Numbered from the stretch's first letter, positions 1 to 64,000 are shown. The stretch: DNA of 64,000 nt from an uncultured virus (IMG/VR IMGVR_UViG_3300021961_000087) (IMGVR_UViG_3300021961_000087), one strand, 5' to 3'. Numbers and translations: made by a program. The notes: generated by a model from the sequence alone, not told the origin.

Positions 1-7
1 ATTTGTC

Positions 8-268
8 TTACTTGTAAGACAAATCGCCATCAATAGCCAATTCATTTTTGTATTTACCAATTGGCTGCTCACCTCTTGCATATAGTCTTAGTCTGCGGAA
101 ATCTTGCCATTGACCGTAGTATCTACAATTGTTTCCGTCTTTTCTAAACCATTCATATTGAATAGCTTGACCCACTTGCAAACCAAATGCATCAGATGCC
201 TTTTCAGCATCGGTTGCTAATTGACTTGGGAATGCTGCGGTGTTTATGTTGATTGTTACATTTTTCAT
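8..268 (-). CDS. Portal protein, N-terminal fragment (truncated at window start)
   Basis: Directly follows terminase; 'RLYARGEQPIGKYKNELAIDGDLSY' resembles N-termini of Bacteroidota-phage portals; the stop lies inside a terminal fold-back (nt 1-11 = reverse complement of 14-24). Confidence 0.75.
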   Translation of the reverse strand: MKNVTININTAAFPSQLATDAEKASDAFGLQVGQAIQYEWFRKDGNNCRYYGQWQDFRRLRLYARGEQPIGKYKNELAIDGDLSYK

Positions 269-2514
269 CTAATCAATTGACTTGTTGTTCCTTCGTTTTT
301 ATACTTAGCGAAGTTAATAATTAATTTTGATTCTTTTTTCTCCGGTGTATATAAGTGCTTTTGATTAGCCATTATACATAATCCTGAACTAATAGAAGCA
401 TCAAATCGTGTTCTATCGTTTATGTCAAACTTAGCCCAATCCTCAAGTGTTCTTGTAAATGGCATAGTACCCATTTGCTCCGGGTCTCTATACTTTGCTT
501 CTAAATCAAAACCTACAAACTTCTCAATGTAAGACTCAATAGCTGAGGCGTGTGCCTGTTTAACATCCTCAGATGAGTTGGGTATACCCCCTAACTCACG
601 CTCGGTCTTTGTCAATTTTGCTAATTGCTTATCGGGTCTATTAATAGAGTATCCCCTATACCCCCTGTTTTTTAGATGGTACAAAAGTCTCGGTTTGTTA
701 TTCTCTACTAAGATAGGCATTCCATAGAACACTATAGCCATAAGAACTTCTTCAAAGAATATTTCCGCAGTTTGTGGACGGGCAATATATTCTAAGAAGA
801 ACTCATTTACAGGAGCATCATCCATATGAAACTTGGTCATTCCGTGAAGTGCACCATTGGACCCACGTCCGCCAACTACGGCTGAGATGTCATAAGAGTC
901 ACAACCAAATGAACCAAGATGCTCATTGCCCGGATACTTAACACCATTACGTGTATGTACATTGTTTTGCATATGCTTAGGCGGTGCCCAACTAATATTA
1001 AACCTGCCTCTTGGGTCAGGTGTCCATATCACTTCAGTATCTTTAATGCCATCCTTCCACGAAAACATTCCACGAGTAAGGTAGTGCTCCTTAATCATTG
1101 AGTCGTTATAGTCAATTTGCTGATAAATTTTTGTAAGGTTGAACAAGGCTTGCTTGCTCTCGTCACGAAATGCGTGAGACTGCGTTCTCGGGAACTGACG
1201 GTAAAATTCGTTTAGTGCTTCAGCGTCATTCTTTAATGAATCAACTTCCGCTTCCCAATAGTCAATAGCTCCATTCTTAATTAGGTTCCCGTCTACACCC
1301 ATCACAGGCTCCTCAGGTTTCCGGAATACAGGATGACCATATCTATCAATGAATCCTTCCATATTCCACTCCATCGGAATGAATATGGCATATAGACCAC
1401 TTTTAGTCTGCCCATTGGCGTTACGAACCTTCACATTTGAATCCTCGTAAATATCTTTATAGTTCTGACCCCCTTTGCTTAAAGCATTGGACGTTGAGCC
1501 CATCATACACTTGCCGATAATCTTACTACCTAAGCGAAGACAGGTTTTGGTTACACGCCAATTCTCTTTAATGTTTACAGGCTTGGTCCACTTGGCAGAC
1601 TCATCGTGCGCCAAGAATAGTAGCTTCTCTCCATCGTATGAGTTATCCTCAGTATTTTTCCAATCTATTGATGTATCAAGTCCATCGACCTCATTGTCGT
1701 CAGTCTCGTACATATTCTTTTTAGTAATCTTAGCTGCCGGAACCCTGTACGCAAGCTCAGTCTTTGGCTTGTCCATACCGTCCATCACAGGCTTGAAAAA
1801 GAATGGAAGACGGCTATTAATAGGCACAACCTTGTCGGTGAACATCTTCTTAGCATCGGCACCTGTCTTGGATAGGATACCTATACGTGCGTCACGTGCG
1901 AGTGTACCTATGTTCACGCACTCAGATGATGACATAAACGAGAACCCCGAACGTCTAATCTTTAAGTATATCATACCAAAAGACCTTGGGTCAGCACGGC
2001 AGGCTTCCCAAAATATCCAATATATTCTATTTGCTTCACGGAAGTCAGGATAGCCAATGTCAATACTTGACCATTGCAAGTACATATAATGAGAGCCGGT
2101 TATGTAGGTTTTGATTCCGTTGTTTATAAACCAAAAACCTTGCTCACGGTAATCAAACTCTTGCTCGATGTAATCGACCCAACGGTTTTTAAACTCTTTT
2201 GGTTTTTCGTTCCATTGAAATATGGATTGAATTTTAGCTAAGTCTCTTGGCAATGGTTGACGTTCCCAATACTGCTCAGCTTTAGCGGAGTGTCTTTGAA
2301 GACACTTTTCGGGTGCTAATGGAAGTGCAATGCGTAACCCTTCTATCTCATATATTTCACCTATCTGTCCGGTTTTTGAAATGACAACAATATCATATTG
2401 GTCGTTATAGCCATACAGCCACGACTTCACTCTATTTTTATTAGAGATGACCGCAGGTGGGATATAATCCTTGAGCACCTTGCATAGACTATTGTTTTGA
2501 CCTTCGTTCTGCAA
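265..2514 (-). CDS. terL: Terminase large subunit
   Basis: 749 aa; 'LKIRRSGFS' Walker A-like, 'LAHDE' Walker B, 'MGST' coupling motif, 'FGCDSYD' RNase H-like nuclease motif; adjacent to portal. Confidence 0.9.
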   Translation of the reverse strand: MQNEGQNNSLCKVLKDYIPPAVISNKNRVKSWLYGYNDQYDIVVISKTGQIGEIYEIEGLRIALPLAPEKCLQRHSAKAEQYWERQPLPRDLAKIQSIFQWNEKPKEFKNRWVDYIEQEFDYREQGFWFINNGIKTYITGSHYMYLQWSSIDIGYPDFREANRIYWIFWEACRADPRSFGMIYLKIRRSGFSFMSSSECVNIGTLARDARIGILSKTGADAKKMFTDKVVPINSRLPFFFKPVMDGMDKPKTELAYRVPAAKITKKNMYETDDNEVDGLDTSIDWKNTEDNSYDGEKLLFLAHDESAKWTKPVNIKENWRVTKTCLRLGSKIIGKCMMGSTSNALSKGGQNYKDIYEDSNVKVRNANGQTKSGLYAIFIPMEWNMEGFIDRYGHPVFRKPEEPVMGVDGNLIKNGAIDYWEAEVDSLKNDAEALNEFYRQFPRTQSHAFRDESKQALFNLTKIYQQIDYNDSMIKEHYLTRGMFSWKDGIKDTEVIWTPDPRGRFNISWAPPKHMQNNVHTRNGVKYPGNEHLGSFGCDSYDISAVVGGRGSNGALHGMTKFHMDDAPVNEFFLEYIARPQTAEIFFEEVLMAIVFYGMPILVENNKPRLLYHLKNRGYRGYSINRPDKQLAKLTKTERELGGIPNSSEDVKQAHASAIESYIEKFVGFDLEAKYRDPEQMGTMPFTRTLEDWAKFDINDRTRFDASISSGLCIMANQKHLYTPEKKESKLIINFAKYKNEGTTSQLIR
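2290..2305. repeat. 16-bp near-palindrome GTGTCTTTGAAGACAC, copy 1 (inside terL)
   Basis: Exact match. Confidence 0.9.
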
Positions 2515-2779
2515 ATCCTTGTTTTGTATCGGTTTTACTTACTCCACGTTCTGCGGAGTCTAAGTTTTCTTTCTCTGCTTCTATTCTACTAAGTATCTCA
2601 AACGCATCAAAGATGGCTAACTTCTTAGCGGCTGCTGCATTCTTCATCTTATCAGCAGCCACATCAGGGTTATCTGAATCGGTATTGATAATATCTTCCT
2701 CAGCCACTTTCACAAGATGGTTGACAGCTTTATATCCGGCTTCAATAATGCGTAATTTTATTTCTTTGGTGTCTCTCAT
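2489..2779 (-). CDS. Hypothetical helical protein (possible terminase small subunit by position)
   Basis: 96 aa, overlaps the terL start; position only. Confidence 0.5.
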   Translation of the reverse strand: MRDTKEIKLRIIEAGYKAVNHLVKVAEEDIINTDSDNPDVAADKMKNAAAAKKLAIFDAFEILSRIEAEKENLDSAERGVSKTDTKQGFAERRSKQ

Positions 2780-3252
2780 TACTTTGCCTTTAAAAATATT
2801 ATCTGAACCAACCTTGCTGTTTCAGCTTCTCCAAAGTTATCAAATAAATTCCTCGAGTGTGGAGCGTCTGAATTAAACGCAATCATACGATTAAACTTAG
2901 AGTACATCGTTAAGAGTGGCTTTTTATGTTCATCATATATGGTTGTGCCATCATCCTCAGGAGCCTGCTCGTTTAAATATAAAAGACAAGTAATGTCACC
3001 CATCATCTCGTCTGTATGTATAAAGTTTGGCTCTTCTTGGTTAAGCGGAGACTTACGAATAAAATTTAAGTCTACCTTGTAACCAAGGAATAAGTTGGTA
3101 ACGTATAAGGCAAACTCATCGTTATTGTCACGAGGTTGAATGTTCCTGAATACGTTGTCACCATCTGCCACGTCTTGGAACTCGTGAATGTGGATGTCTG
3201 ATACATAAGCAATTGGGTCTTTAATAACGTTGTCGAATGTGATTAGATTCAT
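2779..3252 (-). CDS. 2OG-Fe(II) oxygenase superfamily protein
   Basis: HxD (FIHTD), 'LLYLN', 'GTT', 'FNRMIAF', distal His (PHS) and Arg (RLVQ) pattern. Confidence 0.75.
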   Translation of the reverse strand: MNLITFDNVIKDPIAYVSDIHIHEFQDVADGDNVFRNIQPRDNNDEFALYVTNLFLGYKVDLNFIRKSPLNQEEPNFIHTDEMMGDITCLLYLNEQAPEDDGTTIYDEHKKPLLTMYSKFNRMIAFNSDAPHSRNLFDNFGEAETARLVQIIFLKAK

Positions 3253-3812
3253 AATTTAATTGTTATTTGATGGTCGTACATTCTATATAATTTCTCATCA
3301 TCTACGGTAAACTCATATTCACTATCAGGGCTAAAGCATACCATATCGCCTTCTTTGATGCCACGTTCAAGTAAGTACTCGTTAGGGTACTTCATAATGC
3401 CCATAAGAGGCTCCTCACTGAATGGTTTCTTTATATAACTCTGTGTAGTGGGGATAGGCTTGACAAAACAAAACCTATCATAAGCATTCCATTTATTGTC
3501 TTGCTTATACATAAAGAACTGTTCGGTCTCAATAAAGAATAGGTCGTCTTTAAAAAAAGACTTACCACTCTTTTGCCTACCCCGCATATCATTATAATAT
3601 TTAAATACGTTATGGTGCACAAGTAAAGTGTCACCTTCCTTGATTGGACCTTTATAACCCAACGGAAGTTCTACGACTTCTGCAAATCGGTTAGAAAACT
3701 TATGGTCTTCTTCTGAAGTACTGACAATAAACTCTACCCCACCAATATCTTTGGTATTGTCATATCGTTTTCCGTTTACCGGCTTAGCTATAAAATAGAA
3801 TGGTGACTTCAT
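3249..3812 (-). CDS. Tandem GroES-like (two Cpn10-like domains) protein
   Basis: Two halves with GroES-like patterns 'AEVVELP..IKEGDTLLV' and 'FVKP..IKEGDMVCF..EFTVDDEKLYRM'. Confidence 0.55.
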   Translation of the reverse strand: MKSPFYFIAKPVNGKRYDNTKDIGGVEFIVSTSEEDHKFSNRFAEVVELPLGYKGPIKEGDTLLVHHNVFKYYNDMRGRQKSGKSFFKDDLFFIETEQFFMYKQDNKWNAYDRFCFVKPIPTTQSYIKKPFSEEPLMGIMKYPNEYLLERGIKEGDMVCFSPDSEYEFTVDDEKLYRMYDHQITIKL

Positions 3813-4039
3813 TAAAAATTTATATTGTATTCAATTGAAATTGGTATTGTGGCATTAAACTCTTTCCAAAGCAAAACCTCAGCTTTATCATTAATAATAT
3901 ATATTTTAATAGATTGTCTTTCGGCATCAAGTTTAATTAAGTGTATCTCATTGGTATCACCAAGCACTTTCTGCCCTACAATGTAGTGCATTGCGCCTCC
4001 TTTATAATCCGGTCCTATTGATATTTTGCGTATGTCCAT
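3812..4039 (-). CDS. Hypothetical protein
   Basis: 75-aa ORF tightly coupled in the operon. Confidence 0.7.
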   Translation of the reverse strand: MDIRKISIGPDYKGGAMHYIVGQKVLGDTNEIHLIKLDAERQSIKIYIINDKAEVLLWKEFNATIPISIEYNINF

Positions 4040-4259
4040 TATTATTACTTTTATTATTTAGACCAAATTTAATCCATTTATACCAAATACGCTCGTGAAT
4101 ATAATATTGAATAGGCTTATATACTAATTCAGCAACACTAAATGCTGCGCCAACTTTTACTGAGCCACTCATAAACCACATTAGAAAAAATCCAATTGCA
4201 GTACTTACAATTCTGTAACTAATAGTTTTAGCTATATGTCTTTTCTTTTGAACTATCAT
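4002..4259 (-). CDS. DUF2061-like small membrane protein
   Basis: 'KTISYRIVST...YYIHERIW' signature with two hydrophobic segments. Confidence 0.75.
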   Translation of the reverse strand: MIVQKKRHIAKTISYRIVSTAIGFFLMWFMSGSVKVGAAFSVAELVYKPIQYYIHERIWYKWIKFGLNNKSNNNGHTQNINRTGL

Positions 4260-4633
4260 AATCCTAAATCTTTTCTTATTTTGGTTGCAGATATTTCAGC
4301 TATTTCAGTTGGAGGTATATGCTCAATAATATCGTAGCCTACACCTCTACCAAAGTTGACAGAAGAAATATCAGGAACAACCATTACTGATACGTTAGGA
4401 TTGTCTTTGTACTCTTTTTTAATTGTATCCAATACTTCATTAACAGGAAAAGGATTCTTTTCATCCGGCTCTACATCTCTTATCCCAATTAAAACTCTTC
4501 CTCCCTCATCCAACACTTGTTGAAACATCTGTCTGTGCGCTTCGTGTATTGGCTGCCAACGACCTATAAATAAAGACCATTGGTTATTTTTACGTTGCAT
4601 TGAACTTGCAACGTGTACTTTTTTACTCCACAT
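4256..4633 (-). CDS. HIGH-superfamily (cytidyltransferase-like) nucleotidyltransferase; candidate minimal ATP sulfurylase
   Basis: 'FIGRWQPIHEAH' (HxxH) and 'ISATKIR' motifs; adjacent to APS kinase. Confidence 0.75.
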   Translation of the reverse strand: MWSKKVHVASSMQRKNNQWSLFIGRWQPIHEAHRQMFQQVLDEGGRVLIGIRDVEPDEKNPFPVNEVLDTIKKEYKDNPNVSVMVVPDISSVNFGRGVGYDIIEHIPPTEIAEISATKIRKDLGL

Positions 4634-5039
4634 ATGATTTGATTTGATTTAAGCATTGCTCTACCGTTAAGTTGTCTGTGTTAATCTGTAAAAATGTCTC
4701 CAACTCAGGCTCTTCAAAGTCACTTACGTGAAAATGTTCTCTGCCTCTTGGATTTGTATAAGTAAGATAAACCCACTTCACATCATCAGTAAGACTGTTT
4801 AAGTAGTCTCTTGCTTCTTTGTATGGATAAACCAACGATAAAACCACATCCTCACCTTCGCTATTTATATAATGAGCAATATCACTTGCCCTGTTTAAGT
4901 TTCTAATACGACCTTCTTTGCTATAATCTTTGTTGGCAAATAGTTCTCTTAGCTTATCTCCGTCTATATTATGAACACCGATTTCATTTGCTAATGTTGT
5001 CTTACCACTATGAGGTTGACCAAATAATACTATTATCAT
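4623..5039 (-). CDS. cysC: Adenylyl-sulfate (APS) kinase-like, compact
   Basis: P-loop 'GQPHSGKTT', 'IDGDKLR', 'DYSKEGRIRNL', 'FEEP'; start taken at MIIVLFG, which overlaps the upstream stop. Confidence 0.75.
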   Translation of the reverse strand: MIIVLFGQPHSGKTTLANEIGVHNIDGDKLRELFANKDYSKEGRIRNLNRASDIAHYINSEGEDVVLSLVYPYKEARDYLNSLTDDVKWVYLTYTNPRGREHFHVSDFEEPELETFLQINTDNLTVEQCLNQIKSYVE

Positions 5040-5854
5040 TTTGAATATTTGAATTGTTGAAAGAACCATTGATAGTTATCCCATATCCAATTAGTCACGT
5101 CTTTTCCTAAAAGTTGTTTTGCTTTTGAAGGAACCGGCTCTAACTTAGTTCTGATGACGTGGTCGCCAAAGCTGCCATAGACCTCATCGTCTTCTTTTGT
5201 TACTTGCTCTATGTTATCCCAATCATGTTTAAAATATGGAATACCTAAGTACTCATATATTTTAATCATAGTAGTGTCAGGATATAAGCATAGGTCTTCA
5301 AACTTTACAAATAATATGTGCTTATCTATACCCAATCTATATAACTCTTGAAGTCTTTCAATAGCTAATCCAACAGGTTGAGACTGTGCCCATATGTCAA
5401 CACGCTTAGGAACTGTTGTACCTTGCATTTGTGCCCAATTAAGAATAGCATTTGCCTTGTCAGGATTCTTTCTGTAGTTATTCTCCATAGAAGCAAATAT
5501 GTCTCTAAGGTCCCTTACCATACATATAATCTTTGGCTCAGGGTGAATAAAATTAAGGAAGTCATAATGGATTCCCCATCCACGAGATTTATCTACAACA
5601 TACTTCTTGTCGGTAATAGCATTGTAATAAGCTGTCATACCCTCCTTGCAAAATGCTTGGAAAGCTGTTTTCATTACCTCAGGGTCCTGTGCTTTAAACT
5701 CAGGAGAGTCTGTATAATTACCTCTTGCTGCAAATACAAGTTCTAATACACCTGATGTAGGTGTTGCGTATATGTCAGGATTCTGTGCTAATATATTTTG
5801 CAATAAAGTTGACCCTGCTCTTGGCAAGGAACTTTGATAGAATATTTTGTCCAT
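5036..5854 (-). CDS. PAPS-dependent sulfotransferase
   Basis: 5'-PSB loop 'SLPRAGSTLL', 'DKSR', 3'-PB 'MVRDLRDIFAS', 'VKFEDL'. Confidence 0.85.
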   Translation of the reverse strand: MDKIFYQSSLPRAGSTLLQNILAQNPDIYATPTSGVLELVFAARGNYTDSPEFKAQDPEVMKTAFQAFCKEGMTAYYNAITDKKYVVDKSRGWGIHYDFLNFIHPEPKIICMVRDLRDIFASMENNYRKNPDKANAILNWAQMQGTTVPKRVDIWAQSQPVGLAIERLQELYRLGIDKHILFVKFEDLCLYPDTTMIKIYEYLGIPYFKHDWDNIEQVTKEDDEVYGSFGDHVIRTKLEPVPSKAKQLLGKDVTNWIWDNYQWFFQQFKYSK

Positions 5855-5855
5855 A

Positions 5856-6731
5856 TTATTTTTTAAGAGATGCTATAATCTTATCTACGTCAAATATTTC
5901 ATCCTCATTGTTATAAGGAAACTCTAATAAATCACCTGCGATATTATACTTCTGTAAGAATGAATTTCTTAACTCAGGTTTTTTAGTTTGAGGATTTGCT
6001 AAAATATTGTCGTGTAAGCTATGACCAAAAACAACCGGTGTATTGGCTATCCAACATACAGTACTTGGTTTGTTAATGGCAGCAGCAGCGTGCTGACCAA
6101 AACTATCCATAAGTAATCTTTTATCGCTCAGTTCAATTAAGACTGCTAATGCTCTAAAGTTATCTGAAACTGTATAAGTGCCATCGTATGACAATTGGTC
6201 TTCTCTCCTAATATGAATAATGTTATATTGACTTTTAAACTCTTCTATGATTTTTGTTACAACGGTTGCAGGAATATCTCTTGCCCAAGAATACTTTAAT
6301 TCTTGTTGCGCTGCACCACCATTGGTCTGTAATAAAAGAATAGGTTTGTCTGATGCAAACTTTTTAGAGAAGAAAGATTTCTCTCTATCTGTAATAAATA
6401 ATTCGGGATTGGTTGACTCAGGTGTCTCAATACCAAACATATTACACCACGTGTGTACTAAATGTTCTGACTGAGATAAATGACCTGCTTCAAAATAAGG
6501 GTCGTGTCCAAGAAACTTGAACTCTTTGTTTTCAATGTAGTCTTGGTAAAAGTACTGAGTACCACCAAAAGCAAATGCTCTGTCTACATTAGGGTTATCC
6601 AAAAACACTTCAGGATAACCACTCATTACTATTAATTGCGAATCAGGGTATTGTTTTTTGATTTGCTTACATACTGCCGTAGACATTATGGCTTTACCAA
6701 TACCCCCATTAATTTGGAATATTATATTCAT
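5856..6731 (-). CDS. GT-B glycosyltransferase, GT9 (heptosyltransferase)-like
   Basis: 'GGIGKAIMST' N-terminus, 'VFLDNPNVD', C-terminal 'DSFGQHAAAAINKPSTVCW' typical of GT9-like proteins. Confidence 0.7.
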   Translation of the reverse strand: MNIIFQINGGIGKAIMSTAVCKQIKKQYPDSQLIVMSGYPEVFLDNPNVDRAFAFGGTQYFYQDYIENKEFKFLGHDPYFEAGHLSQSEHLVHTWCNMFGIETPESTNPELFITDREKSFFSKKFASDKPILLLQTNGGAAQQELKYSWARDIPATVVTKIIEEFKSQYNIIHIRREDQLSYDGTYTVSDNFRALAVLIELSDKRLLMDSFGQHAAAAINKPSTVCWIANTPVVFGHSLHDNILANPQTKKPELRNSFLQKYNIAGDLLEFPYNNEDEIFDVDKIIASLKK

Positions 6732-6768
6732 ATTAGATTAGATTTAATTGCCAATAAAAAAACTCCTA

Positions 6769-7092
6769 CTATTCTGTAGGAGGTACGTAAGCTAACACTT
6801 CAGTTGCTAATTTATCTAACAACGTTTGGTCTAAGTCAGCAGCCTGAACTCTAAATGACTGAGCATTTGGTTCTTTTGGAAGCCAATCAGAAAACAAAGT
6901 ATTGAAGTTATTAATAGCGTGGTAAGTTTTAGGACCGGTATAACCTTCAGGTTTACCTGCCCATACGTTCTCAACTACTGCATCAACATCTGCTTGGAAA
7001 GCAGCAATTGGTGCTTGTACATTTTGTGTATCAGAAATAGCCTGAACTGTCCCGAAATCAAAAATGTGGAGTGTGTTCCATGAATTTGCCAT
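6769..7092 (-). CDS. Hypothetical protein (possible fibre-associated)
   Basis: 107-aa ORF immediately after the tail fibre. Confidence 0.65.
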   Translation of the reverse strand: MANSWNTLHIFDFGTVQAISDTQNVQAPIAAFQADVDAVVENVWAGKPEGYTGPKTYHAINNFNTLFSDWLPKEPNAQSFRVQAADLDQTLLDKLATEVLAYVPPTE

Positions 7093-7114
7093 AGTAATAT
7101 TGTTTTGTGTAAAA

Positions 7115-10100
7115 TTATGATTTATTTTCTAATTTTAATAATCTTTCATTTATCTCTTTGAAAGCATTTACATAAGAAGCGTAGATAGCATCTTTCTCAA
7201 ATTGTAGGATTGGACTACCACCTTCTCCAACTATCACTTCCATACCATTTTCATCCACTCTTGCTATTGGATTGGTTTCTACCACACAAGCCATTGCTTG
7301 TTGTACTTCTTGAGCTATGAAGCCATACTTTTTGTGGCAAGAAGAATCTCCATTCCAACAGTAGCTTACAGGTCTTAACTTAACAATGTCTGACAAACCA
7401 AAACCTGTATCTTGAATGGTATTCTTTCTTCTGCAATCAGAAATACCACCACCCCATTGACATAGGTTGTTTACGAATGTGTAGTTGTTTGCTACAGCAG
7501 GTATACATGAACCAATCATGTGAGCATTAATAGCACTATTAGTTGAGTTACAGAAACCTGCAAGTACAGATGAATAGCATGAGTTAGCCGTGTTGCAATC
7601 GCCTCCTCCAACGAAAGAAAACGCTCCTGAAGCAATATTAAATTGACCTCCGCTTACGGTTCCTCTATTACCACTTGCTGTGTTTCCATAACCTCCTGAA
7701 ACTGTTGCTCTTACACCTGTTGCACCATTACTTTGACCTCCTGATATGGTGCTTGCATAGCTACTAGAACTGTTACCATATCCACCGCCAATAAATGAAT
7801 AGTCGTTAGTAGAAGAATTTGCTCGACCACCACCTACTGTTGAAGCAAATCCTGTTGCTGAATTTGTACAGCCACCACCAACAAACGTATAATTTGAAGT
7901 ACAAGCTCTATTGCCTTCACCTCCAACTATAGTTGCATAAGTTGTTGAAGCAACATTATTATATCCACCACCAACAAAAGAAGAGTTTCCTGATGCGGTA
8001 TTAATGTAACCACCTGCAATAGTAGCGTATGTAGCACTTACTGTATTTATATATCCCCCTCCTATTGCTGAACGTTGTCCTGAAGCACTGTTTGACTGTC
8101 CTCCTGCCACTAAAGCAGAAACCGCTGTAACAGAGTTTGCGTAACCACCACCAACAGTACCTGCTATTACAGTAGCTCTATTATTATATCCACCTGATAC
8201 TGTTGTTACAACAGCATTAGAACAGTTTAAATAACCTCCTCCAAGAAATGAACACAATCCTAAAGACAAATTAGATTTACCTCCTGCTACAACTGCATAA
8301 GTTCCTGATGCTGTATTGGTTTCTCCACCACCTACAAATGAACAGTTTCCTGAAGCTGAGTTTCTAAAACCACCTGTAATACTACTTACACCTCCTGAAG
8401 CTGTGTTATCATATCCTCCACTAATGGTAGAATAGTTATTATTTGCAGCGTTTGAATATCCACCACTTACAGTAGATTGAAGTCCTAAAGAACGATTGTT
8501 AGAACCTGCTCCTATGAAAGCATAACTTCCTGAAGAAATATTAGTAATTCCTCCTACAATAACTGACATATAACCACTTGCAGAGTTAGCTGCACCACCA
8601 CCAATAAATGTATAACTATTACTTGTAGCGTTTTGGTTACCACCTGCTATTGTTGAGATTGTACAGTTGGCTACGTTAAATGCTCCACCTCCAACAAATG
8701 AACAAGCCCCTGTAGCTCTATTCTGAAATCCTCCTCCTATTGTTGATAATTGACCTGCTGCATAGAAAGTAGTTGGAGCAACAGAAAAATATCCATTTGC
8801 AACCCAAGTACCACCTGAAGTGTTATTACCAACACCCCCTGCAATAGTTGCTCCTGATGAGCAGTTTGCTGATGTTGGACAACACATCCAATTGCATATA
8901 CCACCACCTATTGTACCATTTGATGCAAAAATATAGTTATTATAACCTCCACTAATTGTAGAAGCATAACTGTTTCCTGCTATATAGTTTCCATATCCTG
9001 CGCCAACAGCTGAATAATTATGAGATGCTGTGTTGTTTTGTCCACCTCCTACATAGCTTCTTATACCTGACGCTAAATTACCTTGACCACCTGCTACAGT
9101 TGAAAATGTAGAATTTGCTGTATTAGAGCTACCTCCTCCTATTGTACTCCAACTACCTGAAGATATATTCCCTTGACCACCTCCCCCTGTAGAACAAGTA
9201 CCTGATGCTATATTAGAAATACCACCACTTATTGTTGAAGCAGTACCAGCAGCACTATTAGACCATCCACCTCCAACTGTAGACCTACAAGCACAAGCAA
9301 CGTTACCACCACCACCACTTATCGTTGAATGGTCGAGTGTAGCTGCGTTTGCATAACCTCCTCCAATTGTAGATGCATATGCTGATGCTGTGTTTCCACC
9401 ACCACCACCTACGCTACTTCTATATCCTGATGCAGTGTTTGCTCTCCCACCTGCTACTGTAGACATATTTCCTGAAGCTATATTTGCACAACCACCTGCT
9501 ACTGTTGATGAATTTGCGCTTGAAGTGTTTCCGCAACCACCACCTATGGTTGATGCGAATGATGAAGATACGTTTTGCGCTCCACCTCCTACAGTTGAGA
9601 AGTAGTTACCACTTGCTGTGTTACTTGAGCCTCCTGCTACAATGGCTGTATTACCTGAAGCTGCATTTTTATATCCGCCACTTACTGTAGAGTTCTGACC
9701 TGTTGCTCTATTTTGAAATCCTCCTCCTATAAAACTAAATGCACCTGCTGTACATACTGTAGGAGCAACGTTAAATCTTTGACCATTCCAAGTACCTCCT
9801 GTTGTATTACCACCTACACCACCTGCTATTGTTACCCCACAAGCAGTAGCAACACAAATATAGTTTGAACTACCACCACCAATAGTAGAAAATCCACTAC
9901 CAAACGCAGCACTTACGCTGCAAATCATATTTTGGTATCCTCCTGATATTGTAGAATAGTTTCCTGATACTGTATTACTATATCCTGCCCCAATAAATGA
10001 ATAATCTTTACTTATTGTGCTATAACCACCGCCACTTATAGTAGAAAAATTACTTGAAACATTATTATTGTTACCTCCAACTACTGCTGCTCTTGCTCCT

Positions 10101-13100
10101 GATGCAGTGTTAGAACATCCTCCTCCTACAAAAGAACAGTTACCTGATGATGAATTGGACCTACCATTACCAACGAATGAATTACATCCACTTGCAGTGT
10201 TATTCATACCACCAACAACAGAAGCTCCATAAGAACTTGCAGTGTTAGAATATCCACCTAATATACTTGCAAAATAGTTTGCACTTACTGTATTTGTTTC
10301 ACCACCACCAATTACTTTGGAGTGACCTGCATTTGTTACATTATTTGCTCTACCACCGCCTATAAAAGAACATGGGCTTGATACATTATTTGATAAACCA
10401 CCTGTAATTGCGGAATATACTCCTGAAGCTGTATTTGTTCTACCGCCTGCTACTGTGGCATAAACTGTATTAGCAGTATTACCTCTACCACCACCTATAA
10501 AGGTATAAGTGCCTGAAGCTGTGTTTAATAATCCACCTACCACAGCTCCGTATGTGTTAGTTGAACAGTTAAGATAGCCTCCAAGAACAGCACCATAAAC
10601 AGAAGTAACACAGTTTGATTCACCACCACCTACAGTGCCATAACTTCCTGAAACAGTTATATATTTACCTCCTCCAACAAATGAATAATTACCCCCTGCT
10701 CTATTCTGAAATCCACCACCTATAGTTGAAAGATATCCTGTATTCACTTTGGTTGGAGCAACAGTAAACCCTGTGCCTGTCCAAGTGCCACCTGTTGTAT
10801 TGTTACCAACACCACCACCAACTGTAGCACCTAAGTTACAAATGTCATTAACTGAATGGAATATTGTATTGCAGTAACCACCACTTAATGTTGTGTATCT
10901 ACCTGAAGATGTATTCAAAGCACCACCTGTAACTGTTGCATAAACTGCACAAGCTACGTTTGCATATCCATTCCCTATAAAAGTATAGTTAGCTGTAGCT
11001 CCATTGTTTAGACCTCCAACAACTACAGAAGATACTCCTGATGCTGTGTTACCTTTACTACCACCTACAAATGAGCAAGCTCCTGATGCTACATTGGAGT
11101 CACCCCCTGCTACCGTAGCTCTTTGCCCTGAAGCTGAGTTGCTTATCCCTCCCCCAACTGCTGTCCAATAACTTGAAGATGTATTATTCCTACCACCACT
11201 TATTGTTGCTGAATAACCTGATGCAGTATTTGTACAACCTCCTGAAACCACAGAATATTCCCCTGATGCAGTATTTGCCCTACCACCACCTACTGATGAC
11301 ATAGAAGCTGAAGCTATATTTACAAAACCACCTAATATAGATGAATAACTTCCTGTTGCACGACCACACTCACCCCCTGCTACTACAGTACGATTGTTAC
11401 ATGATAAGTTATTATATCCTCCACCAATTGTACTCCAAGTACCTGAAGATGTATTCCCTTGACCACCTCCAATAAAAGAACAAGCTCCTGAAGCTGTGTT
11501 GTCCTGTCCTCCACCTATTGAGCTTCTATAACCTGATGCTGTGTTCACTTGTCCCCCTGCTACTGTTGCTCCTGCACCTAATGCTCTATTACAAAATCCA
11601 CCACCTACTGTTGAACGATAAAGACTTGCTGTGTTACATCCACCTCCTGCAACAGTTGCACAAGTATCTCCTGCTGTATTTGCAAATCCACCACCAACTG
11701 TTGCATGACCTCCAACAGCTGCGTTAGACGAACCACCACCAACTCTTGAGCAAGCTGCTGATGCAGTGTTAGCTTGACCTCCTCCTATAGATGACCTATA
11801 TCCTGAAGCTGTATTTGCACCACCACCTGAAACTGTAGCAACTGTTCCTGATGCAGTGTTGCTTTGACCTCCTGATATTGTTGAGTAGTTTCCTGAGGCT
11901 GAGTTTGTTCTACCACCTCCAACAAAAGCCATGTAAGCTGCTGTATTTTGATAACCACTTACTATACCTGCATAGTTGTTACTAATGGTGCTATTATACC
12001 CCCCACCAATAAATGAGTATGGGAATCCTGCTGAGTTTTGACCTCCTCCAAATATAGCTGAAAGTGTGCCTGTAGCACTATTAGTTGTACCTCCGCCAAC
12101 TGCGGAACGGTCACCTGATGCTGTGTTAGAAACACCACCAACTACAACAGAACAATTTCCTGAAGATGTATTATATCTACCACTTCCTATGAAAGAGTTA
12201 CAACCACTCGCCCCATTATTCATACCTCCAACTATAGTACCTCCGTATGCACTTACACTGTTGTTAACTCCACCTAATATACTTGCGTAGTAGTTTGCAC
12301 TTACTGTGTTTGCTTCACCACCACCAATTACTTTGGAATGACCTCCTGAACAAACTATATTTACTCTACCTCCTCCAATGAATGAGCAAGCTCCTGCTGC
12401 TGAGTTACTTTGGCCGCCTGCTATTGTTGACCTGTTACCTGAAGATACATTTCCATCTCCACCTCCTACAAAAGAACAAGCACCTGAAGATACGTTAGTT
12501 AAACCACCACTCACAGTTGCTCTTGCTCCTGAAGCTGTATTTTGTTGACCACCACCAACTGTTGACATATAGCCACTAGCTGTATGGAAATAACCACCGC
12601 TTACTGTAGAGCAGTTACCTAAAGCTGTGTTACATCTGCCACCACCTACTGTTGATGAGTATCCTGAAGCTGTATTTATATTACCACCTGATACTGTTGC
12701 AAAAGGTTTAGATGCTGCATTAGAAGCACCACCTCCTATAAATGCATAACTATTTGTTGTACTATTGCTTTGACCTCCTACAACTGCTGAACGATATCCA
12801 CTTGCACTGTTAGAAATACCTCCTCCAACAAATGAAATTTGCCCTGAAGCAGTGTTTGAATAACCACCACTGACTGTTGACCAAGAATTATTTGCAGTAT
12901 TACCTTGTCCACCTAATGCAGCAGAGCAATTACCGGATGCTATATTTGTTACCCCACATCTTACTGATGAGCAAGTTCCACCTCCAAGAACAATAATAGC
13001 TTCACCTGAATAAGGTGCTGTATTGGTGATACAGAAAGTACCTGATGTGGTAATTGGAGAGCCACTTATGCTTATTCCACTACCACCATTTGCGGCAACA

Positions 13101-16100
13101 CAAGTGACTGTACCAACGCAAGATGTTTTATTATTAAATGTATTCCAATCAGTACTACTTAAAAATCCATTGCAAGATGTGCCTGCTTGTGTAATGCTAA
13201 TAGCACCTGTGCCACTATTGTAAACAATTGGAGCACTTCCACTTAATGAACTTAATGTAATATAGTTAGCACCATTGGTAATTTGATTATTGTTAGTTGG
13301 TATAGTGATAACACCCGTAGTGCTATTGTAAGCACCACTACCTGCTGCAAATGATAAAGCAGCACGTGCTCTACTATTTAAGAAATATTGATTTGTAGTT
13401 CCTTCAGGAATGTTGTCAGTAGTCAAACTAACTGCCCCTGTAAATCCGTTTACACTTACTACAGCATCGGTATTATCTACTTGCTGCCAAGCAGTGCCAT
13501 CAAATATTGCCCAATCACCAATATTCCAATCTGTGATTCCATCAAGATTTGTGCTACCTGCTACTGATACGATATAGTAATAACCTCTTGTACCAACACC
13601 ACTTGTTAATGTTGGTGTATTAGTAGATGCGTTCCAAGTACCTTGGTAGATTGTACTACCAATAAGTCCATTAATTTGATTCTGTACTTTACCAAATGCA
13701 GTAAGAATACTATCAGTAGCACTGATACTTCCTCCGGTAATATTAACTCCCGTAAGGATTTTTCCTGTTACTGCTGCATTATTTAAAGTAACCGATGCAG
13801 CACCCGGACCACTCGCTGTCGCCTCACCTGTAAGTGAAGTAATGTAGTTTCCGGCTGCTTGTTTATTATTGAAAGTAGTCCAATCAGTTGAACTTAAATA
13901 TCCATCCTGACTGCCACTTGCTTGTTGAATTGTAATATTTGGAGTAGAACCACCGCTTGATGATAATGGACTACTTGCTGTTACGCCACCAACTTTTGTA
14001 TTGAATGTTGACCAATCAGCAGCACTTAACGCACCACGATTAGCAGCACTCGCTGTAGGAACGTTTAACGTGATAACCGGAGTAGTCGTTCCATTAGCTA
14101 CACTTGAACTCAAATCAGTACCACTTGTACCCAATGTCAATGCAGCTACTGAAGTAACTGTGCCAACGCTCCAACTTCTATCAGCACTCAAGTCATACTG
14201 AGTACCATTGATAGAAAGTAATCTTGATGTAGGCACATAACTACCTGCCGGCTGCTTATTATTGAACGTGTTCCAATCTGTAGAAGAAAGGTATCCATCT
14301 GTAGAAGCACCCGCTTGTGTAATACTAAGTGTTCTGTTTGCACTCAAGTCACCTCCTCCTTGTAAAGGAGCAGTAGTTGAAATAAGTGTTGCCGCATTAG
14401 CCGGTGTGTATCCTAATATGCCCCCAATGGTATTTAATTGGTATCTGCTATTCGTGGAGTTCCAATAGATACTTTGATTATTGGTAGGACTTGGAGCATA
14501 TACGTTATGCAATTCCCCGAGTTCGTAACCCGTATCAATTGCCATATAAATCTTACCATTGTTAGCGTGAGCGTAAGTCACGTAACCAACAATAACAGCG
14601 TGATTAGGAGCAACAGGTCTTACATTTGTAAGTTGACCCGCAACTGTACTTGATAAATAAAGAATATCTCCATCTACCCAAGTTTCACCTTGCAAACTAC
14701 CTGTGGTGTTAATGTTTTTAACCTCACCAAATGCAGTAACAAAACCTTCTTGGTTAGCATTGATGGTTTCAGTAACTAACCCTAATACTTCTGTACTATT
14801 ATTCTCATTATTTCCTTGAGCCAATACAACAGCAAGACGCTGTCCTTGTGCTCCACCTTCTGCAACTTTTCTTACTCTTACAACTTGATAGTTGGCTTCA
14901 AGTAAATCAATTCCTGATTTATTTACAACTCTTGTAACGTTCTCCTGTCCAATTTGAAGTGTAACATTATTACCCATCAAACGCAAGTCCATTGTTCCAT
15001 CAGTAGAGTTCCACTGCATACGCCCAACCTGTAAAGCACCTGTAGGTGTTAAGTCAGCTTGGAAGTATCCTGCAGAAATACCGTACTCTCCTAAGTCAAC
15101 ATTTTGAGTTGCTCCTGTGTAAGGTACAAATCCTGTTAATCCCGGAAATGTTTGTAACGCTCCTGTTCCATCAATGTACTGAAGCGTTGTACCCGCACCC
15201 GTGATAGCGATTGTGCCATTAGAAATCAATGGGCTATTTGCCACACTAAATGCTGCCGGCATACTCACGCCAACTGAAGTAAGACCTGTGTCTAAATCAG
15301 TCCAAGACGCCTGAATAGTATTACCATCTTGCTCATTAAGAGTTAATGTCTTTGTTGTTGTACCTGTAACTGAAGCACTTACAATACTTCTATTGTATGC
15401 TGTATTCCAATTGCTTGAATTGTCAGTAATATATGTGATGGTTCCGGCTGTAGATTTAACTAAGCCGGTTCCGCCTAAATAATTTTGTTTGCTATTGAAA
15501 GTAGACCAATCAGTCGCACTTAAGTATCCATCCACTAATGATGTTGCTTGAGGAATACTAAATGCACCTGTAAGATTATTATAAACTAAAGGACTACTTG
15601 CACTAAGAGAACCAAGTGTAATATAGTTTGCTCCATTTAATATCTGATTGTTATTTGTAGGTATAGTGATAACACCTGTTAAGCTGTTATATGCTCCACT
15701 GCCTGCAGCAAAACTAAGAGCACCTCTTGCTCTACTATCTAAATAGTAAAGATTAGTAGCACCCTCAGGAATATTGTCAGTCGTTAGACTTACTGCTCCC
15801 GTCTGCCCATTTACTGAAGTAACAGACTCAGTATTGTCCACCTTCTGCCAAGTACCACCACTAAAAATAGCCCAATCCCCAACTTTCCAATCGGTGATGC
15901 CATTCAAGTCTGTGCTACCCGCAACGTTTACGATATAGTAATGTCCTTGTGTTCCTACGCTACTTGTTAAAGTAGGAGTATTTGTAGCTGCGTTCCATAC
16001 ACCTTGGTATTGAACACCACCCATTAGTCCATTGATTTGGCTTTGAACCTTACCAAAAGCTGTTAAGATGCTATCGCTTGCGCTAATTGAACCACCTGTT

Positions 16101-16957
16101 ACGTTAAGACCTGTTAGAACCTTGGCAATAACTGAGGCATTATTAAGTGTGATAGGAACTGAGCCCGGTCCTGTTGCCGTAGCTTCGCCTGTAAGAGCAG
16201 TAATATATGCTCCTGCGTTTTGCTTACCATCAAATGTAACCCAATCAGACGCAGTTAAGTAACCACCTTGCGTGCTATTTGCTACCTGAATACTAAATGT
16301 ATTTGTCCCTGAATTAAATAACAAAGGTGACGTAGCACTATATACCGGAAGGTTTGTCCATTGAACACCTGTTACAGTGCTTTCTAAAACCTGTCCTGCT
16401 GTACCCGGAGACTCATTGTAATCTACAACAACACCTTGAATAGATAACTGAGTTGCAATATTTGCAGTATCTGCTGCAATATTTATGGCTTCTAAGTCAG
16501 CATCTAAGATTATGTCAAGGTCTGCAGTGTTACCTTCCTCTAATACTTGTTGTAAGTTTGGAGTAAAGATGGGAGGTAAAGTGAACCACTCTACCCCATC
16601 ACCTGTACTTGTAAGAACCTGACCTGCCGTACCAATGGAATCAGCAGAATCAAATAAGCTACCTACTATGTGAGTCTCCTCATTCAAGTAAGTTATAAAT
16701 AAGTTTGCGGTATCAGTTACTTCAAGATTAGTAGTGGTTATGGTTCCAAACAAGTTAATGTCTTGCGTGGCTGTATTTCCATAATCCAAAACACCCTGCA
16801 AGTTATTTGCAGGGATTACGGGAAGAAACACATCTAACAATTCCTGTAAAGTAAAGTTATACGTTACATCTTCTATCTCACCACCAACACTTGTTCCGAT
16901 TAATTTATCGGACAACTTAGGCACCGGGGCGACCTCGTATGTACTAATCTTTGACAT
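7115..16957 (-). CDS. Giant tail fibre / receptor-binding protein with C-terminal peptidase S74 intramolecular chaperone
   Basis: 3280 aa; long 15-aa GG-N repeat array; C-terminal 'SDCRRK...LRPVSY...GFIAQEV' followed by a coiled coil. Confidence 0.9.
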   Translation of the reverse strand: MSKISTYEVAPVPKLSDKLIGTSVGGEIEDVTYNFTLQELLDVFLPVIPANNLQGVLDYGNTATQDINLFGTITTTNLEVTDTANLFITYLNEETHIVGSLFDSADSIGTAGQVLTSTGDGVEWFTLPPIFTPNLQQVLEEGNTADLDIILDADLEAINIAADTANIATQLSIQGVVVDYNESPGTAGQVLESTVTGVQWTNLPVYSATSPLLFNSGTNTFSIQVANSTQGGYLTASDWVTFDGKQNAGAYITALTGEATATGPGSVPITLNNASVIAKVLTGLNVTGGSISASDSILTAFGKVQSQINGLMGGVQYQGVWNAATNTPTLTSSVGTQGHYYIVNVAGSTDLNGITDWKVGDWAIFSGGTWQKVDNTESVTSVNGQTGAVSLTTDNIPEGATNLYYLDSRARGALSFAAGSGAYNSLTGVITIPTNNNQILNGANYITLGSLSASSPLVYNNLTGAFSIPQATSLVDGYLSATDWSTFNSKQNYLGGTGLVKSTAGTITYITDNSSNWNTAYNRSIVSASVTGTTTKTLTLNEQDGNTIQASWTDLDTGLTSVGVSMPAAFSVANSPLISNGTIAITGAGTTLQYIDGTGALQTFPGLTGFVPYTGATQNVDLGEYGISAGYFQADLTPTGALQVGRMQWNSTDGTMDLRLMGNNVTLQIGQENVTRVVNKSGIDLLEANYQVVRVRKVAEGGAQGQRLAVVLAQGNNENNSTEVLGLVTETINANQEGFVTAFGEVKNINTTGSLQGETWVDGDILYLSSTVAGQLTNVRPVAPNHAVIVGYVTYAHANNGKIYMAIDTGYELGELHNVYAPSPTNNQSIYWNSTNSRYQLNTIGGILGYTPANAATLISTTAPLQGGGDLSANRTLSITQAGASTDGYLSSTDWNTFNNKQPAGSYVPTSRLLSINGTQYDLSADRSWSVGTVTSVAALTLGTSGTDLSSSVANGTTTPVITLNVPTASAANRGALSAADWSTFNTKVGGVTASSPLSSSGGSTPNITIQQASGSQDGYLSSTDWTTFNNKQAAGNYITSLTGEATASGPGAASVTLNNAAVTGKILTGVNITGGSISATDSILTAFGKVQNQINGLIGSTIYQGTWNASTNTPTLTSGVGTRGYYYIVSVAGSTNLDGITDWNIGDWAIFDGTAWQQVDNTDAVVSVNGFTGAVSLTTDNIPEGTTNQYFLNSRARAALSFAAGSGAYNSTTGVITIPTNNNQITNGANYITLSSLSGSAPIVYNSGTGAISITQAGTSCNGFLSSTDWNTFNNKTSCVGTVTCVAANGGSGISISGSPITTSGTFCITNTAPYSGEAIIVLGGGTCSSVRCGVTNIASGNCSAALGGQGNTANNSWSTVSGGYSNTASGQISFVGGGISNSASGYRSAVVGGQSNSTTNSYAFIGGGASNAASKPFATVSGGNINTASGYSSTVGGGRCNTALGNCSTVSGGYFHTASGYMSTVGGGQQNTASGARATVSGGLTNVSSGACSFVGGGDGNVSSGNRSTIAGGQSNSAAGACSFIGGGRVNIVCSGGHSKVIGGGEANTVSANYYASILGGVNNSVSAYGGTIVGGMNNGASGCNSFIGSGRYNTSSGNCSVVVGGVSNTASGDRSAVGGGTTNSATGTLSAIFGGGQNSAGFPYSFIGGGYNSTISNNYAGIVSGYQNTAAYMAFVGGGRTNSASGNYSTISGGQSNTASGTVATVSGGGANTASGYRSSIGGGQANTASAACSRVGGGSSNAAVGGHATVGGGFANTAGDTCATVAGGGCNTASLYRSTVGGGFCNRALGAGATVAGGQVNTASGYRSSIGGGQDNTASGACSFIGGGQGNTSSGTWSTIGGGYNNLSCNNRTVVAGGECGRATGSYSSILGGFVNIASASMSSVGGGRANTASGEYSVVSGGCTNTASGYSATISGGRNNTSSSYWTAVGGGISNSASGQRATVAGGDSNVASGACSFVGGSKGNTASGVSSVVVGGLNNGATANYTFIGNGYANVACAVYATVTGGALNTSSGRYTTLSGGYCNTIFHSVNDICNLGATVGGGVGNNTTGGTWTGTGFTVAPTKVNTGYLSTIGGGFQNRAGGNYSFVGGGKYITVSGSYGTVGGGESNCVTSVYGAVLGGYLNCSTNTYGAVVGGLLNTASGTYTFIGGGRGNTANTVYATVAGGRTNTASGVYSAITGGLSNNVSSPCSFIGGGRANNVTNAGHSKVIGGGETNTVSANYFASILGGYSNTASSYGASVVGGMNNTASGCNSFVGNGRSNSSSGNCSFVGGGCSNTASGARAAVVGGNNNNVSSNFSTISGGGYSTISKDYSFIGAGYSNTVSGNYSTISGGYQNMICSVSAAFGSGFSTIGGGSSNYICVATACGVTIAGGVGGNTTGGTWNGQRFNVAPTVCTAGAFSFIGGGFQNRATGQNSTVSGGYKNAASGNTAIVAGGSSNTASGNYFSTVGGGAQNVSSSFASTIGGGCGNTSSANSSTVAGGCANIASGNMSTVAGGRANTASGYRSSVGGGGGNTASAYASTIGGGYANAATLDHSTISGGGGNVACACRSTVGGGWSNSAAGTASTISGGISNIASGTCSTGGGGQGNISSGSWSTIGGGSSNTANSTFSTVAGGQGNLASGIRSYVGGGQNNTASHNYSAVGAGYGNYIAGNSYASTISGGYNNYIFASNGTIGGGICNWMCCPTSANCSSGATIAGGVGNNTSGGTWVANGYFSVAPTTFYAAGQLSTIGGGFQNRATGACSFVGGGAFNVANCTISTIAGGNQNATSNSYTFIGGGAANSASGYMSVIVGGITNISSGSYAFIGAGSNNRSLGLQSTVSGGYSNAANNNYSTISGGYDNTASGGVSSITGGFRNSASGNCSFVGGGETNTASGTYAVVAGGKSNLSLGLCSFLGGGYLNCSNAVVTTVSGGYNNRATVIAGTVGGGYANSVTAVSALVAGGQSNSASGQRSAIGGGYINTVSATYATIAGGYINTASGNSSFVGGGYNNVASTTYATIVGGEGNRACTSNYTFVGGGCTNSATGFASTVGGGRANSSTNDYSFIGGGYGNSSSSYASTISGGQSNGATGVRATVSGGYGNTASGNRGTVSGGQFNIASGAFSFVGGGDCNTANSCYSSVLAGFCNSTNSAINAHMIGSCIPAVANNYTFVNNLCQWGGGISDCRRKNTIQDTGFGLSDIVKLRPVSYCWNGDSSCHKKYGFIAQEVQQAMACVVETNPIARVDENGMEVIVGEGGSPILQFEKDAIYASYVNAFKEINERLLKLENKS
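7540..12960 (-). repeat. Coding tandem 15-aa (45-nt) repeat array, consensus ~ASGxxSxVGGGxxNT, roughly 120 units
   Basis: e.g. ASGQISFVGGGISNS / ASGYRSAVVGGQSNS; copy number estimated from length; boundaries approximate. Confidence 0.9.
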
Positions 16958-16970
16958 CCGCTAAGAAATT

Positions 16971-17237
16971 TTAATGAACAATCTTCAGATTGTCCCCTGT
17001 TCTATAAAGTTTACCTGCTGTTAATCCACCTGCTAAAGCTGCAGCATTATCTGCATATACAGGCACATTAGCTATTACGATGGCTGTAGCACTAAAGTTT
17101 GCCTCAAACAATGCCAACAACAATGCCGGAGTAAAGTTATAGGTTGCATCGGGAGGCGAATTACCAACTCTTGTACCTACAAGTTTATCATTTAACTGAG
17201 GTGTAGAATTTTCAGGATACGAATTAATTTTTCCCAT
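16971..17237 (-). CDS. Small virion protein with N-terminus paralogous to the tail fibre N-terminus
   Basis: MGKINSY..PQLNDKLVGT..TYNFT versus MSKISTY..PKLSDKLIGT..TYNFT. Confidence 0.7.
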   Translation of the reverse strand: MGKINSYPENSTPQLNDKLVGTRVGNSPPDATYNFTPALLLALFEANFSATAIVIANVPVYADNAAALAGGLTAGKLYRTGDNLKIVH

Positions 17238-17475
17238 CTTCTTTTTGTTTTACTTCCCCTGTCTGCATATTGATTACAGAGTTGGGACCATATTTTTCAA
17301 TAAGAACTTTTTCATTGTTAGCAAAAGCCTCTCTGATTTTCTCAGCTTGAAAAAGTAATCCTTGCTTTTGTAACTCAAGTTCTCCAAGATTAATCTTAAT
17401 CTTAGTGTACTCTGCTGAGCCTGTCTTAATAAATTCTAATTCTTCTGCTGTTAAGTTTACTGTTTCGTTTGTCAT
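17224..17475 (-). CDS. Hypothetical coiled-coil protein
   Basis: 83 aa; upstream AAATCAAAT leader and TAnnTTTG box. Confidence 0.7.
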   Translation of the reverse strand: MTNETVNLTAEELEFIKTGSAEYTKIKINLGELELQKQGLLFQAEKIREAFANNEKVLIEKYGPNSVINMQTGEVKQKEDGKN

Positions 17476-17498
17476 TTGATTTGATTTTTTAATTTATA

Positions 17499-17506
17499 CA
17501 AATATA
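17499..17506 (-). promoter_or_regulatory. Bacteroidota -7 promoter box (TATATTTG) for the tail fibre/modification operon
   Basis: Matches TAnnTTTG in an intergenic gap. Confidence 0.6.
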
Positions 17507-17520
17507 GTAAATAAAAATTA

Positions 17521-17976
17521 TCATTTTGGTAAGTACTTCCTCGCAATCCACAAGGCTATCAACACTAAAATCAACCATAAAAAACCAATGTAGTTCGCTT
17601 TCTTATCAACCTTCTTGTCAAACACCTTAGCTTTTACGTCTCTTTTAACCGAAACCGTTTTCTCAATAGACTTAGACACAGTAGATTTTGAAGAATCTAC
17701 TACGTGTCTGCGTGTTTTTTTGACCTTAATTTTAGCGTTATAATACTTTTTATCGCCTATGATAATGGGCTTAGCCGTATCAAGAGGTACTATCTCAACC
17801 TCATCGGTATCCTCTTTAATAGAAATAGCGTTCTGTTGTACAGAGACGCTATCCTTCTTTTCGACAGCCGTGCTGTCTATTTTTGTTTCTACTTGAGTTT
17901 TAGTTACTGCTACTTTCCTTGATGCACAAGAAAGTATTAGAAAGCTAAGTAATATTAATGTAAGATGTTTTGCCAT
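17521..17976 (-). CDS. Lipoprotein with C-terminal TM helix; candidate unimolecular spanin
   Basis: Signal with lipobox 'ILSC', beta-rich middle, C-terminal 'YIGFLWLILVLIALWIARK'; follows the endolysin. Confidence 0.7.
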   Translation of the reverse strand: MAKHLTLILLSFLILSCASRKVAVTKTQVETKIDSTAVEKKDSVSVQQNAISIKEDTDEVEIVPLDTAKPIIIGDKKYYNAKIKVKKTRRHVVDSSKSTVSKSIEKTVSVKRDVKAKVFDKKVDKKANYIGFLWLILVLIALWIARKYLPK

Positions 17977-18409
17977 TTGATTTGACTGCTTTTAAAATTT
18001 GACCCCTGTTTTTACCATTAGTATAAGATACGTGTACCCAATCAGGGTTAGAATCAGAGCCAAACTCCCAAATCAATTGGTCAAATTCTACATTGTCTTT
18101 GATATAGTCAAAGACCATCTTATTGGTTACCCCATTTGGGCTACCGTCCATATCAATGTCAACCGCCTGACCTTTGCAGTGCTGAGAAGTTGCTGACCCA
18201 CCGATTGCTTTGTTAAGTGCCGCAGACCTGTATCCACTTGAAATATGAATTGGACATCTGAAATTATTGCGAATAGGCTCAAATACATTCTCTGCCAATA
18301 ATTTAAAGTTGGCAATATGCTCTTCTGTAGGCATATTACTAATGCCATTACGCTTAGCTGATTCGCTTCTGATTAACTCAGACAAATCTAAATGCTCGCT
18401 AATTTTCAT
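17945..18409 (-). CDS. Endolysin, peptidase M15 family
   Basis: 'SSGYRS', 'SQH..GQAVD', 'WVHVS' Zn-binding motifs. Confidence 0.85.
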   Translation of the reverse strand: MKISEHLDLSELIRSESAKRNGISNMPTEEHIANFKLLAENVFEPIRNNFRCPIHISSGYRSAALNKAIGGSATSQHCKGQAVDIDMDGSPNGVTNKMVFDYIKDNVEFDQLIWEFGSDSNPDWVHVSYTNGKNRGQILKAVKSNGKTSYINIT

Positions 18410-18704
18410 TTTTAGTATTTTTTGTTCCGAAATAATAACTAAATATCATCAATATCAAGGTCTTTATAAGGTCAAACAGCTCCTTATTAATCTCATCAGC
18501 CAATAACTTTACTCTAAAAGCTACGACTTTATCTACAATAAAAAGAGACACTAAAGAAGTAAACACTAAAATAATAAACCTTACAAGAACATCCTTGGTG
18601 TCATTGACAAACATCTTGTTTACAAAATACACCCCCGATATAATAATGGTAAGACCCATTACTATACCTGTTATCATCACCCATATATTGTGGTAACTAA
18701 ACAT
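18399..18704 (-). CDS. Membrane protein, putative holin
   Basis: Three hydrophobic segments, ends 'YYFGT' plus charged tail; upstream of the endolysin. Confidence 0.55.
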   Translation of the reverse strand: MFSYHNIWVMITGIVMGLTIIISGVYFVNKMFVNDTKDVLVRFIILVFTSLVSLFIVDKVVAFRVKLLADEINKELFDLIKTLILMIFSYYFGTKNTKNEN

Positions 18705-18912
18705 TCTTCTTAAATATCTTTTCTGCTGTTGTTAATCCAAGGCACCCAAATGCCAAACTTGCTACAGACCAAACCAATGGTTCGCTTGGAGAATTTTCTA
18801 ATGAACTAAAAGAGTTATGGTACATTGTTACGCATAATGCTACTACGCATAAAAGACCACAAAGTCTCTTCATTGATAAATGACCATTTTCTTCACAAAA
18901 GAATTGTTTCAT
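18697..18912 (-). CDS. Two-TM membrane protein, putative holin/antiholin
   Basis: 'SMKRL' plus two TM segments; in the lysis cassette. Confidence 0.55.
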   Translation of the reverse strand: MKQFFCEENGHLSMKRLCGLLCVVALCVTMYHNSFSSLENSPSEPLVWSVASLAFGCLGLTTAEKIFKKNV

Positions 18913-18929
18913 ATTATATTGATTTACTT

Positions 18930-19061
18930 TTATCGTCCCTGACCTCTGTACGCTTTCTTATAAAGTTTACTTGCTTTATTTGTACTTGTTTTATTTTTTG
19001 CAGCTACGCCTCTTTTCTTAGGCTTTCTAATATAAGAACTTGTATTTGTTGCCTTTGCCAT
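18930..19061 (-). CDS. Small basic protein (43 aa, ends KKAYRGQGR)
   Basis: Manually translated MAKATNTSSYIRKPKKRGVAAKNKTSTNKASKLYKKAYRGQGR; fills the gap and overlaps the upstream stop. Confidence 0.65.
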   Translation of the reverse strand: MAKATNTSSYIRKPKKRGVAAKNKTSTNKASKLYKKAYRGQGR

Positions 19062-19354
19062 TATTTTCTAAGTATAAATTCAGTAATAACTTTTAATGCT
19101 CCTAACCCAACCAAAGTAACCAATGCATAGAAGTAAGCCTTGTATTTTTTCAACTCAGCTTTCAACTCGTATACTTCTTTTTTAACTTCTTTAAAATTTC
19201 CAATAAGTCCACTTGAATCTTTGTCAATTGGATTACCGGCTAATAAAGTATATACGTCCTTTAACATAGCCTTCATTTCAGAAACCTCTGTCTTGATGGA
19301 CTCTAATTCTTCTGCCATAATATCAAGTCTGCTATTATCTTGGTTACTCATCAT
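19061..19354 (-). CDS. Coiled-coil protein with C-terminal TM
   Basis: Start taken at MMSNQ; heptad pattern; TM 'FYALVTLVGLGAL'. Confidence 0.65.
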   Translation of the reverse strand: MMSNQDNSRLDIMAEELESIKTEVSEMKAMLKDVYTLLAGNPIDKDSSGLIGNFKEVKKEVYELKAELKKYKAYFYALVTLVGLGALKVITEFILRK

Positions 19355-19361
19355 AATTAAA

Positions 19362-19853
19362 TTACCAAAGTGCTTTAATAAGTGTTGCTGTTGTGCCACT
19401 ACCTGAAGCCTTAACTTTAAGTACTTGTACAGGTAACACTGTTCCTACAGGAACTGCAGTGAATGTTACCTCATCACCACCGATAGTTGTAACAGCTACG
19501 TTACCTGCGCCACCAACAAACAAGAAACATCCTTGATTGCCAATAGTTGTTTGAGAACTTGCTTGATAGATGGTATATGCTTTACCGCTTGCACCAAAGA
19601 TGTCAGCGTTTAGAACAATCACAGTAGCACTTGTTACAGATACTACAGTTGCAGCACTACCATCAGTTGTGTTGTACACAATGTCTCCGGTTTTTACACC
19701 TGCATTGATAAAGTTTCCTGCTGTGTCAACTAATTGGTTAGTAACAGCACTTGTATTTGTACCTGATTTAACAGTTGCAGGGAATGGAACGTTAGCGTTG
19801 TCCGTAGGGATAACAGCTAATGCTCTTGTAAATGTTGTTTTAAAAACTGACAT
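19362..19853 (-). CDS. Putative virion structural/decoration protein
   Basis: T/V/G/A-rich beta protein; internal domain shared with 57753..58691. Confidence 0.6.
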   Translation of the reverse strand: MSVFKTTFTRALAVIPTDNANVPFPATVKSGTNTSAVTNQLVDTAGNFINAGVKTGDIVYNTTDGSAATVVSVTSATVIVLNADIFGASGKAYTIYQASSQTTIGNQGCFLFVGGAGNVAVTTIGGDEVTFTAVPVGTVLPVQVLKVKASGSGTTATLIKALW

Positions 19854-19858
19854 ATTTT

Positions 19859-20038
19859 TTATTTTTTATCTTGATAAGGAAATGCTCTGTTTAAAGCGTC
19901 TCTGCGTTCTTTGCATCCACAATCTTTGCCTGTTGCTTTCGCTACAGTATCTACGACTTTCTTAATGCCGGTAGCTGTTGTGATTTTTTCAATAGTGTCG
20001 CCAAGACCTTTGCTTTTGTTTTGTTGTTGTTGTGGCAT
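19859..20038 (-). CDS. Small protein (59 aa) with GLGDT..DCGC..R..LN motif
   Basis: Manually translated MPQQQQNKSKGLGDTIEKITTATGIKKVVDTVAKATGKDCGCKERRDALNRAFPYQDKK. Confidence 0.7.
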   Translation of the reverse strand: MPQQQQNKSKGLGDTIEKITTATGIKKVVDTVAKATGKDCGCKERRDALNRAFPYQDKK

Positions 20039-20049
20039 TTGATTGGATT

Positions 20050-20388
20050 TTAAATATTTGAAACTCTTCTACCCATACCAACTCTTGACTTCTCAGCTTT
20101 CTTAGCGGCAAGTTTAGAAGGACTTATTTCCGACTTTGTTGTTGGTGTCTTTGAAGACACTCTCTTTGTTGGTCTGCAATATTCATTGCTACCACCTGCA
20201 CCACAGGCTTTACCTGTCTTTGTATCCTGCCACTTTTCTTTCTCCCACCTTTTCAAATTACTACCTGCCTCAGTCTTTCGCACGCTGCCGGAACTCTTTC
20301 GACATTTAGCAATGGCTTGAGAAGCCCTTGCCGATGGAAAGACATCGTAGCTTGCTTTGACTTTTTTATAACAGGCATCCTTTGGCAT
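20050..20388 (-). CDS. Basic Cys-containing hypothetical protein
   Basis: K/R-rich; 'LKRWEKEKW..CG..YCRP' motif. Confidence 0.7.
   Translation of the reverse strand: MPKDACYKKVKASYDVFPSARASQAIAKCRKSSGSVRKTEAGSNLKRWEKEKWQDTKTGKACGAGGSNEYCRPTKRVSSKTPTTKSEISPSKLAAKKAEKSRVGMGRRVSNI
20145..20160. repeat. 16-bp near-palindrome, copy 2 (inside 20050..20388)
   Basis: Exact match. Confidence 0.9.
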
Positions 20389-20389
20389 A

Positions 20390-20515
20390 TTATTTCTTTT
20401 TAATAGAAATAGAATTTTTCTTTGTCTTGCCTACATTACCTTTCAAAAACTTCATCGGTCCTTCCAATGACTTCTTTGATTCGTACTTTGCAGCTTTTTT
20501 AATTACTTGTTTCAT
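20390..20515 (-). CDS. Small Lys-rich protein (41 aa)
   Basis: Manually translated MKQVIKKAAKYESKKSLEGPMKFLKGNVGKTKKNSISIKKK; fills the gap. Confidence 0.55.
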   Translation of the reverse strand: MKQVIKKAAKYESKKSLEGPMKFLKGNVGKTKKNSISIKKK

Positions 20516-20516
20516 C

Positions 20517-20735
20517 TTAATAAGATTTACCTACAGATACACGCTTACCGTTTATTTTCTCTACAGATTTGTAGCCACGCTTGCTTTCAACTTCTTTAGC
20601 GACTCTTTTGTTACCACTTTCGTCAACAGATGTTCTTTTATAAACTTTTCTGTTTGGAGTTTCTTTTACTGAAACATTACTTGAAAATGAAGCATACGCT
20701 TCAGGAGTTGGTGCTAATGGATAATCTCTGTTCAT
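20517..20735 (-). CDS. Small basic hypothetical protein
   Basis: Start taken at MNRDYPLAPTP to avoid nesting with 20740..21030. Confidence 0.6.
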   Translation of the reverse strand: MNRDYPLAPTPEAYASFSSNVSVKETPNRKVYKRTSVDESGNKRVAKEVESKRGYKSVEKINGKRVSVGKSY

Positions 20736-20739
20736 AATT

Positions 20740-21030
20740 TTAATATTTACCTCTTCGACCTTTTGGATTACTTGTTGTTGAACCACCGGGACCTGCCCAT
20801 AAATTCTTACAAGCCCAATATCTTGGAGTAAGTTTATCAGTTGCTGTGTCACAGCTATGTCTTGCTTTGAAACTTTTACGTGCAGCAGCACTATAATTGT
20901 TGCCATAGCCTTTTGCTCCGAAGTGAAGGAGTTTTTCCTCCCCTCCGGAACAGGCTTTAACCATCTTCTTTTTCCCCGGTCTATCCGAAGCAGTAGGACG
21001 GTTACATTGCATCTTTGACTTGTCTGCCAT
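20740..21030 (-). CDS. Basic hypothetical protein
   Basis: 'HFG..GY...RKSFKARHSC...PRYWACK.LW', a motif I recall from viral small proteins. Confidence 0.7.
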   Translation of the reverse strand: MADKSKMQCNRPTASDRPGKKKMVKACSGGEEKLLHFGAKGYGNNYSAAARKSFKARHSCDTATDKLTPRYWACKNLWAGPGGSTTSNPKGRRGKY

Positions 21031-21042
21031 AACTTAAAGTTT

Positions 21043-21219
21043 CTAACTTCTGAAGTCACGTCTTGTGTGACCCGGAGTTTCTACAATATCTTTTTTCTTT
21101 AATTCAGGAACTGCATATGCATCTTTAGGAGCAACAGCTTTCTTTACTTCAGCAGCTACTTCTTCAGATACCACAACATCGTCTTGAATTACTTCATCAA
21201 TTAATTTTGACTTTGCCAT
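21043..21219 (-). CDS. Small hypothetical protein (58 aa)
   Basis: Manually translated MAKSKLIDEVIQDD...PGHTRRDFRS. Confidence 0.6.
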   Translation of the reverse strand: MAKSKLIDEVIQDDVVVSEEVAAEVKKAVAPKDAYAVPELKKKDIVETPGHTRRDFRS

Positions 21220-21225
21220 TGTTTT

Positions 21226-21411
21226 TTATTTTGCTTTTTTAACTAATTTCTTAGCTACACCTGCAGCTTTAACAGCAACCTTAGCACCTTTAGAAGGTAC
21301 ACCACCTGCCATTGCTAATGCTTTTCCTTTTAATGCATTCTTGATAGAAGGTCCACCGCCTGAAGGGTTTTTCATTCTTGATGATGCCGGTAAGTTTGGA
21401 GTTGATTTCAT
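21226..21411 (-). CDS. Small Lys/Ala-rich protein
   Basis: 61 aa, histone-H1-like composition. Confidence 0.6.
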   Translation of the reverse strand: MKSTPNLPASSRMKNPSGGGPSIKNALKGKALAMAGGVPSKGAKVAVKAAGVAKKLVKKAK

Positions 21412-21430
21412 CTTTTTGTTTTTTAATTTT

Positions 21431-21652
21431 TTATTTAAATTGGTTTCCTAAAGAACTATTTAATGTTTGTAATCCTGATATTCTGCTTGCAGCAGATACA
21501 CGTCTTTGTCTGTTTCTACCCATTCTTTCTTTTAACTTTTCTTTACCTTCTTGGATAGCTTTTATCTTTCTTGCTTGCTCGTTTTTAAAAGTAATGGCGT
21601 CCAACTGTTGTTGGAGACTTGGTTTCTTTACTTCTTCTTTTTCCTTTGCCAT
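21431..21652 (-). CDS. Small basic helical protein
   Basis: Start taken at MAKEKEE, downstream of a promoter box. Confidence 0.65.
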   Translation of the reverse strand: MAKEKEEVKKPSLQQQLDAITFKNEQARKIKAIQEGKEKLKERMGRNRQRRVSAASRISGLQTLNSSLGNQFK

Positions 21653-21663
21653 AATAAAATTAT

Positions 21664-21684
21664 TAACTTTGCCATACAAATGTA
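21664..21684. promoter_or_regulatory. Overlapping face-to-face TAnnTTTG promoter boxes
   Basis: TAACTTTG (+, 21664-21671) and TACATTTG (-, 21684-21677) in a 47-bp divergent gap. Confidence 0.6.
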
Positions 21685-21699
21685 ATAAAATTAAATCAA

Positions 21700-22161
21700 A
21701 TGAAAACACCACCCAACGACTACCTAAAATTTTGGCGAGTCATCCGGTATTATATGAAGGCAAAGCATAATCTGAGCCAAGCCGACCTCGACATAATCCT
21801 GTTCCTGTACTCAGAAGGATACTTCGGTCAGAAGGACTTTGACAAATTTGCCGAGCTCGTAAGTTGGGAAGTTGGTAGGTTTAGACGTTTACAGAAAGAT
21901 GGATGGATTATTCACTTTAGAAAAAGGCGTGGTAATAGCCGGGCACTATACCAACTAAGTGATAAGGCTAATCGTGTCGTACTCGACATCTACCGGAAAC
22001 TAAATGGGGAAGAGATTCCAACAAGTATGTCTGCAAACCCTATGTTTCTAAGAAATGTATCTTATAACGATAAGGTTTACAGAAATATGATTCTTGAAAT
22101 GAACGCCTACAATAAGACGCACAAATATAAAAAGCCTAAGGCTGAAGAGGTCGAAGACTAA
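21700..22161 (+). CDS. Winged-helix (MarR-like) DNA-binding protein, putative regulator
   Basis: 'LSQADLDIILFL...RLQKDGWI...RALYQLSDKA' wHTH pattern; only plausible + strand gene in the late region. Confidence 0.6.
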   Translation: MKTPPNDYLKFWRVIRYYMKAKHNLSQADLDIILFLYSEGYFGQKDFDKFAELVSWEVGRFRRLQKDGWIIHFRKRRGNSRALYQLSDKANRVVLDIYRKLNGEEIPTSMSANPMFLRNVSYNDKVYRNMILEMNAYNKTHKYKKPKAEEVED

Positions 22162-22415
22162 ATCACCACAACAACGTCACGCTCTGAGATGATGGTATAC
22201 TGCGCATCATCTATCAGCATTGTAAAGCTGTGCGCCTTGTCATAGTACAACTCATCACCCTCGTCAATTACTGACACGTCACTGCCGGGTGCTATAACCG
22301 TAGCACGCTTGTAGCGTAGCTGATTGGTATCCTCTCCTGACAATAACAAACCACTCTCGGTCGTTATTGTCTCTTGGATGTCTTTGACAACAATGTATTT
22401 TCCTATTGGTTTCAT
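22158..22415 (-). CDS. groES: Co-chaperonin GroES
   Basis: 'MKPIGKYIVVK..TESGLLL..VIAPG..EGD..ISERDV'. Confidence 0.85.
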   Translation of the reverse strand: MKPIGKYIVVKDIQETITTESGLLLSGEDTNQLRYKRATVIAPGSDVSVIDEGDELYYDKAHSFTMLIDDAQYTIISERDVVVVI

Positions 22416-22422
22416 TTTCTTA

Positions 22423-24036
22423 TTATTGCTGCTCATATGTACGAGCCATTGTGATAATTGCATTTGTACTTAGAATAGTTACAGCTACGCTTACTGCGTT
22501 CTGAAGTGCACTGCGTGTAACCTTCAATGGGTCAATAACACCCATCTCAACTAAGTCACCCATTTGTCCTGTCTTCAGGTTGTATCCGTGACCAACCGGA
22601 GTGCTATCCTTGTAGACATCACTTGGTTTAAGACCTGCGTTAGCCAATATCTGTTGGAATGGAGCCATAAGTGCATTGCGAACAATTGAAGCTGCTGCCT
22701 CATACTCACGACTTGTACCCAACATCTCTATCTCAGCACTCTCATCAAGTAATGCTTTGCCCGCACCCGGTAGTATCCCTTCCTCAAGAGCAGACCTTAC
22801 TGCACACACTGCGTCATCAACTCTATCATATAACTCTTTCTGCTCAAGGTCAGTCTGACCACCAACGAATATCACACCTATGCCACCTGTAAGTGAGGCA
22901 ATACGCTCAAGCAAGAAGTCTTTGTCAGCTTTCTTAGTTGCTTCTTTGTGTGCGTCCCATAGCTGACGAACACGTTCGTCTACCAATTTCTCATCTGACT
23001 TAGCTGCACTGCGAATAATGACAGTCTTGTCTTTGCTCACAATCACCTTACTTGCGTGACCTAAGTCTCCGTAGTTGATATGGCTTAAGTCATCACCTGT
23101 CTTCTCACTGTAGTAAGTAGCACCTACACTAATCGCAATGTCTTGCATCAACTCGTGCTGCTTATATCCAAAGTTTGGCGGAGGCACAGCCACCACTTTC
23201 AAATTACCCTTAACTGAGTTCGCTGCAAGTGTGTTCACCACATTGGTATTACACGGAGAGATAATCAACAACTTCTTGCCTTCTGAAATGATTGGTTTCA
23301 ATACGTTCTCAATCTGTAAGATGTTTGCTATCTCCATATCACACACCAACACCATCACATCCTCAAATACGCACTCATCCTTTTTGGCGTCATTGATAAA
23401 CATCGGGCTCAAATACCCTCTGTCAAACTTTAACCCTTTAGTTGTCTCTGCATACGTCTCATTAGTTTGGCTTCTCTCCACGGTCACAATACCGGTCTTG
23501 CCCACGTCCTTATACACCTCAGCAATAATGCGACCAATCTCTCTGTCGTTGTTAGCTGAGATTGATGCCACGTCTAATAGCATACTACTGCTAACCTTTT
23601 TGGCTTTGCGTCTTAACTTGTCCACCACCTTGTTACTAATGTCCACCATATGTCTTAGCACCTCAGTCCTGTTCATATCATCTTTGATATGCTCAAGTCC
23701 TCCAAGTACTAACCCCTCTGTCAACACAATCGCTGTAGTCGTACCATCACCGGCTGAGGTAGCTGTCTTGTCTGCTGCCTCCTTCATCATCTTAACCGCA
23801 AGGTTCTCACTTGGGTCAATGAGGTCAATTGACTTAGCAACTGTTACACCATCCTTAGTAACTGTGATACCGTGTGTGTGATGCGGACTCTCAATGAGTA
23901 CAGTGTTACCACTTGGTCCGAGTGTTGACTTAACAGCCTTGGACATCTTAACGACACCACTGATAAGTTTCTTTCTGCCGTCACTTCCGAACTGCAAATC
24001 CTTGGGTGAGTACCCAATTCCTGATGTTTCTACCAT
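22423..24036 (-). CDS. groEL: Chaperonin GroEL (phage-encoded)
   Basis: 'TLGP', 'VTKDGVTVAK', 'AGDGTTTA', 'FDRGYLSP', 'GVIDPLKVTRSALQNA'. Confidence 0.95.
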   Translation of the reverse strand: MVETSGIGYSPKDLQFGSDGRKKLISGVVKMSKAVKSTLGPSGNTVLIESPHHTHGITVTKDGVTVAKSIDLIDPSENLAVKMMKEAADKTATSAGDGTTTAIVLTEGLVLGGLEHIKDDMNRTEVLRHMVDISNKVVDKLRRKAKKVSSSMLLDVASISANNDREIGRIIAEVYKDVGKTGIVTVERSQTNETYAETTKGLKFDRGYLSPMFINDAKKDECVFEDVMVLVCDMEIANILQIENVLKPIISEGKKLLIISPCNTNVVNTLAANSVKGNLKVVAVPPPNFGYKQHELMQDIAISVGATYYSEKTGDDLSHINYGDLGHASKVIVSKDKTVIIRSAAKSDEKLVDERVRQLWDAHKEATKKADKDFLLERIASLTGGIGVIFVGGQTDLEQKELYDRVDDAVCAVRSALEEGILPGAGKALLDESAEIEMLGTSREYEAAASIVRNALMAPFQQILANAGLKPSDVYKDSTPVGHGYNLKTGQMGDLVEMGVIDPLKVTRSALQNAVSVAVTILSTNAIITMARTYEQQ

Positions 24037-24084
24037 TTGATTTGATTTATTTTGAATGAATATCACGCTATGCTTGACATTGTA

Positions 24085-24092
24085 CAAATATA
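24085..24092 (-). promoter_or_regulatory. -7 promoter box (TATATTTG) for groEL-groES
   Basis: TAnnTTTG about 50 nt upstream of the ATG. Confidence 0.55.
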
Positions 24093-24189
24093 GTCAACCT
24101 ATGGTATATTAAGTACTATTTTTAAAATAAATTTATACCATAAGGTATGAATCACCCGTTAGGGTGTGGGGGATTACACTGCAAATGTT

Positions 24190-24515
24190 ATGGTTAATGT
24201 CGGTTTTTTGCAGCGTAATGTCGATTTCTGACGATAATATGTCGGTATTTAAAAAGTTAACATTGGCTGAAACGCAATGTGGTAAAGGATTTCACTATGC
24301 TTTGGCATAGTAAATGTCTGAAATGCAGAATTTTTTCCCCTACTTCTCTATATATATTTCCCTCCTTTTATTATTTTTTTCCCATATTATTTTCTCTTAA
24401 AAATCGACATTTTCGACATTAAAGAAATAAAGTATTAATAATCAATAAATTAAAAAAATAAAATCGACATAAAATCGACATAAAATCAAGACAAAAATGT
24501 CGAATTTGACATTGA
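24190..24515. repeat. Origin-like locus 1: ATGTCG/CGACAT iterons flanking a pyrimidine/AT-rich tract
   Basis: ATGTCG at 24197, 24218, 24239, 24497; CGACAT at 24405, 24414, 24465, 24476; non-coding. Confidence 0.6.
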
Positions 24516-24523
24516 TAGGTACA

Positions 24524-24553
24524 AAATAAAAGAGAGCTCAAGATTGAGCCCTC
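24524..24553 (-). terminator. Intrinsic terminator
   Basis: GAGGGCTCA-ATCT-TGAGCTCTC hairpin followed by TTTTATTTT on the minus strand. Confidence 0.65.
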
Positions 24554-24580
24554 CTTATTTACTATAACCATTAACCTTCT

Positions 24581-24838
24581 TTAGTCCATCTCAGGACCTT
24601 CCATCATCTCTGCTTTGATGTTACCCAAGTAAACAGCCTCAGACATCATCTGAACCTTCTCTGCCTTCTTGATAACCTTTTTAACCTCAGCAGCCTGTTG
24701 GATGCCGGTCTGACCATCAGGACGATTGTTAATCAACATACCACCATTCACAGTCAAACCGAAGTTTGCACCGCTCTGTTGGTATATGCTGTTCGACAAG
24801 TCTTTCTTGTAAACAGAATTTCCAAATTTTAGTTTCAT
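24581..24838 (-). CDS. Hypothetical protein
   Basis: 85-aa ORF followed by a terminator. Confidence 0.65.
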   Translation of the reverse strand: MKLKFGNSVYKKDLSNSIYQQSGANFGLTVNGGMLINNRPDGQTGIQQAAEVKKVIKKAEKVQMMSEAVYLGNIKAEMMEGPEMD

Positions 24839-25393
24839 AATAATTGTTTTAAAACGAATGCGAAATATTTCAGGGTAAAGATAATTAATTTTTAGATACT
24901 CGTAGTGTTGGGGCTATATAGCGGTTTGGCGAGCCGGCTCGCGAAACGAAAGTCAAATTTTTTTTAAGGGGTGGGGGTCGGTTTTGGTTTGCCCTTGTCG
25001 GTTTTTTTGGCTTTTCCTATGGCTAGCCGTAGCGCCTGCACCTGACCGCCTGAAGCGTACCACCCCACCGCCTGCACCACCTGACGAACCGCCCGAGCGT
25101 AGCGCGTACGCTCACGCGCTGCGCCCTTCCCCGTCCTTCGCAACCTGAACCCCTTTAGTTTTCTTTTTGTCTACCTAGAAAGACAAAGGAGCCAACCCCC
25201 CGCCCGTGTTCTGCCTGCCTAAACTTTCCGCGCTACTCACCGCCAAAAACTTTTGGCGCGTGTTAATGATTTGTTAAAGCCTAAAAAATAATTAAAATAA
25301 ATTTGTTTTGTACTAGAATTGTACATATATTGCACAAGAATTGAACGGGGTAAAATAGCCCTAATTTACTAAATCATTGAAAATCAATTAGTT

Positions 25394-25657
25394 ATGAACT
25401 ATCAAGAATTTAACGTTACCCATTGGCTTCCTACACTGCCTGAGTTGGTGGAGATGTACAACCAAAGACGCGGGAAAAGTTCAAAGACCCGTTTTATTAA
25501 CGAGTGCTTGAAAGAATACAACGAAACGCGCCAAGACCTAGTTAACGCCCTAGCGACTAGCCCCGTTGGAATGCTTCACGGAGCGACACACACGAGCCGC
25601 GACCTTATCAAACTAGACCAACACATTAATAATATTTTAATTTTAAAACACCTTTAA
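25394..25657 (+). CDS. Early hypothetical protein
   Basis: First ORF of the + strand cluster. Confidence 0.6.
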   Translation: MNYQEFNVTHWLPTLPELVEMYNQRRGKSSKTRFINECLKEYNETRQDLVNALATSPVGMLHGATHTSRDLIKLDQHINNILILKHL

Positions 25658-25659
25658 AA

Positions 25660-25794
25660 ATGAAAAAGTACACCTTTAAAATCGGGGTTAAAGTGTTAGA
25701 GTTAAACTCTACGAGTATTGAGGCGGCATATGATACCGCCCGAAAGATAAAAGACCAATTTAATTGGAAAGGTCAAATATTACTAATCAACTAA
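25660..25794 (+). CDS. Small early protein (44 aa)
   Basis: Manually translated MKKYTFKIGVK...ILLIN; A-rich leader. Confidence 0.5.
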   Translation: MKKYTFKIGVKVLELNSTSIEAAYDTARKIKDQFNWKGQILLIN

Positions 25795-25805
25795 AAATTA
25801 AAAAA

Positions 25806-25910
25806 ATGGGACAATTTATAAGCCTTTTTGAACTTATCGCGGTGGCGTCTTTGTGCGTTATCCTTTACGTATTAGCTAAAACTATTTACCAAACTTTAAA
25901 AAATAAATAA
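25806..25910 (+). CDS. Small single-TM early protein (34 aa)
   Basis: MGQFISLFELIAVASLCVILYVLAKTIYQTLKNK. Confidence 0.5.
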   Translation: MGQFISLFELIAVASLCVILYVLAKTIYQTLKNK

Positions 25911-25911
25911 A

Positions 25912-26139
25912 ATGTTTACGAGAATCAGCAACAACACAAACGGGAATCCTCGCTACGTTATCCACTACCTGCAACTAGCGAACGACTACACGCGCGCAAT
26001 ATTCTTAGCCAAGAAATTAGGCGGGCGCAAATTTCACAATAAGCAATACGGGGGCGGGATAGTGTTTGAATCTTACAACACTGACGACCTAAAGGAAAGA
26101 ATTTACAAACTAAAACAGGAAGAATATGAAGCCCAATAA
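25912..26139 (+). CDS. Early hypothetical protein
   Basis: 75-aa ORF, 'NGNPRYV' motif. Confidence 0.65.
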   Translation: MFTRISNNTNGNPRYVIHYLQLANDYTRAIFLAKKLGGRKFHNKQYGGGIVFESYNTDDLKERIYKLKQEEYEAQ

Positions 26140-26314
26140 AATAACATTAGACCACGGCGGGACGTACAAGAACGAAACAACGGAGCCGCTTTTTTATGTG
26201 GTTGAATGGCTGAACGCCTTCGGACTTTACCAAGTCAAGACCGAGCAACTCAACCCGAGCGAATCAATAACAAAGACCAACCCGAGTAATAAAATAACAA
26301 TTTACACGCGATGA
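26126..26314 (+). CDS. Early hypothetical protein
   Basis: 62-aa coupled ORF. Confidence 0.5.
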   Translation: MKPNKITLDHGGTYKNETTEPLFYVVEWLNAFGLYQVKTEQLNPSESITKTNPSNKITIYTR

Positions 26315-26595
26315 AATACCCACAAACACAATACAACGAACTCAAAAGCGCCCTAGTGATTTTAAAAAATCATTACGACCTAGACAAAGAAACTGCAACG
26401 GCTTACGCGCCAACGCTTTATTTTAAAATCTTTCAGCAAAAGACGTACCAAGACCAAAACGCAAACGTAGTAAGAAACGCGGACGGCTCGCGCCTGATGA
26501 AGTTAAACGAAGCGTTTAAATTGTATCCTGACGGGTGCAACGAATCCCACGTAAACACGGCAATGAAAAACGCCATAAAAGAAATATTCAACTAA
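26311..26595 (+). CDS. Early hypothetical protein
   Basis: 94 aa, ATGA overlap with the upstream ORF. Confidence 0.65.
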   Translation: MKYPQTQYNELKSALVILKNHYDLDKETATAYAPTLYFKIFQQKTYQDQNANVVRNADGSRLMKLNEAFKLYPDGCNESHVNTAMKNAIKEIFN

Positions 26596-26609
26596 TAAAA
26601 TCAAATCAA

Positions 26610-27176
26610 ATGAAACTAACAATTGAACAAAAAGAAGCCAACAAAGTAGCAAGACAAGAAGCCCGCAAAGAAGCTAAGCGCGTGGCAAAGATTGAAGCGG
26701 AGCGCAACCAAAAGCCCGTTAAAAGCATTGAATTTAGCATTGAGTGGAAAAAGTCGAGAACGTGGGGCAATTGCCCCCGTTTAGACGCCTTTATAATTTA
26801 CCAAGACGGCACGACTAACCGCGTAAGCTCGTACGCTTCAGGTTATGGCTACGACAAAGAAAGTACAGTAATTGCGGACGTGTTCAACGTGGCGTTAAAA
26901 TACAAAATCTACCAACTAGCCGAGGGCGTGGAGTTGCCGTACGGGATACGAAACGACTACTATAAAGGCTTTTCAGGTGGTATCGGGGTAAATTGTTACT
27001 ACGACATTGCCAAGGCAATAGGCGGAGAATTTAAGAGAGTAGCAACCGGAAAAACCTTTGACGCCTACACATATACGGACAACGAAGAAGAAGAAAAAAA
27101 ACAAGCTGATAAAGATTATAATTCAGCATTGGAGCAAGATTTTCAAAGATATGAAGCCCTACACGAACGCGGTTAG
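26610..27176 (+). CDS. Early hypothetical protein
   Basis: Start MKLTIEQ after AAATCAAATCAA; 'ASGYGYDKES' motif. Confidence 0.7.
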   Translation: MKLTIEQKEANKVARQEARKEAKRVAKIEAERNQKPVKSIEFSIEWKKSRTWGNCPRLDAFIIYQDGTTNRVSSYASGYGYDKESTVIADVFNVALKYKIYQLAEGVELPYGIRNDYYKGFSGGIGVNCYYDIAKAIGGEFKRVATGKTFDAYTYTDNEEEEKKQADKDYNSALEQDFQRYEALHERG

Positions 27177-27187
27177 TTAGTAAATAG

Positions 27188-27240
27188 GCTACCCCTTGAA
27201 CGCTTCGGGCGTTACTTAGAGCGATACTGACAAGGGGGCA
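27188..27240 (+). ncRNA. Structured intergenic RNA element (three-way junction, mini-tRNA-like)
   Basis: Stem CCCCTTG/CAAGGGG enclosing hairpins AACGC-TTCGG-GCGTT and TTAG-AGCGATA-CTGA. Confidence 0.5.
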
Positions 27241-27268
27241 AATTTTTTTAAATCAAAATCAAATAAAA

Positions 27269-27595
27269 ATGATACAAACAACTAAAGGCGGTTTGCCGTC
27301 AGTAATTACCTCGATTAGCAACGCTATTGCAACGCTCGAGGGTGCAAAAGTTAAAAAGTTTTACCGCGTATATGACACGCAAACAGGTTGCTATTTTGCA
27401 ACAGGTTACAATGCTACGAGTATTAAAGAAGTGGTTGAAGGCTTCGCCTCGTACATACTAATGACCAACGAGGTAGAAGACAACGAAGACAACAAAGACG
27501 GGTTTTTGTCTAGTTGGGAAGGAATAGCCGACTATATGCAAGGCGTTGAACTAGAAAGTAGTGAAAATAAATTTGAAGAATTAGATAATTTTTAA
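27269..27595 (+). CDS. Early hypothetical acidic protein
   Basis: 108-aa ORF. Confidence 0.65.
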   Translation: MIQTTKGGLPSVITSISNAIATLEGAKVKKFYRVYDTQTGCYFATGYNATSIKEVVEGFASYILMTNEVEDNEDNKDGFLSSWEGIADYMQGVELESSENKFEELDNF

Positions 27596-27605
27596 ACCAA
27601 ATAAA

Positions 27606-27956
27606 ATGAAGCAAATTTTAAGAAAACGAAACAAGTTGGTGCAAATGGCTATCAACTTAAAAGGCGAGGAACTTAAAGCGGTTGAGTTCTCAATTAAATT
27701 AATTGATTTTATGCTCGATGTGGCAAACGCAGACGCAGACCAAGACGGGCGCAAATACATTTGTATAAATTACGATGTACTTTATTTGGACGAGTTAGAA
27801 CATTATTTTATAGATTCAAATCCTTTCGTGTATGCAATAGACGAGAATGGTAAGGCGCTCGATGAAGACTTGAACGAATATAGGAACGAGAACGGGGAGT
27901 GCTTATACATACCAAGTGAAAAATGGGAAAATTTTAAACAAATAAAATTTAATTAA
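27606..27956 (+). CDS. Early hypothetical protein
   Basis: 116-aa ORF. Confidence 0.65.
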   Translation: MKQILRKRNKLVQMAINLKGEELKAVEFSIKLIDFMLDVANADADQDGRKYICINYDVLYLDELEHYFIDSNPFVYAIDENGKALDEDLNEYRNENGECLYIPSEKWENFKQIKFN

Positions 27957-27957
27957 A

Positions 27958-28389
27958 ATGAAACAAGGACAAAAAGTAATTTACAAGGGCGAGATGCGAA
28001 TAATTTATGACGTGTACCCCGACAACATGGTAAGCCTTTGCCTAATGGACGAGGACGGAGAGCATTACGATGACGTGGAAGAAGATTTTCAGGTATCAAT
28101 TAATGACCTGATGACGTTTGAGAAAAAGGAATTTGACTTTGTACTAGACACAAAACTCTCAATTTGGAGCAGGCAAAAATTTACTATCGAGGCGGCAAAT
28201 CTCGATGCGGCAAAAGAGATTGCAAGGAAAATGGTTGAGGACGGCGAGGAGATAGACCCATACGCCGTTGACTTTATCTATGAAACCGAGGACGAAATGA
28301 CCCCCGAGCAGAACGGCGGACACGCTACCGTGGTGCTGATGTACAAGGAGAAAAACAATTCAATAATCTACAAAAACGCTGAGAGATGA
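27958..28389 (+). CDS. Early hypothetical acidic protein
   Basis: 143-aa ORF, probably two small domains. Confidence 0.65.
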   Translation: MKQGQKVIYKGEMRIIYDVYPDNMVSLCLMDEDGEHYDDVEEDFQVSINDLMTFEKKEFDFVLDTKLSIWSRQKFTIEAANLDAAKEIARKMVEDGEEIDPYAVDFIYETEDEMTPEQNGGHATVVLMYKEKNNSIIYKNAER

Positions 28390-28715
28390 AATACCGAGTA
28401 GTAAAAAACCAAAAGGAAAAGACTTTGGACATATTCACCGAGGACGGTGGATTTGTGGAAATATACCACAACGGCGACCAATTTATAAGCACGATGCACT
28501 CTATTAGGTTGACCGAGGTGGACAAGAGCGACTATCCAAACCTATGGGCAAAGTTATCCGAGGGGAATAACTGCGTGAAGGAATGGGGCGAAAATGACAC
28601 CGAGGACGAAATGATTGCGCACGCTCTTTATTGGTTGGTTATGCCAACGCCTGACAAATGGGAACACGACAATAAATTATTTGACAACATTTTAAAAAAA
28701 GCCTACAAGTTATGA
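28386..28715 (+). CDS. Early hypothetical protein
   Basis: 109 aa, ATGA overlap. Confidence 0.65.
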   Translation: MKYRVVKNQKEKTLDIFTEDGGFVEIYHNGDQFISTMHSIRLTEVDKSDYPNLWAKLSEGNNCVKEWGENDTEDEMIAHALYWLVMPTPDKWEHDNKLFDNILKKAYKL

Positions 28716-28906
28716 CACAAGAATTAAACACAGTACAAGGACGCAACGAGATTTTACAACCAATTTTGGACAGGTTGTTATACCTACCTGACGACCAAAA
28801 GGCACAGTTCGTTAGCTACCTAGACACGTTAAATAGTATGTATCAAATTGACGTAAAAATCATTGACGGAATCCGAATCTATGACCTTAAAAAATTTAAA
28901 AAATGA
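28712..28906 (+). CDS. Early hypothetical protein
   Basis: 64 aa, ATGA overlap. Confidence 0.6.
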   Translation: MTQELNTVQGRNEILQPILDRLLYLPDDQKAQFVSYLDTLNSMYQIDVKIIDGIRIYDLKKFKK

Positions 28907-29094
28907 GAGCATTAAATATCACAATCGAAGACCAAAAAATAGACATTGATGACGTTATCAGCGCACTAGATGACGAGGGGTATATCGTTCTAAGGGTTGA
29001 CACTATGGAGCAGAAGGATAAAATCAGCAAGTTCCTAGAGGAGTTATACCCGCACTATAATTCAAGACCTGAATTTATTACGTTAAATTTTTAA
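28903..29094 (+). CDS. Early hypothetical protein
   Basis: 63 aa, ATGA overlap. Confidence 0.6.
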   Translation: MRALNITIEDQKIDIDDVISALDDEGYIVLRVDTMEQKDKISKFLEELYPHYNSRPEFITLNF

Positions 29095-29152
29095 AAAATA
29101 TTTTGATATGTTTAAATTTAGTCGTAATATCGTTCAATAATTAATCAAATCT

Positions 29153-29305
29153 ATGTCAATGAATTATTTTATCTTAGCTATGAGTTGTTTTATGAGCGCA
29201 ATGGTGGGTTGCTTTTTAGGTGCCTACATCACTTATAAATCAATGAAAGTAATCGTTAGGCGCAAGGTCGCTAGTATTTTAAAACAGCAAAATCAAGACA
29301 AATGA
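29153..29305 (+). CDS. Small membrane protein (50 aa)
   Basis: Manually translated MSMNYFILAMSCFMSAMVGCFLGAYITYK...; ATGA overlap with the next ORF. Confidence 0.5.
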   Translation: MSMNYFILAMSCFMSAMVGCFLGAYITYKSMKVIVRRKVASILKQQNQDK

Positions 29306-29529
29306 ACATCTTTAAAATTAGAACATCAGCGTGGGACGAGGAGTGTTTTATACTCGCAACGCAATTAAGTGAGAAGCAAGTCCGCTCAGTTATTCAACCA
29401 ATGGTTGACGAGGAAAGAGAAGGCGACTTTATATTTAGCAATGACGACTATGTTCAAGTGCTTAGAGATGCCTATCCTAAATCAGTAATACTAACCGATA
29501 ATGGCGACACACAAGAAATCGTTTTTTAA
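29302..29529 (+). CDS. Hypothetical protein
   Basis: 75-aa ORF. Confidence 0.65.
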   Translation: MNIFKIRTSAWDEECFILATQLSEKQVRSVIQPMVDEEREGDFIFSNDDYVQVLRDAYPKSVILTDNGDTQEIVF

Positions 29530-29671
29530 CGTAGCAAAAGCTATTGCTTATTTGTTATTTCACTTAGTGTGGTTCTTTGTTGTATCCATACCACTAGCAT
29601 TCGCATTACTATTAACCGTTGAAATCTTATCATTAATCAAATCAATATGTCAAAAAATCACTACGAGATGA
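29501..29671 (+). CDS. Small membrane protein (56 aa)
   Basis: Manually translated; long hydrophobic stretch; fills the gap. Confidence 0.45.
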   Translation: MATHKKSFFNVAKAIAYLLFHLVWFFVVSIPLAFALLLTVEILSLIKSICQKITTR

Positions 29672-29961
29672 GCGCAGTTGCCTCCGCCAATCTTGAAATC
29701 GACTACCTACGAGGTCAGTTAATTGAGGCAAAAAACAAACTAAAAGATGTCCTTGAAGCAAGGGCATTACTCAAAAAGAAAGGGTACTTTACCGACAATC
29801 TTTGGACGACAGATGACGTTACAGAGAACTACAATTGCACACAGGAACAGGCGCAGCAGGTTCTTGAGATGGCATTAACAAACACAGCAACCATTGAGCA
29901 GATATGGTACGCCATTGACGATGCTTGCGACACATTAGAAATCAGAAAAATAAACGAATAA
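29647..29961 (+). CDS. Hypothetical protein
   Basis: 104-aa ORF. Confidence 0.65.
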   Translation: MSKNHYEMSAVASANLEIDYLRGQLIEAKNKLKDVLEARALLKKKGYFTDNLWTTDDVTENYNCTQEQAQQVLEMALTNTATIEQIWYAIDDACDTLEIRKINE

Positions 29962-29965
29962 ACAT

Positions 29966-30361
29966 ATGGAAATCACAATCAATCAAACAATCAGCAGAGA
30001 AATCTTAGAAGACATTTTTGTAACGGCGCTAGAGGGCGGCAGTAACTATTGGTATTACTTGCACCCTGACGCAGTAAAATCAATCCGAAAGGCAGTTCCT
30101 AAGGAGGAAGACCCGTATCTTAGTACGGCAATCCTGAAAGCAGTCTTAGACCACGATGTGAAGGTATTTTTAAATGATGCCGATGACGAAGACGAGATAG
30201 TTGGAGTTATTACACGTGGAACAATGCAATCACGCTTACAGTTGCTTGCAGAGAGCAATTGCAAATGGGCGTTGGAGGCACACTTGAAAGAGGAGGGCGA
30301 TGCCGACTCGGCAGATATTGTGTTCCAATACTTAGCAATGGGCGAAGTAATCTACGGATAA
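29966..30361 (+). CDS. Hypothetical protein
   Basis: 131 aa; 'TALEGGSNYW...DADSADIVFQ...GEVIYG'. Confidence 0.7.
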   Translation: MEITINQTISREILEDIFVTALEGGSNYWYYLHPDAVKSIRKAVPKEEDPYLSTAILKAVLDHDVKVFLNDADDEDEIVGVITRGTMQSRLQLLAESNCKWALEAHLKEEGDADSADIVFQYLAMGEVIYG

Positions 30362-30377
30362 TTTAAAACCAAATAAA

Positions 30378-30698
30378 ATGGACAATAATCAAGAAAAGAA
30401 AGACAAGGTTGTCGAAAATGTAATCTCAAAGTTCAGTAGTCGCTCCGATGTGGGTGTAAAAAAATATGGCACTACACTCGAGGACAATGAACTTACGCTC
30501 ATTCAGTGGCTCAACCATTTGCAAGAGGAATTAATGGACGCCACGCTCTACGTTCAGAAACTGAAGGAGGAACTAGAGCAGAACCCAAAGTTTCCGGAAG
30601 GACACGTAATCACAAAGGAGTCTTGGTACAGTGCAGATAAGATAATTAATGACGGATTCGTGTATGTAAAGTACTCAGACCTTGTCTTTTATAAGTAA
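30378..30698 (+). CDS. All-alpha NTP pyrophosphohydrolase (MazG-like) protein
   Basis: 'G.KKYGTTL...HLQEELMDATLY' EExxD motif. Confidence 0.55.
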   Translation: MDNNQEKKDKVVENVISKFSSRSDVGVKKYGTTLEDNELTLIQWLNHLQEELMDATLYVQKLKEELEQNPKFPEGHVITKESWYSADKIINDGFVYVKYSDLVFYK

Positions 30699-30757
30699 AT
30701 TGTACTGTTTAAGTGAAAATATTATCAAATAAATGAACTATGTTTGAACATTTTCAT

Positions 30758-30765
30758 TATATTTG
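30758..30765 (+). promoter_or_regulatory. -7 promoter box (TATATTTG) for recombination/replication genes
   Basis: TAnnTTTG in an intergenic gap. Confidence 0.55.
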
Positions 30766-30786
30766 TAATCAAATCAAATTGAAGTT

Positions 30787-31089
30787 ATGAAGCACGATGT
30801 ATTTAATCAGTATGTAGAAAGGGTCGCCGACTTGTTTGGCGTATCAAAGGAGGATATATTCTCAAAATCAAAGAAAAGAGAGTTCGTAGATGCAAGGCAC
30901 TTGGTTTATTACCTATGCGCTAAGAGACCTATGCAAATCACATACATTCAAAAGTATATGAACGAGGCAGGCTACGACATCAAGCACTCATCAATCATTC
31001 ACGGAATCTCTGAAGTCGAGAAGAAGATAGCAGAGGACAAGGACTATGTGTCTATCGTGAAAGATGTGGAGCGTGCAGTTTTTATCTAA
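30787..31089 (+). CDS. DnaA C-terminal (domain IV)-like HTH protein
   Basis: 'VADLFGVSKEDIFSKSKKREFVDARHLVYYL...HSSIIHG'. Confidence 0.8.
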   Translation: MKHDVFNQYVERVADLFGVSKEDIFSKSKKREFVDARHLVYYLCAKRPMQITYIQKYMNEAGYDIKHSSIIHGISEVEKKIAEDKDYVSIVKDVERAVFI

Positions 31090-31156
31090 TCAATCATTCG
31101 CAGACTTTAGTCTGCCAAAAATTCAAATCAATCAGTAATCAATCAAATCAAATCAA

Positions 31157-31804
31157 ATGGAAAACAAAAAAACAGTTTTCGAGAGGCTATCAGCCATCAA
31201 TGTCAACGACCACGTTGAAAAGAAAGACAATCTAACTTATTTATCTTGGGCTTGGGCTTGGTCAAAGACAAAGACTGAGTGTCCTGACGCCACCTACAAA
31301 ATTTTAGAGACAGAGTATGACGATGCTCTTGGATTTATGTGCCACACTACCGTAACTATCGAAGGCGAAACGCTTGAGATGTGGTTACCTGTAATGGACG
31401 GAAAGAACAAATCAATGAAGAAGACTGCGTATAGTTATAGCACACGCTATGGCGACAAGCAGGTAGAGGCAGCGACCACGTTTGACATCAACAAGACCAT
31501 TATGCGTTGCTTGGTTAAGAACTTAGCGATGTTTGGATTAGGGATTTATATCTATGCAGGAGAGGATTTACCTGAAGGCGAAACAAACGTTAAGCCGGCA
31601 GCCCCATCGCAGCCAATTAAAGAGGCGAAATCAGATGATTTAATTGACCTAAAGAAAGGTACAGCGAATTGGGATGCCGTAGTTAAATACGTTACGACCA
31701 ACAAGGCTATGGGTATCGAGAAGATTGGTGCTCAACTTACACGTAAGTACAAAATCAGCCCTGCATTAAAGAAAGAAATCGCTAACCTATTAACCGCAGA
31801 ATAA
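31157..31804 (+). CDS. Single-strand annealing protein (DUF1071/Sak3-like)
   Basis: 'LTYLSWAWAW', 'WLPVMD', 'MRCLVKNLAMFGLGIYIYAGEDLP'. Confidence 0.85.
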   Translation: MENKKTVFERLSAINVNDHVEKKDNLTYLSWAWAWSKTKTECPDATYKILETEYDDALGFMCHTTVTIEGETLEMWLPVMDGKNKSMKKTAYSYSTRYGDKQVEAATTFDINKTIMRCLVKNLAMFGLGIYIYAGEDLPEGETNVKPAAPSQPIKEAKSDDLIDLKKGTANWDAVVKYVTTNKAMGIEKIGAQLTRKYKISPALKKEIANLLTAE

Positions 31805-32538
31805 TGGAGGATATATTAATCAAGCTACGTGATGACCACGAGTACTACAATGGTATAGGTAAGAAGTATCTATCCAATTCAGATATTGGTGTGTTACTTA
31901 ATAACCCTCAGGACTTTGGTAAGACACGTGAGGACAACAAAGCGTTTATGGACGGCAGATACTTTCACCAATTAATCTTGGAGCCTGAGAAGGCTAAGAT
32001 GATGCCGGCAGTAGATGTAAGTACACGTAATACCAAAGAGTACAAAGCATTCTGCGAAGACAACAACCTACCATTCTGTATGCTCAAGAAGGAGCAGGAC
32101 GAGATTCAAAACCTTGTGAGTATTATCAATGGGAACATTGCATTCTACGATGAGATTTACAAGGCAGGTAATGTGTACGAGACGCCTGCAATAGCAGAGA
32201 TTCAAGGTATGATGTGGAAAGGGAAGGCTGACATTGTTACGGACAATGCTGTGATTGACTTAAAAACCACAAGTGACATTCATAAGTTCAAGTACAGCGC
32301 TAAGTCGTATAACTACGATAGTCAGTGCTACATTTATCAAGAGTTATTTGGTAAGCCATTAGTATTCTATGTAATTGACAAAGGCACAGGAGTACTTGGT
32401 ATCTTTAGACCAACAGAAGACTTTGTAAAAGGTGGCGAAATAAAAGTAGGCAAAGCAATTGAAGTGTACAATAAGTACTTTAGTTCTACGCCATCAGATG
32501 ATATTGTCAACTATTACATTGACGAGTATCTGTTATAA
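31804..32538 (+). CDS. PD-(D/E)XK exonuclease (RecE/DUF3799-like)
   Basis: 'LSNS', 'G..FH..ILEP', 'KGKAD', 'IDLKTT', 'Y..Q..IY'. Confidence 0.8.
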   Translation: MEDILIKLRDDHEYYNGIGKKYLSNSDIGVLLNNPQDFGKTREDNKAFMDGRYFHQLILEPEKAKMMPAVDVSTRNTKEYKAFCEDNNLPFCMLKKEQDEIQNLVSIINGNIAFYDEIYKAGNVYETPAIAEIQGMMWKGKADIVTDNAVIDLKTTSDIHKFKYSAKSYNYDSQCYIYQELFGKPLVFYVIDKGTGVLGIFRPTEDFVKGGEIKVGKAIEVYNKYFSSTPSDDIVNYYIDEYLL

Positions 32539-32561
32539 TATTTTTGCTCCCCCCGAAGCAA

Positions 32562-32577
32562 GTGTCTTCAAAGACAC
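32562..32577. repeat. 16-bp near-palindrome, copy 3 (inverted, intergenic)
   Basis: GTGTCTTCAAAGACAC, the exact reverse complement. Confidence 0.9.
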
Positions 32578-32582
32578 AAGGC

Positions 32583-32674
32583 AGTCAGATAGCTTAATGG
32601 TCATAATTGAATTGACCCTTGAGGAATTAGAGCACTCGTAAGAGATGGTGTGGGTTCGACTCCCACTCTGACTA
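32583..32674 (+). ncRNA. tRNA-like RNA lacking a canonical anticodon arm, with a hairpin inserted in the D-loop
   Basis: Acceptor AGTCAGA/TCTGACT, TA linker, D-stem GCTT/GAGC, T-arm GTGGG-TTCGACT-CCCAC; anticodon arm reduced to CTC-GTAA-GAG. Confidence 0.7.
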
Positions 32675-32750
32675 CAACTAATCATTGGCTTAGCCTCAGA
32701 GGTTAATGGTTGGTACAAATAGACTGAGGCAACAAATAAATTCAAGAACA

Positions 32751-33062
32751 ATGGCACAAGACGAAAAAATCTTTGCAGACGGATTCTCATTCAAGAGAAA
32801 CGAAAAAGCCCCTGACTTTGTAGTAGGGAGATTATCAATGAAAGTAGATGAGGCAGTAGCCTTCATCAGACAACACGAGAAAGGTGGTTGGGTAAACCTT
32901 AACATCAAGACTGCACGAAGTGGCAATCATTATGTTGAGTTAGATACCTACGAGCCGGCAGCTCAAAGTGGTATGAAACCACAATCAGAGAAAGCTGCTG
33001 CTCCTAAGCAAAAGGCACCTGAACCTGAGGTTGAAGAAGATGGCGATGAACTTCCATTTTAG
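32751..33062 (+). CDS. Single-stranded DNA-binding protein-like
   Basis: 'KAPDF' and acidic tail 'EEDGDELPF'; follows the SSAP/exonuclease pair. Confidence 0.7.
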   Translation: MAQDEKIFADGFSFKRNEKAPDFVVGRLSMKVDEAVAFIRQHEKGGWVNLNIKTARSGNHYVELDTYEPAAQSGMKPQSEKAAAPKQKAPEPEVEEDGDELPF

Positions 33063-33090
33063 AATTGACACCCATTAGAGAACAAAAATT

Positions 33091-33117
33091 GGGGGAGTGT
33101 AAACTTCCCCTTTTTTT
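33091..33117 (+). terminator. Intrinsic terminator
   Basis: GGGGGAG-TGTAAA-CTTCCCC followed by T7. Confidence 0.75.
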
Positions 33118-33129
33118 ACCTCCTATGCG

Positions 33130-33289
33130 TGACGAAAATGTCAATGTGTTTTCCCTATATTCTTATATGTGTATTTCTATTCTTCTTCTTTTTTTTAAAT
33201 TATAATTTGAAGAAAAAATTGACATAATCGACATTAGTTCTAATAATCAGATAGTTAACTACTTAAAACCGACATAAAAACGACATAAT
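33130..33289. repeat. Origin-like locus 2, homologous to 24310-24481
   Basis: ATGTCA at 33138, pyrimidine/AT tract, YGACAT at 33220, 33229, 33270, 33281; directly upstream of the primase-helicase. Confidence 0.6.
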
Positions 33290-35713
33290 ATGGCACATAA
33301 TGTGACGATATTCCAAAATATTAGGGACACAGACACTCCGTTCTTCCGAGATGTACACGTTATACTCGATAGAATCAAGGACGGAGCCGGTGCTACTAAG
33401 GATTTGGTTAAGAGAATACGCTTAGAGAAGCGTAAACCTGAGAGACAGGAGTTAAAGAAGCAGTTGCCTGCGATATGTTTCAGTGGAACGTTCAACAAGA
33501 GAACTGATGCCTCACTAATTGAGCATAGTGGTCTTATCTGTTTGGACTTCGATGGGTATGACAAGCAAAAAGAGTTACTGCAAGACAAAGAGAGTTTATC
33601 AAAGAACAAGTATGTGTTCTCAGTATTCATCAGCCCTTCGGGAAATGGGTTAAAAGTATTGGTTAAGATACCGGCTGATGCAGAGAACCATACAATGTAC
33701 TTCAATTCGTTAGAGAAGTACTTTAATTCGCCTTATTTCGACAAGACGAGCAAGAACCTCAGTCGAGTTTGTTACGAGTCTTATGACCCTCTAATTGCGA
33801 TTAATGAGAATAGTAGTATTTGGGATACGATTGAGGAGCCTGAGTACACTGAGGTGAGTAAGACAAGAGACAAGGCTACGATACCTATCACGGATGAGAA
33901 TAAGATTGTGGAGATACTTGTGAAGTGGTGGGAGAAGAAATATCCTATGAGCGAGGGTCAGCGTAATCAGAACGCATACGTCCTTGCTATGGCGTTCAAT
34001 GACTTTGGTATCAACAAGAGCCTTGCTTCTTATGTACTAAACCAATTCGCAACAGATGACTTCTCGATTAGGGAGATTGGAACAACCATTGACTCTGCGT
34101 ACAGGCATACTGCCAACTTTGGTACTAAGTACTACGAGGATGAGGAGCGTATCAATACCATCAAAGCAAAGCTAAGACGTGGTGTATCAAAAAAAGAGAT
34201 TCGCATCCAACTGCAGGATTCCAATTTGGACAGCGAGACTATCGACTCGGTGCTTAACAAGGTTGAGGAAGAGAATGCAATGCAAACCTTTTGGGACAGA
34301 AACGATAGAGGAGTAATTAAAGTAGTACACGTTCAGTTCAAACAGTTCTTGGAAGACAATGGGTTCTACAAGTACTGCCCTGAGGGTGGCAAAAACTACA
34401 TCTTTGTAAAGGTGACCAACAACTTGATTGACCACACGTCTGAGAAAGAGATAAAAGACTTCGTGCTTACGCACCTATTGGAGTTAGATGACATCGGGGT
34501 GTACAATTACTTTGCTGACAACACAAGGTTCTTCAAGGAAGAGTTTTTATCACTACTGTCAACGATTGAGATTTACTTCATTGCAGATAATAAAGACGCA
34601 TCATATTTGTACTACAAGAACTGTGCGATTAAGATAACAAAGGAAGGTGTGACTACGCTTGACTACTTGGACTTGGGAGGGTACGTGTGGAAAGACCACG
34701 TGATAGACAGGAACTTTAATCTGTGTAGCGTGACGGATAAGTGTGACTTCAAAAAGTTCGTGAGCAATATCAATGGTGGAGATATTCACCGTGTTAAAGC
34801 AATGGAGAGTACGATTGGATTCCTCTTACACGGATATAAGAACTTATCATTCTGCCCGGCAGTAATCCTGAACGATGAGGTTATCAGTGACAATCCGGAG
34901 GGAGGAACAGGTAAGGGACTTTTAATGAGTGCACTTAGTAAGATGAAGAAACTTGTTGTGATTGATGGTAAGTCATTTGCTTTCGAGCGCAGCTTCGCTT
35001 ATCAGTTGGTGTCAGCAGACACGCAGATACTTTGCTTTGATGACGTGAGAAAGCATTTTGACTTCGAGAGATTGTTTTCGGTAGTCACCGAGGGATTAAC
35101 CCTCGAGAAGAAAAACAAGGACGCTATCAAGATACCATTCAGCAGGTCTCCGAAGATTGCTATTACTACGAACTACGCAATAAAGGGAGCCGGCAATTCG
35201 TTTGCAAGACGTAAGTGGGAATTGGAACTTCATCAGTATTATACCAAAGAGTTCACCCCTCTTGATGAGTTTGGTAAGTTGATGTTCGGGGATTGGAACG
35301 ATGACGATTGGTGTGAGTTTGACAATTATATGATTAGCTGTTTGACTAACTACTTGAGAACAGGACTTGTGAAGAGTAAGTTTGTGAACCTCAAGATTCG
35401 TCAGCTATCAGCAGAGACTTGCCACGAGTTTATTGAGTGGTGTGGGCTTGTTGATACGCATCACAACAGAGAGGTGATGTTGCAACCTGACACGAGACTT
35501 TACAAGAACGAGTTGTATTCTAACTTTGTGGATGAGTATCCTGACTATGGACCGAGAGGTAGGATGAGCGTGAGTCGAACCAAGTTCTACAAATGGCTTA
35601 TCGCTTACGGTATTTACAAGGAAGGAGTAATGCCACAGGAGGATAGAGACCAACAAGGCAGATGGATAATCATTAAAAGCAAACCTGAGGGGCTTGAAGA
35701 AGCACCTTTCTAA
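33290..35713 (+). CDS. Primase-helicase (BT4734/VirE-N-like primase + PriCT + P-loop helicase)
   Basis: 'KKQLPAICFSG', 'CLDFD', 'SPSGNGLK', 'EGQRN', Walker A 'GGTGKG', Walker B 'LCFDD'. Confidence 0.85.
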   Translation: MAHNVTIFQNIRDTDTPFFRDVHVILDRIKDGAGATKDLVKRIRLEKRKPERQELKKQLPAICFSGTFNKRTDASLIEHSGLICLDFDGYDKQKELLQDKESLSKNKYVFSVFISPSGNGLKVLVKIPADAENHTMYFNSLEKYFNSPYFDKTSKNLSRVCYESYDPLIAINENSSIWDTIEEPEYTEVSKTRDKATIPITDENKIVEILVKWWEKKYPMSEGQRNQNAYVLAMAFNDFGINKSLASYVLNQFATDDFSIREIGTTIDSAYRHTANFGTKYYEDEERINTIKAKLRRGVSKKEIRIQLQDSNLDSETIDSVLNKVEEENAMQTFWDRNDRGVIKVVHVQFKQFLEDNGFYKYCPEGGKNYIFVKVTNNLIDHTSEKEIKDFVLTHLLELDDIGVYNYFADNTRFFKEEFLSLLSTIEIYFIADNKDASYLYYKNCAIKITKEGVTTLDYLDLGGYVWKDHVIDRNFNLCSVTDKCDFKKFVSNINGGDIHRVKAMESTIGFLLHGYKNLSFCPAVILNDEVISDNPEGGTGKGLLMSALSKMKKLVVIDGKSFAFERSFAYQLVSADTQILCFDDVRKHFDFERLFSVVTEGLTLEKKNKDAIKIPFSRSPKIAITTNYAIKGAGNSFARRKWELELHQYYTKEFTPLDEFGKLMFGDWNDDDWCEFDNYMISCLTNYLRTGLVKSKFVNLKIRQLSAETCHEFIEWCGLVDTHHNREVMLQPDTRLYKNELYSNFVDEYPDYGPRGRMSVSRTKFYKWLIAYGIYKEGVMPQEDRDQQGRWIIIKSKPEGLEEAPF

Positions 35714-35725
35714 AATCAAATAAGT

Positions 35726-35992
35726 ATGAAACTATATACAGAAGAACAAGTAAAGGAAGCAATGTTTTTATATAAAGCACCAATAAGACCATTAGTGCAA
35801 CAAGTATTGGAACAATTAACCCCAATAGAACTACCAAGTGATGAGGAGATAGGAAAGGAAGATATTATAAACCTTTGGAATTGGTTAAATGATGGATATG
35901 TTATAAGAAGAAGTTTACCAACCATAGAAGAATTAATTGGATGGTTTGAGGCTAAATGGATGAAAGAACAAATACTTAACCAAAAGATATGA
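35726..35992 (+). CDS. Hypothetical protein
   Basis: 88 aa, 'IELPSDEEI'. Confidence 0.6.
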   Translation: MKLYTEEQVKEAMFLYKAPIRPLVQQVLEQLTPIELPSDEEIGKEDIINLWNWLNDGYVIRRSLPTIEELIGWFEAKWMKEQILNQKI

Positions 35993-36324
35993 CACAAGAA
36001 CAAATGATTCACGTGGGAATGATTAATTCATTTAACCTAATTACAGAACGCAACACTCTTGAGGAGATTGCAAAGTCGGACGTGAGTTTATTTGCTCACA
36101 TCCCTGACGAGGAGATACCACTTGAACTGATTCAGTTAATGATGGACTACTTTCAGTCGTATGATATGTTTGAGAACTGCGTAGACCTAATGGAGTACAT
36201 TGCTTTGAACTACAATGATGATGGCACACGTATCAGTAATGATTGCGAATGTCCTCAGCCTGTTATAGCAGAGTATAAAAGAAAAATGTATTGTGGTCAC
36301 TGCGAAAAAAGAATAAGAAAATGA
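35989..36324 (+). CDS. Hypothetical protein with C-terminal Zn-ribbon-like CxC..CxxC
   Basis: 'CECP...YCGHCE'. Confidence 0.65.
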   Translation: MTQEQMIHVGMINSFNLITERNTLEEIAKSDVSLFAHIPDEEIPLELIQLMMDYFQSYDMFENCVDLMEYIALNYNDDGTRISNDCECPQPVIAEYKRKMYCGHCEKRIRK

Positions 36325-37769
36325 TTGAACGTACCTCAGGATACAGTAACAAAGCAATGTGGGAGTACTGCGAGATGCTCAAAGGAGTTGTGCTTCAAAC
36401 AAAGATTACCAAATCAGGACGAGGCAAAGCAGTTGAGATACGAGAAGTTCTTAAGTACAACACAGAGCAAGAAGTTATAGACAAGATTGTCAAGAGTTGT
36501 GAGCATTATAAAAACTTATACGAGATGGAGCAAAATAAATTTCAGTTCAGAGATTATCAATCCGACATCATTACAAAGGGCTCTCAGATACTTACCAAGT
36601 ATCGGTTCTTATATCTTGCAATGGAGGTTCGTACCGGCAAGACGCTTACAAGTTTGGGGATAGCAGAAGAGTGTCAGGCACAAATGGTTTTGTTCATTAC
36701 AAAAAAGAAAGCCATCAGCACAATAGAAGCAGATTATAATACGTTAAAGCCATCATACAATATGACGGTAATAAACTACGAGAGTTTGCACACCGTAATG
36801 GATGAGTGGAAGTGGGACTTAATTGTTTGCGATGAGGCACATAGTATGGGGGCATTCCCAAAGCCAAGTGGCAGAGCCGAGTTGGTAGCACAAGTGATTA
36901 AAAAATGCAGACCAATGGTGATACTGCTTAGTGGAACACCAACACCTGAGTCATATTCACAAATGTATCATCAGGTCTATGCGATACCTAACAACCCGTT
37001 CAAAGAGTTTAAAAACTTCTACCGTTTCTGCGACAAGTATGTTAACATCAAACAGCGTAAGATTAACGGACTGTTCGTTAATGATTATAGCGGTGGACTT
37101 GATACCATCCTCAAAGAGATGGAGCCATACACCATTAACTACACACAGCAGGAGGCAGGATTTATGGCTGAGACCAAGGAAGAGGTATTAGAGGTAGAGA
37201 TGAAGCCATCGACTTATGCGATGATAAAAAAATTAAAGAAGGAATTGGTAATAGAAGGTAAAGAAGAAATAATTTTGGCAGACACTCCGGTTAAGTTGAT
37301 GATGAAGGTGCATCAGTTAAGTAGCGGCACGATTAAATTTGAGAGCGGCAACAGTATGATACTTGACCTCAGTAAGGCTGAGTTTATCAAAGAGCAGTTT
37401 GAAGGATGCAAGATTGGAATCTTCTACAAGTTCAAGGAAGAGTATAACGCACTCAAGCAAGTATTTGGCGATGACTTAACCTCTGAGTTAAGTGTCTTTG
37501 AAGACACCAATAAGAACATAGCATTGCAGATTGTAAGTGGACGTGAAGGAATCAGTTTAAAGCAGGCTGAGTATTTGGTCTACTATAACATTGACTTCAG
37601 TGCTACGAGTTATTGGCAGAGCAAAGACCGGATGACTACAAAAGAACGCCTCGAGAATCAAGTATATTGGATTTTTACAAAGGGTGGTATTGAATATGAC
37701 ATCTATAAAGCTGTCACAAAGAAGAAAGATTATACGGTTAATCATTTTAAACAGGACTTTTATTTATGA
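36321..37769 (+). CDS. SF2 (SNF2-like) helicase
   Basis: 'FRDYQ', 'RTGKT', 'DEAH', 'SGTP', 'GREGISL', 'QSKDR'. Confidence 0.85.
   Translation: MIERTSGYSNKAMWEYCEMLKGVVLQTKITKSGRGKAVEIREVLKYNTEQEVIDKIVKSCEHYKNLYEMEQNKFQFRDYQSDIITKGSQILTKYRFLYLAMEVRTGKTLTSLGIAEECQAQMVLFITKKKAISTIEADYNTLKPSYNMTVINYESLHTVMDEWKWDLIVCDEAHSMGAFPKPSGRAELVAQVIKKCRPMVILLSGTPTPESYSQMYHQVYAIPNNPFKEFKNFYRFCDKYVNIKQRKINGLFVNDYSGGLDTILKEMEPYTINYTQQEAGFMAETKEEVLEVEMKPSTYAMIKKLKKELVIEGKEEIILADTPVKLMMKVHQLSSGTIKFESGNSMILDLSKAEFIKEQFEGCKIGIFYKFKEEYNALKQVFGDDLTSELSVFEDTNKNIALQIVSGREGISLKQAEYLVYYNIDFSATSYWQSKDRMTTKERLENQVYWIFTKGGIEYDIYKAVTKKKDYTVNHFKQDFYL
37492..37507. repeat. 16-bp near-palindrome, copy 4 (inside the helicase)
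   Basis: Exact match. Confidence 0.9.
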
Positions 37770-37862
37770 CACCGGTAGAAGAAATATTCAAAAAATTAGA
37801 AGCACTCAATCAGAATGACTTCATTGATTGGTTATTAGCAAACAAACAAACACTAATTGAAA

Positions 37863-38189
37863 ATGGTAAAATGTATCTGCATCAACGACAAGAACCGTCC
37901 GAGCAAAGTGCCTCCCCAAAAATGGGTGAAGGAAGGTAATGAATACACCATCATCTTCACGCTAATAGTTTTACCGCAGAAAACTTTGGCAGTGCAGTTG
38001 GAGGAGATTGACCTTGACGAAAGTTGTATGCCTTACGAGTTCTTCTTGGCAAATAGGTTTGCTTTTACACAGGAGGAATTAGAGAAGCTAATTGAGTTTA
38101 TTAAGGAGTGCACCCAAGTTAATATGTCAATTAAGGAATTATTAAAACAAACGAATGAAAGAACAGCAAGTACAAGCCAAGAAAATTAA
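37863..38189 (+). CDS. Hypothetical protein
   Basis: 'VKCICINDK...RF' SH3-like pattern; start approximate. Confidence 0.6.
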   Translation: MVKCICINDKNRPSKVPPQKWVKEGNEYTIIFTLIVLPQKTLAVQLEEIDLDESCMPYEFFLANRFAFTQEELEKLIEFIKECTQVNMSIKELLKQTNERTASTSQEN

Positions 38190-38445
38190 AGAGTTAGAGG
38201 CGGAAGGATACTACGTTATAAAGCTGACGATGACAAACAAGAATGGCATACCTGATTTGCTTGCCATCCCAAGGAACAGTGACGTGGTATTCATTGAGGT
38301 TAAGGCTACCAATGGTAAGCTGTCTAAACTGCAGGAGTATAGACTAAAAGAACTACAAAACCACGGAGTGAAGGTGGAAGTATATAAGGAGACTAAAATC
38401 AAATCAAATGAAAAGACCAAAGGAGTGGTACAACCAAAGCGGTGA
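38155..38445 (+). CDS. VRR-NUC domain nuclease
   Basis: 'E..VQ', 'GIPDLL', 'FIEVK..GKLSKLQ'. Confidence 0.85.
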   Translation: MKEQQVQAKKIKELEAEGYYVIKLTMTNKNGIPDLLAIPRNSDVVFIEVKATNGKLSKLQEYRLKELQNHGVKVEVYKETKIKSNEKTKGVVQPKR

Positions 38446-38608
38446 CATGGAACTGATTAAAGACGATAGAATCATTAGGCACTATAGGTTTAATAATATC
38501 TATGCAAGAAGAAAGATGTTGAAGATATGGAACTCTGAAGTCAAACCAAATGGAATATGCCGGTACGAATTAATCATTAGGCACGATGATAACAAATATG
38601 TTGATTAA
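38408..38608 (+). CDS. Hypothetical protein
   Basis: 66 aa with AAATCAAATCAA leader. Confidence 0.55.
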   Translation: MKRPKEWYNQSGDMELIKDDRIIRHYRFNNIYARRKMLKIWNSEVKPNGICRYELIIRHDDNKYVD

Positions 38609-38647
38609 AAAAACTAATTTTGGTAAAATCCTTATGTTTATCCAAGT

Positions 38648-38836
38648 ATGGACAACAATTCAGAGAACGCTCGAGCAGAGCGTATCGCTTTTAGAATAAA
38701 CGAGCAGCACCTGCTTATAGCAAATATCTACGAGAATCTTGTGGACAGGGACTTTACACCCGCAGAGCGTGATATTCGCAATCTAATTGTAGACTTACGA
38801 TTAATATTAAAATCATTAGAAGACGATGACTTTTGA
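38648..38836 (+). CDS. Hypothetical protein
   Basis: 62-aa ORF; TAATTTTG box at 38614. Confidence 0.55.
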   Translation: MDNNSENARAERIAFRINEQHLLIANIYENLVDRDFTPAERDIRNLIVDLRLILKSLEDDDF

Positions 38837-39239
38837 AACAGAGGTGGACTTAATAAGAGAGAAAAAAGCAATTGAATTATTCGTTAGCATCTTCGGAGGC
38901 TCATATTTAAAACTTGACCCACACGATATTGACTACAAAATATTTGACAAAGACAAGAACCTAATAGCTTATGCTGAGGTTAAGGGTCGTATTAGGACAA
39001 TGCGAAATGCTTATCCATTACCTATTGCCGCAAGAAAATTAGTCAAGTTAATTGACAAGAGATTAGCACCCGTATTGATATGGGCGTGCGAGGATGGTAT
39101 CATATACGGCAAAGCCAACAAACTTTACGGTGAGATTAAATGGGGAGGTCGCCCTCCCCGTGATGGTTCTTTTAGTGATAATGAGATGATGGTATATTAC
39201 GATAAGCAGAAGGAACTAAAGTACATTAGATACGTTTAG
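38826..39239 (+). CDS. PD-(D/E)XK-like nuclease
   Basis: 'IDY...YAEVKGR'. Confidence 0.6.
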   Translation: MTFETEVDLIREKKAIELFVSIFGGSYLKLDPHDIDYKIFDKDKNLIAYAEVKGRIRTMRNAYPLPIAARKLVKLIDKRLAPVLIWACEDGIIYGKANKLYGEIKWGGRPPRDGSFSDNEMMVYYDKQKELKYIRYV

Positions 39240-42200
39240 TTTCTTCTCTTAATACTTCCGTCAGAGTTTCTTTTTGATGTGCGTTTTTTGGTAGGTGCAA
39301 CATACCCCTCTTCAGTATCTTCCATCTTACGAATCTCTTTATTCATTTTCTTTTGAACTTCTTTCTCAGCCCTATGCTCTTGATACCACTCAGATTGAGG
39401 ACCGAAGTTTTGATTATACAACGTTGGATTGTATCTCTTAAGTTCTGTTTCATTATCATACTCTTCTCCTGTTTCAGGGTCAGTAAGTAAATCTCTTTTA
39501 AGTTCTCTTTCCGCTTTTTTATCTTCAGCCATCGCCTTTTTCTCTTCAGGTGTAGCTTCTATTTCTCCAATCTTTTCGTCAATAGCATCTAATTCTTCTT
39601 GAGACGTAGCACTCTCACGTAACCTATCGAGAGCCTCTATTTTTTGATAAGTTTCTTCTTCTTTTTGTATCTCTCTATCTTTTTCAGCAGCCTTTTCTTC
39701 AGGTGTTTTTGTCTTAGTCTTTGCGGCTTTAACAGCGTATTTGACAACACTACTAACCTCAGTAGGTGCTAGTCCGACATTAGAAAGAATTGCCGCTCCT
39801 ACAAATGGCAAAAGCGCTTGTCTATCTTTTTCTGATATAGTCTTCTCTTTACCAAAATCATCAGTGTATTCTCCTGTGGCAGCCAATTTAGATACTTCTA
39901 AAAGCTGTGCTGCTCTATCTGCGGCTATACCGAACATACCTAAACTCTTTAATATCTCTTGTCCGCCACCGGCACCGTATATAGAGAACTGCTCTTCCTT
40001 AGGTATCTCTAAGTAATTCTGTACGGTATTTAATAAATAATTACTTCCTGCTTGAACAGCTTTATCAGCTACCGGTATTGGAGAAAGCATATCAGTAACC
40101 ATACTTGTTCTTTGACCTTTAAGAACTTCATCTATTCTTTTCTTTTTCTCTTCCTCATCTTCGTCTTTACCCATTGCTAGTTTAGCTAGACTACCCAATA
40201 ATATTATTGTTCCTGCTGATACCATTTTAAAGGTGAGCATCTCTGCCGCAAAACCTGCAAGAGACCTAGCTGCAATCTTTCTATCCTCAATAGAAGCTGT
40301 GTTATCAGATAAAACCGCAAGGTCTGCACCTAATCTAGCAGATTGGTTCATTCTAAAACTAGCAAAAGGCATTAGTAACTTAACAAGTATCTGAGTGCTT
40401 GCTTGTTTGCTAACAAACATTTTACCTGCAAGGTCAGCATCAGATATGTTCTGTTGTCTGTCAACCATTCTTTGAGCATAATCTGCAGCCTTCTCATTTA
40501 CCTCGTGAGTATTATAATCAATCGTCTTAGGGTCTATGCCTTGCTTCTTTAACGATTGCTCGTAATAAGTAATCCAAGAAGCCCTAGCAATAAACACATC
40601 GGGCTTAACTAATACAATGTCCAACCATTTCTTGTTGGCGTCTTCTATTAGTTTAAAAGCCTTAGCGCCTTTTGACTTTGCTGCTTGCTCTATTATCTTA
40701 TTTAAAGATTCAATTTGAGCCTGTGCCTCAACTCCTCTGTTCGCAATCTCGTATCCTGACCTGTCGATAAATCCATTCTTACCTTGATTTAAAAGAGTGC
40801 CAAGGTTAAGACTTCCCGCGTTTATTATAGTGTTCATTGCAACCGGAATCATTTGCTTGAAAGGTTGCGTAACACCACCTAATGCTTGACCAACTCCGAT
40901 ATTAGCTATCTTATTTATTTTTCTAAGCATATCAGAGAGTTCATCATTTGCATATGGGTTCTTCTTCCTGATATTTTGAACGTATAAACCTATTCTAGCC
41001 GCTAATAACTTAGCATCTTTTGAGTCAGGTACAATCTTACTATAGTTGTCTGAGTTTAAGAATGATTGCGCTTGTCTAATTGGTATTGCAGTATGCACAT
41101 CAACCAATGCATCGTGCATTGAGTTTGCCATATTTTTATCAAAAGACATACTCAAATACATATTCTTAGGAAGTGTAGTTGGTCTTGTAGCCTTCATTAA
41201 TACGCCCGACTCTTTCTTATAAAGAGTATTATTATTCGTATGAAATGCAGATGCGTTCATATCAAAATCAACAGGAGCCATTGCTGCTTGACTTCTTACA
41301 TACCTGTCAGGTGTGTAATTAGTATCTCTTTCTAATATTTTATTATAAACATTTAAAGAAATATCAGCAAATTCATCATATACATCGCTCCACTTTTGAA
41401 TCCAAAAATCAACAGCTTCCATATTAACTTCGTCTGCTTTTTTAATTACATCATCTACGGAGTTGGAATCCTTAAGAAGTTTGTCATATGCTTTTTGTAC
41501 TAAGGCAGCGTTCTCTACTTCTTGAGCGTCACCTTTTTTCATTTCAGCTATAGTTTCCTTAATCAGGGTCTTTTTTCTTTCAAACTCTTCTTTTATTTCA
41601 GCCTCTGTTCCCGGAATGTTTTTAATAGTCCTAGCAATTACTTCTCTTTCTATGCTATTGTACGCAGTATTAAACGCCTCTCCATTAGCTTTCCTATCAA
41701 AAAACTTCTTTACATATTCATTAGATATTTCATTAGATAGTCTATTAGCTACAGCATTACCCCTTTTAATTTTAGTAACACCTGATAAGTCTTCAACTAA
41801 ACCACCGCGATTAAATCCTTTGAACATTTTCTCAAAAAGAATATTCAAGTTAGTAGTGTATGCCGCTAAGTATCTACCAAACATTGTAGACCAATACTTA
41901 CTTATTGGAGATGCTTTTATGCCTTTCTTAGCTAATACATCTGAGTTAAACTCACCGGTATAGTCAGCTAATACAGCTTCCATTCTAGCAGTTGAGCCGT
42001 TCTCCATAAAATTAGACAACGCATCTACTGCTTCAAGCGCTTCTTTTGGAGTTAGTAAGTTTAGGTTCATCCCCATAAATCTTTTTACTAAGTCCTTCTG
42101 CTTATTAGTAAAGTCAATGTCTTCATTATTTTCTAGCATATCATTAATGAATGCAGAATATAAGTCAAACATTTTATTGATGGTATCTCTTATGACTCCT

Positions 42201-45200
42201 TCATTGTACTTTGTAATAGGCTCTTCGCTCTCCAATAGCTGCATCATTTCATCGTAGCTTAACTTGGATGCATCGACTCCCATTAGTTCCTGAATCTCTT
42301 CAGCTTTCTGTCTACGAAGTTCTTTGTCTTGTGCTTCTAAAGTTTTATTAATATACTCATTGGTCTCTTGGATGTTTACAGCATTTGCAAACGAAACCTT
42401 TTCGCCACGAATGGTAGAGCCTCTTGTAGCTGATTTTACTTTTGACGCAATTTCATTATACTCGTTAATATCATCAACCATTGACGGGTTGATTTCAGAA
42501 AACCTTCTAGCTAAGTCTGTTACATTTGCATTCTTATCTTTGTTTTTAGATAACTTTTTGATGTCTTTTCTTAGCTTCTTTGCCGCGTCTAGGTTAGCTG
42601 CATACTCAGCATTCTCAAATACCTTGGTCATATAATCCAAGAATCCATCTACAGACTTCTTGCTGAACATATTAACCTTAGACATTTTAGAAATAACATT
42701 CTTAGCCTGCGTTGTTGTAATGGTGCCTTTTGTTATTAGTTCCTTTATGCCCTTAGCTAAGTCTTTACTGATTTCTACCCACGCTTTTTTAGCATCTTTA
42801 GCGCCTCTTGCTAAGTCTTTTATTTGCTTATAAAGACCTTGCTTTTCAGTCATTGTAATCTTCTCTCCCTTCTTAACCTTTCCAAAGAAAGAGTCAAAAG
42901 TAAGTTCACCTTCTATTGGTGCAGTGCCACCTTTAAGTCTAGTCACACTAGGTGCTGACTTTTGTTTAAAACCAAGGGTGTCACGAACCTCTCGGTACAT
43001 TTGCTCCCTTTGTGTGTCATCTGCATTTTTGTAAGCAGTTGAGTTTGTTAAATATCTTAATGCTTTTGCGGTTAAAATATCCTTATCTGTATTCCTTTGC
43101 TTACCTACCGCGATAATATCTCTAATGCCACCCATTGTAGATTCAAAATCATCTACAACATCGGCATTTAGAATATCATTAATCTCTGCATTTGTCGCAG
43201 TCGCTAACTTGCTTTCTCTAAAGTATTTGTTTAAATCCTCTCCTCTTCTTAATGAATCTGAGATTGTAGTAATAAACTCTAATATATTATCTGCCGTAGC
43301 ATCTTCTAAAAATACAGGTGTATTAAATAGTTTTATAGCATACTTGTTTATTATATCTTTAAGCTGAACAAGAACAGACTTTTGGTTTGTTGTTAAGCTC
43401 CCCGGTTTAAATCCTGACTCAGTCATATATGCACCAAGCTGAACCAACCATTCTTCTGCACTTTCTCCTTTTCTTTTATAAGATGGTTGGTCTGCAAATT
43501 GATTTAGCTTATCTGCTAGCTCATTATAGCCATTCTTACGTAATGTACCGTCAATACTTTTTCTAAATTTCTTAAATAATGTTTTGTTTTTTGCATTGTC
43601 GCCAAAAGCCTTAGCTAATAAAGCGTGCCAAATTTCGTGAGGAAGTGTTGTTGGCGTTCGTATTTCATCGTTCAGCAATATAAACCTAGGTTGCTTAACA
43701 ACATAGCCATCCTTAATATATCTCATAGAAAATAAAACACCCTTAGTCCCATCTGACAATGAACGAGCAGACTTGTCTCCTAATGCTTTTCTAACAAACG
43801 CTCTTAATTCTTTTATATTTTTAAATGCCTTTACAGGTACATTAGGAAATATAGAATTGAGTGACTTCATTGCATTCTTAGTCAAACTAGAAATATTTGA
43901 AGCAGCAGCAGCTCTCCTTGCGGTTTTAGTTTTTGGCTCTTGAGCTACAGGCTTAACGGTAGGCTCTTCTACGGGTTCTGTTGTTACAGGTTCCGTGGTA
44001 GGTTCTACGGTTGGCTCTGCTATCGTAGGTTCTGCAGGTTGAATAACAGGCTCTGCAGCAGGAGTAACTTTTAAGCTATTCTCTAATGCATTTATATTCC
44101 TTGTATATCCTTGTATTGCACGTGTTTGTCTTTCTAGCGCACCCTCCTGTGTTTCACCCAAACCTACAAGAGCATCTATGTAATCTTGACCTGATGTATA
44201 TTTCAACATATCCTTTTGAGATTCAAGAGCAGCAAGTCTAGGGTCTCTATTATACAAGTCAGTGTATTCATACCCCTCGTTTTGACTTTCATCTGTTTGG
44301 TCTGCAACTATTGAGTCTACTATTTCTTCCTCAGTTGGTTCGGCAACAGGTTCTCCCGCAGGCTCTTCTATTGGTTCTGCAACTGTAGGCTCTACAGTTG
44401 GTTCAGCAATAGGAGTAACTGTAGTCGTAGGCTTTACTTCTTCCGTCCCGCCTTCAGTAGTGACTTTGGCTTCGGTCCCTGTGGCAGCGACTTGAGGTCC
44501 TTGGTCTCCTTCGCCCACTTTCGGCAATCCCACTTGGGGTTCGCCTGCGCGTAGCACGCTTTCATCTGTTGCTTGTTTTTGAATGGCATAATCTTTTGCT
44601 TCTTTACCGGTTAATGTATATCTGTACCCATCGTTAACTACCATAGATGTTTTTTTACCTATCGGTAGTCCAAATATTTTTTCTCTAACTTCTATCTGCA
44701 TACCCTCTTTCTTCACAGCCCTGTCTCTGAATTGCTCAGGAACTTCGTCTAATGAATTAACGCTAAACGAAATCTGCTCGTCATCTTTCAATGAAGATAT
44801 AGCATCAGGCATTTCTGTAACATCCGTAGCGGTTTCTGATATTTTATTTAACTCACTATCAATCTGTGAAATCCTGTCTTTTTGTTTCTTAACTAATGCA
44901 GGGTCTTTACCAATGATTTGATTCTCTAAATCTTTCTTTTCCTTCAAAAGATTCATAGCATTTTTCTTGCCTTCTAAATTCAAACCTTCGGGCATAGACT
45001 TAAATAAACCAACAGAGTTTCTGTAGTTATTCAAAGTTTCTTTTGCTTGGTCTATTGTGATTTCACCTTGATTGACCTGATTTTTTAACTTGGTAACAAA
45101 TGCTTTTTGAATGTTTTCATCATTTGCTGCAGACTCAAATGTCTTGAATGTAGCATCATCCATATTCAAGAATCCCTTCTTAGTATAGGCTGCACTTACC

Positions 45201-47179
45201 GCAGTTGGCATCCCCATAATGAAACCACCTACTGCTTCTTGCGCTCCTGCTTTAGCTACTTCTTTAACCCATTCGGCAGTAAATGTCTTTGGGTTGTCAA
45301 ACATCTTCGTGCCTTTTGCTGCATTGTAAATATCCTTGATAGCAAACTCAGCCGCTTGTTGTGTTGCTCCTGTCTCAGCCTCCGCTAGACCTGCTGCAGT
45401 CAAAGTAAGCGCACCTTTAGCAACCATACTCTCAACCTCATTCTGAACAAGTTCTTTAAATGTACGAGCAGTAGTTGTAGCGCCTGCTTTACCAAGTGCT
45501 TTTAACGCTAAATCGTTTAATAATCCTTTGCTTCCAACTGCATTCCTAAGACCAAACTCTTCAAGTACCGCTCCCGCTATACCAATTGGTATCATAACAG
45601 CAGCTTTTTCATTCTCTGACACATCTTTAAATTCAGGATTGTTGTCCATCTCTTGCTGTAATCCATCGGTAACTTGAGCGTAAAATGCTGCAGTTGTTAA
45701 GGCTCTTCCTGCCAATCCTCCTCCTATTGAAGGAGCCATTGCAGGCAATGATTTTATTAAACCGGCGTAAGCGCCTCCCCAAAACCCTTGCTCTTTTAGT
45801 CGCATCCATTCAGTAGTTGTAGTTGGGTCTCCAAGAACAACCCTGTTACCTTCTCTTACGGCAGGTAGTATATCGGCTTTAATTTGCTTCTTACCTAAAT
45901 CTCTTATCTTATTTTCTATCTTATCCTTTTCTGATTGACTCAAAGAGTTCAACCATTTATCTTCAGATTGACCAATACTTGGTTCTCCTATACCCAACTC
46001 TTTAGCGATACGCAAAGATTCTGACTTCCATTCTTTTGGAGCCATTAGCATTTCTTTTGGCAAAAGACCAACACCGATGTCTATTAATGAACCGGTAGCA
46101 CCTGCTACAACACTTGATGAGCCTTCTAGCAACCAATTCCAAGTACCACCCAACCAACTACCTTGCTGCGATTTCATATCAGCATAACGACCAACTGCTT
46201 TATCTAAATCTTTAGATTGGCTTTCAATTTTACTTTGTCTTGATAGGAGTTGTTTTCTTTGCTCATCTAACTGTTGTTGCTTTTGCAACACAGATTGAGA
46301 CTTTGCTATATATTCAGGAGTATTTTTTAAATTTTGCGGAGTCTTTGACAACTCAGCAAACTGTGCATCTAATTGATTCTTTTGCTTTAAGAAACTACCC
46401 ATCTCTTTACTAAGAGTTGTAGCATCATCGTTTACTTTTTTAATAGATTCATCTACATCTTTTTGAGTCTCAAACTTTTTATTTTCAGCAGCGTACGACC
46501 TTTCAATAGCTGAAAGACCTTTTACTTGCGCTGAGTTTTCTTTAATAAACTTCTTTAACCTTTCAGATTCAGACGTTGCTTTTGAACTAAATAATGGGTC
46601 TAATGATATTTCAATTGTTTTACCATTAGGAGCAGTTGCTGTCATCCAATCACCTGTAGCGCCTGATTCTTGAAATTTAAAACCAAGGTCAGCAAATTGG
46701 TAGTTCATCTTAGGTACAACAAACTCTTCGTTCTTATTAATTAACTCAGGAGTAATTGTCTGTAATGATGGCTCAAGAAAGTCTAATGGTTGCTTTGCTT
46801 TTGGAGCAGGCTTAACTCCTGCTAGTGGAGTTGCCTCAAACTTCGGAAGTTGTTTTTGTGAATCCAAAAAAGAAGGAGCCGATGGTAATGCCGCAGCGCC
46901 AAACGGAGTCTGTCCTTTTTTTTTTAAATCAATGGGTCCTTGCCCGGGTTGGGTAGGTTGAGCAACAGGTTCTTCAGGCTGAGGAGTTAAACCACCACCT
47001 GAATATTTCTGAAAAAAAGATTCTCTATCTTTTGTATACAAACCATCTCTTGAAACGACATCGAACACCTTATCTTTATAGGCTTGGTCTTGCCCCCATT
47101 TTGACTGAAACTCTTGAAAAGACTTAGTGTATTTACCTTCTCTAACCAATACATCATACAGTTTCTGTAACTCGTCCAT
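39236..47179 (-). CDS. Very large internal virion (ejection) protein with zincin-like HExxH
   Basis: 2647 aa helical; 'PHEIWHA' at 43625-43639; P/E/T-rich linker; last gene of the structural block. Confidence 0.65.
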   Translation of the reverse strand: MDELQKLYDVLVREGKYTKSFQEFQSKWGQDQAYKDKVFDVVSRDGLYTKDRESFFQKYSGGGLTPQPEEPVAQPTQPGQGPIDLKKKGQTPFGAAALPSAPSFLDSQKQLPKFEATPLAGVKPAPKAKQPLDFLEPSLQTITPELINKNEEFVVPKMNYQFADLGFKFQESGATGDWMTATAPNGKTIEISLDPLFSSKATSESERLKKFIKENSAQVKGLSAIERSYAAENKKFETQKDVDESIKKVNDDATTLSKEMGSFLKQKNQLDAQFAELSKTPQNLKNTPEYIAKSQSVLQKQQQLDEQRKQLLSRQSKIESQSKDLDKAVGRYADMKSQQGSWLGGTWNWLLEGSSSVVAGATGSLIDIGVGLLPKEMLMAPKEWKSESLRIAKELGIGEPSIGQSEDKWLNSLSQSEKDKIENKIRDLGKKQIKADILPAVREGNRVVLGDPTTTTEWMRLKEQGFWGGAYAGLIKSLPAMAPSIGGGLAGRALTTAAFYAQVTDGLQQEMDNNPEFKDVSENEKAAVMIPIGIAGAVLEEFGLRNAVGSKGLLNDLALKALGKAGATTTARTFKELVQNEVESMVAKGALTLTAAGLAEAETGATQQAAEFAIKDIYNAAKGTKMFDNPKTFTAEWVKEVAKAGAQEAVGGFIMGMPTAVSAAYTKKGFLNMDDATFKTFESAANDENIQKAFVTKLKNQVNQGEITIDQAKETLNNYRNSVGLFKSMPEGLNLEGKKNAMNLLKEKKDLENQIIGKDPALVKKQKDRISQIDSELNKISETATDVTEMPDAISSLKDDEQISFSVNSLDEVPEQFRDRAVKKEGMQIEVREKIFGLPIGKKTSMVVNDGYRYTLTGKEAKDYAIQKQATDESVLRAGEPQVGLPKVGEGDQGPQVAATGTEAKVTTEGGTEEVKPTTTVTPIAEPTVEPTVAEPIEEPAGEPVAEPTEEEIVDSIVADQTDESQNEGYEYTDLYNRDPRLAALESQKDMLKYTSGQDYIDALVGLGETQEGALERQTRAIQGYTRNINALENSLKVTPAAEPVIQPAEPTIAEPTVEPTTEPVTTEPVEEPTVKPVAQEPKTKTARRAAAASNISSLTKNAMKSLNSIFPNVPVKAFKNIKELRAFVRKALGDKSARSLSDGTKGVLFSMRYIKDGYVVKQPRFILLNDEIRTPTTLPHEIWHALLAKAFGDNAKNKTLFKKFRKSIDGTLRKNGYNELADKLNQFADQPSYKRKGESAEEWLVQLGAYMTESGFKPGSLTTNQKSVLVQLKDIINKYAIKLFNTPVFLEDATADNILEFITTISDSLRRGEDLNKYFRESKLATATNAEINDILNADVVDDFESTMGGIRDIIAVGKQRNTDKDILTAKALRYLTNSTAYKNADDTQREQMYREVRDTLGFKQKSAPSVTRLKGGTAPIEGELTFDSFFGKVKKGEKITMTEKQGLYKQIKDLARGAKDAKKAWVEISKDLAKGIKELITKGTITTTQAKNVISKMSKVNMFSKKSVDGFLDYMTKVFENAEYAANLDAAKKLRKDIKKLSKNKDKNANVTDLARRFSEINPSMVDDINEYNEIASKVKSATRGSTIRGEKVSFANAVNIQETNEYINKTLEAQDKELRRQKAEEIQELMGVDASKLSYDEMMQLLESEEPITKYNEGVIRDTINKMFDLYSAFINDMLENNEDIDFTNKQKDLVKRFMGMNLNLLTPKEALEAVDALSNFMENGSTARMEAVLADYTGEFNSDVLAKKGIKASPISKYWSTMFGRYLAAYTTNLNILFEKMFKGFNRGGLVEDLSGVTKIKRGNAVANRLSNEISNEYVKKFFDRKANGEAFNTAYNSIEREVIARTIKNIPGTEAEIKEEFERKKTLIKETIAEMKKGDAQEVENAALVQKAYDKLLKDSNSVDDVIKKADEVNMEAVDFWIQKWSDVYDEFADISLNVYNKILERDTNYTPDRYVRSQAAMAPVDFDMNASAFHTNNNTLYKKESGVLMKATRPTTLPKNMYLSMSFDKNMANSMHDALVDVHTAIPIRQAQSFLNSDNYSKIVPDSKDAKLLAARIGLYVQNIRKKNPYANDELSDMLRKINKIANIGVGQALGGVTQPFKQMIPVAMNTIINAGSLNLGTLLNQGKNGFIDRSGYEIANRGVEAQAQIESLNKIIEQAAKSKGAKAFKLIEDANKKWLDIVLVKPDVFIARASWITYYEQSLKKQGIDPKTIDYNTHEVNEKAADYAQRMVDRQQNISDADLAGKMFVSKQASTQILVKLLMPFASFRMNQSARLGADLAVLSDNTASIEDRKIAARSLAGFAAEMLTFKMVSAGTIILLGSLAKLAMGKDEDEEEKKKRIDEVLKGQRTSMVTDMLSPIPVADKAVQAGSNYLLNTVQNYLEIPKEEQFSIYGAGGGQEILKSLGMFGIAADRAAQLLEVSKLAATGEYTDDFGKEKTISEKDRQALLPFVGAAILSNVGLAPTEVSSVVKYAVKAAKTKTKTPEEKAAEKDREIQKEEETYQKIEALDRLRESATSQEELDAIDEKIGEIEATPEEKKAMAEDKKAERELKRDLLTDPETGEEYDNETELKRYNPTLYNQNFGPQSEWYQEHRAEKEVQKKMNKEIRKMEDTEEGYVAPTKKRTSKRNSDGSIKRRN

Positions 47180-47201
47180 AGTATATTTTTAATGTCGTTT
47201 A

Positions 47202-49040
47202 TTAATCTAATTCTCCTGCGCCACCTTTTATAACACCTGATTTTACAAGTGCTTTTATATTAGCGGCTCTTTGAACAGGAGTTTCACCCGAAGGATTAGC
47301 TTTAACCCATTTCTTTATTGCTTCAACGGTACCCGCTTTTGTTATATCAAAATCAGGAGATTTATTCTTTCCACTAACTACGTATACATTATCTGTAAAT
47401 GGATTATTAGAAGACTTAACAGTAACTCCTAATCCTGATAACTTAGTATTTAATGCATCTGCAGCTTCTCCTTTACTTAATCCTGCAACATCAGCATCTG
47501 AAACAACTGTATCAATATGTCTTCCATAAATAGTCATAGGGTCTACAGCTACGGTTTTTGGTATTACATTGAAACCTGATGCTTTAGTTTTTGTTTCTAA
47601 TGGATTCTTTCCTATAAGATTATTAGCAACGCTAACTATTGTCTCTTCAGGTAAAGATGTACCGAATGCAGAAATCATTGCTTTTGTTAATTTTTTAGGG
47701 TCAGCTACTTTGCCTGCTTCTGTAAAGTTGTAAGTAGTTGGATTTTTACCATCAGTGTTTGATATAGTAATTCCTGTATCACTTCTATCAACTATTTTAC
47801 CTGATTTATTTGCTAAATATTTAATCGCATTGCCAATAGCAACAGGGTCTTTACCTGTTAATGCTGTAGCTAAATTCTCTCCAAATATTTTAGCATCTGC
47901 CTTTCTGTTTCTTTCTTCAATTTCTCCGCCCGTAGGTGCTCTACGTTCTTGTAATTGTGTTTGAGGAGTTGTTCTTACCTCTTCTTTATAATCGTATTTA
48001 GCACGAGCTTGATTACGCATAAAATCCTGAGAAGCCTTCATTTGTTCAGGAGTAAATTTAAGTGTACCTTGACCTGTAGCAGAATCAATTACTTCAAGAA
48101 TTAAATTTGGATTTGCTTTAGCTTTGGCAGGGTCTGAAGTAATATCATACAATTTACCATTTGAAGCCATTATGTTATTATCCGTAAGAACAGAAGCTCT
48201 ACTAAATGGATTAGCAAGAGCACCATCAATCATTTGATTTTCTGCATCTATAAATTTAAACATTATCTTTTTAGTAGCAGGGTCAATATCTGTTCTGCTT
48301 GTAATATCTGAAACACTTGTTATTAATCCTGTTTTACTTAAACTTGCAACTTGAGTTTGAATAGATTTCATTTCCTCTCCCAATCCTTTTGCAAATGCAT
48401 CAGTAACAGCATTAGTATCAAATTTATTCCACTCACCTAATATAAGTCCTTTAACATAATCAACGCTTGCAAGTTCTCCCGGAGCACTATCCATTACATA
48501 AACGTCTTGCCCATCAACATTCTTTTTTGTTTTTTTAGCAATTAATACTCTTCCATCCGGAGGGTTTATATAAAATCCTGATTTAGAAAAATCACCAAAA
48601 CCTTCAACCTGTTCCATTTTTCTTAGTTCATACAAAGAAGATACACCGGTTCTTGCTCTCTCCATTTTTTTACCAAACACAGCTTGATATTCTTTTAATG
48701 CATTAAATGCAGTATCTGTTCCATCAAGTAGATTCTGAGTTTTAATAGTATAATCTCTCAAACTTAAATCACCACTCTTTAATAATTTGTTTAGCGTCAA
48801 CATATATTTTGAGCCACTATCGCCAAATTCTAAAGCCGCTTGTCTTGCGCCAACGTGTTCTCCGTCAGGTGAATTTGTAAACTTCTTCATTCCCTCACGG
48901 AAATCTGCATCAATTACAGCTCTTTTTTGTTCACGAATACGAGTCTCCTCTTTGAGCATATCGCTCATATCTTTCCCTATCTCAGCCCAATTTATTTGGG
49001 AGTCTGCGCTTCGTTCTGCGTATTTATAATATGTTGCCAT
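47202..49040 (-). CDS. Putative internal virion protein
   Basis: 612 aa; podovirus-like synteny. Confidence 0.6.
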   Translation of the reverse strand: MATYYKYAERSADSQINWAEIGKDMSDMLKEETRIREQKRAVIDADFREGMKKFTNSPDGEHVGARQAALEFGDSGSKYMLTLNKLLKSGDLSLRDYTIKTQNLLDGTDTAFNALKEYQAVFGKKMERARTGVSSLYELRKMEQVEGFGDFSKSGFYINPPDGRVLIAKKTKKNVDGQDVYVMDSAPGELASVDYVKGLILGEWNKFDTNAVTDAFAKGLGEEMKSIQTQVASLSKTGLITSVSDITSRTDIDPATKKIMFKFIDAENQMIDGALANPFSRASVLTDNNIMASNGKLYDITSDPAKAKANPNLILEVIDSATGQGTLKFTPEQMKASQDFMRNQARAKYDYKEEVRTTPQTQLQERRAPTGGEIEERNRKADAKIFGENLATALTGKDPVAIGNAIKYLANKSGKIVDRSDTGITISNTDGKNPTTYNFTEAGKVADPKKLTKAMISAFGTSLPEETIVSVANNLIGKNPLETKTKASGFNVIPKTVAVDPMTIYGRHIDTVVSDADVAGLSKGEAADALNTKLSGLGVTVKSSNNPFTDNVYVVSGKNKSPDFDITKAGTVEAIKKWVKANPSGETPVQRAANIKALVKSGVIKGGAGELD

Positions 49041-49055
49041 AATTTATTTTACCTT

Positions 49056-49862
49056 TTACCTGTATATATCAAAAGGATTTTGATATGTAGATTGATTATA
49101 AAATCTAAAGTTCTTTTGTCTTTGTTGTGGACTTTGTAAAAAAAGTGGAACTGCAGGAGGTTGTGCAACAGGAGGAAGACCTGCAGGTCTAACGTTTGGA
49201 TTAATACTTTGTGGAGCTTGAGTAGGAGTTATCCCAACCCTACTTGTAGTAGTAGGTATTGTTGGCTGCTTTTGTGTCGGAGTGAAATTTGTTGTATTTC
49301 CCATTGATGTTTTTGGGAAAACCAAAGGAAGCGCAGAAGCAACTTCTCCTGCCGTGCTTACAACTCCTTGCCATCCTTGTTGTTCTGCTTGTCCTGCTAA
49401 TTCAGCAGCATTTGCTGCAGCTAACTGAGCACCTGCTGCTTCTTCTAAATCTAATTGAACACCAACATCACGAAGACGACTTTGCTCTTGTGCGCTTAAT
49501 CTTTCAAGACCCATTAGTTCTTGACCCATTTCCCTTGCTATTTTTCGTTGACCTTCTTGTTGTGCTAATTGTACACGACCTGCCGTTGCAGCAGCACCTC
49601 TTTCGCTTTCAACACCTGCTTGGATAGCTTCAGCTCCTTGAGCAAGTAATGCTTCACGTTCTAACTCGTAAGGTTCTTTTTGAATACTTAACTTATCATA
49701 AAAGTTTACCTCTAATTTTTTACGAGCTTCTTGCATAGCTTCGTCAGCGTCACGCTCTGCATTACGCTGTGCATCTCTTTGGTCTCCTGCTTGTAAAAAC
49801 GACATAGTGGTAGAAGCTGCTGTTGCCGCTATACCCATTACTGCTGCTGTTGTGACTGCCAT
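49056..49862 (-). CDS. Putative internal virion/ejection protein
   Basis: Ala-rich hydrophobic N-terminus and A/Q-rich coiled coil. Confidence 0.6.
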   Translation of the reverse strand: MAVTTAAVMGIAATAASTTMSFLQAGDQRDAQRNAERDADEAMQEARKKLEVNFYDKLSIQKEPYELEREALLAQGAEAIQAGVESERGAAATAGRVQLAQQEGQRKIAREMGQELMGLERLSAQEQSRLRDVGVQLDLEEAAGAQLAAANAAELAGQAEQQGWQGVVSTAGEVASALPLVFPKTSMGNTTNFTPTQKQPTIPTTTSRVGITPTQAPQSINPNVRPAGLPPVAQPPAVPLFLQSPQQRQKNFRFYNQSTYQNPFDIYR

Positions 49863-49863
49863 A

Positions 49864-50274
49864 TTATAAAATTTTTATCATTTCACCTGTATAAGAATCG
49901 CCCTTGATATATCCAAGTTCTTCGTACATTCCTATTAGGCTTTCATTTTTAATTAATGCGTAACTATATTTGCTTCCCGTATTCTTGCATATATCCGTCA
50001 GGGCTGACACCAATAACTTAATGGCGTCTTTTCTTTGTGGCTTCTTGGTATATTCTTTGTTTGATATTATCCAATCTACCCACGCTACTTTGGAATTAGT
50101 GAGATACATAAACCCGGCACAAACAGGAGTCTCATCATCATAAACAATGATACCACCTTTACCGTTGTTAGGTAGGAAGTCTCTTTGCGGAGCCGTCCAT
50201 CCCCACTGACTCCACCAACCTACGAGTATTTCATCGTAATCAGTATCGTTCAGTTCTCGTATAAATAGTTCCAT
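49864..50274 (-). CDS. GNAT-like acetyltransferase
   Basis: 'IREL..DY..L..W', 'PVCAGF', 'MYEELGY'; lies before the internal proteins. Confidence 0.6.
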   Translation of the reverse strand: MELFIRELNDTDYDEILVGWWSQWGWTAPQRDFLPNNGKGGIIVYDDETPVCAGFMYLTNSKVAWVDWIISNKEYTKKPQRKDAIKLLVSALTDICKNTGSKYSYALIKNESLIGMYEELGYIKGDSYTGEMIKIL

Positions 50275-50295
50275 AGCCTTACAAAGATATTAAAT

Positions 50296-51099
50296 TTAAG
50301 GAAAACTTTTCATAACCTCTGACTGTACCGCAAACAATTCTATTTTAGTGTTAGACGTGTTTTCTATATTAAATGTACAATAGTGTCCTAATACCCCGTG
50401 TGACTCAGCTACTGAGTTCTTAACATACAAGAAAAACGCATCTTGGATAGGTATAGGAGTAGTCCCCGGTATTGTGGTATCAATCGTTAATTGGTTTGTT
50501 CCATTAGGTAAATCTACTGTAATAGCTGTTACCTTACCACATAATACAGGAGTAGTATAAGGAGGTACTGAGAAGTACAATAGGTCACCAATACTTATAA
50601 TACTGCCTATAGAAACATTAACTACGAACTTAACAATGTTGCCACCGGTAACTTGATAGCTTCTGCCTATACCATTGACACTTCTAAGAGCAAACTCTCC
50701 TACTGAATTATTGCGAACAAACGCAAAGTATGCAGCCTCTTTCTTCTCAAACCAAGACTCTTGTATAAATCCTGAGTATTGTAAGTCGGTTTCTAAGGTT
50801 ACTCCCCACTTTGCATCCCCCTGTAAGTTGATTGTTTTAAATAACTTGTTCTCAAGGGGAGCCGTATTAAATACACTTTGAAGAGTAGTTGGCGTAAAGG
50901 CTCCTGTTGGGTCAGCAATCTTTACCCACCAAGGACTATAGAATGTATTTCTTTCTGCATTTACATTATGACGATAAAGGTCTCCACCCTTAAACGTATA
51001 GAAATAGTTATTCATTCCTATCATCCAATCAGGGTAATAAGAGTAGAAGGATACCCATCCTCCAACCATATCGCTATACGATAATGTATAATTTGCCAT
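50296..51099 (-). CDS. Tail protein (resembles the C-terminal part of the nozzle/stabilisation protein)
   Basis: 'TLSYS..GWVSFYSY.PD..YTFKGG.LY.HN', 'KLFKTINL', 'FEKKE'. Confidence 0.6.
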   Translation of the reverse strand: MANYTLSYSDMVGGWVSFYSYYPDWMIGMNNYFYTFKGGDLYRHNVNAERNTFYSPWWVKIADPTGAFTPTTLQSVFNTAPLENKLFKTINLQGDAKWGVTLETDLQYSGFIQESWFEKKEAAYFAFVRNNSVGEFALRSVNGIGRSYQVTGGNIVKFVVNVSIGSIISIGDLLYFSVPPYTTPVLCGKVTAITVDLPNGTNQLTIDTTIPGTTPIPIQDAFFLYVKNSVAESHGVLGHYCTFNIENTSNTKIELFAVQSEVMKSFP

Positions 51100-51110
51100 A
51101 GTTATCTATT

Positions 51111-52388
51111 TTATATACAAGCAGTATCACATACTGCAAATGTATCTAAGTTTAATGTTGTTCCTAAATCACCTGATACTACAGTATAAATTGTAGTGAA
51201 TATGCTTGCGCCTCCTGTTGAAGAACAATCGGAGTCAACGTTTATTCCTGTAGAATATGCATTTGCATACGTTCCTCCTCCACCGGTACATTGGTCGCAA
51301 GTAACTTGAACATTGATGGTATCACCTGCATATACAGTATATGTTCCACTTGAGGTAACGGTTCTACTTTCAACAATGGAGCCATTAACGTATAAGTCCA
51401 TAGTTCCTACCGAACCACCTGCTTCTGTAAATGACCAAGCTAATGATGCTGATGTTGGAGCACAAACTCCTAAAGCCACCACTACTCCTGCTGAACTTAC
51501 TTGAAACCAATCATTACCACCGGTTATAGAGCCTGATGCTCTATAAAATCCTGCCGTTAATGGTGTTTGTCCATAAGCATCAGCGAACACTAAGTCGTAT
51601 AAACCAACTGTTCCCGGAGTATTAGCCAATGAAGCATTGTAATAAGTTACTGTTTCAGATAGTGCACACGCAGCTACTGATGATACAGCACTAACGCTTG
51701 AACTAAATCCTGTAAGTAATACAGGGCAAGCAACTGACATCTGCCAAGCTGTTCCGCTACAAGGACCAACCACCTCAAAGTTTATAATTGAAGGAGAAGG
51801 TGTAAGTTTTGGTATAACCATCATTGTGCTACCCGGAGCAGAAACGCCTAATGACACATCTCCCGGTGCAACAGTAACGCTTTGCGTATTTCCTGTAGCA
51901 ACAAATGTTGTTCCATTATAAATAAACTCTGTTAATGCGGGGTAAGTTGTTCCTGAGATTCCGCAGTCAGCACCTGTCTGACCAACGTAAGTTAATGCTC
52001 CTGCATTGCTGCTTTGATGTAGACCATCTACAGGTGAAACAAGTTTATTATAAACACTTGCTCCAAGTGTGCCTCTTATGCCATCAGGGACCCCATACGG
52101 GTCAAATCTTACAATAACGGCACCTACATCAGCCACAGTAGTACCCGTCTCTAAATCAAGCAGATAAATACCTTGCCCGCCACTTGCGTTAATTGTCTCA
52201 CCACAAGGCGTAGCGCAAGAAGGACAAGACTGTTGTGGAAGCAATGCTCCACTAACCTGCTCTCTTGATATTACGCCATCCGAATAGAATCCATCAGCCG
52301 CAAGCGTAGTTAAAGCCGCATTTGAGAATACGGCTGTAGCTGATGCAAGTGATGGACCGTTTAAATAATATGTTGAACTTATTGCCAT
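51111..52388 (-). CDS. Beta-rich Cys-containing tail appendage protein
   Basis: 425 aa, S/T/G-rich, 'AADGFYSDG' module, many Cys. Confidence 0.6.
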   Translation of the reverse strand: MAISSTYYLNGPSLASATAVFSNAALTTLAADGFYSDGVISREQVSGALLPQQSCPSCATPCGETINASGGQGIYLLDLETGTTVADVGAVIVRFDPYGVPDGIRGTLGASVYNKLVSPVDGLHQSSNAGALTYVGQTGADCGISGTTYPALTEFIYNGTTFVATGNTQSVTVAPGDVSLGVSAPGSTMMVIPKLTPSPSIINFEVVGPCSGTAWQMSVACPVLLTGFSSSVSAVSSVAACALSETVTYYNASLANTPGTVGLYDLVFADAYGQTPLTAGFYRASGSITGGNDWFQVSSAGVVVALGVCAPTSASLAWSFTEAGGSVGTMDLYVNGSIVESRTVTSSGTYTVYAGDTINVQVTCDQCTGGGGTYANAYSTGINVDSDCSSTGGASIFTTIYTVVSGDLGTTLNLDTFAVCDTACI

Positions 52389-52397
52389 AGTTTGATT

Positions 52398-55300
52398 TTA
52401 AGATGGTGTGGTACAATTACAGCATACGTCAGTAATATCTACATCTGAGTAGCATAAAGTTACAGGAACCGATTGTCTGAAATCCCATATCAAATATAAA
52501 TAATCTTGTAAAGCAGGAACAGTAAACTCTGCATAGTTATATGTACCGCCACCTTGATTAGGTGTAGCAGTTGTAGCTAATCCTAATAAAGTATTAATAT
52601 TCGCACTGTTATTGCCGTACAATGTATTTGATGTATGGTATTTAAACTTGTCTTGAGCAGGGTTAAATACGAACGTGTCAGTAGCAAATTGATTTGAAAT
52701 CAAACTAACTGTGCTACCTGCAGGAGGGAAAGCCCCTGAGCCTACAGGACCCGTAGTGACATTGTACCTTGAAACTAATGGATTAGTTGTGCCTGCTACA
52801 AAAGTAACAAGGCTTGATTGTAATGGAGAAGTAAACGCTCCGTCAACATATCTGTATTGAGTATGTATGGTATCGCCTGATTCATAATCATTAGTAAGTA
52901 CAATCTGTACAACCGTAAGAGCGTCAGCTTGACAGCAATCAGCAAGTACGTTTAACACAACATCTCCTCTATAGTTTATTGTTATAGATACAGTTTCTAT
53001 TGACACATTGTTCTTATCAAATGTTAAGGTACCACCTTCAGTAACCCATCCTGTTGTATCTGTTGTTCCGTCATAGTCAATTACTATCTCAAATTCACCA
53101 TCTTCAGATATTGAAGAAACGCTATAAATAACATCAGTAAAACCAACTACAGGACCTAAGTCAACACAATAAGAAGTTGAATTGGTTTCTGCTGCCAATG
53201 TAGTTAATGTAAATGTCTGAGATATTCCACAGTCTAAACACTCAATGTTATATGGTAAATCTAACTCGTTACTTGAAAGAACATACTCGTTCATATAAGG
53301 GTCGAATCCTCCAAGTTTCTGTGTATTAAATGAAGCATTGAACTCATCTCTAAACCAAGTTCTCATATTCATTTCAGAGATAACTTTCAGTTGGTCCTGA
53401 GCATAAGAGTCTCCCCTTAATTGGATAACTGCCCCACGCTTTACGTCAGTAAAGAACCTATCGTATCCCCATTGAACATAACTCTCAGGATTAAAACTGA
53501 TGCCATATTTTTCGCTACGAGCAATCTGTGTACCTAATACCTCAGGCACAGATGCTACAACACCACCACCTGTAGAGTCAGAAATAAGGTTCTTGTCAGC
53601 CAATACATATGAAATCTTATCTTCTTGAAGAACAAGAATATCTGTTTGTCTCCCGTCCATTAAGTATATACCACCAAATGATGGCTCGCAAACTTTATAG
53701 TTAAGAAGACCTAAGTTAAATTCATTTAGCTTATTTACATTAGACTCATCGCTATACACACCACTGTATGTAATGTCAGCAAATCTATCAGCTTCTTTAT
53801 AATCTTGAGCAGATACGCTTGTAACCCTGTTGCCAAAGCCAAACGAATTGCCTACAATTGAGTCTCTAATCTTATAACTCTCTGCTCCGTTACCGAACGC
53901 AAAGCAGTTAAAGAACTTGGTATCTACTATAGCAGGGGTACCTGAGCCAATGTTTTGATTCTGAATATTACCTTGATGGTTGCCATTCACAATAGCAAAT
54001 GACATCTCATTTTCAAAGAACACGTCAGGCAATGCCTCGCTTGGTAGTGTCTCAAATATTAAAGTCTTATCAGAACGAAATACAGTAATACTTACCTCAA
54101 CACTTGATGCACGAGCATTAGGGTAACCCACACCCGTACAAGGTAATGTACCTGTTACCATCAATTGTAATTGATTGGTTGATGTATTTCTGTAAAATTT
54201 ATAATAGTTAATACATAGGTCAGTTAAAATGTCACCTGCTGTATTAGTAATTGTTGGGATAAACTCATTGTCAGGAATACATTGACCTGCTCCTGCATAT
54301 CTTGAGCCGTCATTTAAGAACTGCTCAATATTATCTCCCACCCACCAATCATACATATTGTCATATGTATTAGACGAAACAAGAGTTTTTTCTAAACTGT
54401 TTCTTCTTTCCTCACAGCTATTACCTACACCACTTCTTGTTTGCTTGATTGTCATTACAATCCTACTTCCTGCAGGAATATCATAATCAACCCAAGCAGA
54501 TGTAGCCGTATCATAACGGTTCATTGGGTAGTAAAGAATAGGGAAGGTTCCTCCTCTTGGTTGAGTTTCAGTTATTTTACCCGGACCAATAATAGCTAAT
54601 TCATCCTGAACGATATTAAAGCTGTTAGGATTAATCTTCATATAAACACCTGCAGGAATTGGCAACATTACCGTTGGGTCTAATTCACTTGGTATTTCTA
54701 AGAAGCCTGAAGCCTGAGCACTCTTCTCAAGTACAGTTGCGTACACACAAGAAGTAGTTGCTCCGTTAGAGTCAGCCTTTACAATAAGCCTATCTCCTGC
54801 CTCAATCTTACGTGCGTTCTCACCTTCAAGTAAGAAGTACGCATTATTTGTTAATGGGTCCTCAAAGAATATGCTACAATAAATTGTCTCATAGTTCTCT
54901 TCGTCAGGCTTGATAACAAACTTGTATCTCGTAGCCCAAGACGGAGGTAATTGTGTTGGCGGTATTGTGACCTGAATGGAGTTTTTGTACGCAGACAATC
55001 CACAAGGAACGTGCTCCGTATTATTAGGGCTTACAAGAGCGGTTGTAGCTCTATTAAACTCATCCATGTACACAATACCAATCTCGTAATCACGGTTACT
55101 ATGTAAGCTCTGAGGATTAGCTATTTCTTGGAATGTTGCTTCAGCTAATGTAACCTCATAATATTCATATAAAGTTTGAGTAGGCGTAACGATATTATCT
55201 ACATAACGCATTGCAGGGAATTGTAGTCCAATTACGCTGCTTCCCGGACTTGTAATAATTCCTACCGGTTCACCTACTGCACTAATACCACTACCATTTT

Positions 55301-56816
55301 TGGTAAATGCATCTAAATTGTTTGGTATCGCACAGTTAAAAGCATCTGTAAATGTTGTTCCATTACAAGAGTTAGCTACCGTTTGAATATTAGCTGCTGT
55401 ACCTACTGCATTTTGAAACTCAACACTTGTTGCTAACTGATATACTGATGTATATGTAGTAGACAAAAAGAAAGCAAAGTTTAATCTAACATTATCTGTT
55501 TCCTCAGTAGGGAAAGGCGTTTGACCTGAAAACTGAGCGTGAGCAATAACTACATCTAAGTTTATTGCAGACCCTGCTACCAAGTTTTGTCCTGTCAAAT
55601 CAAATGTAACAACTGCATTAGCAACGTTTACACTACCATTGATAGAATAGTTACCTGAAGCAAGACCATCAGTAATATCAGTATTACCAATTGGGGTAGA
55701 TACCAAACTCGTTGTGTACTCAAACTTTACCGGTGCGCCATATTGGTCTATTAAATCATAGCCCTCAACATAGTTACCATACATCAACCTGTTACCCATA
55801 ATTGTCTGAGCCTTTGCAAATCGAGGTACGTTGTCGTACAATCTAAGTAACTCAGCAGCAGATAGAATGGTAAAGATTTTACTATTAGTAAATGTATATT
55901 GGTAGTCTGTATTGTTTGCAAGACCTAAGTTAGACTTGTCAAGTTTCTCAATAACCTTGATGACATTGCCATCTGACCTCTTGAACAATAAGTCAATGCC
56001 AACTACAAGTGAACCGCCTGAGTTGTATGTAATTATTGCTGAGTTGCAGAAATTTGTCATACCCTCGTTCAAGAAACTTTCAATGCTAAAGCTAAATGGA
56101 TTAGGTACAAAAGCAGGTTGAGACCACTGAGAAGTGGCACTGTACTCTCCATCAATGTACCTATATCTATAAGCAAAGCAGATAAACCTTGTATCCAAAT
56201 AGTTCTCTTGACCATTGGTTACAATTGGCTCAACACCCGGAGACTCAACCGGTGGCTTTTTGATAACAAGTAGTGACTCTGCACTAACTTGGTCAATATT
56301 GGCAATAGGGTTTGGATAGTTCCTATTTATATTAATAAACCTTGGAGCATTATAATCATCTGTAAAAAAGAACAAATCATTTAAAATGTCCATACCCGTA
56401 ACCAAATAGTTCGGGTTAAAGTTTAATGTAGTGTTTACACCACCACCATCGTCAATGCTGACAACGTGGTAGGTTAATATGTTTGTTGAAACATTAAAAG
56501 AAACAATCAGGTCAAGTTTACCTGTAGCACCTTCTGAAAAGTTTGGGTCGTGAACAAGCCAATAAATGGTTTCATTCACACTATTTTGTAGAGCACCTAT
56601 ACATTTTGCCTGAGAGCTAAGTGGCGTTCCATCAATATATGATAATGAAGTAAGGGGAAGATTCCCCTTTGTATTCTCAATAACTCCAACCTCTGAGTTC
56701 TCAGTTGAACCCATTCTAATATTCATAGCATCTATATACTCACCTTCAGGAAGAAGTCGTTCATCAACGACTTTATTCATCCTGCCTGCTATAAAGTTTC
56801 TTGTAAAATTTGCCAT
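52398..56816 (-). CDS. Tail stabilisation/nozzle protein
   Basis: 'F..GRMNK..DERL.P.GEY.DAMN', 'FFTDD.NAPR', 'FAYRYRY.DGEYS', 'GNRLMYGNY', 'LGGFDPY'. Confidence 0.7.
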   Translation of the reverse strand: MANFTRNFIAGRMNKVVDERLLPEGEYIDAMNIRMGSTENSEVGVIENTKGNLPLTSLSYIDGTPLSSQAKCIGALQNSVNETIYWLVHDPNFSEGATGKLDLIVSFNVSTNILTYHVVSIDDGGGVNTTLNFNPNYLVTGMDILNDLFFFTDDYNAPRFININRNYPNPIANIDQVSAESLLVIKKPPVESPGVEPIVTNGQENYLDTRFICFAYRYRYIDGEYSATSQWSQPAFVPNPFSFSIESFLNEGMTNFCNSAIITYNSGGSLVVGIDLLFKRSDGNVIKVIEKLDKSNLGLANNTDYQYTFTNSKIFTILSAAELLRLYDNVPRFAKAQTIMGNRLMYGNYVEGYDLIDQYGAPVKFEYTTSLVSTPIGNTDITDGLASGNYSINGSVNVANAVVTFDLTGQNLVAGSAINLDVVIAHAQFSGQTPFPTEETDNVRLNFAFFLSTTYTSVYQLATSVEFQNAVGTAANIQTVANSCNGTTFTDAFNCAIPNNLDAFTKNGSGISAVGEPVGIITSPGSSVIGLQFPAMRYVDNIVTPTQTLYEYYEVTLAEATFQEIANPQSLHSNRDYEIGIVYMDEFNRATTALVSPNNTEHVPCGLSAYKNSIQVTIPPTQLPPSWATRYKFVIKPDEENYETIYCSIFFEDPLTNNAYFLLEGENARKIEAGDRLIVKADSNGATTSCVYATVLEKSAQASGFLEIPSELDPTVMLPIPAGVYMKINPNSFNIVQDELAIIGPGKITETQPRGGTFPILYYPMNRYDTATSAWVDYDIPAGSRIVMTIKQTRSGVGNSCEERRNSLEKTLVSSNTYDNMYDWWVGDNIEQFLNDGSRYAGAGQCIPDNEFIPTITNTAGDILTDLCINYYKFYRNTSTNQLQLMVTGTLPCTGVGYPNARASSVEVSITVFRSDKTLIFETLPSEALPDVFFENEMSFAIVNGNHQGNIQNQNIGSGTPAIVDTKFFNCFAFGNGAESYKIRDSIVGNSFGFGNRVTSVSAQDYKEADRFADITYSGVYSDESNVNKLNEFNLGLLNYKVCEPSFGGIYLMDGRQTDILVLQEDKISYVLADKNLISDSTGGGVVASVPEVLGTQIARSEKYGISFNPESYVQWGYDRFFTDVKRGAVIQLRGDSYAQDQLKVISEMNMRTWFRDEFNASFNTQKLGGFDPYMNEYVLSSNELDLPYNIECLDCGISQTFTLTTLAAETNSTSYCVDLGPVVGFTDVIYSVSSISEDGEFEIVIDYDGTTDTTGWVTEGGTLTFDKNNVSIETVSITINYRGDVVLNVLADCCQADALTVVQIVLTNDYESGDTIHTQYRYVDGAFTSPLQSSLVTFVAGTTNPLVSRYNVTTGPVGSGAFPPAGSTVSLISNQFATDTFVFNPAQDKFKYHTSNTLYGNNSANINTLLGLATTATPNQGGGTYNYAEFTVPALQDYLYLIWDFRQSVPVTLCYSDVDITDVCCNCTTPS

Positions 56817-56817
56817 C

Positions 56818-57741
56818 TTATTTGATTTGCTTGTCCAATCCTCTTAAGTTCATTAAGAGTCTGCCGGGATGAATGTTACTGATTCTAATCTTTGCGTTTC
56901 TAAGCAATGCGCTTTTTTCCTTACGAGCACGTGCAACAATATATTCCTGCACGCCTAATTTAGAACTTAAAATGTCATATTGAATAGAAGCGTAAATATA
57001 TTTCTCAAATAATTTATTGACTGTAATCAGAGAGTTATCTCCTCCTTCCATACCATCAGAAACATATTCCAAAATACATTGCTGACCTGACATAGATGAG
57101 TCAAAATTAATTACTCCTGATTTTCTGTCAACGTTAAATGTAGGATTAAAGTTTGCAGTTTCTGTATTCAATCCATATGCAGTTCCGATATTAGCCTCAA
57201 AGTACCACATACCATCGTAGTTCCAACCAAGTTGACCATTGAATTGGTTTCCTTGGTTAAGATAGATACTCTTCTTGATATGCGTTAATCTGTCGTAATC
57301 AATCTCAGAATACTGAGGACTCAATGCGTTTCCGTATTGGTCAAATAAAATACGACCTGTATTATCTTGCAAGTATGCCTTAGATGAAAGTGTTTGGATA
57401 TTCTCTGTTAATGGTCTTAACCAACCATCTTTGTATAAAGATATACGTACCCAATTGACATAGTCAGATGGTAAGATGTATCTCAACATATCAGGAACTG
57501 TAAGCTCCAATACTTTAATTTCTTTAAATGCATCGTAGTTTAATTCCTGTATAGCACGCTTAGCGTGGAACAATACTTTGTAACGCTCTTCATTGTTAAC
57601 CAATGAATGGTTACCTGAGTACATTAACAAGAAATTGTTTACGATGTCTTGTAGGCTAACGTATTGATACGACCCCCAATTGGCGTCCTCGGGTTGAACT
57701 CCTCCGTTCTCGTAGTATTGATACTGTGATATATATGCCAT
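56818..57741 (-). CDS. Tail tubular/adaptor protein
   Basis: 'FHAKRAIQEL.YD', 'LPSDYVNWVR', 'LEYVSDG'. Confidence 0.65.
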   Translation of the reverse strand: MAYISQYQYYENGGVQPEDANWGSYQYVSLQDIVNNFLLMYSGNHSLVNNEERYKVLFHAKRAIQELNYDAFKEIKVLELTVPDMLRYILPSDYVNWVRISLYKDGWLRPLTENIQTLSSKAYLQDNTGRILFDQYGNALSPQYSEIDYDRLTHIKKSIYLNQGNQFNGQLGWNYDGMWYFEANIGTAYGLNTETANFNPTFNVDRKSGVINFDSSMSGQQCILEYVSDGMEGGDNSLITVNKLFEKYIYASIQYDILSSKLGVQEYIVARARKEKSALLRNAKIRISNIHPGRLLMNLRGLDKQIK

Positions 57742-57752
57742 ATCTTAATATT

Positions 57753-58691
57753 TTATGGATTTTTTTCTTGCTGTTGTTTAGCCATATTGAATTGCGTAAC
57801 TTCAGTCTCACGAATAGATACACCACAATACTGAAGAATCCTTGTAACCAATTTGTATTCATCTTCAATAGGTAATTCAAAATCTTGATAATCATTTTGT
57901 GATTGGTCAAATACCGGTTCACCATTTGAAAGTGTAATATAGGTCCACTTAGGAACCTTAGGGAATCTAAAGTAAGTAGCCTGAACTTGACCCTTGTTGC
58001 TTATTGTTGCAGGGTAAATAGTCAACTCAGTGCCCTGTATAGTATATGCAGGATATTGAATTGTAGGCGCAGTTAAATTAGAATTATTAAGAAGTGTCAT
58101 ATTTGAATTAATAACCTTCTCTGCTTGCGTAACAGTTGCAGATGAAAATACGCTATAAACATTTCCTGCTGCTAAAAATATATTTGAATCTAAAAGGATT
58201 GCTGTATTACTAAGCACTGATGAAACTGTTGATACCAATCCTGTTGTAAGGTTTGTAACAACATCACCTGCTACAATATCATCAGTTGTAAAAGTTGCTG
58301 TACTGTCAACTAATTGACCACTTACAACGGACGTGTTGGTTCCTGTCTTTAAATTAACAGGCTTACACTCAACGTCTAATAACATATAAGCAGAATATCC
58401 TGTTGTAGCAGGAGTAGGTACTGAAAATCTATTAGCAGAAATTTTAGATAAATAGTCTTTTCTTAAAAAAGATTCCATTGTCTCAGCAATTGGTTGCTCC
58501 ATATCGGCATAATTAACGCCTGCTGCACGAGCATTTTCTAAATTGATAACAGCATTGTAGCTGCTAAAATACTCCTCATAGATTTCCATTTGTGCATTCT
58601 GAGCATACAAATTAAAATCAGAAGGAGAGATGTATCCGTAGTTATTTTTATTCAGTACAGACAACACCATATTTCTTACTGAGTTTATCAT
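57753..58691 (-). CDS. Tail tubular/adaptor protein with inserted beta domain
   Basis: 'LNKNNYGYISP.DFNL.A..AQ', 'Y.R.PK.PKW', 'DFELP'; start taken at MINSV. Confidence 0.65.
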   Translation of the reverse strand: MINSVRNMVLSVLNKNNYGYISPSDFNLYAQNAQMEIYEEYFSSYNAVINLENARAAGVNYADMEQPIAETMESFLRKDYLSKISANRFSVPTPATTGYSAYMLLDVECKPVNLKTGTNTSVVSGQLVDSTATFTTDDIVAGDVVTNLTTGLVSTVSSVLSNTAILLDSNIFLAAGNVYSVFSSATVTQAEKVINSNMTLLNNSNLTAPTIQYPAYTIQGTELTIYPATISNKGQVQATYFRFPKVPKWTYITLSNGEPVFDQSQNDYQDFELPIEDEYKLVTRILQYCGVSIRETEVTQFNMAKQQQEKNP

Positions 58692-58705
58692 TAGTTCTTT
58701 TTTTA

Positions 58706-58751
58706 CAAATATACATAAAAAAAAAGAGGGCACAATAAGTGCCCCCTCTTT
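58706..58751 (-). terminator. Terminator followed by a -7 promoter box
   Basis: GAGGGGGCAC-TTATT-GTGCCCTC followed by a T run, then TATATTTG at 58713-58706. Confidence 0.65.
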
Positions 58752-58778
58752 CAATCATCAATCAATAATCAACATCTA

Positions 58779-59522
58779 TTATCCTAAAGTTGCTTCTAAC
58801 ATCTTTAAGGAATCAATCCCTTCATCGCTCTGTAAGAAGTGGGCTACCATATCATATGGGTCTTCTCCGAACGGAACTGACAACATCTTCTTTTTATTGG
58901 TAGCGGTATTAAACCACACCTCTTTGTCGCCATTTCTTAATATCAATAACTTGTTCTCAAAGAATAAACGAACCTTTGCTTGGAACTTCAATTCAGGGTC
59001 GTTTAATATACTCAAGAACTCCTTAGGTTCTCTTTTAGCAAATACCAAGATGTCACGCTTTAACTCAGCAGTAGACACGGTAGATGGGTCTTTACCAAAC
59101 ATTACTCTTGTAAGAGTTTCAATTTGGTCTATTGAAAGCTGACGTGCTTCAACTAAAGCCTCAATCTCTAAGTCCAAATCTTGAACCTCTGCAGCAGCGT
59201 CTTTCTCTTTGTCCACTTCAGCGAAGATGGTACCATTTAATGGATGGTAATGTAAGAATTGCTGTAATACAGGATTGTTCTTTGGGACACGTAGAAAGCC
59301 ATCTTCAAAGATGATTGGCTCTAATGTAAAGTTCCCGTCTTGCTCGTCCTCAAATGGGGACTTCTGATTCGTTGCATATCTCAATGCACGATTAACATTG
59401 TTCTTCTCGTCAAACCACATTAGTGGGAATCGAGGATGGTTTCTTGAAGCTAATGTATAGCTCAATGGATTGCCTATTTTCAGCTTGTAGACTTTGTCTA
59501 CAGGTGTTGTACTTTTTGCCAT
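58779..59522 (-). CDS. Conserved hypothetical protein following the capsid gene
   Basis: 247 aa; 'RALRYA.NQKSPF.DEQ', 'IIFEDG.L.V'. Confidence 0.65.
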   Translation of the reverse strand: MAKSTTPVDKVYKLKIGNPLSYTLASRNHPRFPLMWFDEKNNVNRALRYATNQKSPFEDEQDGNFTLEPIIFEDGFLRVPKNNPVLQQFLHYHPLNGTIFAEVDKEKDAAAEVQDLDLEIEALVEARQLSIDQIETLTRVMFGKDPSTVSTAELKRDILVFAKREPKEFLSILNDPELKFQAKVRLFFENKLLILRNGDKEVWFNTATNKKKMLSVPFGEDPYDMVAHFLQSDEGIDSLKMLEATLG

Positions 59523-59546
59523 TTTGTATTTGATTTAATTTGATTT

Positions 59547-59578
59547 AAAAAAGGAGAGTGTCTTTGAAGACACCCTCC
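59547..59578 (-). terminator. Terminator after the major capsid gene, built on the 16-bp repeat
   Basis: GGAGGGTGTCT-TCAA-AGACACTCTCC followed by T6. Confidence 0.75.
59558..59573. repeat. 16-bp near-palindrome, copy 5 (inside the capsid terminator)
   Basis: Exact match. Confidence 0.9.
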
Positions 59579-59598
59579 CTGTAAATTATCTTCCTCTA

Positions 59599-61017
59599 TT
59601 AACCATAACGGAATAATACGAAGTTGTTTGCACCAAGGGTACATACGCAACGCTCAGACAGGAAGTTAACCTCCATTGCATCGAGGTCGCTTGTAGCAGC
59701 CCCACCGGCAGAACCTGTAATCCAAGTTTTGTATCTGCGGTCTTCAGCTTCAGAAGCACGGTAACGAACGTGTAAGAAAGGACGCTTAGCGTTCTTGCCC
59801 ATAATTTGGTCGTACACTGAAGTAGAACCTGCAGGAACCATTAAACCTGTAATAGTACCGGTTGCAGTTGCAGCAGTAGTATTTAAACCACCACGCATTG
59901 TTGGGTCATTTAGGTATTTCCAATCAGACTTGTAGAAGTCATAACCTCTACGGAAACCTGTGAAACCTAAGTTTAACGCCATATCAACATCGTTGTCGAA
60001 AAGACCGAATGAAGCTGATTGAGCAACACCACCTGAAGTGTAGCCATTCAATGTAGCTAACATATTGTCAATGTCGAAACTTAAACCACGATTTACGAAT
60101 ACAACGTTCTCTTCGATAGCACCTTGCTTATCAAGACGAGAAACGATAGAATCCCAATCGCTTAAAGTTGTTGGAGTACCACCACCCCAAACGTTACCAC
60201 GGTTGTTTACAACGTAGAAGATACCTTCAGAACCAATGTAACCTGCAGTTGCAGCACCTGAAGAAGATGCAGCCGGAACAGCTTCAATCATTGAAGTCTC
60301 TAAGTAATCTTCAAAACGTAAACGAGTTTCGTGCTCACTCTTTAAATACCAAAGGTATCCTGTAGCACCATTCTCAGTAGTTACTTCTACCCAACCGATT
60401 TGAGCCATATCAGAACCGTTAACCGCATACTTATCTTTGATGATAATAGGGTTGTTGCTGTAGATGTCATCTTCTGATTCTAATGAACCAACCATTCCGT
60501 TAGTTCCTTTTTTGAACTCAGAACCGTAAATGAATACAGTACATTGAGTACTTACTGCGAAAGCCTGACCTGCAGTCTCATAGTAAGCTACTGTGAAAGT
60601 AGTTGCTGAAGGAACTGCTGTTACGATAGCCTTGTTGAAAACACCTGAAGTGTTATTTTGAATCATCAAAGTTTGTCCAACACGGATAGCGATGTAAGTC
60701 ACACCTGAATCAGCTACAGTGAAAGTTGCGGTTGCCGCACCTGCTGCTGCTGCTGAAGTACAGTTAGTGTACTTAATGTGTAAACGTCCTTGTTCTGCCC
60801 ATTTGATTTGGTCAGAGTTAGACGGCATCTCTGCTCCTACCATACGTAAGAAAGATGCGATTGTTCTGTTACCATAACGCTCAAATTCTTTTTCGTATGT
60901 ATCAGGAAGATACTGATTCAAGAAGTTGAAGTTGGTAATGTAGTTTGTCTGTAACGCCACCTGCTCAGCACTTGGCTGCAATTGGTAGGTGGGGTTATTC
61001 AATAAAGCACTTGCCAT
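59599..61017 (-). CDS. Major capsid protein
   Basis: 472 aa after the scaffold; 'QYLPD.YEKEFERYGNR', 'WAEQGRLH', 'LGF.GFRRG'; strong terminator downstream. Confidence 0.8.
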   Translation of the reverse strand: MASALLNNPTYQLQPSAEQVALQTNYITNFNFLNQYLPDTYEKEFERYGNRTIASFLRMVGAEMPSNSDQIKWAEQGRLHIKYTNCTSAAAAGAATATFTVADSGVTYIAIRVGQTLMIQNNTSGVFNKAIVTAVPSATTFTVAYYETAGQAFAVSTQCTVFIYGSEFKKGTNGMVGSLESEDDIYSNNPIIIKDKYAVNGSDMAQIGWVEVTTENGATGYLWYLKSEHETRLRFEDYLETSMIEAVPAASSSGAATAGYIGSEGIFYVVNNRGNVWGGGTPTTLSDWDSIVSRLDKQGAIEENVVFVNRGLSFDIDNMLATLNGYTSGGVAQSASFGLFDNDVDMALNLGFTGFRRGYDFYKSDWKYLNDPTMRGGLNTTAATATGTITGLMVPAGSTSVYDQIMGKNAKRPFLHVRYRASEAEDRRYKTWITGSAGGAATSDLDAMEVNFLSERCVCTLGANNFVLFRYG

Positions 61018-61038
61018 TTTTTTTAAATTTTAATTGTT

Positions 61039-62136
61039 TTAAACTCTTTTTATACTGCGGATTTTCAGGTTTCTTCCTGAATCAGGGTTTACCGCTTTCA
61101 CCTGCATTCCTCCTGATGGAGTGCCAACTTCGGGTGCTTTCCGCTCTGACATATTGATGTTCTTGATTTTACGAGTAACATCATCAGTAGCGTCAGCCAT
61201 ACCTTGTTCGTAAAAATACTTAGCGAACTTATCAGGATTCATTGCTATAGCCAAAGACCTATGATAGCCTGATGCGTCTTTAATTAAACCTTGCTCATCT
61301 AAAAACTTATTAATAAAGTTCTGTGGTGTAGCTTGGCTCTTTTTTAACTCATTAGCGTCTCCCGGAGCAAACGTGAACTTCTTGTCATTAACATTGAACT
61401 CAAAACCTTTGAACTCTCCGCTAAAAACTTCGTTCGTCTTTTGGTCAAACCATTGACGTTTACGATTGTTCTCCTCTTCTATTGTCTTTGCCTGTTGGGT
61501 ATATTGCTTATAGCTTTCGTAGATTTCTTTTTCTCCATCGGGAATGAATGCCGTACTTGACTCAAGGGGCATTTTGTATTTCTCCTTCTGAGAATTGAAA
61601 AACTTCTTGGCTTCAGCAAGAACTTTCTTTTTTGCGATTTTTACTTTCTTAACAGTTGACTCATCATCCAATTCCTCATCGAATCTGTAATCATCCATTA
61701 AGACCTCAATGTCATCACTATCGAGTCCCTCCTGTGTAGCAGAGATGTATTCCTTAAGAAGTTGGTCAGGGTCCATTGCGTCAAAGTCCTTCTTTAACTT
61801 AAGAAAGTCTTCAAACCCACGACCTGTCTCCTTCTTATATTTCATATAAGCAGCTACATCTTCAGGTAGTGGCTCAGCTTCTTTACGCTCAGCAACTAAA
61901 TCATCTAAAGAGTTAATCTGCTTATTATATCTTTTACCAATATATGAAAGAACGTCTTCGTCTTTTAATTCAACCTCAGTTGATTGAGGTTCCGGTTCAG
62001 GCTCACTTTGCAATGGTTCCGGTTCCGGGTTGGTTTCTTGATTTAACGACTCCTCGTGTTTCTCAAGTAATTGTTGTTCCACTTCTTGAACACTCTTTGG
62101 TTCAATTATGTCTAAGGCTCTAACTTTTAATTCCAT
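61039..62136 (-). CDS. Capsid scaffolding protein
   Basis: Acidic, helical; lies between portal and capsid. Confidence 0.7.
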   Translation of the reverse strand: MELKVRALDIIEPKSVQEVEQQLLEKHEESLNQETNPEPEPLQSEPEPEPQSTEVELKDEDVLSYIGKRYNKQINSLDDLVAERKEAEPLPEDVAAYMKYKKETGRGFEDFLKLKKDFDAMDPDQLLKEYISATQEGLDSDDIEVLMDDYRFDEELDDESTVKKVKIAKKKVLAEAKKFFNSQKEKYKMPLESSTAFIPDGEKEIYESYKQYTQQAKTIEEENNRKRQWFDQKTNEVFSGEFKGFEFNVNDKKFTFAPGDANELKKSQATPQNFINKFLDEQGLIKDASGYHRSLAIAMNPDKFAKYFYEQGMADATDDVTRKIKNINMSERKAPEVGTPSGGMQVKAVNPDSGRNLKIRSIKRV

Positions 62137-62156
62137 TTGATTTAATTTAATTTATA

Positions 62157-62164
62157 CAAACTTA
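62157..62164 (-). promoter_or_regulatory. -7 promoter box (TAAGTTTG) for scaffold-capsid
   Basis: TAnnTTTG in an intergenic gap. Confidence 0.55.
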
Positions 62165-62183
62165 TACAAAAATTTTGACATTT

Positions 62184-64000
62184 TTAACGAGGCTCAAATT
62201 CGGCTAAGTCAAACCCATCCAAGCTATCCTCATTTGACTCAAAATTCATTGGCGGAAGATTGTTCTTTCTTTGATTAATTAATTTAGATTGCTCGGTATT
62301 TTGTTGACTAATTCTCTTCGCCTTGGCATCTTCTTTCATTTTTTCTCTTTCAGTTAAAGTGCCAATTTCCATACCGTGCATCTGCATATTGTAATCAAAC
62401 TCTTCACGCATTAATTGAGATTTAAGTTCAGCTTCCATTTGCACCTTTTGCATATCAAATGCAACCTCAGCTTGCTTAATCTTAATCTTTGAGTTGGTTT
62501 CCATTTCAATTTTCTGCATTGCCACTTGACCTGCCAACTCTTGAGACTTCAACTGCTGTTGAGAAATCATAGCTTGCTTTTGCATAGCCATCTTCTCCTC
62601 ACGTTCTTGAGTCTTAACTCTCTTAAGTTTCAGTAATTGATTAGCAAGTTTAAGATTGCGAATCTCACGAATGTCAATTGCATCCTCAAGATTAATGTCA
62701 CCCTTAGATAATGCCATTTGGATATTAGCCTCAAGCTGTGCTTTTTGCTCTTCATCAGGAGAAACCTCAATGAATATACCAAAGTCATAAATATAGAGTT
62801 CTTTAATCTCTTCTAATATAGATACGTTGTACTTACCAATTTGGTTTGCAAACTCATCTTTAAAATCAGAATATTGTAAAATATCAGCAATCCTGTATGT
62901 TAAAGCCTCTGCTAATGTACGATATACATACAAAGAACCTTCAAGAATATGTCTTGTAGCTGTATTAGAATTTAATGCAGCCAATTTCTGTAGACCAACC
63001 AATGAGTTAGGGTCAGGGTTAGAACCATCTCTTGCTTCGTTAAGACCGGTCACTGACCTAATCATATCAATATAGTGGTTCATATTTGTAATCAACATCT
63101 GCGTTTTAGCTGCACCTGAGTTAGATGTCAACTGAGTGATAGGCACTCTTGCATTGTTGAAGTCGCCATCTTGAGTAAAGCTACGTCCAATTACACTACC
63201 TGTTTGGAAGTATAATCTAAGTGCGTCCTCAGGATTGTATGCGTTACCTGTACCTAAGTCAATTTCGTTTAGACCATCGGCATCAATGAAGACACCATCA
63301 GGTACAGTACGAGCAATAACTTGTTGTAGTTTTAAGTGCGTTATTTGAATCAAGTCAGCAAATGGTATCATCCTTCTGCATAGTGATTCAATAGCACCTT
63401 TGTACATACGAGGAGCACAAGCAACATAGTTAGGTATTGCGTGTTGAGATGCTGACTTAGGACGAACCATATTCTCAGACATCTTCCACTGTAATAAGAT
63501 ATTGGTACCCATTACCATAATACCTTCATACCAAACATCAATAGTTTTTTCAATCTTTTCAAAGTTACCCTCTTCCATCATTTCAACAGGAGGGTTGAAA
63601 GTTTCGTCTTTCTCAATTACTCGAGAACCACCACCTTCAAGTTTTTTCTTTTTATAAACAACCTTTTTAGTTGTCTTATAATTAAAATACATCAATGTGC
63701 AAGTGTCTCTATAAAACATATCGTTTTGATAGAACTGTGCTACGTTATAATAATCATACCACGCTTGGCTGTATTGAGTAATTTCTTGCAAGTCTTCTTT
63801 AGTTAAAGATTGGTCAATCTTCATTAACTCAGTTAATGGTAATGTTTTAATCTCACCCCAATAAAAACAATCTTTAAAAAATGGGTCTTCTGTGTAACTA
63901 TAAACAACGTTAGCCGGGTCTACATAACTTATCTTAACACCTGTTCCTTGTAAGAACTCGTGCTTTGCAATACTAATACCAATAACAGTTTGGTCGTAAT
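62184..64000 (-). CDS. Portal protein, C-terminal ~600 aa (5'-truncated)
   Basis: Frame is open to the window end (YDQTVIG..YVDPANVVYS..); 'TGLNEARDGS', Q-rich coiled-coil C-terminus. Confidence 0.85.
   Translation of the reverse strand, partial: YDQTVIGISIAKHEFLQGTGVKISYVDPANVVYSYTEDPFFKDCFYWGEIKTLPLTELMKIDQSLTKEDLQEITQYSQAWYDYYNVAQFYQNDMFYRDTCTLMYFNYKTTKKVVYKKKKLEGGGSRVIEKDETFNPPVEMMEEGNFEKIEKTIDVWYEGIMVMGTNILLQWKMSENMVRPKSASQHAIPNYVACAPRMYKGAIESLCRRMIPFADLIQITHLKLQQVIARTVPDGVFIDADGLNEIDLGTGNAYNPEDALRLYFQTGSVIGRSFTQDGDFNNARVPITQLTSNSGAAKTQMLITNMNHYIDMIRSVTGLNEARDGSNPDPNSLVGLQKLAALNSNTATRHILEGSLYVYRTLAEALTYRIADILQYSDFKDEFANQIGKYNVSILEEIKELYIYDFGIFIEVSPDEEQKAQLEANIQMALSKGDINLEDAIDIREIRNLKLANQLLKLKRVKTQEREEKMAMQKQAMISQQQLKSQELAGQVAMQKIEMETNSKIKIKQAEVAFDMQKVQMEAELKSQLMREEFDYNMQMHGMEIGTLTEREKMKEDAKAKRISQQNTEQSKLINQRKNNLPPMNFESNEDSLDGFDLAEFEPR

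Follow-up and report, generated by a model that had tools for sequence, protein, structure and literature searches.

The window, the whole 64,000-nucleotide stretch of DNA analyzed here, comes from an uncultured virus (IMGVR_UViG_3300021961_000087) whose full phage record is 64,490 bases. Its terL, capsid, and GroEL genes relate it to Elemovirus, Callevirus phi38:1, and Panino, and the host is presumably a member of the Bacteroidota. Positions 1–25 form a short fold-back that overlaps the record end, with the portal gene spanning the join, and look like an assembly-end artefact. Genes for DUF2061, a cytidylyltransferase-like protein, APS kinase, and a sulfotransferase lie in a row at 4002–6731, with a 3,280-aa fibre-like gene upstream. 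A 16-bp palindrome recurs along the window: a scan found exactly five matches, four on the plus strand (2290, 20145, 37492, and 59558) and one on the minus strand (32562), against none in 100 shuffles. At a tolerance of three mismatches, a single extra place (4708) appears, which is at chance level, and no other degenerate copies exceed chance. The sites and the one terminator built around them are as follows.

2290..2305, no strand assigned, dyad site in terL, codons 70–75, read KCLQRH here versus DCYKRS-type residues in site-less relatives
20145..20160, no strand assigned, dyad site in the DUF5872 basic protein gene, codons 77–82, read RVSSKT
32562..32577, no strand assigned, dyad site between the exonuclease gene and the tRNA-like gene, ending 5 nt before the latter at 32583
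37492..37507, no strand assigned, dyad site in the SNF2-type helicase gene, codons 401–406, read SVFEDT here versus DEFNST-type residues in site-less relatives
59547..59580, minus strand, predicted intrinsic terminator 3' of the major capsid gene, a 13-bp stem and a U run around a dyad site (z −5.7)
59558..59573, no strand assigned, dyad site forming the core of that terminator

The initial annotation had described five exact copies, three of them read differently in terL, the basic protein, and the helicase, one inside the capsid terminator and one 5 nt ahead of the tRNA-like RNA, and each of these points holds. The other four copies fold weakly (z −1.3 to −3.0). The tRNA-like gene itself (32583–32675) has a long D-to-anticodon region with a 28-nt insert and an odd anticodon arm; ARAGORN assigns it to Val, and the Rfam tRNA model scores it at 42 bits.

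A scan of IMG/VR for GTGTCTTNNAAGACAC yielded an estimated ~1,700 stretches. Across relatives, the consensus is the dyad GTGTCTT-YR-AAGACAC, with a YR centre in 158 of 164 distinct contexts, so that the element first called a near-palindrome is better defined as a perfect 7-bp dyad around this centre, which occurs in both orientations. Records carry from 1 to 21 copies within one mismatch (28 records picked by motif). Conservation was also followed at synonymous positions, in genomes mostly chosen for holding the motif somewhere, a choice that favours the result: among pairs with the same amino acid, codon identity inside the site is 0.97 both in terL (16 genomes) and in the helicase gene (17 genomes), against 0.50 and 0.45 over the remainder of the respective gene, and none of the 732 (terL) or 471 (helicase) other gene windows is as high. 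For DUF5872 (11 genomes), the values are 0.73 in the site and 0.47 elsewhere. The conservation at the DNA level proposed earlier is upheld and, since site-less relatives have other residues at the same codons of terL and the helicase gene, the sites overwrite the proteins. Homologous sites occupy corresponding codons across many divergent contigs; they are conserved in related genomes and do not stem from an adapter. Searches of the main texts of openly accessible papers found neither the motif in a phage context nor anything on the associated protein or its dyad site; for the motif they listed two unrelated papers on human cell biology.

In the relatives, the early arm begins with the gene of a ~210-aa protein, here called P211. 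Most loci place one site 205–316 bp upstream of the P211 start. Between the first site and the putative −7 box downstream of it lie at least ~140 bp, and boxes are absent near most sites; a classical promoter operator was rejected because most sites lie away from TAnnTTTG, which we take to be the promoter box consensus. Downstream of P211, the first site lies no more than 50 nt from the stop codon in 37 of 55 loci, and neighbouring sites are a median of 1162 bp apart; 169 of 195 early sites fall outside ORFs (background 16%). This intergenic enrichment may only reflect where sites arise cheaply. Distal sites recur in the helicase gene, a giant virion protein, the capsid terminator, terL, DUF5872, or groEL, with gaps of 7–25 kb versus ~1.1 kb at the early end. 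Private dyads, with arms other than the common ones, are confined to the first 6–11 kb in G039, G060, and MW202828, and these three genomes and G049 have stretches of 46–54 kb free of sites; such confinement is the pattern that an early arrival of the module, with a later gain of distal sites, would produce. Two regions of the window touch on this layout. A 2,647-aa gene that belongs to no family (39236–47179) probably encodes an ejected virion protein and contains a site in many relatives. A GC-rich segment with a C-run (24900–25260) lies between the diverging late and early arms, close to where many related contigs end, and is a candidate genome end or packaging region.

The P211 gene and the arrays of sites occur together. 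Selecting records by capsid only gave the motif in 15 of 50; of the five near-complete records, one had it. A de novo dyad search applied to motif-negative records revealed that several of these have a different 16-bp dyad built on the same T-YR-A core (the first five entries in the following list of variant dyads, given by arm).

GTACGGT, in G039, 7 copies
GACGCCT, in G060, 9 copies
GGGGGTT, in G062, 13 copies
GTGTCGT, in MW202828, 15 copies
GTGTACY, in G038, 4 copies
GTCTCTT, in L500, and GTATCCT, in L526

When 2,414 ORFs of 31 records were clustered, the P211 family was present in 13 of 14 records with a GTGTCTT array, in all four with a variant array, and in none of the 13 others; the sole GTGTCTT-array record that lacks it is the genome studied here. 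With seven records added, arrays were found in 23 of 23 P211 records. Six P211-less records whose early regions are missing (G024, G033, G041, G042, G054, and G066) were left out; among the eight with an intact early region (G014, G034, G040, G067, G069, elemoA, phi38:1, and Panino), seven are site-free and G014 has one site. A substitute repeat was sought in 10 P211-less records, and none was found beyond the window's own five sites. Loci fetched by P211 protein have a site within one mismatch in 70 cases and a related dyad in the other two (72 loci), in a search that was seeded from motif-picked genomes, many records having been chosen by motif. One of the P211 loci, L495, has three sites with common arms and non-YR centres. 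G024 carries five near-palindromic units in 63-bp steps at 33585–33900 (L547), which are not the P211 dyad.

On a quick terL tree, P211 was lost at least four separate times, and G034 keeps a decayed copy of the site, a two-mismatch remnant. Directly 3' of P211 lie an amidoligase-like gene and a GATase-GGACT-zinc-ribbon fusion (L369:15809-16915 and L369:18462-19361), both absent from the studied genome, which track the arrays almost as tightly as P211. Against them as readers, both encode enzymes, and G034 has the two of them and neither P211 nor an array. We consider it very probable that P211 reads the dyad, and the likely reader of the window's sites is then a gene that the studied genome no longer has.

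P211 forms a large family, with at least 897 clusters at 90% identity and 360 at 50%, and it matched no known family in Pfam, PHROG, and PDB sequence searches or by hmmscan. In the predicted structure, a helical N-terminal domain (pLDDT 96 when modeled alone) is joined by an acidic linker to a C-terminal domain of the strand-strand-helix type; helices make up the 210-aa model as far as residue 155. Foldseek matched the model to no solved structure, and fold searches returned only four viral relatives. Over 44 columns, the segment EEIGNKVFGWQKSYFYKVVK can be aligned in register with the helix-turn-helix (HTH) of 10 ParB-family proteins, a weak match (E 0.003, probability 10%) whose score of 21.9 compares with at most 14.5 in 30 controls. 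The atlas gave two leads, the ParB HTH (TM 0.36) and DUF3102 (PF11300), the latter with feature scores of 0.91 and 0.88 and no match by hmmscan. A later helix has R in 77 of 136 aligned P211s, and dimer prediction scored 0.40, the mark being 0.42. The putative recognition helix is most changed where the dyad is most changed (MW202828, G039, G060, and G062), and the mapping between helix and site is not one-to-one: G038 combines a near-consensus helix with another dyad, and G003 a changed helix with the common one. A sample of 401 Bacteroidota genomes contained no P211, the single match (E 5e-5) lying in an unrelated-looking 434-aa ORF, and a scan with the G039 protein recovered only itself.

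The studied genome encodes no P211 in any of the six frames, and the place of the gene is taken by a different segment.

25020..29630, plus strand, foreign early module at the place where relatives carry a dense cluster of sites, P211, and the amidoligase-like/GATase pair, itself containing neither a site nor P211

The sister genome G027 is 85–96% identical up to window position 25,018, where a site and P211 follow. The segment from ~25.0 to 29.6 kb has no counterpart in the 37 other records compared, and its CpG odds rise to 1.2–1.5 versus 0.56–0.8 elsewhere; one gene of the module is shared (86%) with an otherwise different, site-free contig. Two sequencing runs, each from a different study, contain 0.92 and 0.89 of the words in the 24.0–31.5 kb segment; one of these runs may be the source, and a chimeric assembly behind the swap is unlikely. 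The window sits on a very short branch beside G027 in the quick terL tree. Since this sister keeps P211 and the early site, the loss appears recent enough to have left the sites undecayed, and the five remaining copies are best read as recent orphans of a lost P211.

The initial annotation had proposed a genome-wide binding site; a putative protein-binding site acting at the DNA level is supported, and the readers named for it are not. The two DNA-binding proteins encoded in the window, a wHTH protein (21700) and a DnaA-IV-like protein (30787), would explain why the sites stay perfect, as both genes are present here and in nearly all array records and the five sites are intact in a genome that has no P211. 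Both genes also occur in site-less relatives: where the early region is intact, the wHTH gene is present in 8 of 8 site-poor records and the DnaA-IV-like gene in 5 of 8. The retention of P211 and the early site in G027 makes the loss a recent one; an operator of either protein is quite improbable. The alternative of a protein-bound RNA hairpin or a processing signal draws on the 6–7-bp stem that each copy can fold, on the copy that is a terminator core, and on the stem extension by at least one pair in 135 of 265 distinct early-region sites. In the same set, T6C, which breaks the sense-strand stem, is as common (19) as A11G, which keeps it by wobble (17), and 130 sites have no extension, which points to double-stranded DNA with two half-sites. 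Together with the two centre orientations and the weak folding of four window copies, these counts make an RNA element very unlikely. A host protein (ParB, MatP-like, or LexA-like) would also account for sites retained in the absence of P211, and a host parS/matS-like site had been suggested. The motif stands at chance level in GTDB genomes (~350 matching stretches in 596 Gb versus 278–626 expected) and is spread over unrelated phyla, which argues against a host site; the clearest multi-copy contig among the 80 matches listed is 56 kb, phage-sized, and relatives use private dyads. A host reader is hardly credible.

A dispersed centromere for plasmid-like maintenance, of the parS or N15 sopC kind, would fit a 16-bp dyad, the weak ParB-type HTH and the R-S helix that follows it, and private specificities that resemble incompatibility groups. 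It is improbable, as a CTPase domain does not fit the 210-aa, mostly helical P211 model, no ParA is found in the window or among the shared ORF families of the 31 records, and P211 is absent from the 401 host-phylum genomes. The main rival to the reading set out below keeps P211 as the reader and gives it a structural role: P211 would coat, bridge, or compact the incoming genome, aiding entry or shielding the DNA from host translocases and nucleases, in a lattice for which matS and Noc serve as models. Site density that falls from the early end (one per ~1.1 kb) to gaps of 7–25 kb, distal sites that overwrite codons at any position in unrelated genes, the distance of most sites from promoter boxes, and a first gene whose product has a separate C-terminal strand-helix domain are all consistent with this role. 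Against it stand the repeated losses of the system (at least four), the 46–54 kb without a site in four genomes, and the reliance on the early end entering first, which is presumed; private specificities and the site right after the P211 stop are left unexplained. We regard a structural lattice as possible and rather doubtful.

Our preferred reading is that the dyad is a double-stranded DNA site of P211, a predicted HTH protein, acting as a stoperator-like roadblock, and that the genome studied here no longer carries the gene or the early sites; we give the whole of it a probability of about 0.47. If P211 is the reader, a roadblock function is slightly favoured in our judgment. P211 would be made first, from a host-type early promoter, and would bind the dyad as a dimer, one subunit at each half-site. 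At sites just 3' of the P211 stop and at gene junctions farther along, bound P211 would limit transcription that reads through into the early genes beyond, and co-infecting relatives that share its specificity would be silenced as well. Point mutation would add the distal sites at a later stage, and a switch of specificity or the loss of the early cluster, as here, would allow escape from a resident's P211. The roadblock reading agrees with the position of a site behind the stop codon, with private specificities, and with the joint loss of gene and early sites. Against it, no integrase, ParA, or parAB was found in the window and no prophage with P211 among the 401 Bacteroidota genomes sampled, so that a dormant state for a repressor to keep is hypothetical, and the sites are symmetric, unlike stoperators.

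Known systems offer partial parallels. The stoperators of Cluster A mycobacteriophages (L5, Bxb1) are described in PMC6550527 as 13–14 bp, asymmetric, oriented, and monomer-bound, with 20–30 per genome in temperate phages. The P211 sites share with them a genome-wide distribution mostly unlinked to promoters, a single (here predicted) phage protein, and a motif that varies together with the protein between relatives, a covariation that is imperfect here for mild variants. They differ in being a symmetric 16-bp dyad of 5–20 copies in both centre orientations, several of them in essential genes, and in the absence of an integrase or parAB, the unrelated protein family, and the gene's place as the first of the early operon. 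KorB of plasmid RK2, a sliding clamp that depends on CTP and is locked by KorA, acts on OB operators (PMC11790492), dispersed palindromes that, like the P211 sites, often lie far from promoters, and a ParB-type HTH is the only, weak, profile match of P211; unlike KorB, P211, at ~210 aa, is too small to accommodate a CTPase domain, and a search for a partner found none. ParB/SopB with parS/sopC (PMC3597684) likewise combine a 16-bp palindrome with an HTH and a later helix bearing a basic residue. Here, however, there is no ParA, no CTPase domain, and no plasmid state seen, and the P211 system is dispensable. Dispersed sopC sites are a feature of phage N15. ParZ of Borrelia, which according to the preprint (bioRxiv 10.1101/2022.07.05.498848) works with ParA on a chromosome, is a small non-ParB site-binding protein with phage relatives and sites at its own gene. 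P211, whose binding is predicted, lacks a ParA, and the likeness is one of description. These four are the nearest kinds, and the P211-dyad system departs from each on a tested feature. By terL, capsid, and GroEL, the window phage shares genes with the group 2 Flavobacteriaceae phages near Cellulophaga phage phi38:1 (PMC5332604) and with Elemovirus, Callevirus, and Panino; the three cultured genomes of the phi38:1/Elemovirus/Panino group that were examined have neither P211 nor any array.

For the phage group, the system may amount to a self/non-self lattice in lytic phages that have no lysogeny, in which the first protein made marks its own genome at private palindromes and shuts down kin with the same sites. 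We put this forward as a tentative and rather unlikely proposal. If true, the lattice would drive specificity switching and place sites in essential genes at an amino-acid cost, and the studied genome would be an escape variant that discarded gene and early sites together. A protein family of at least 897 clusters with no Pfam, PHROG, or PDB match gains a predicted DNA target, in a phage group that is very widespread in aquatic settings (~9,700 IMG/VR stretches match its capsid patterns). With at least seven protein-site pairs available from nature, the binding code can be tested directly, and these pairs are possible orthogonal DNA-binding parts; the natural losses and switches offer a way to ask whether apparently lytic phages police co-infecting kin.
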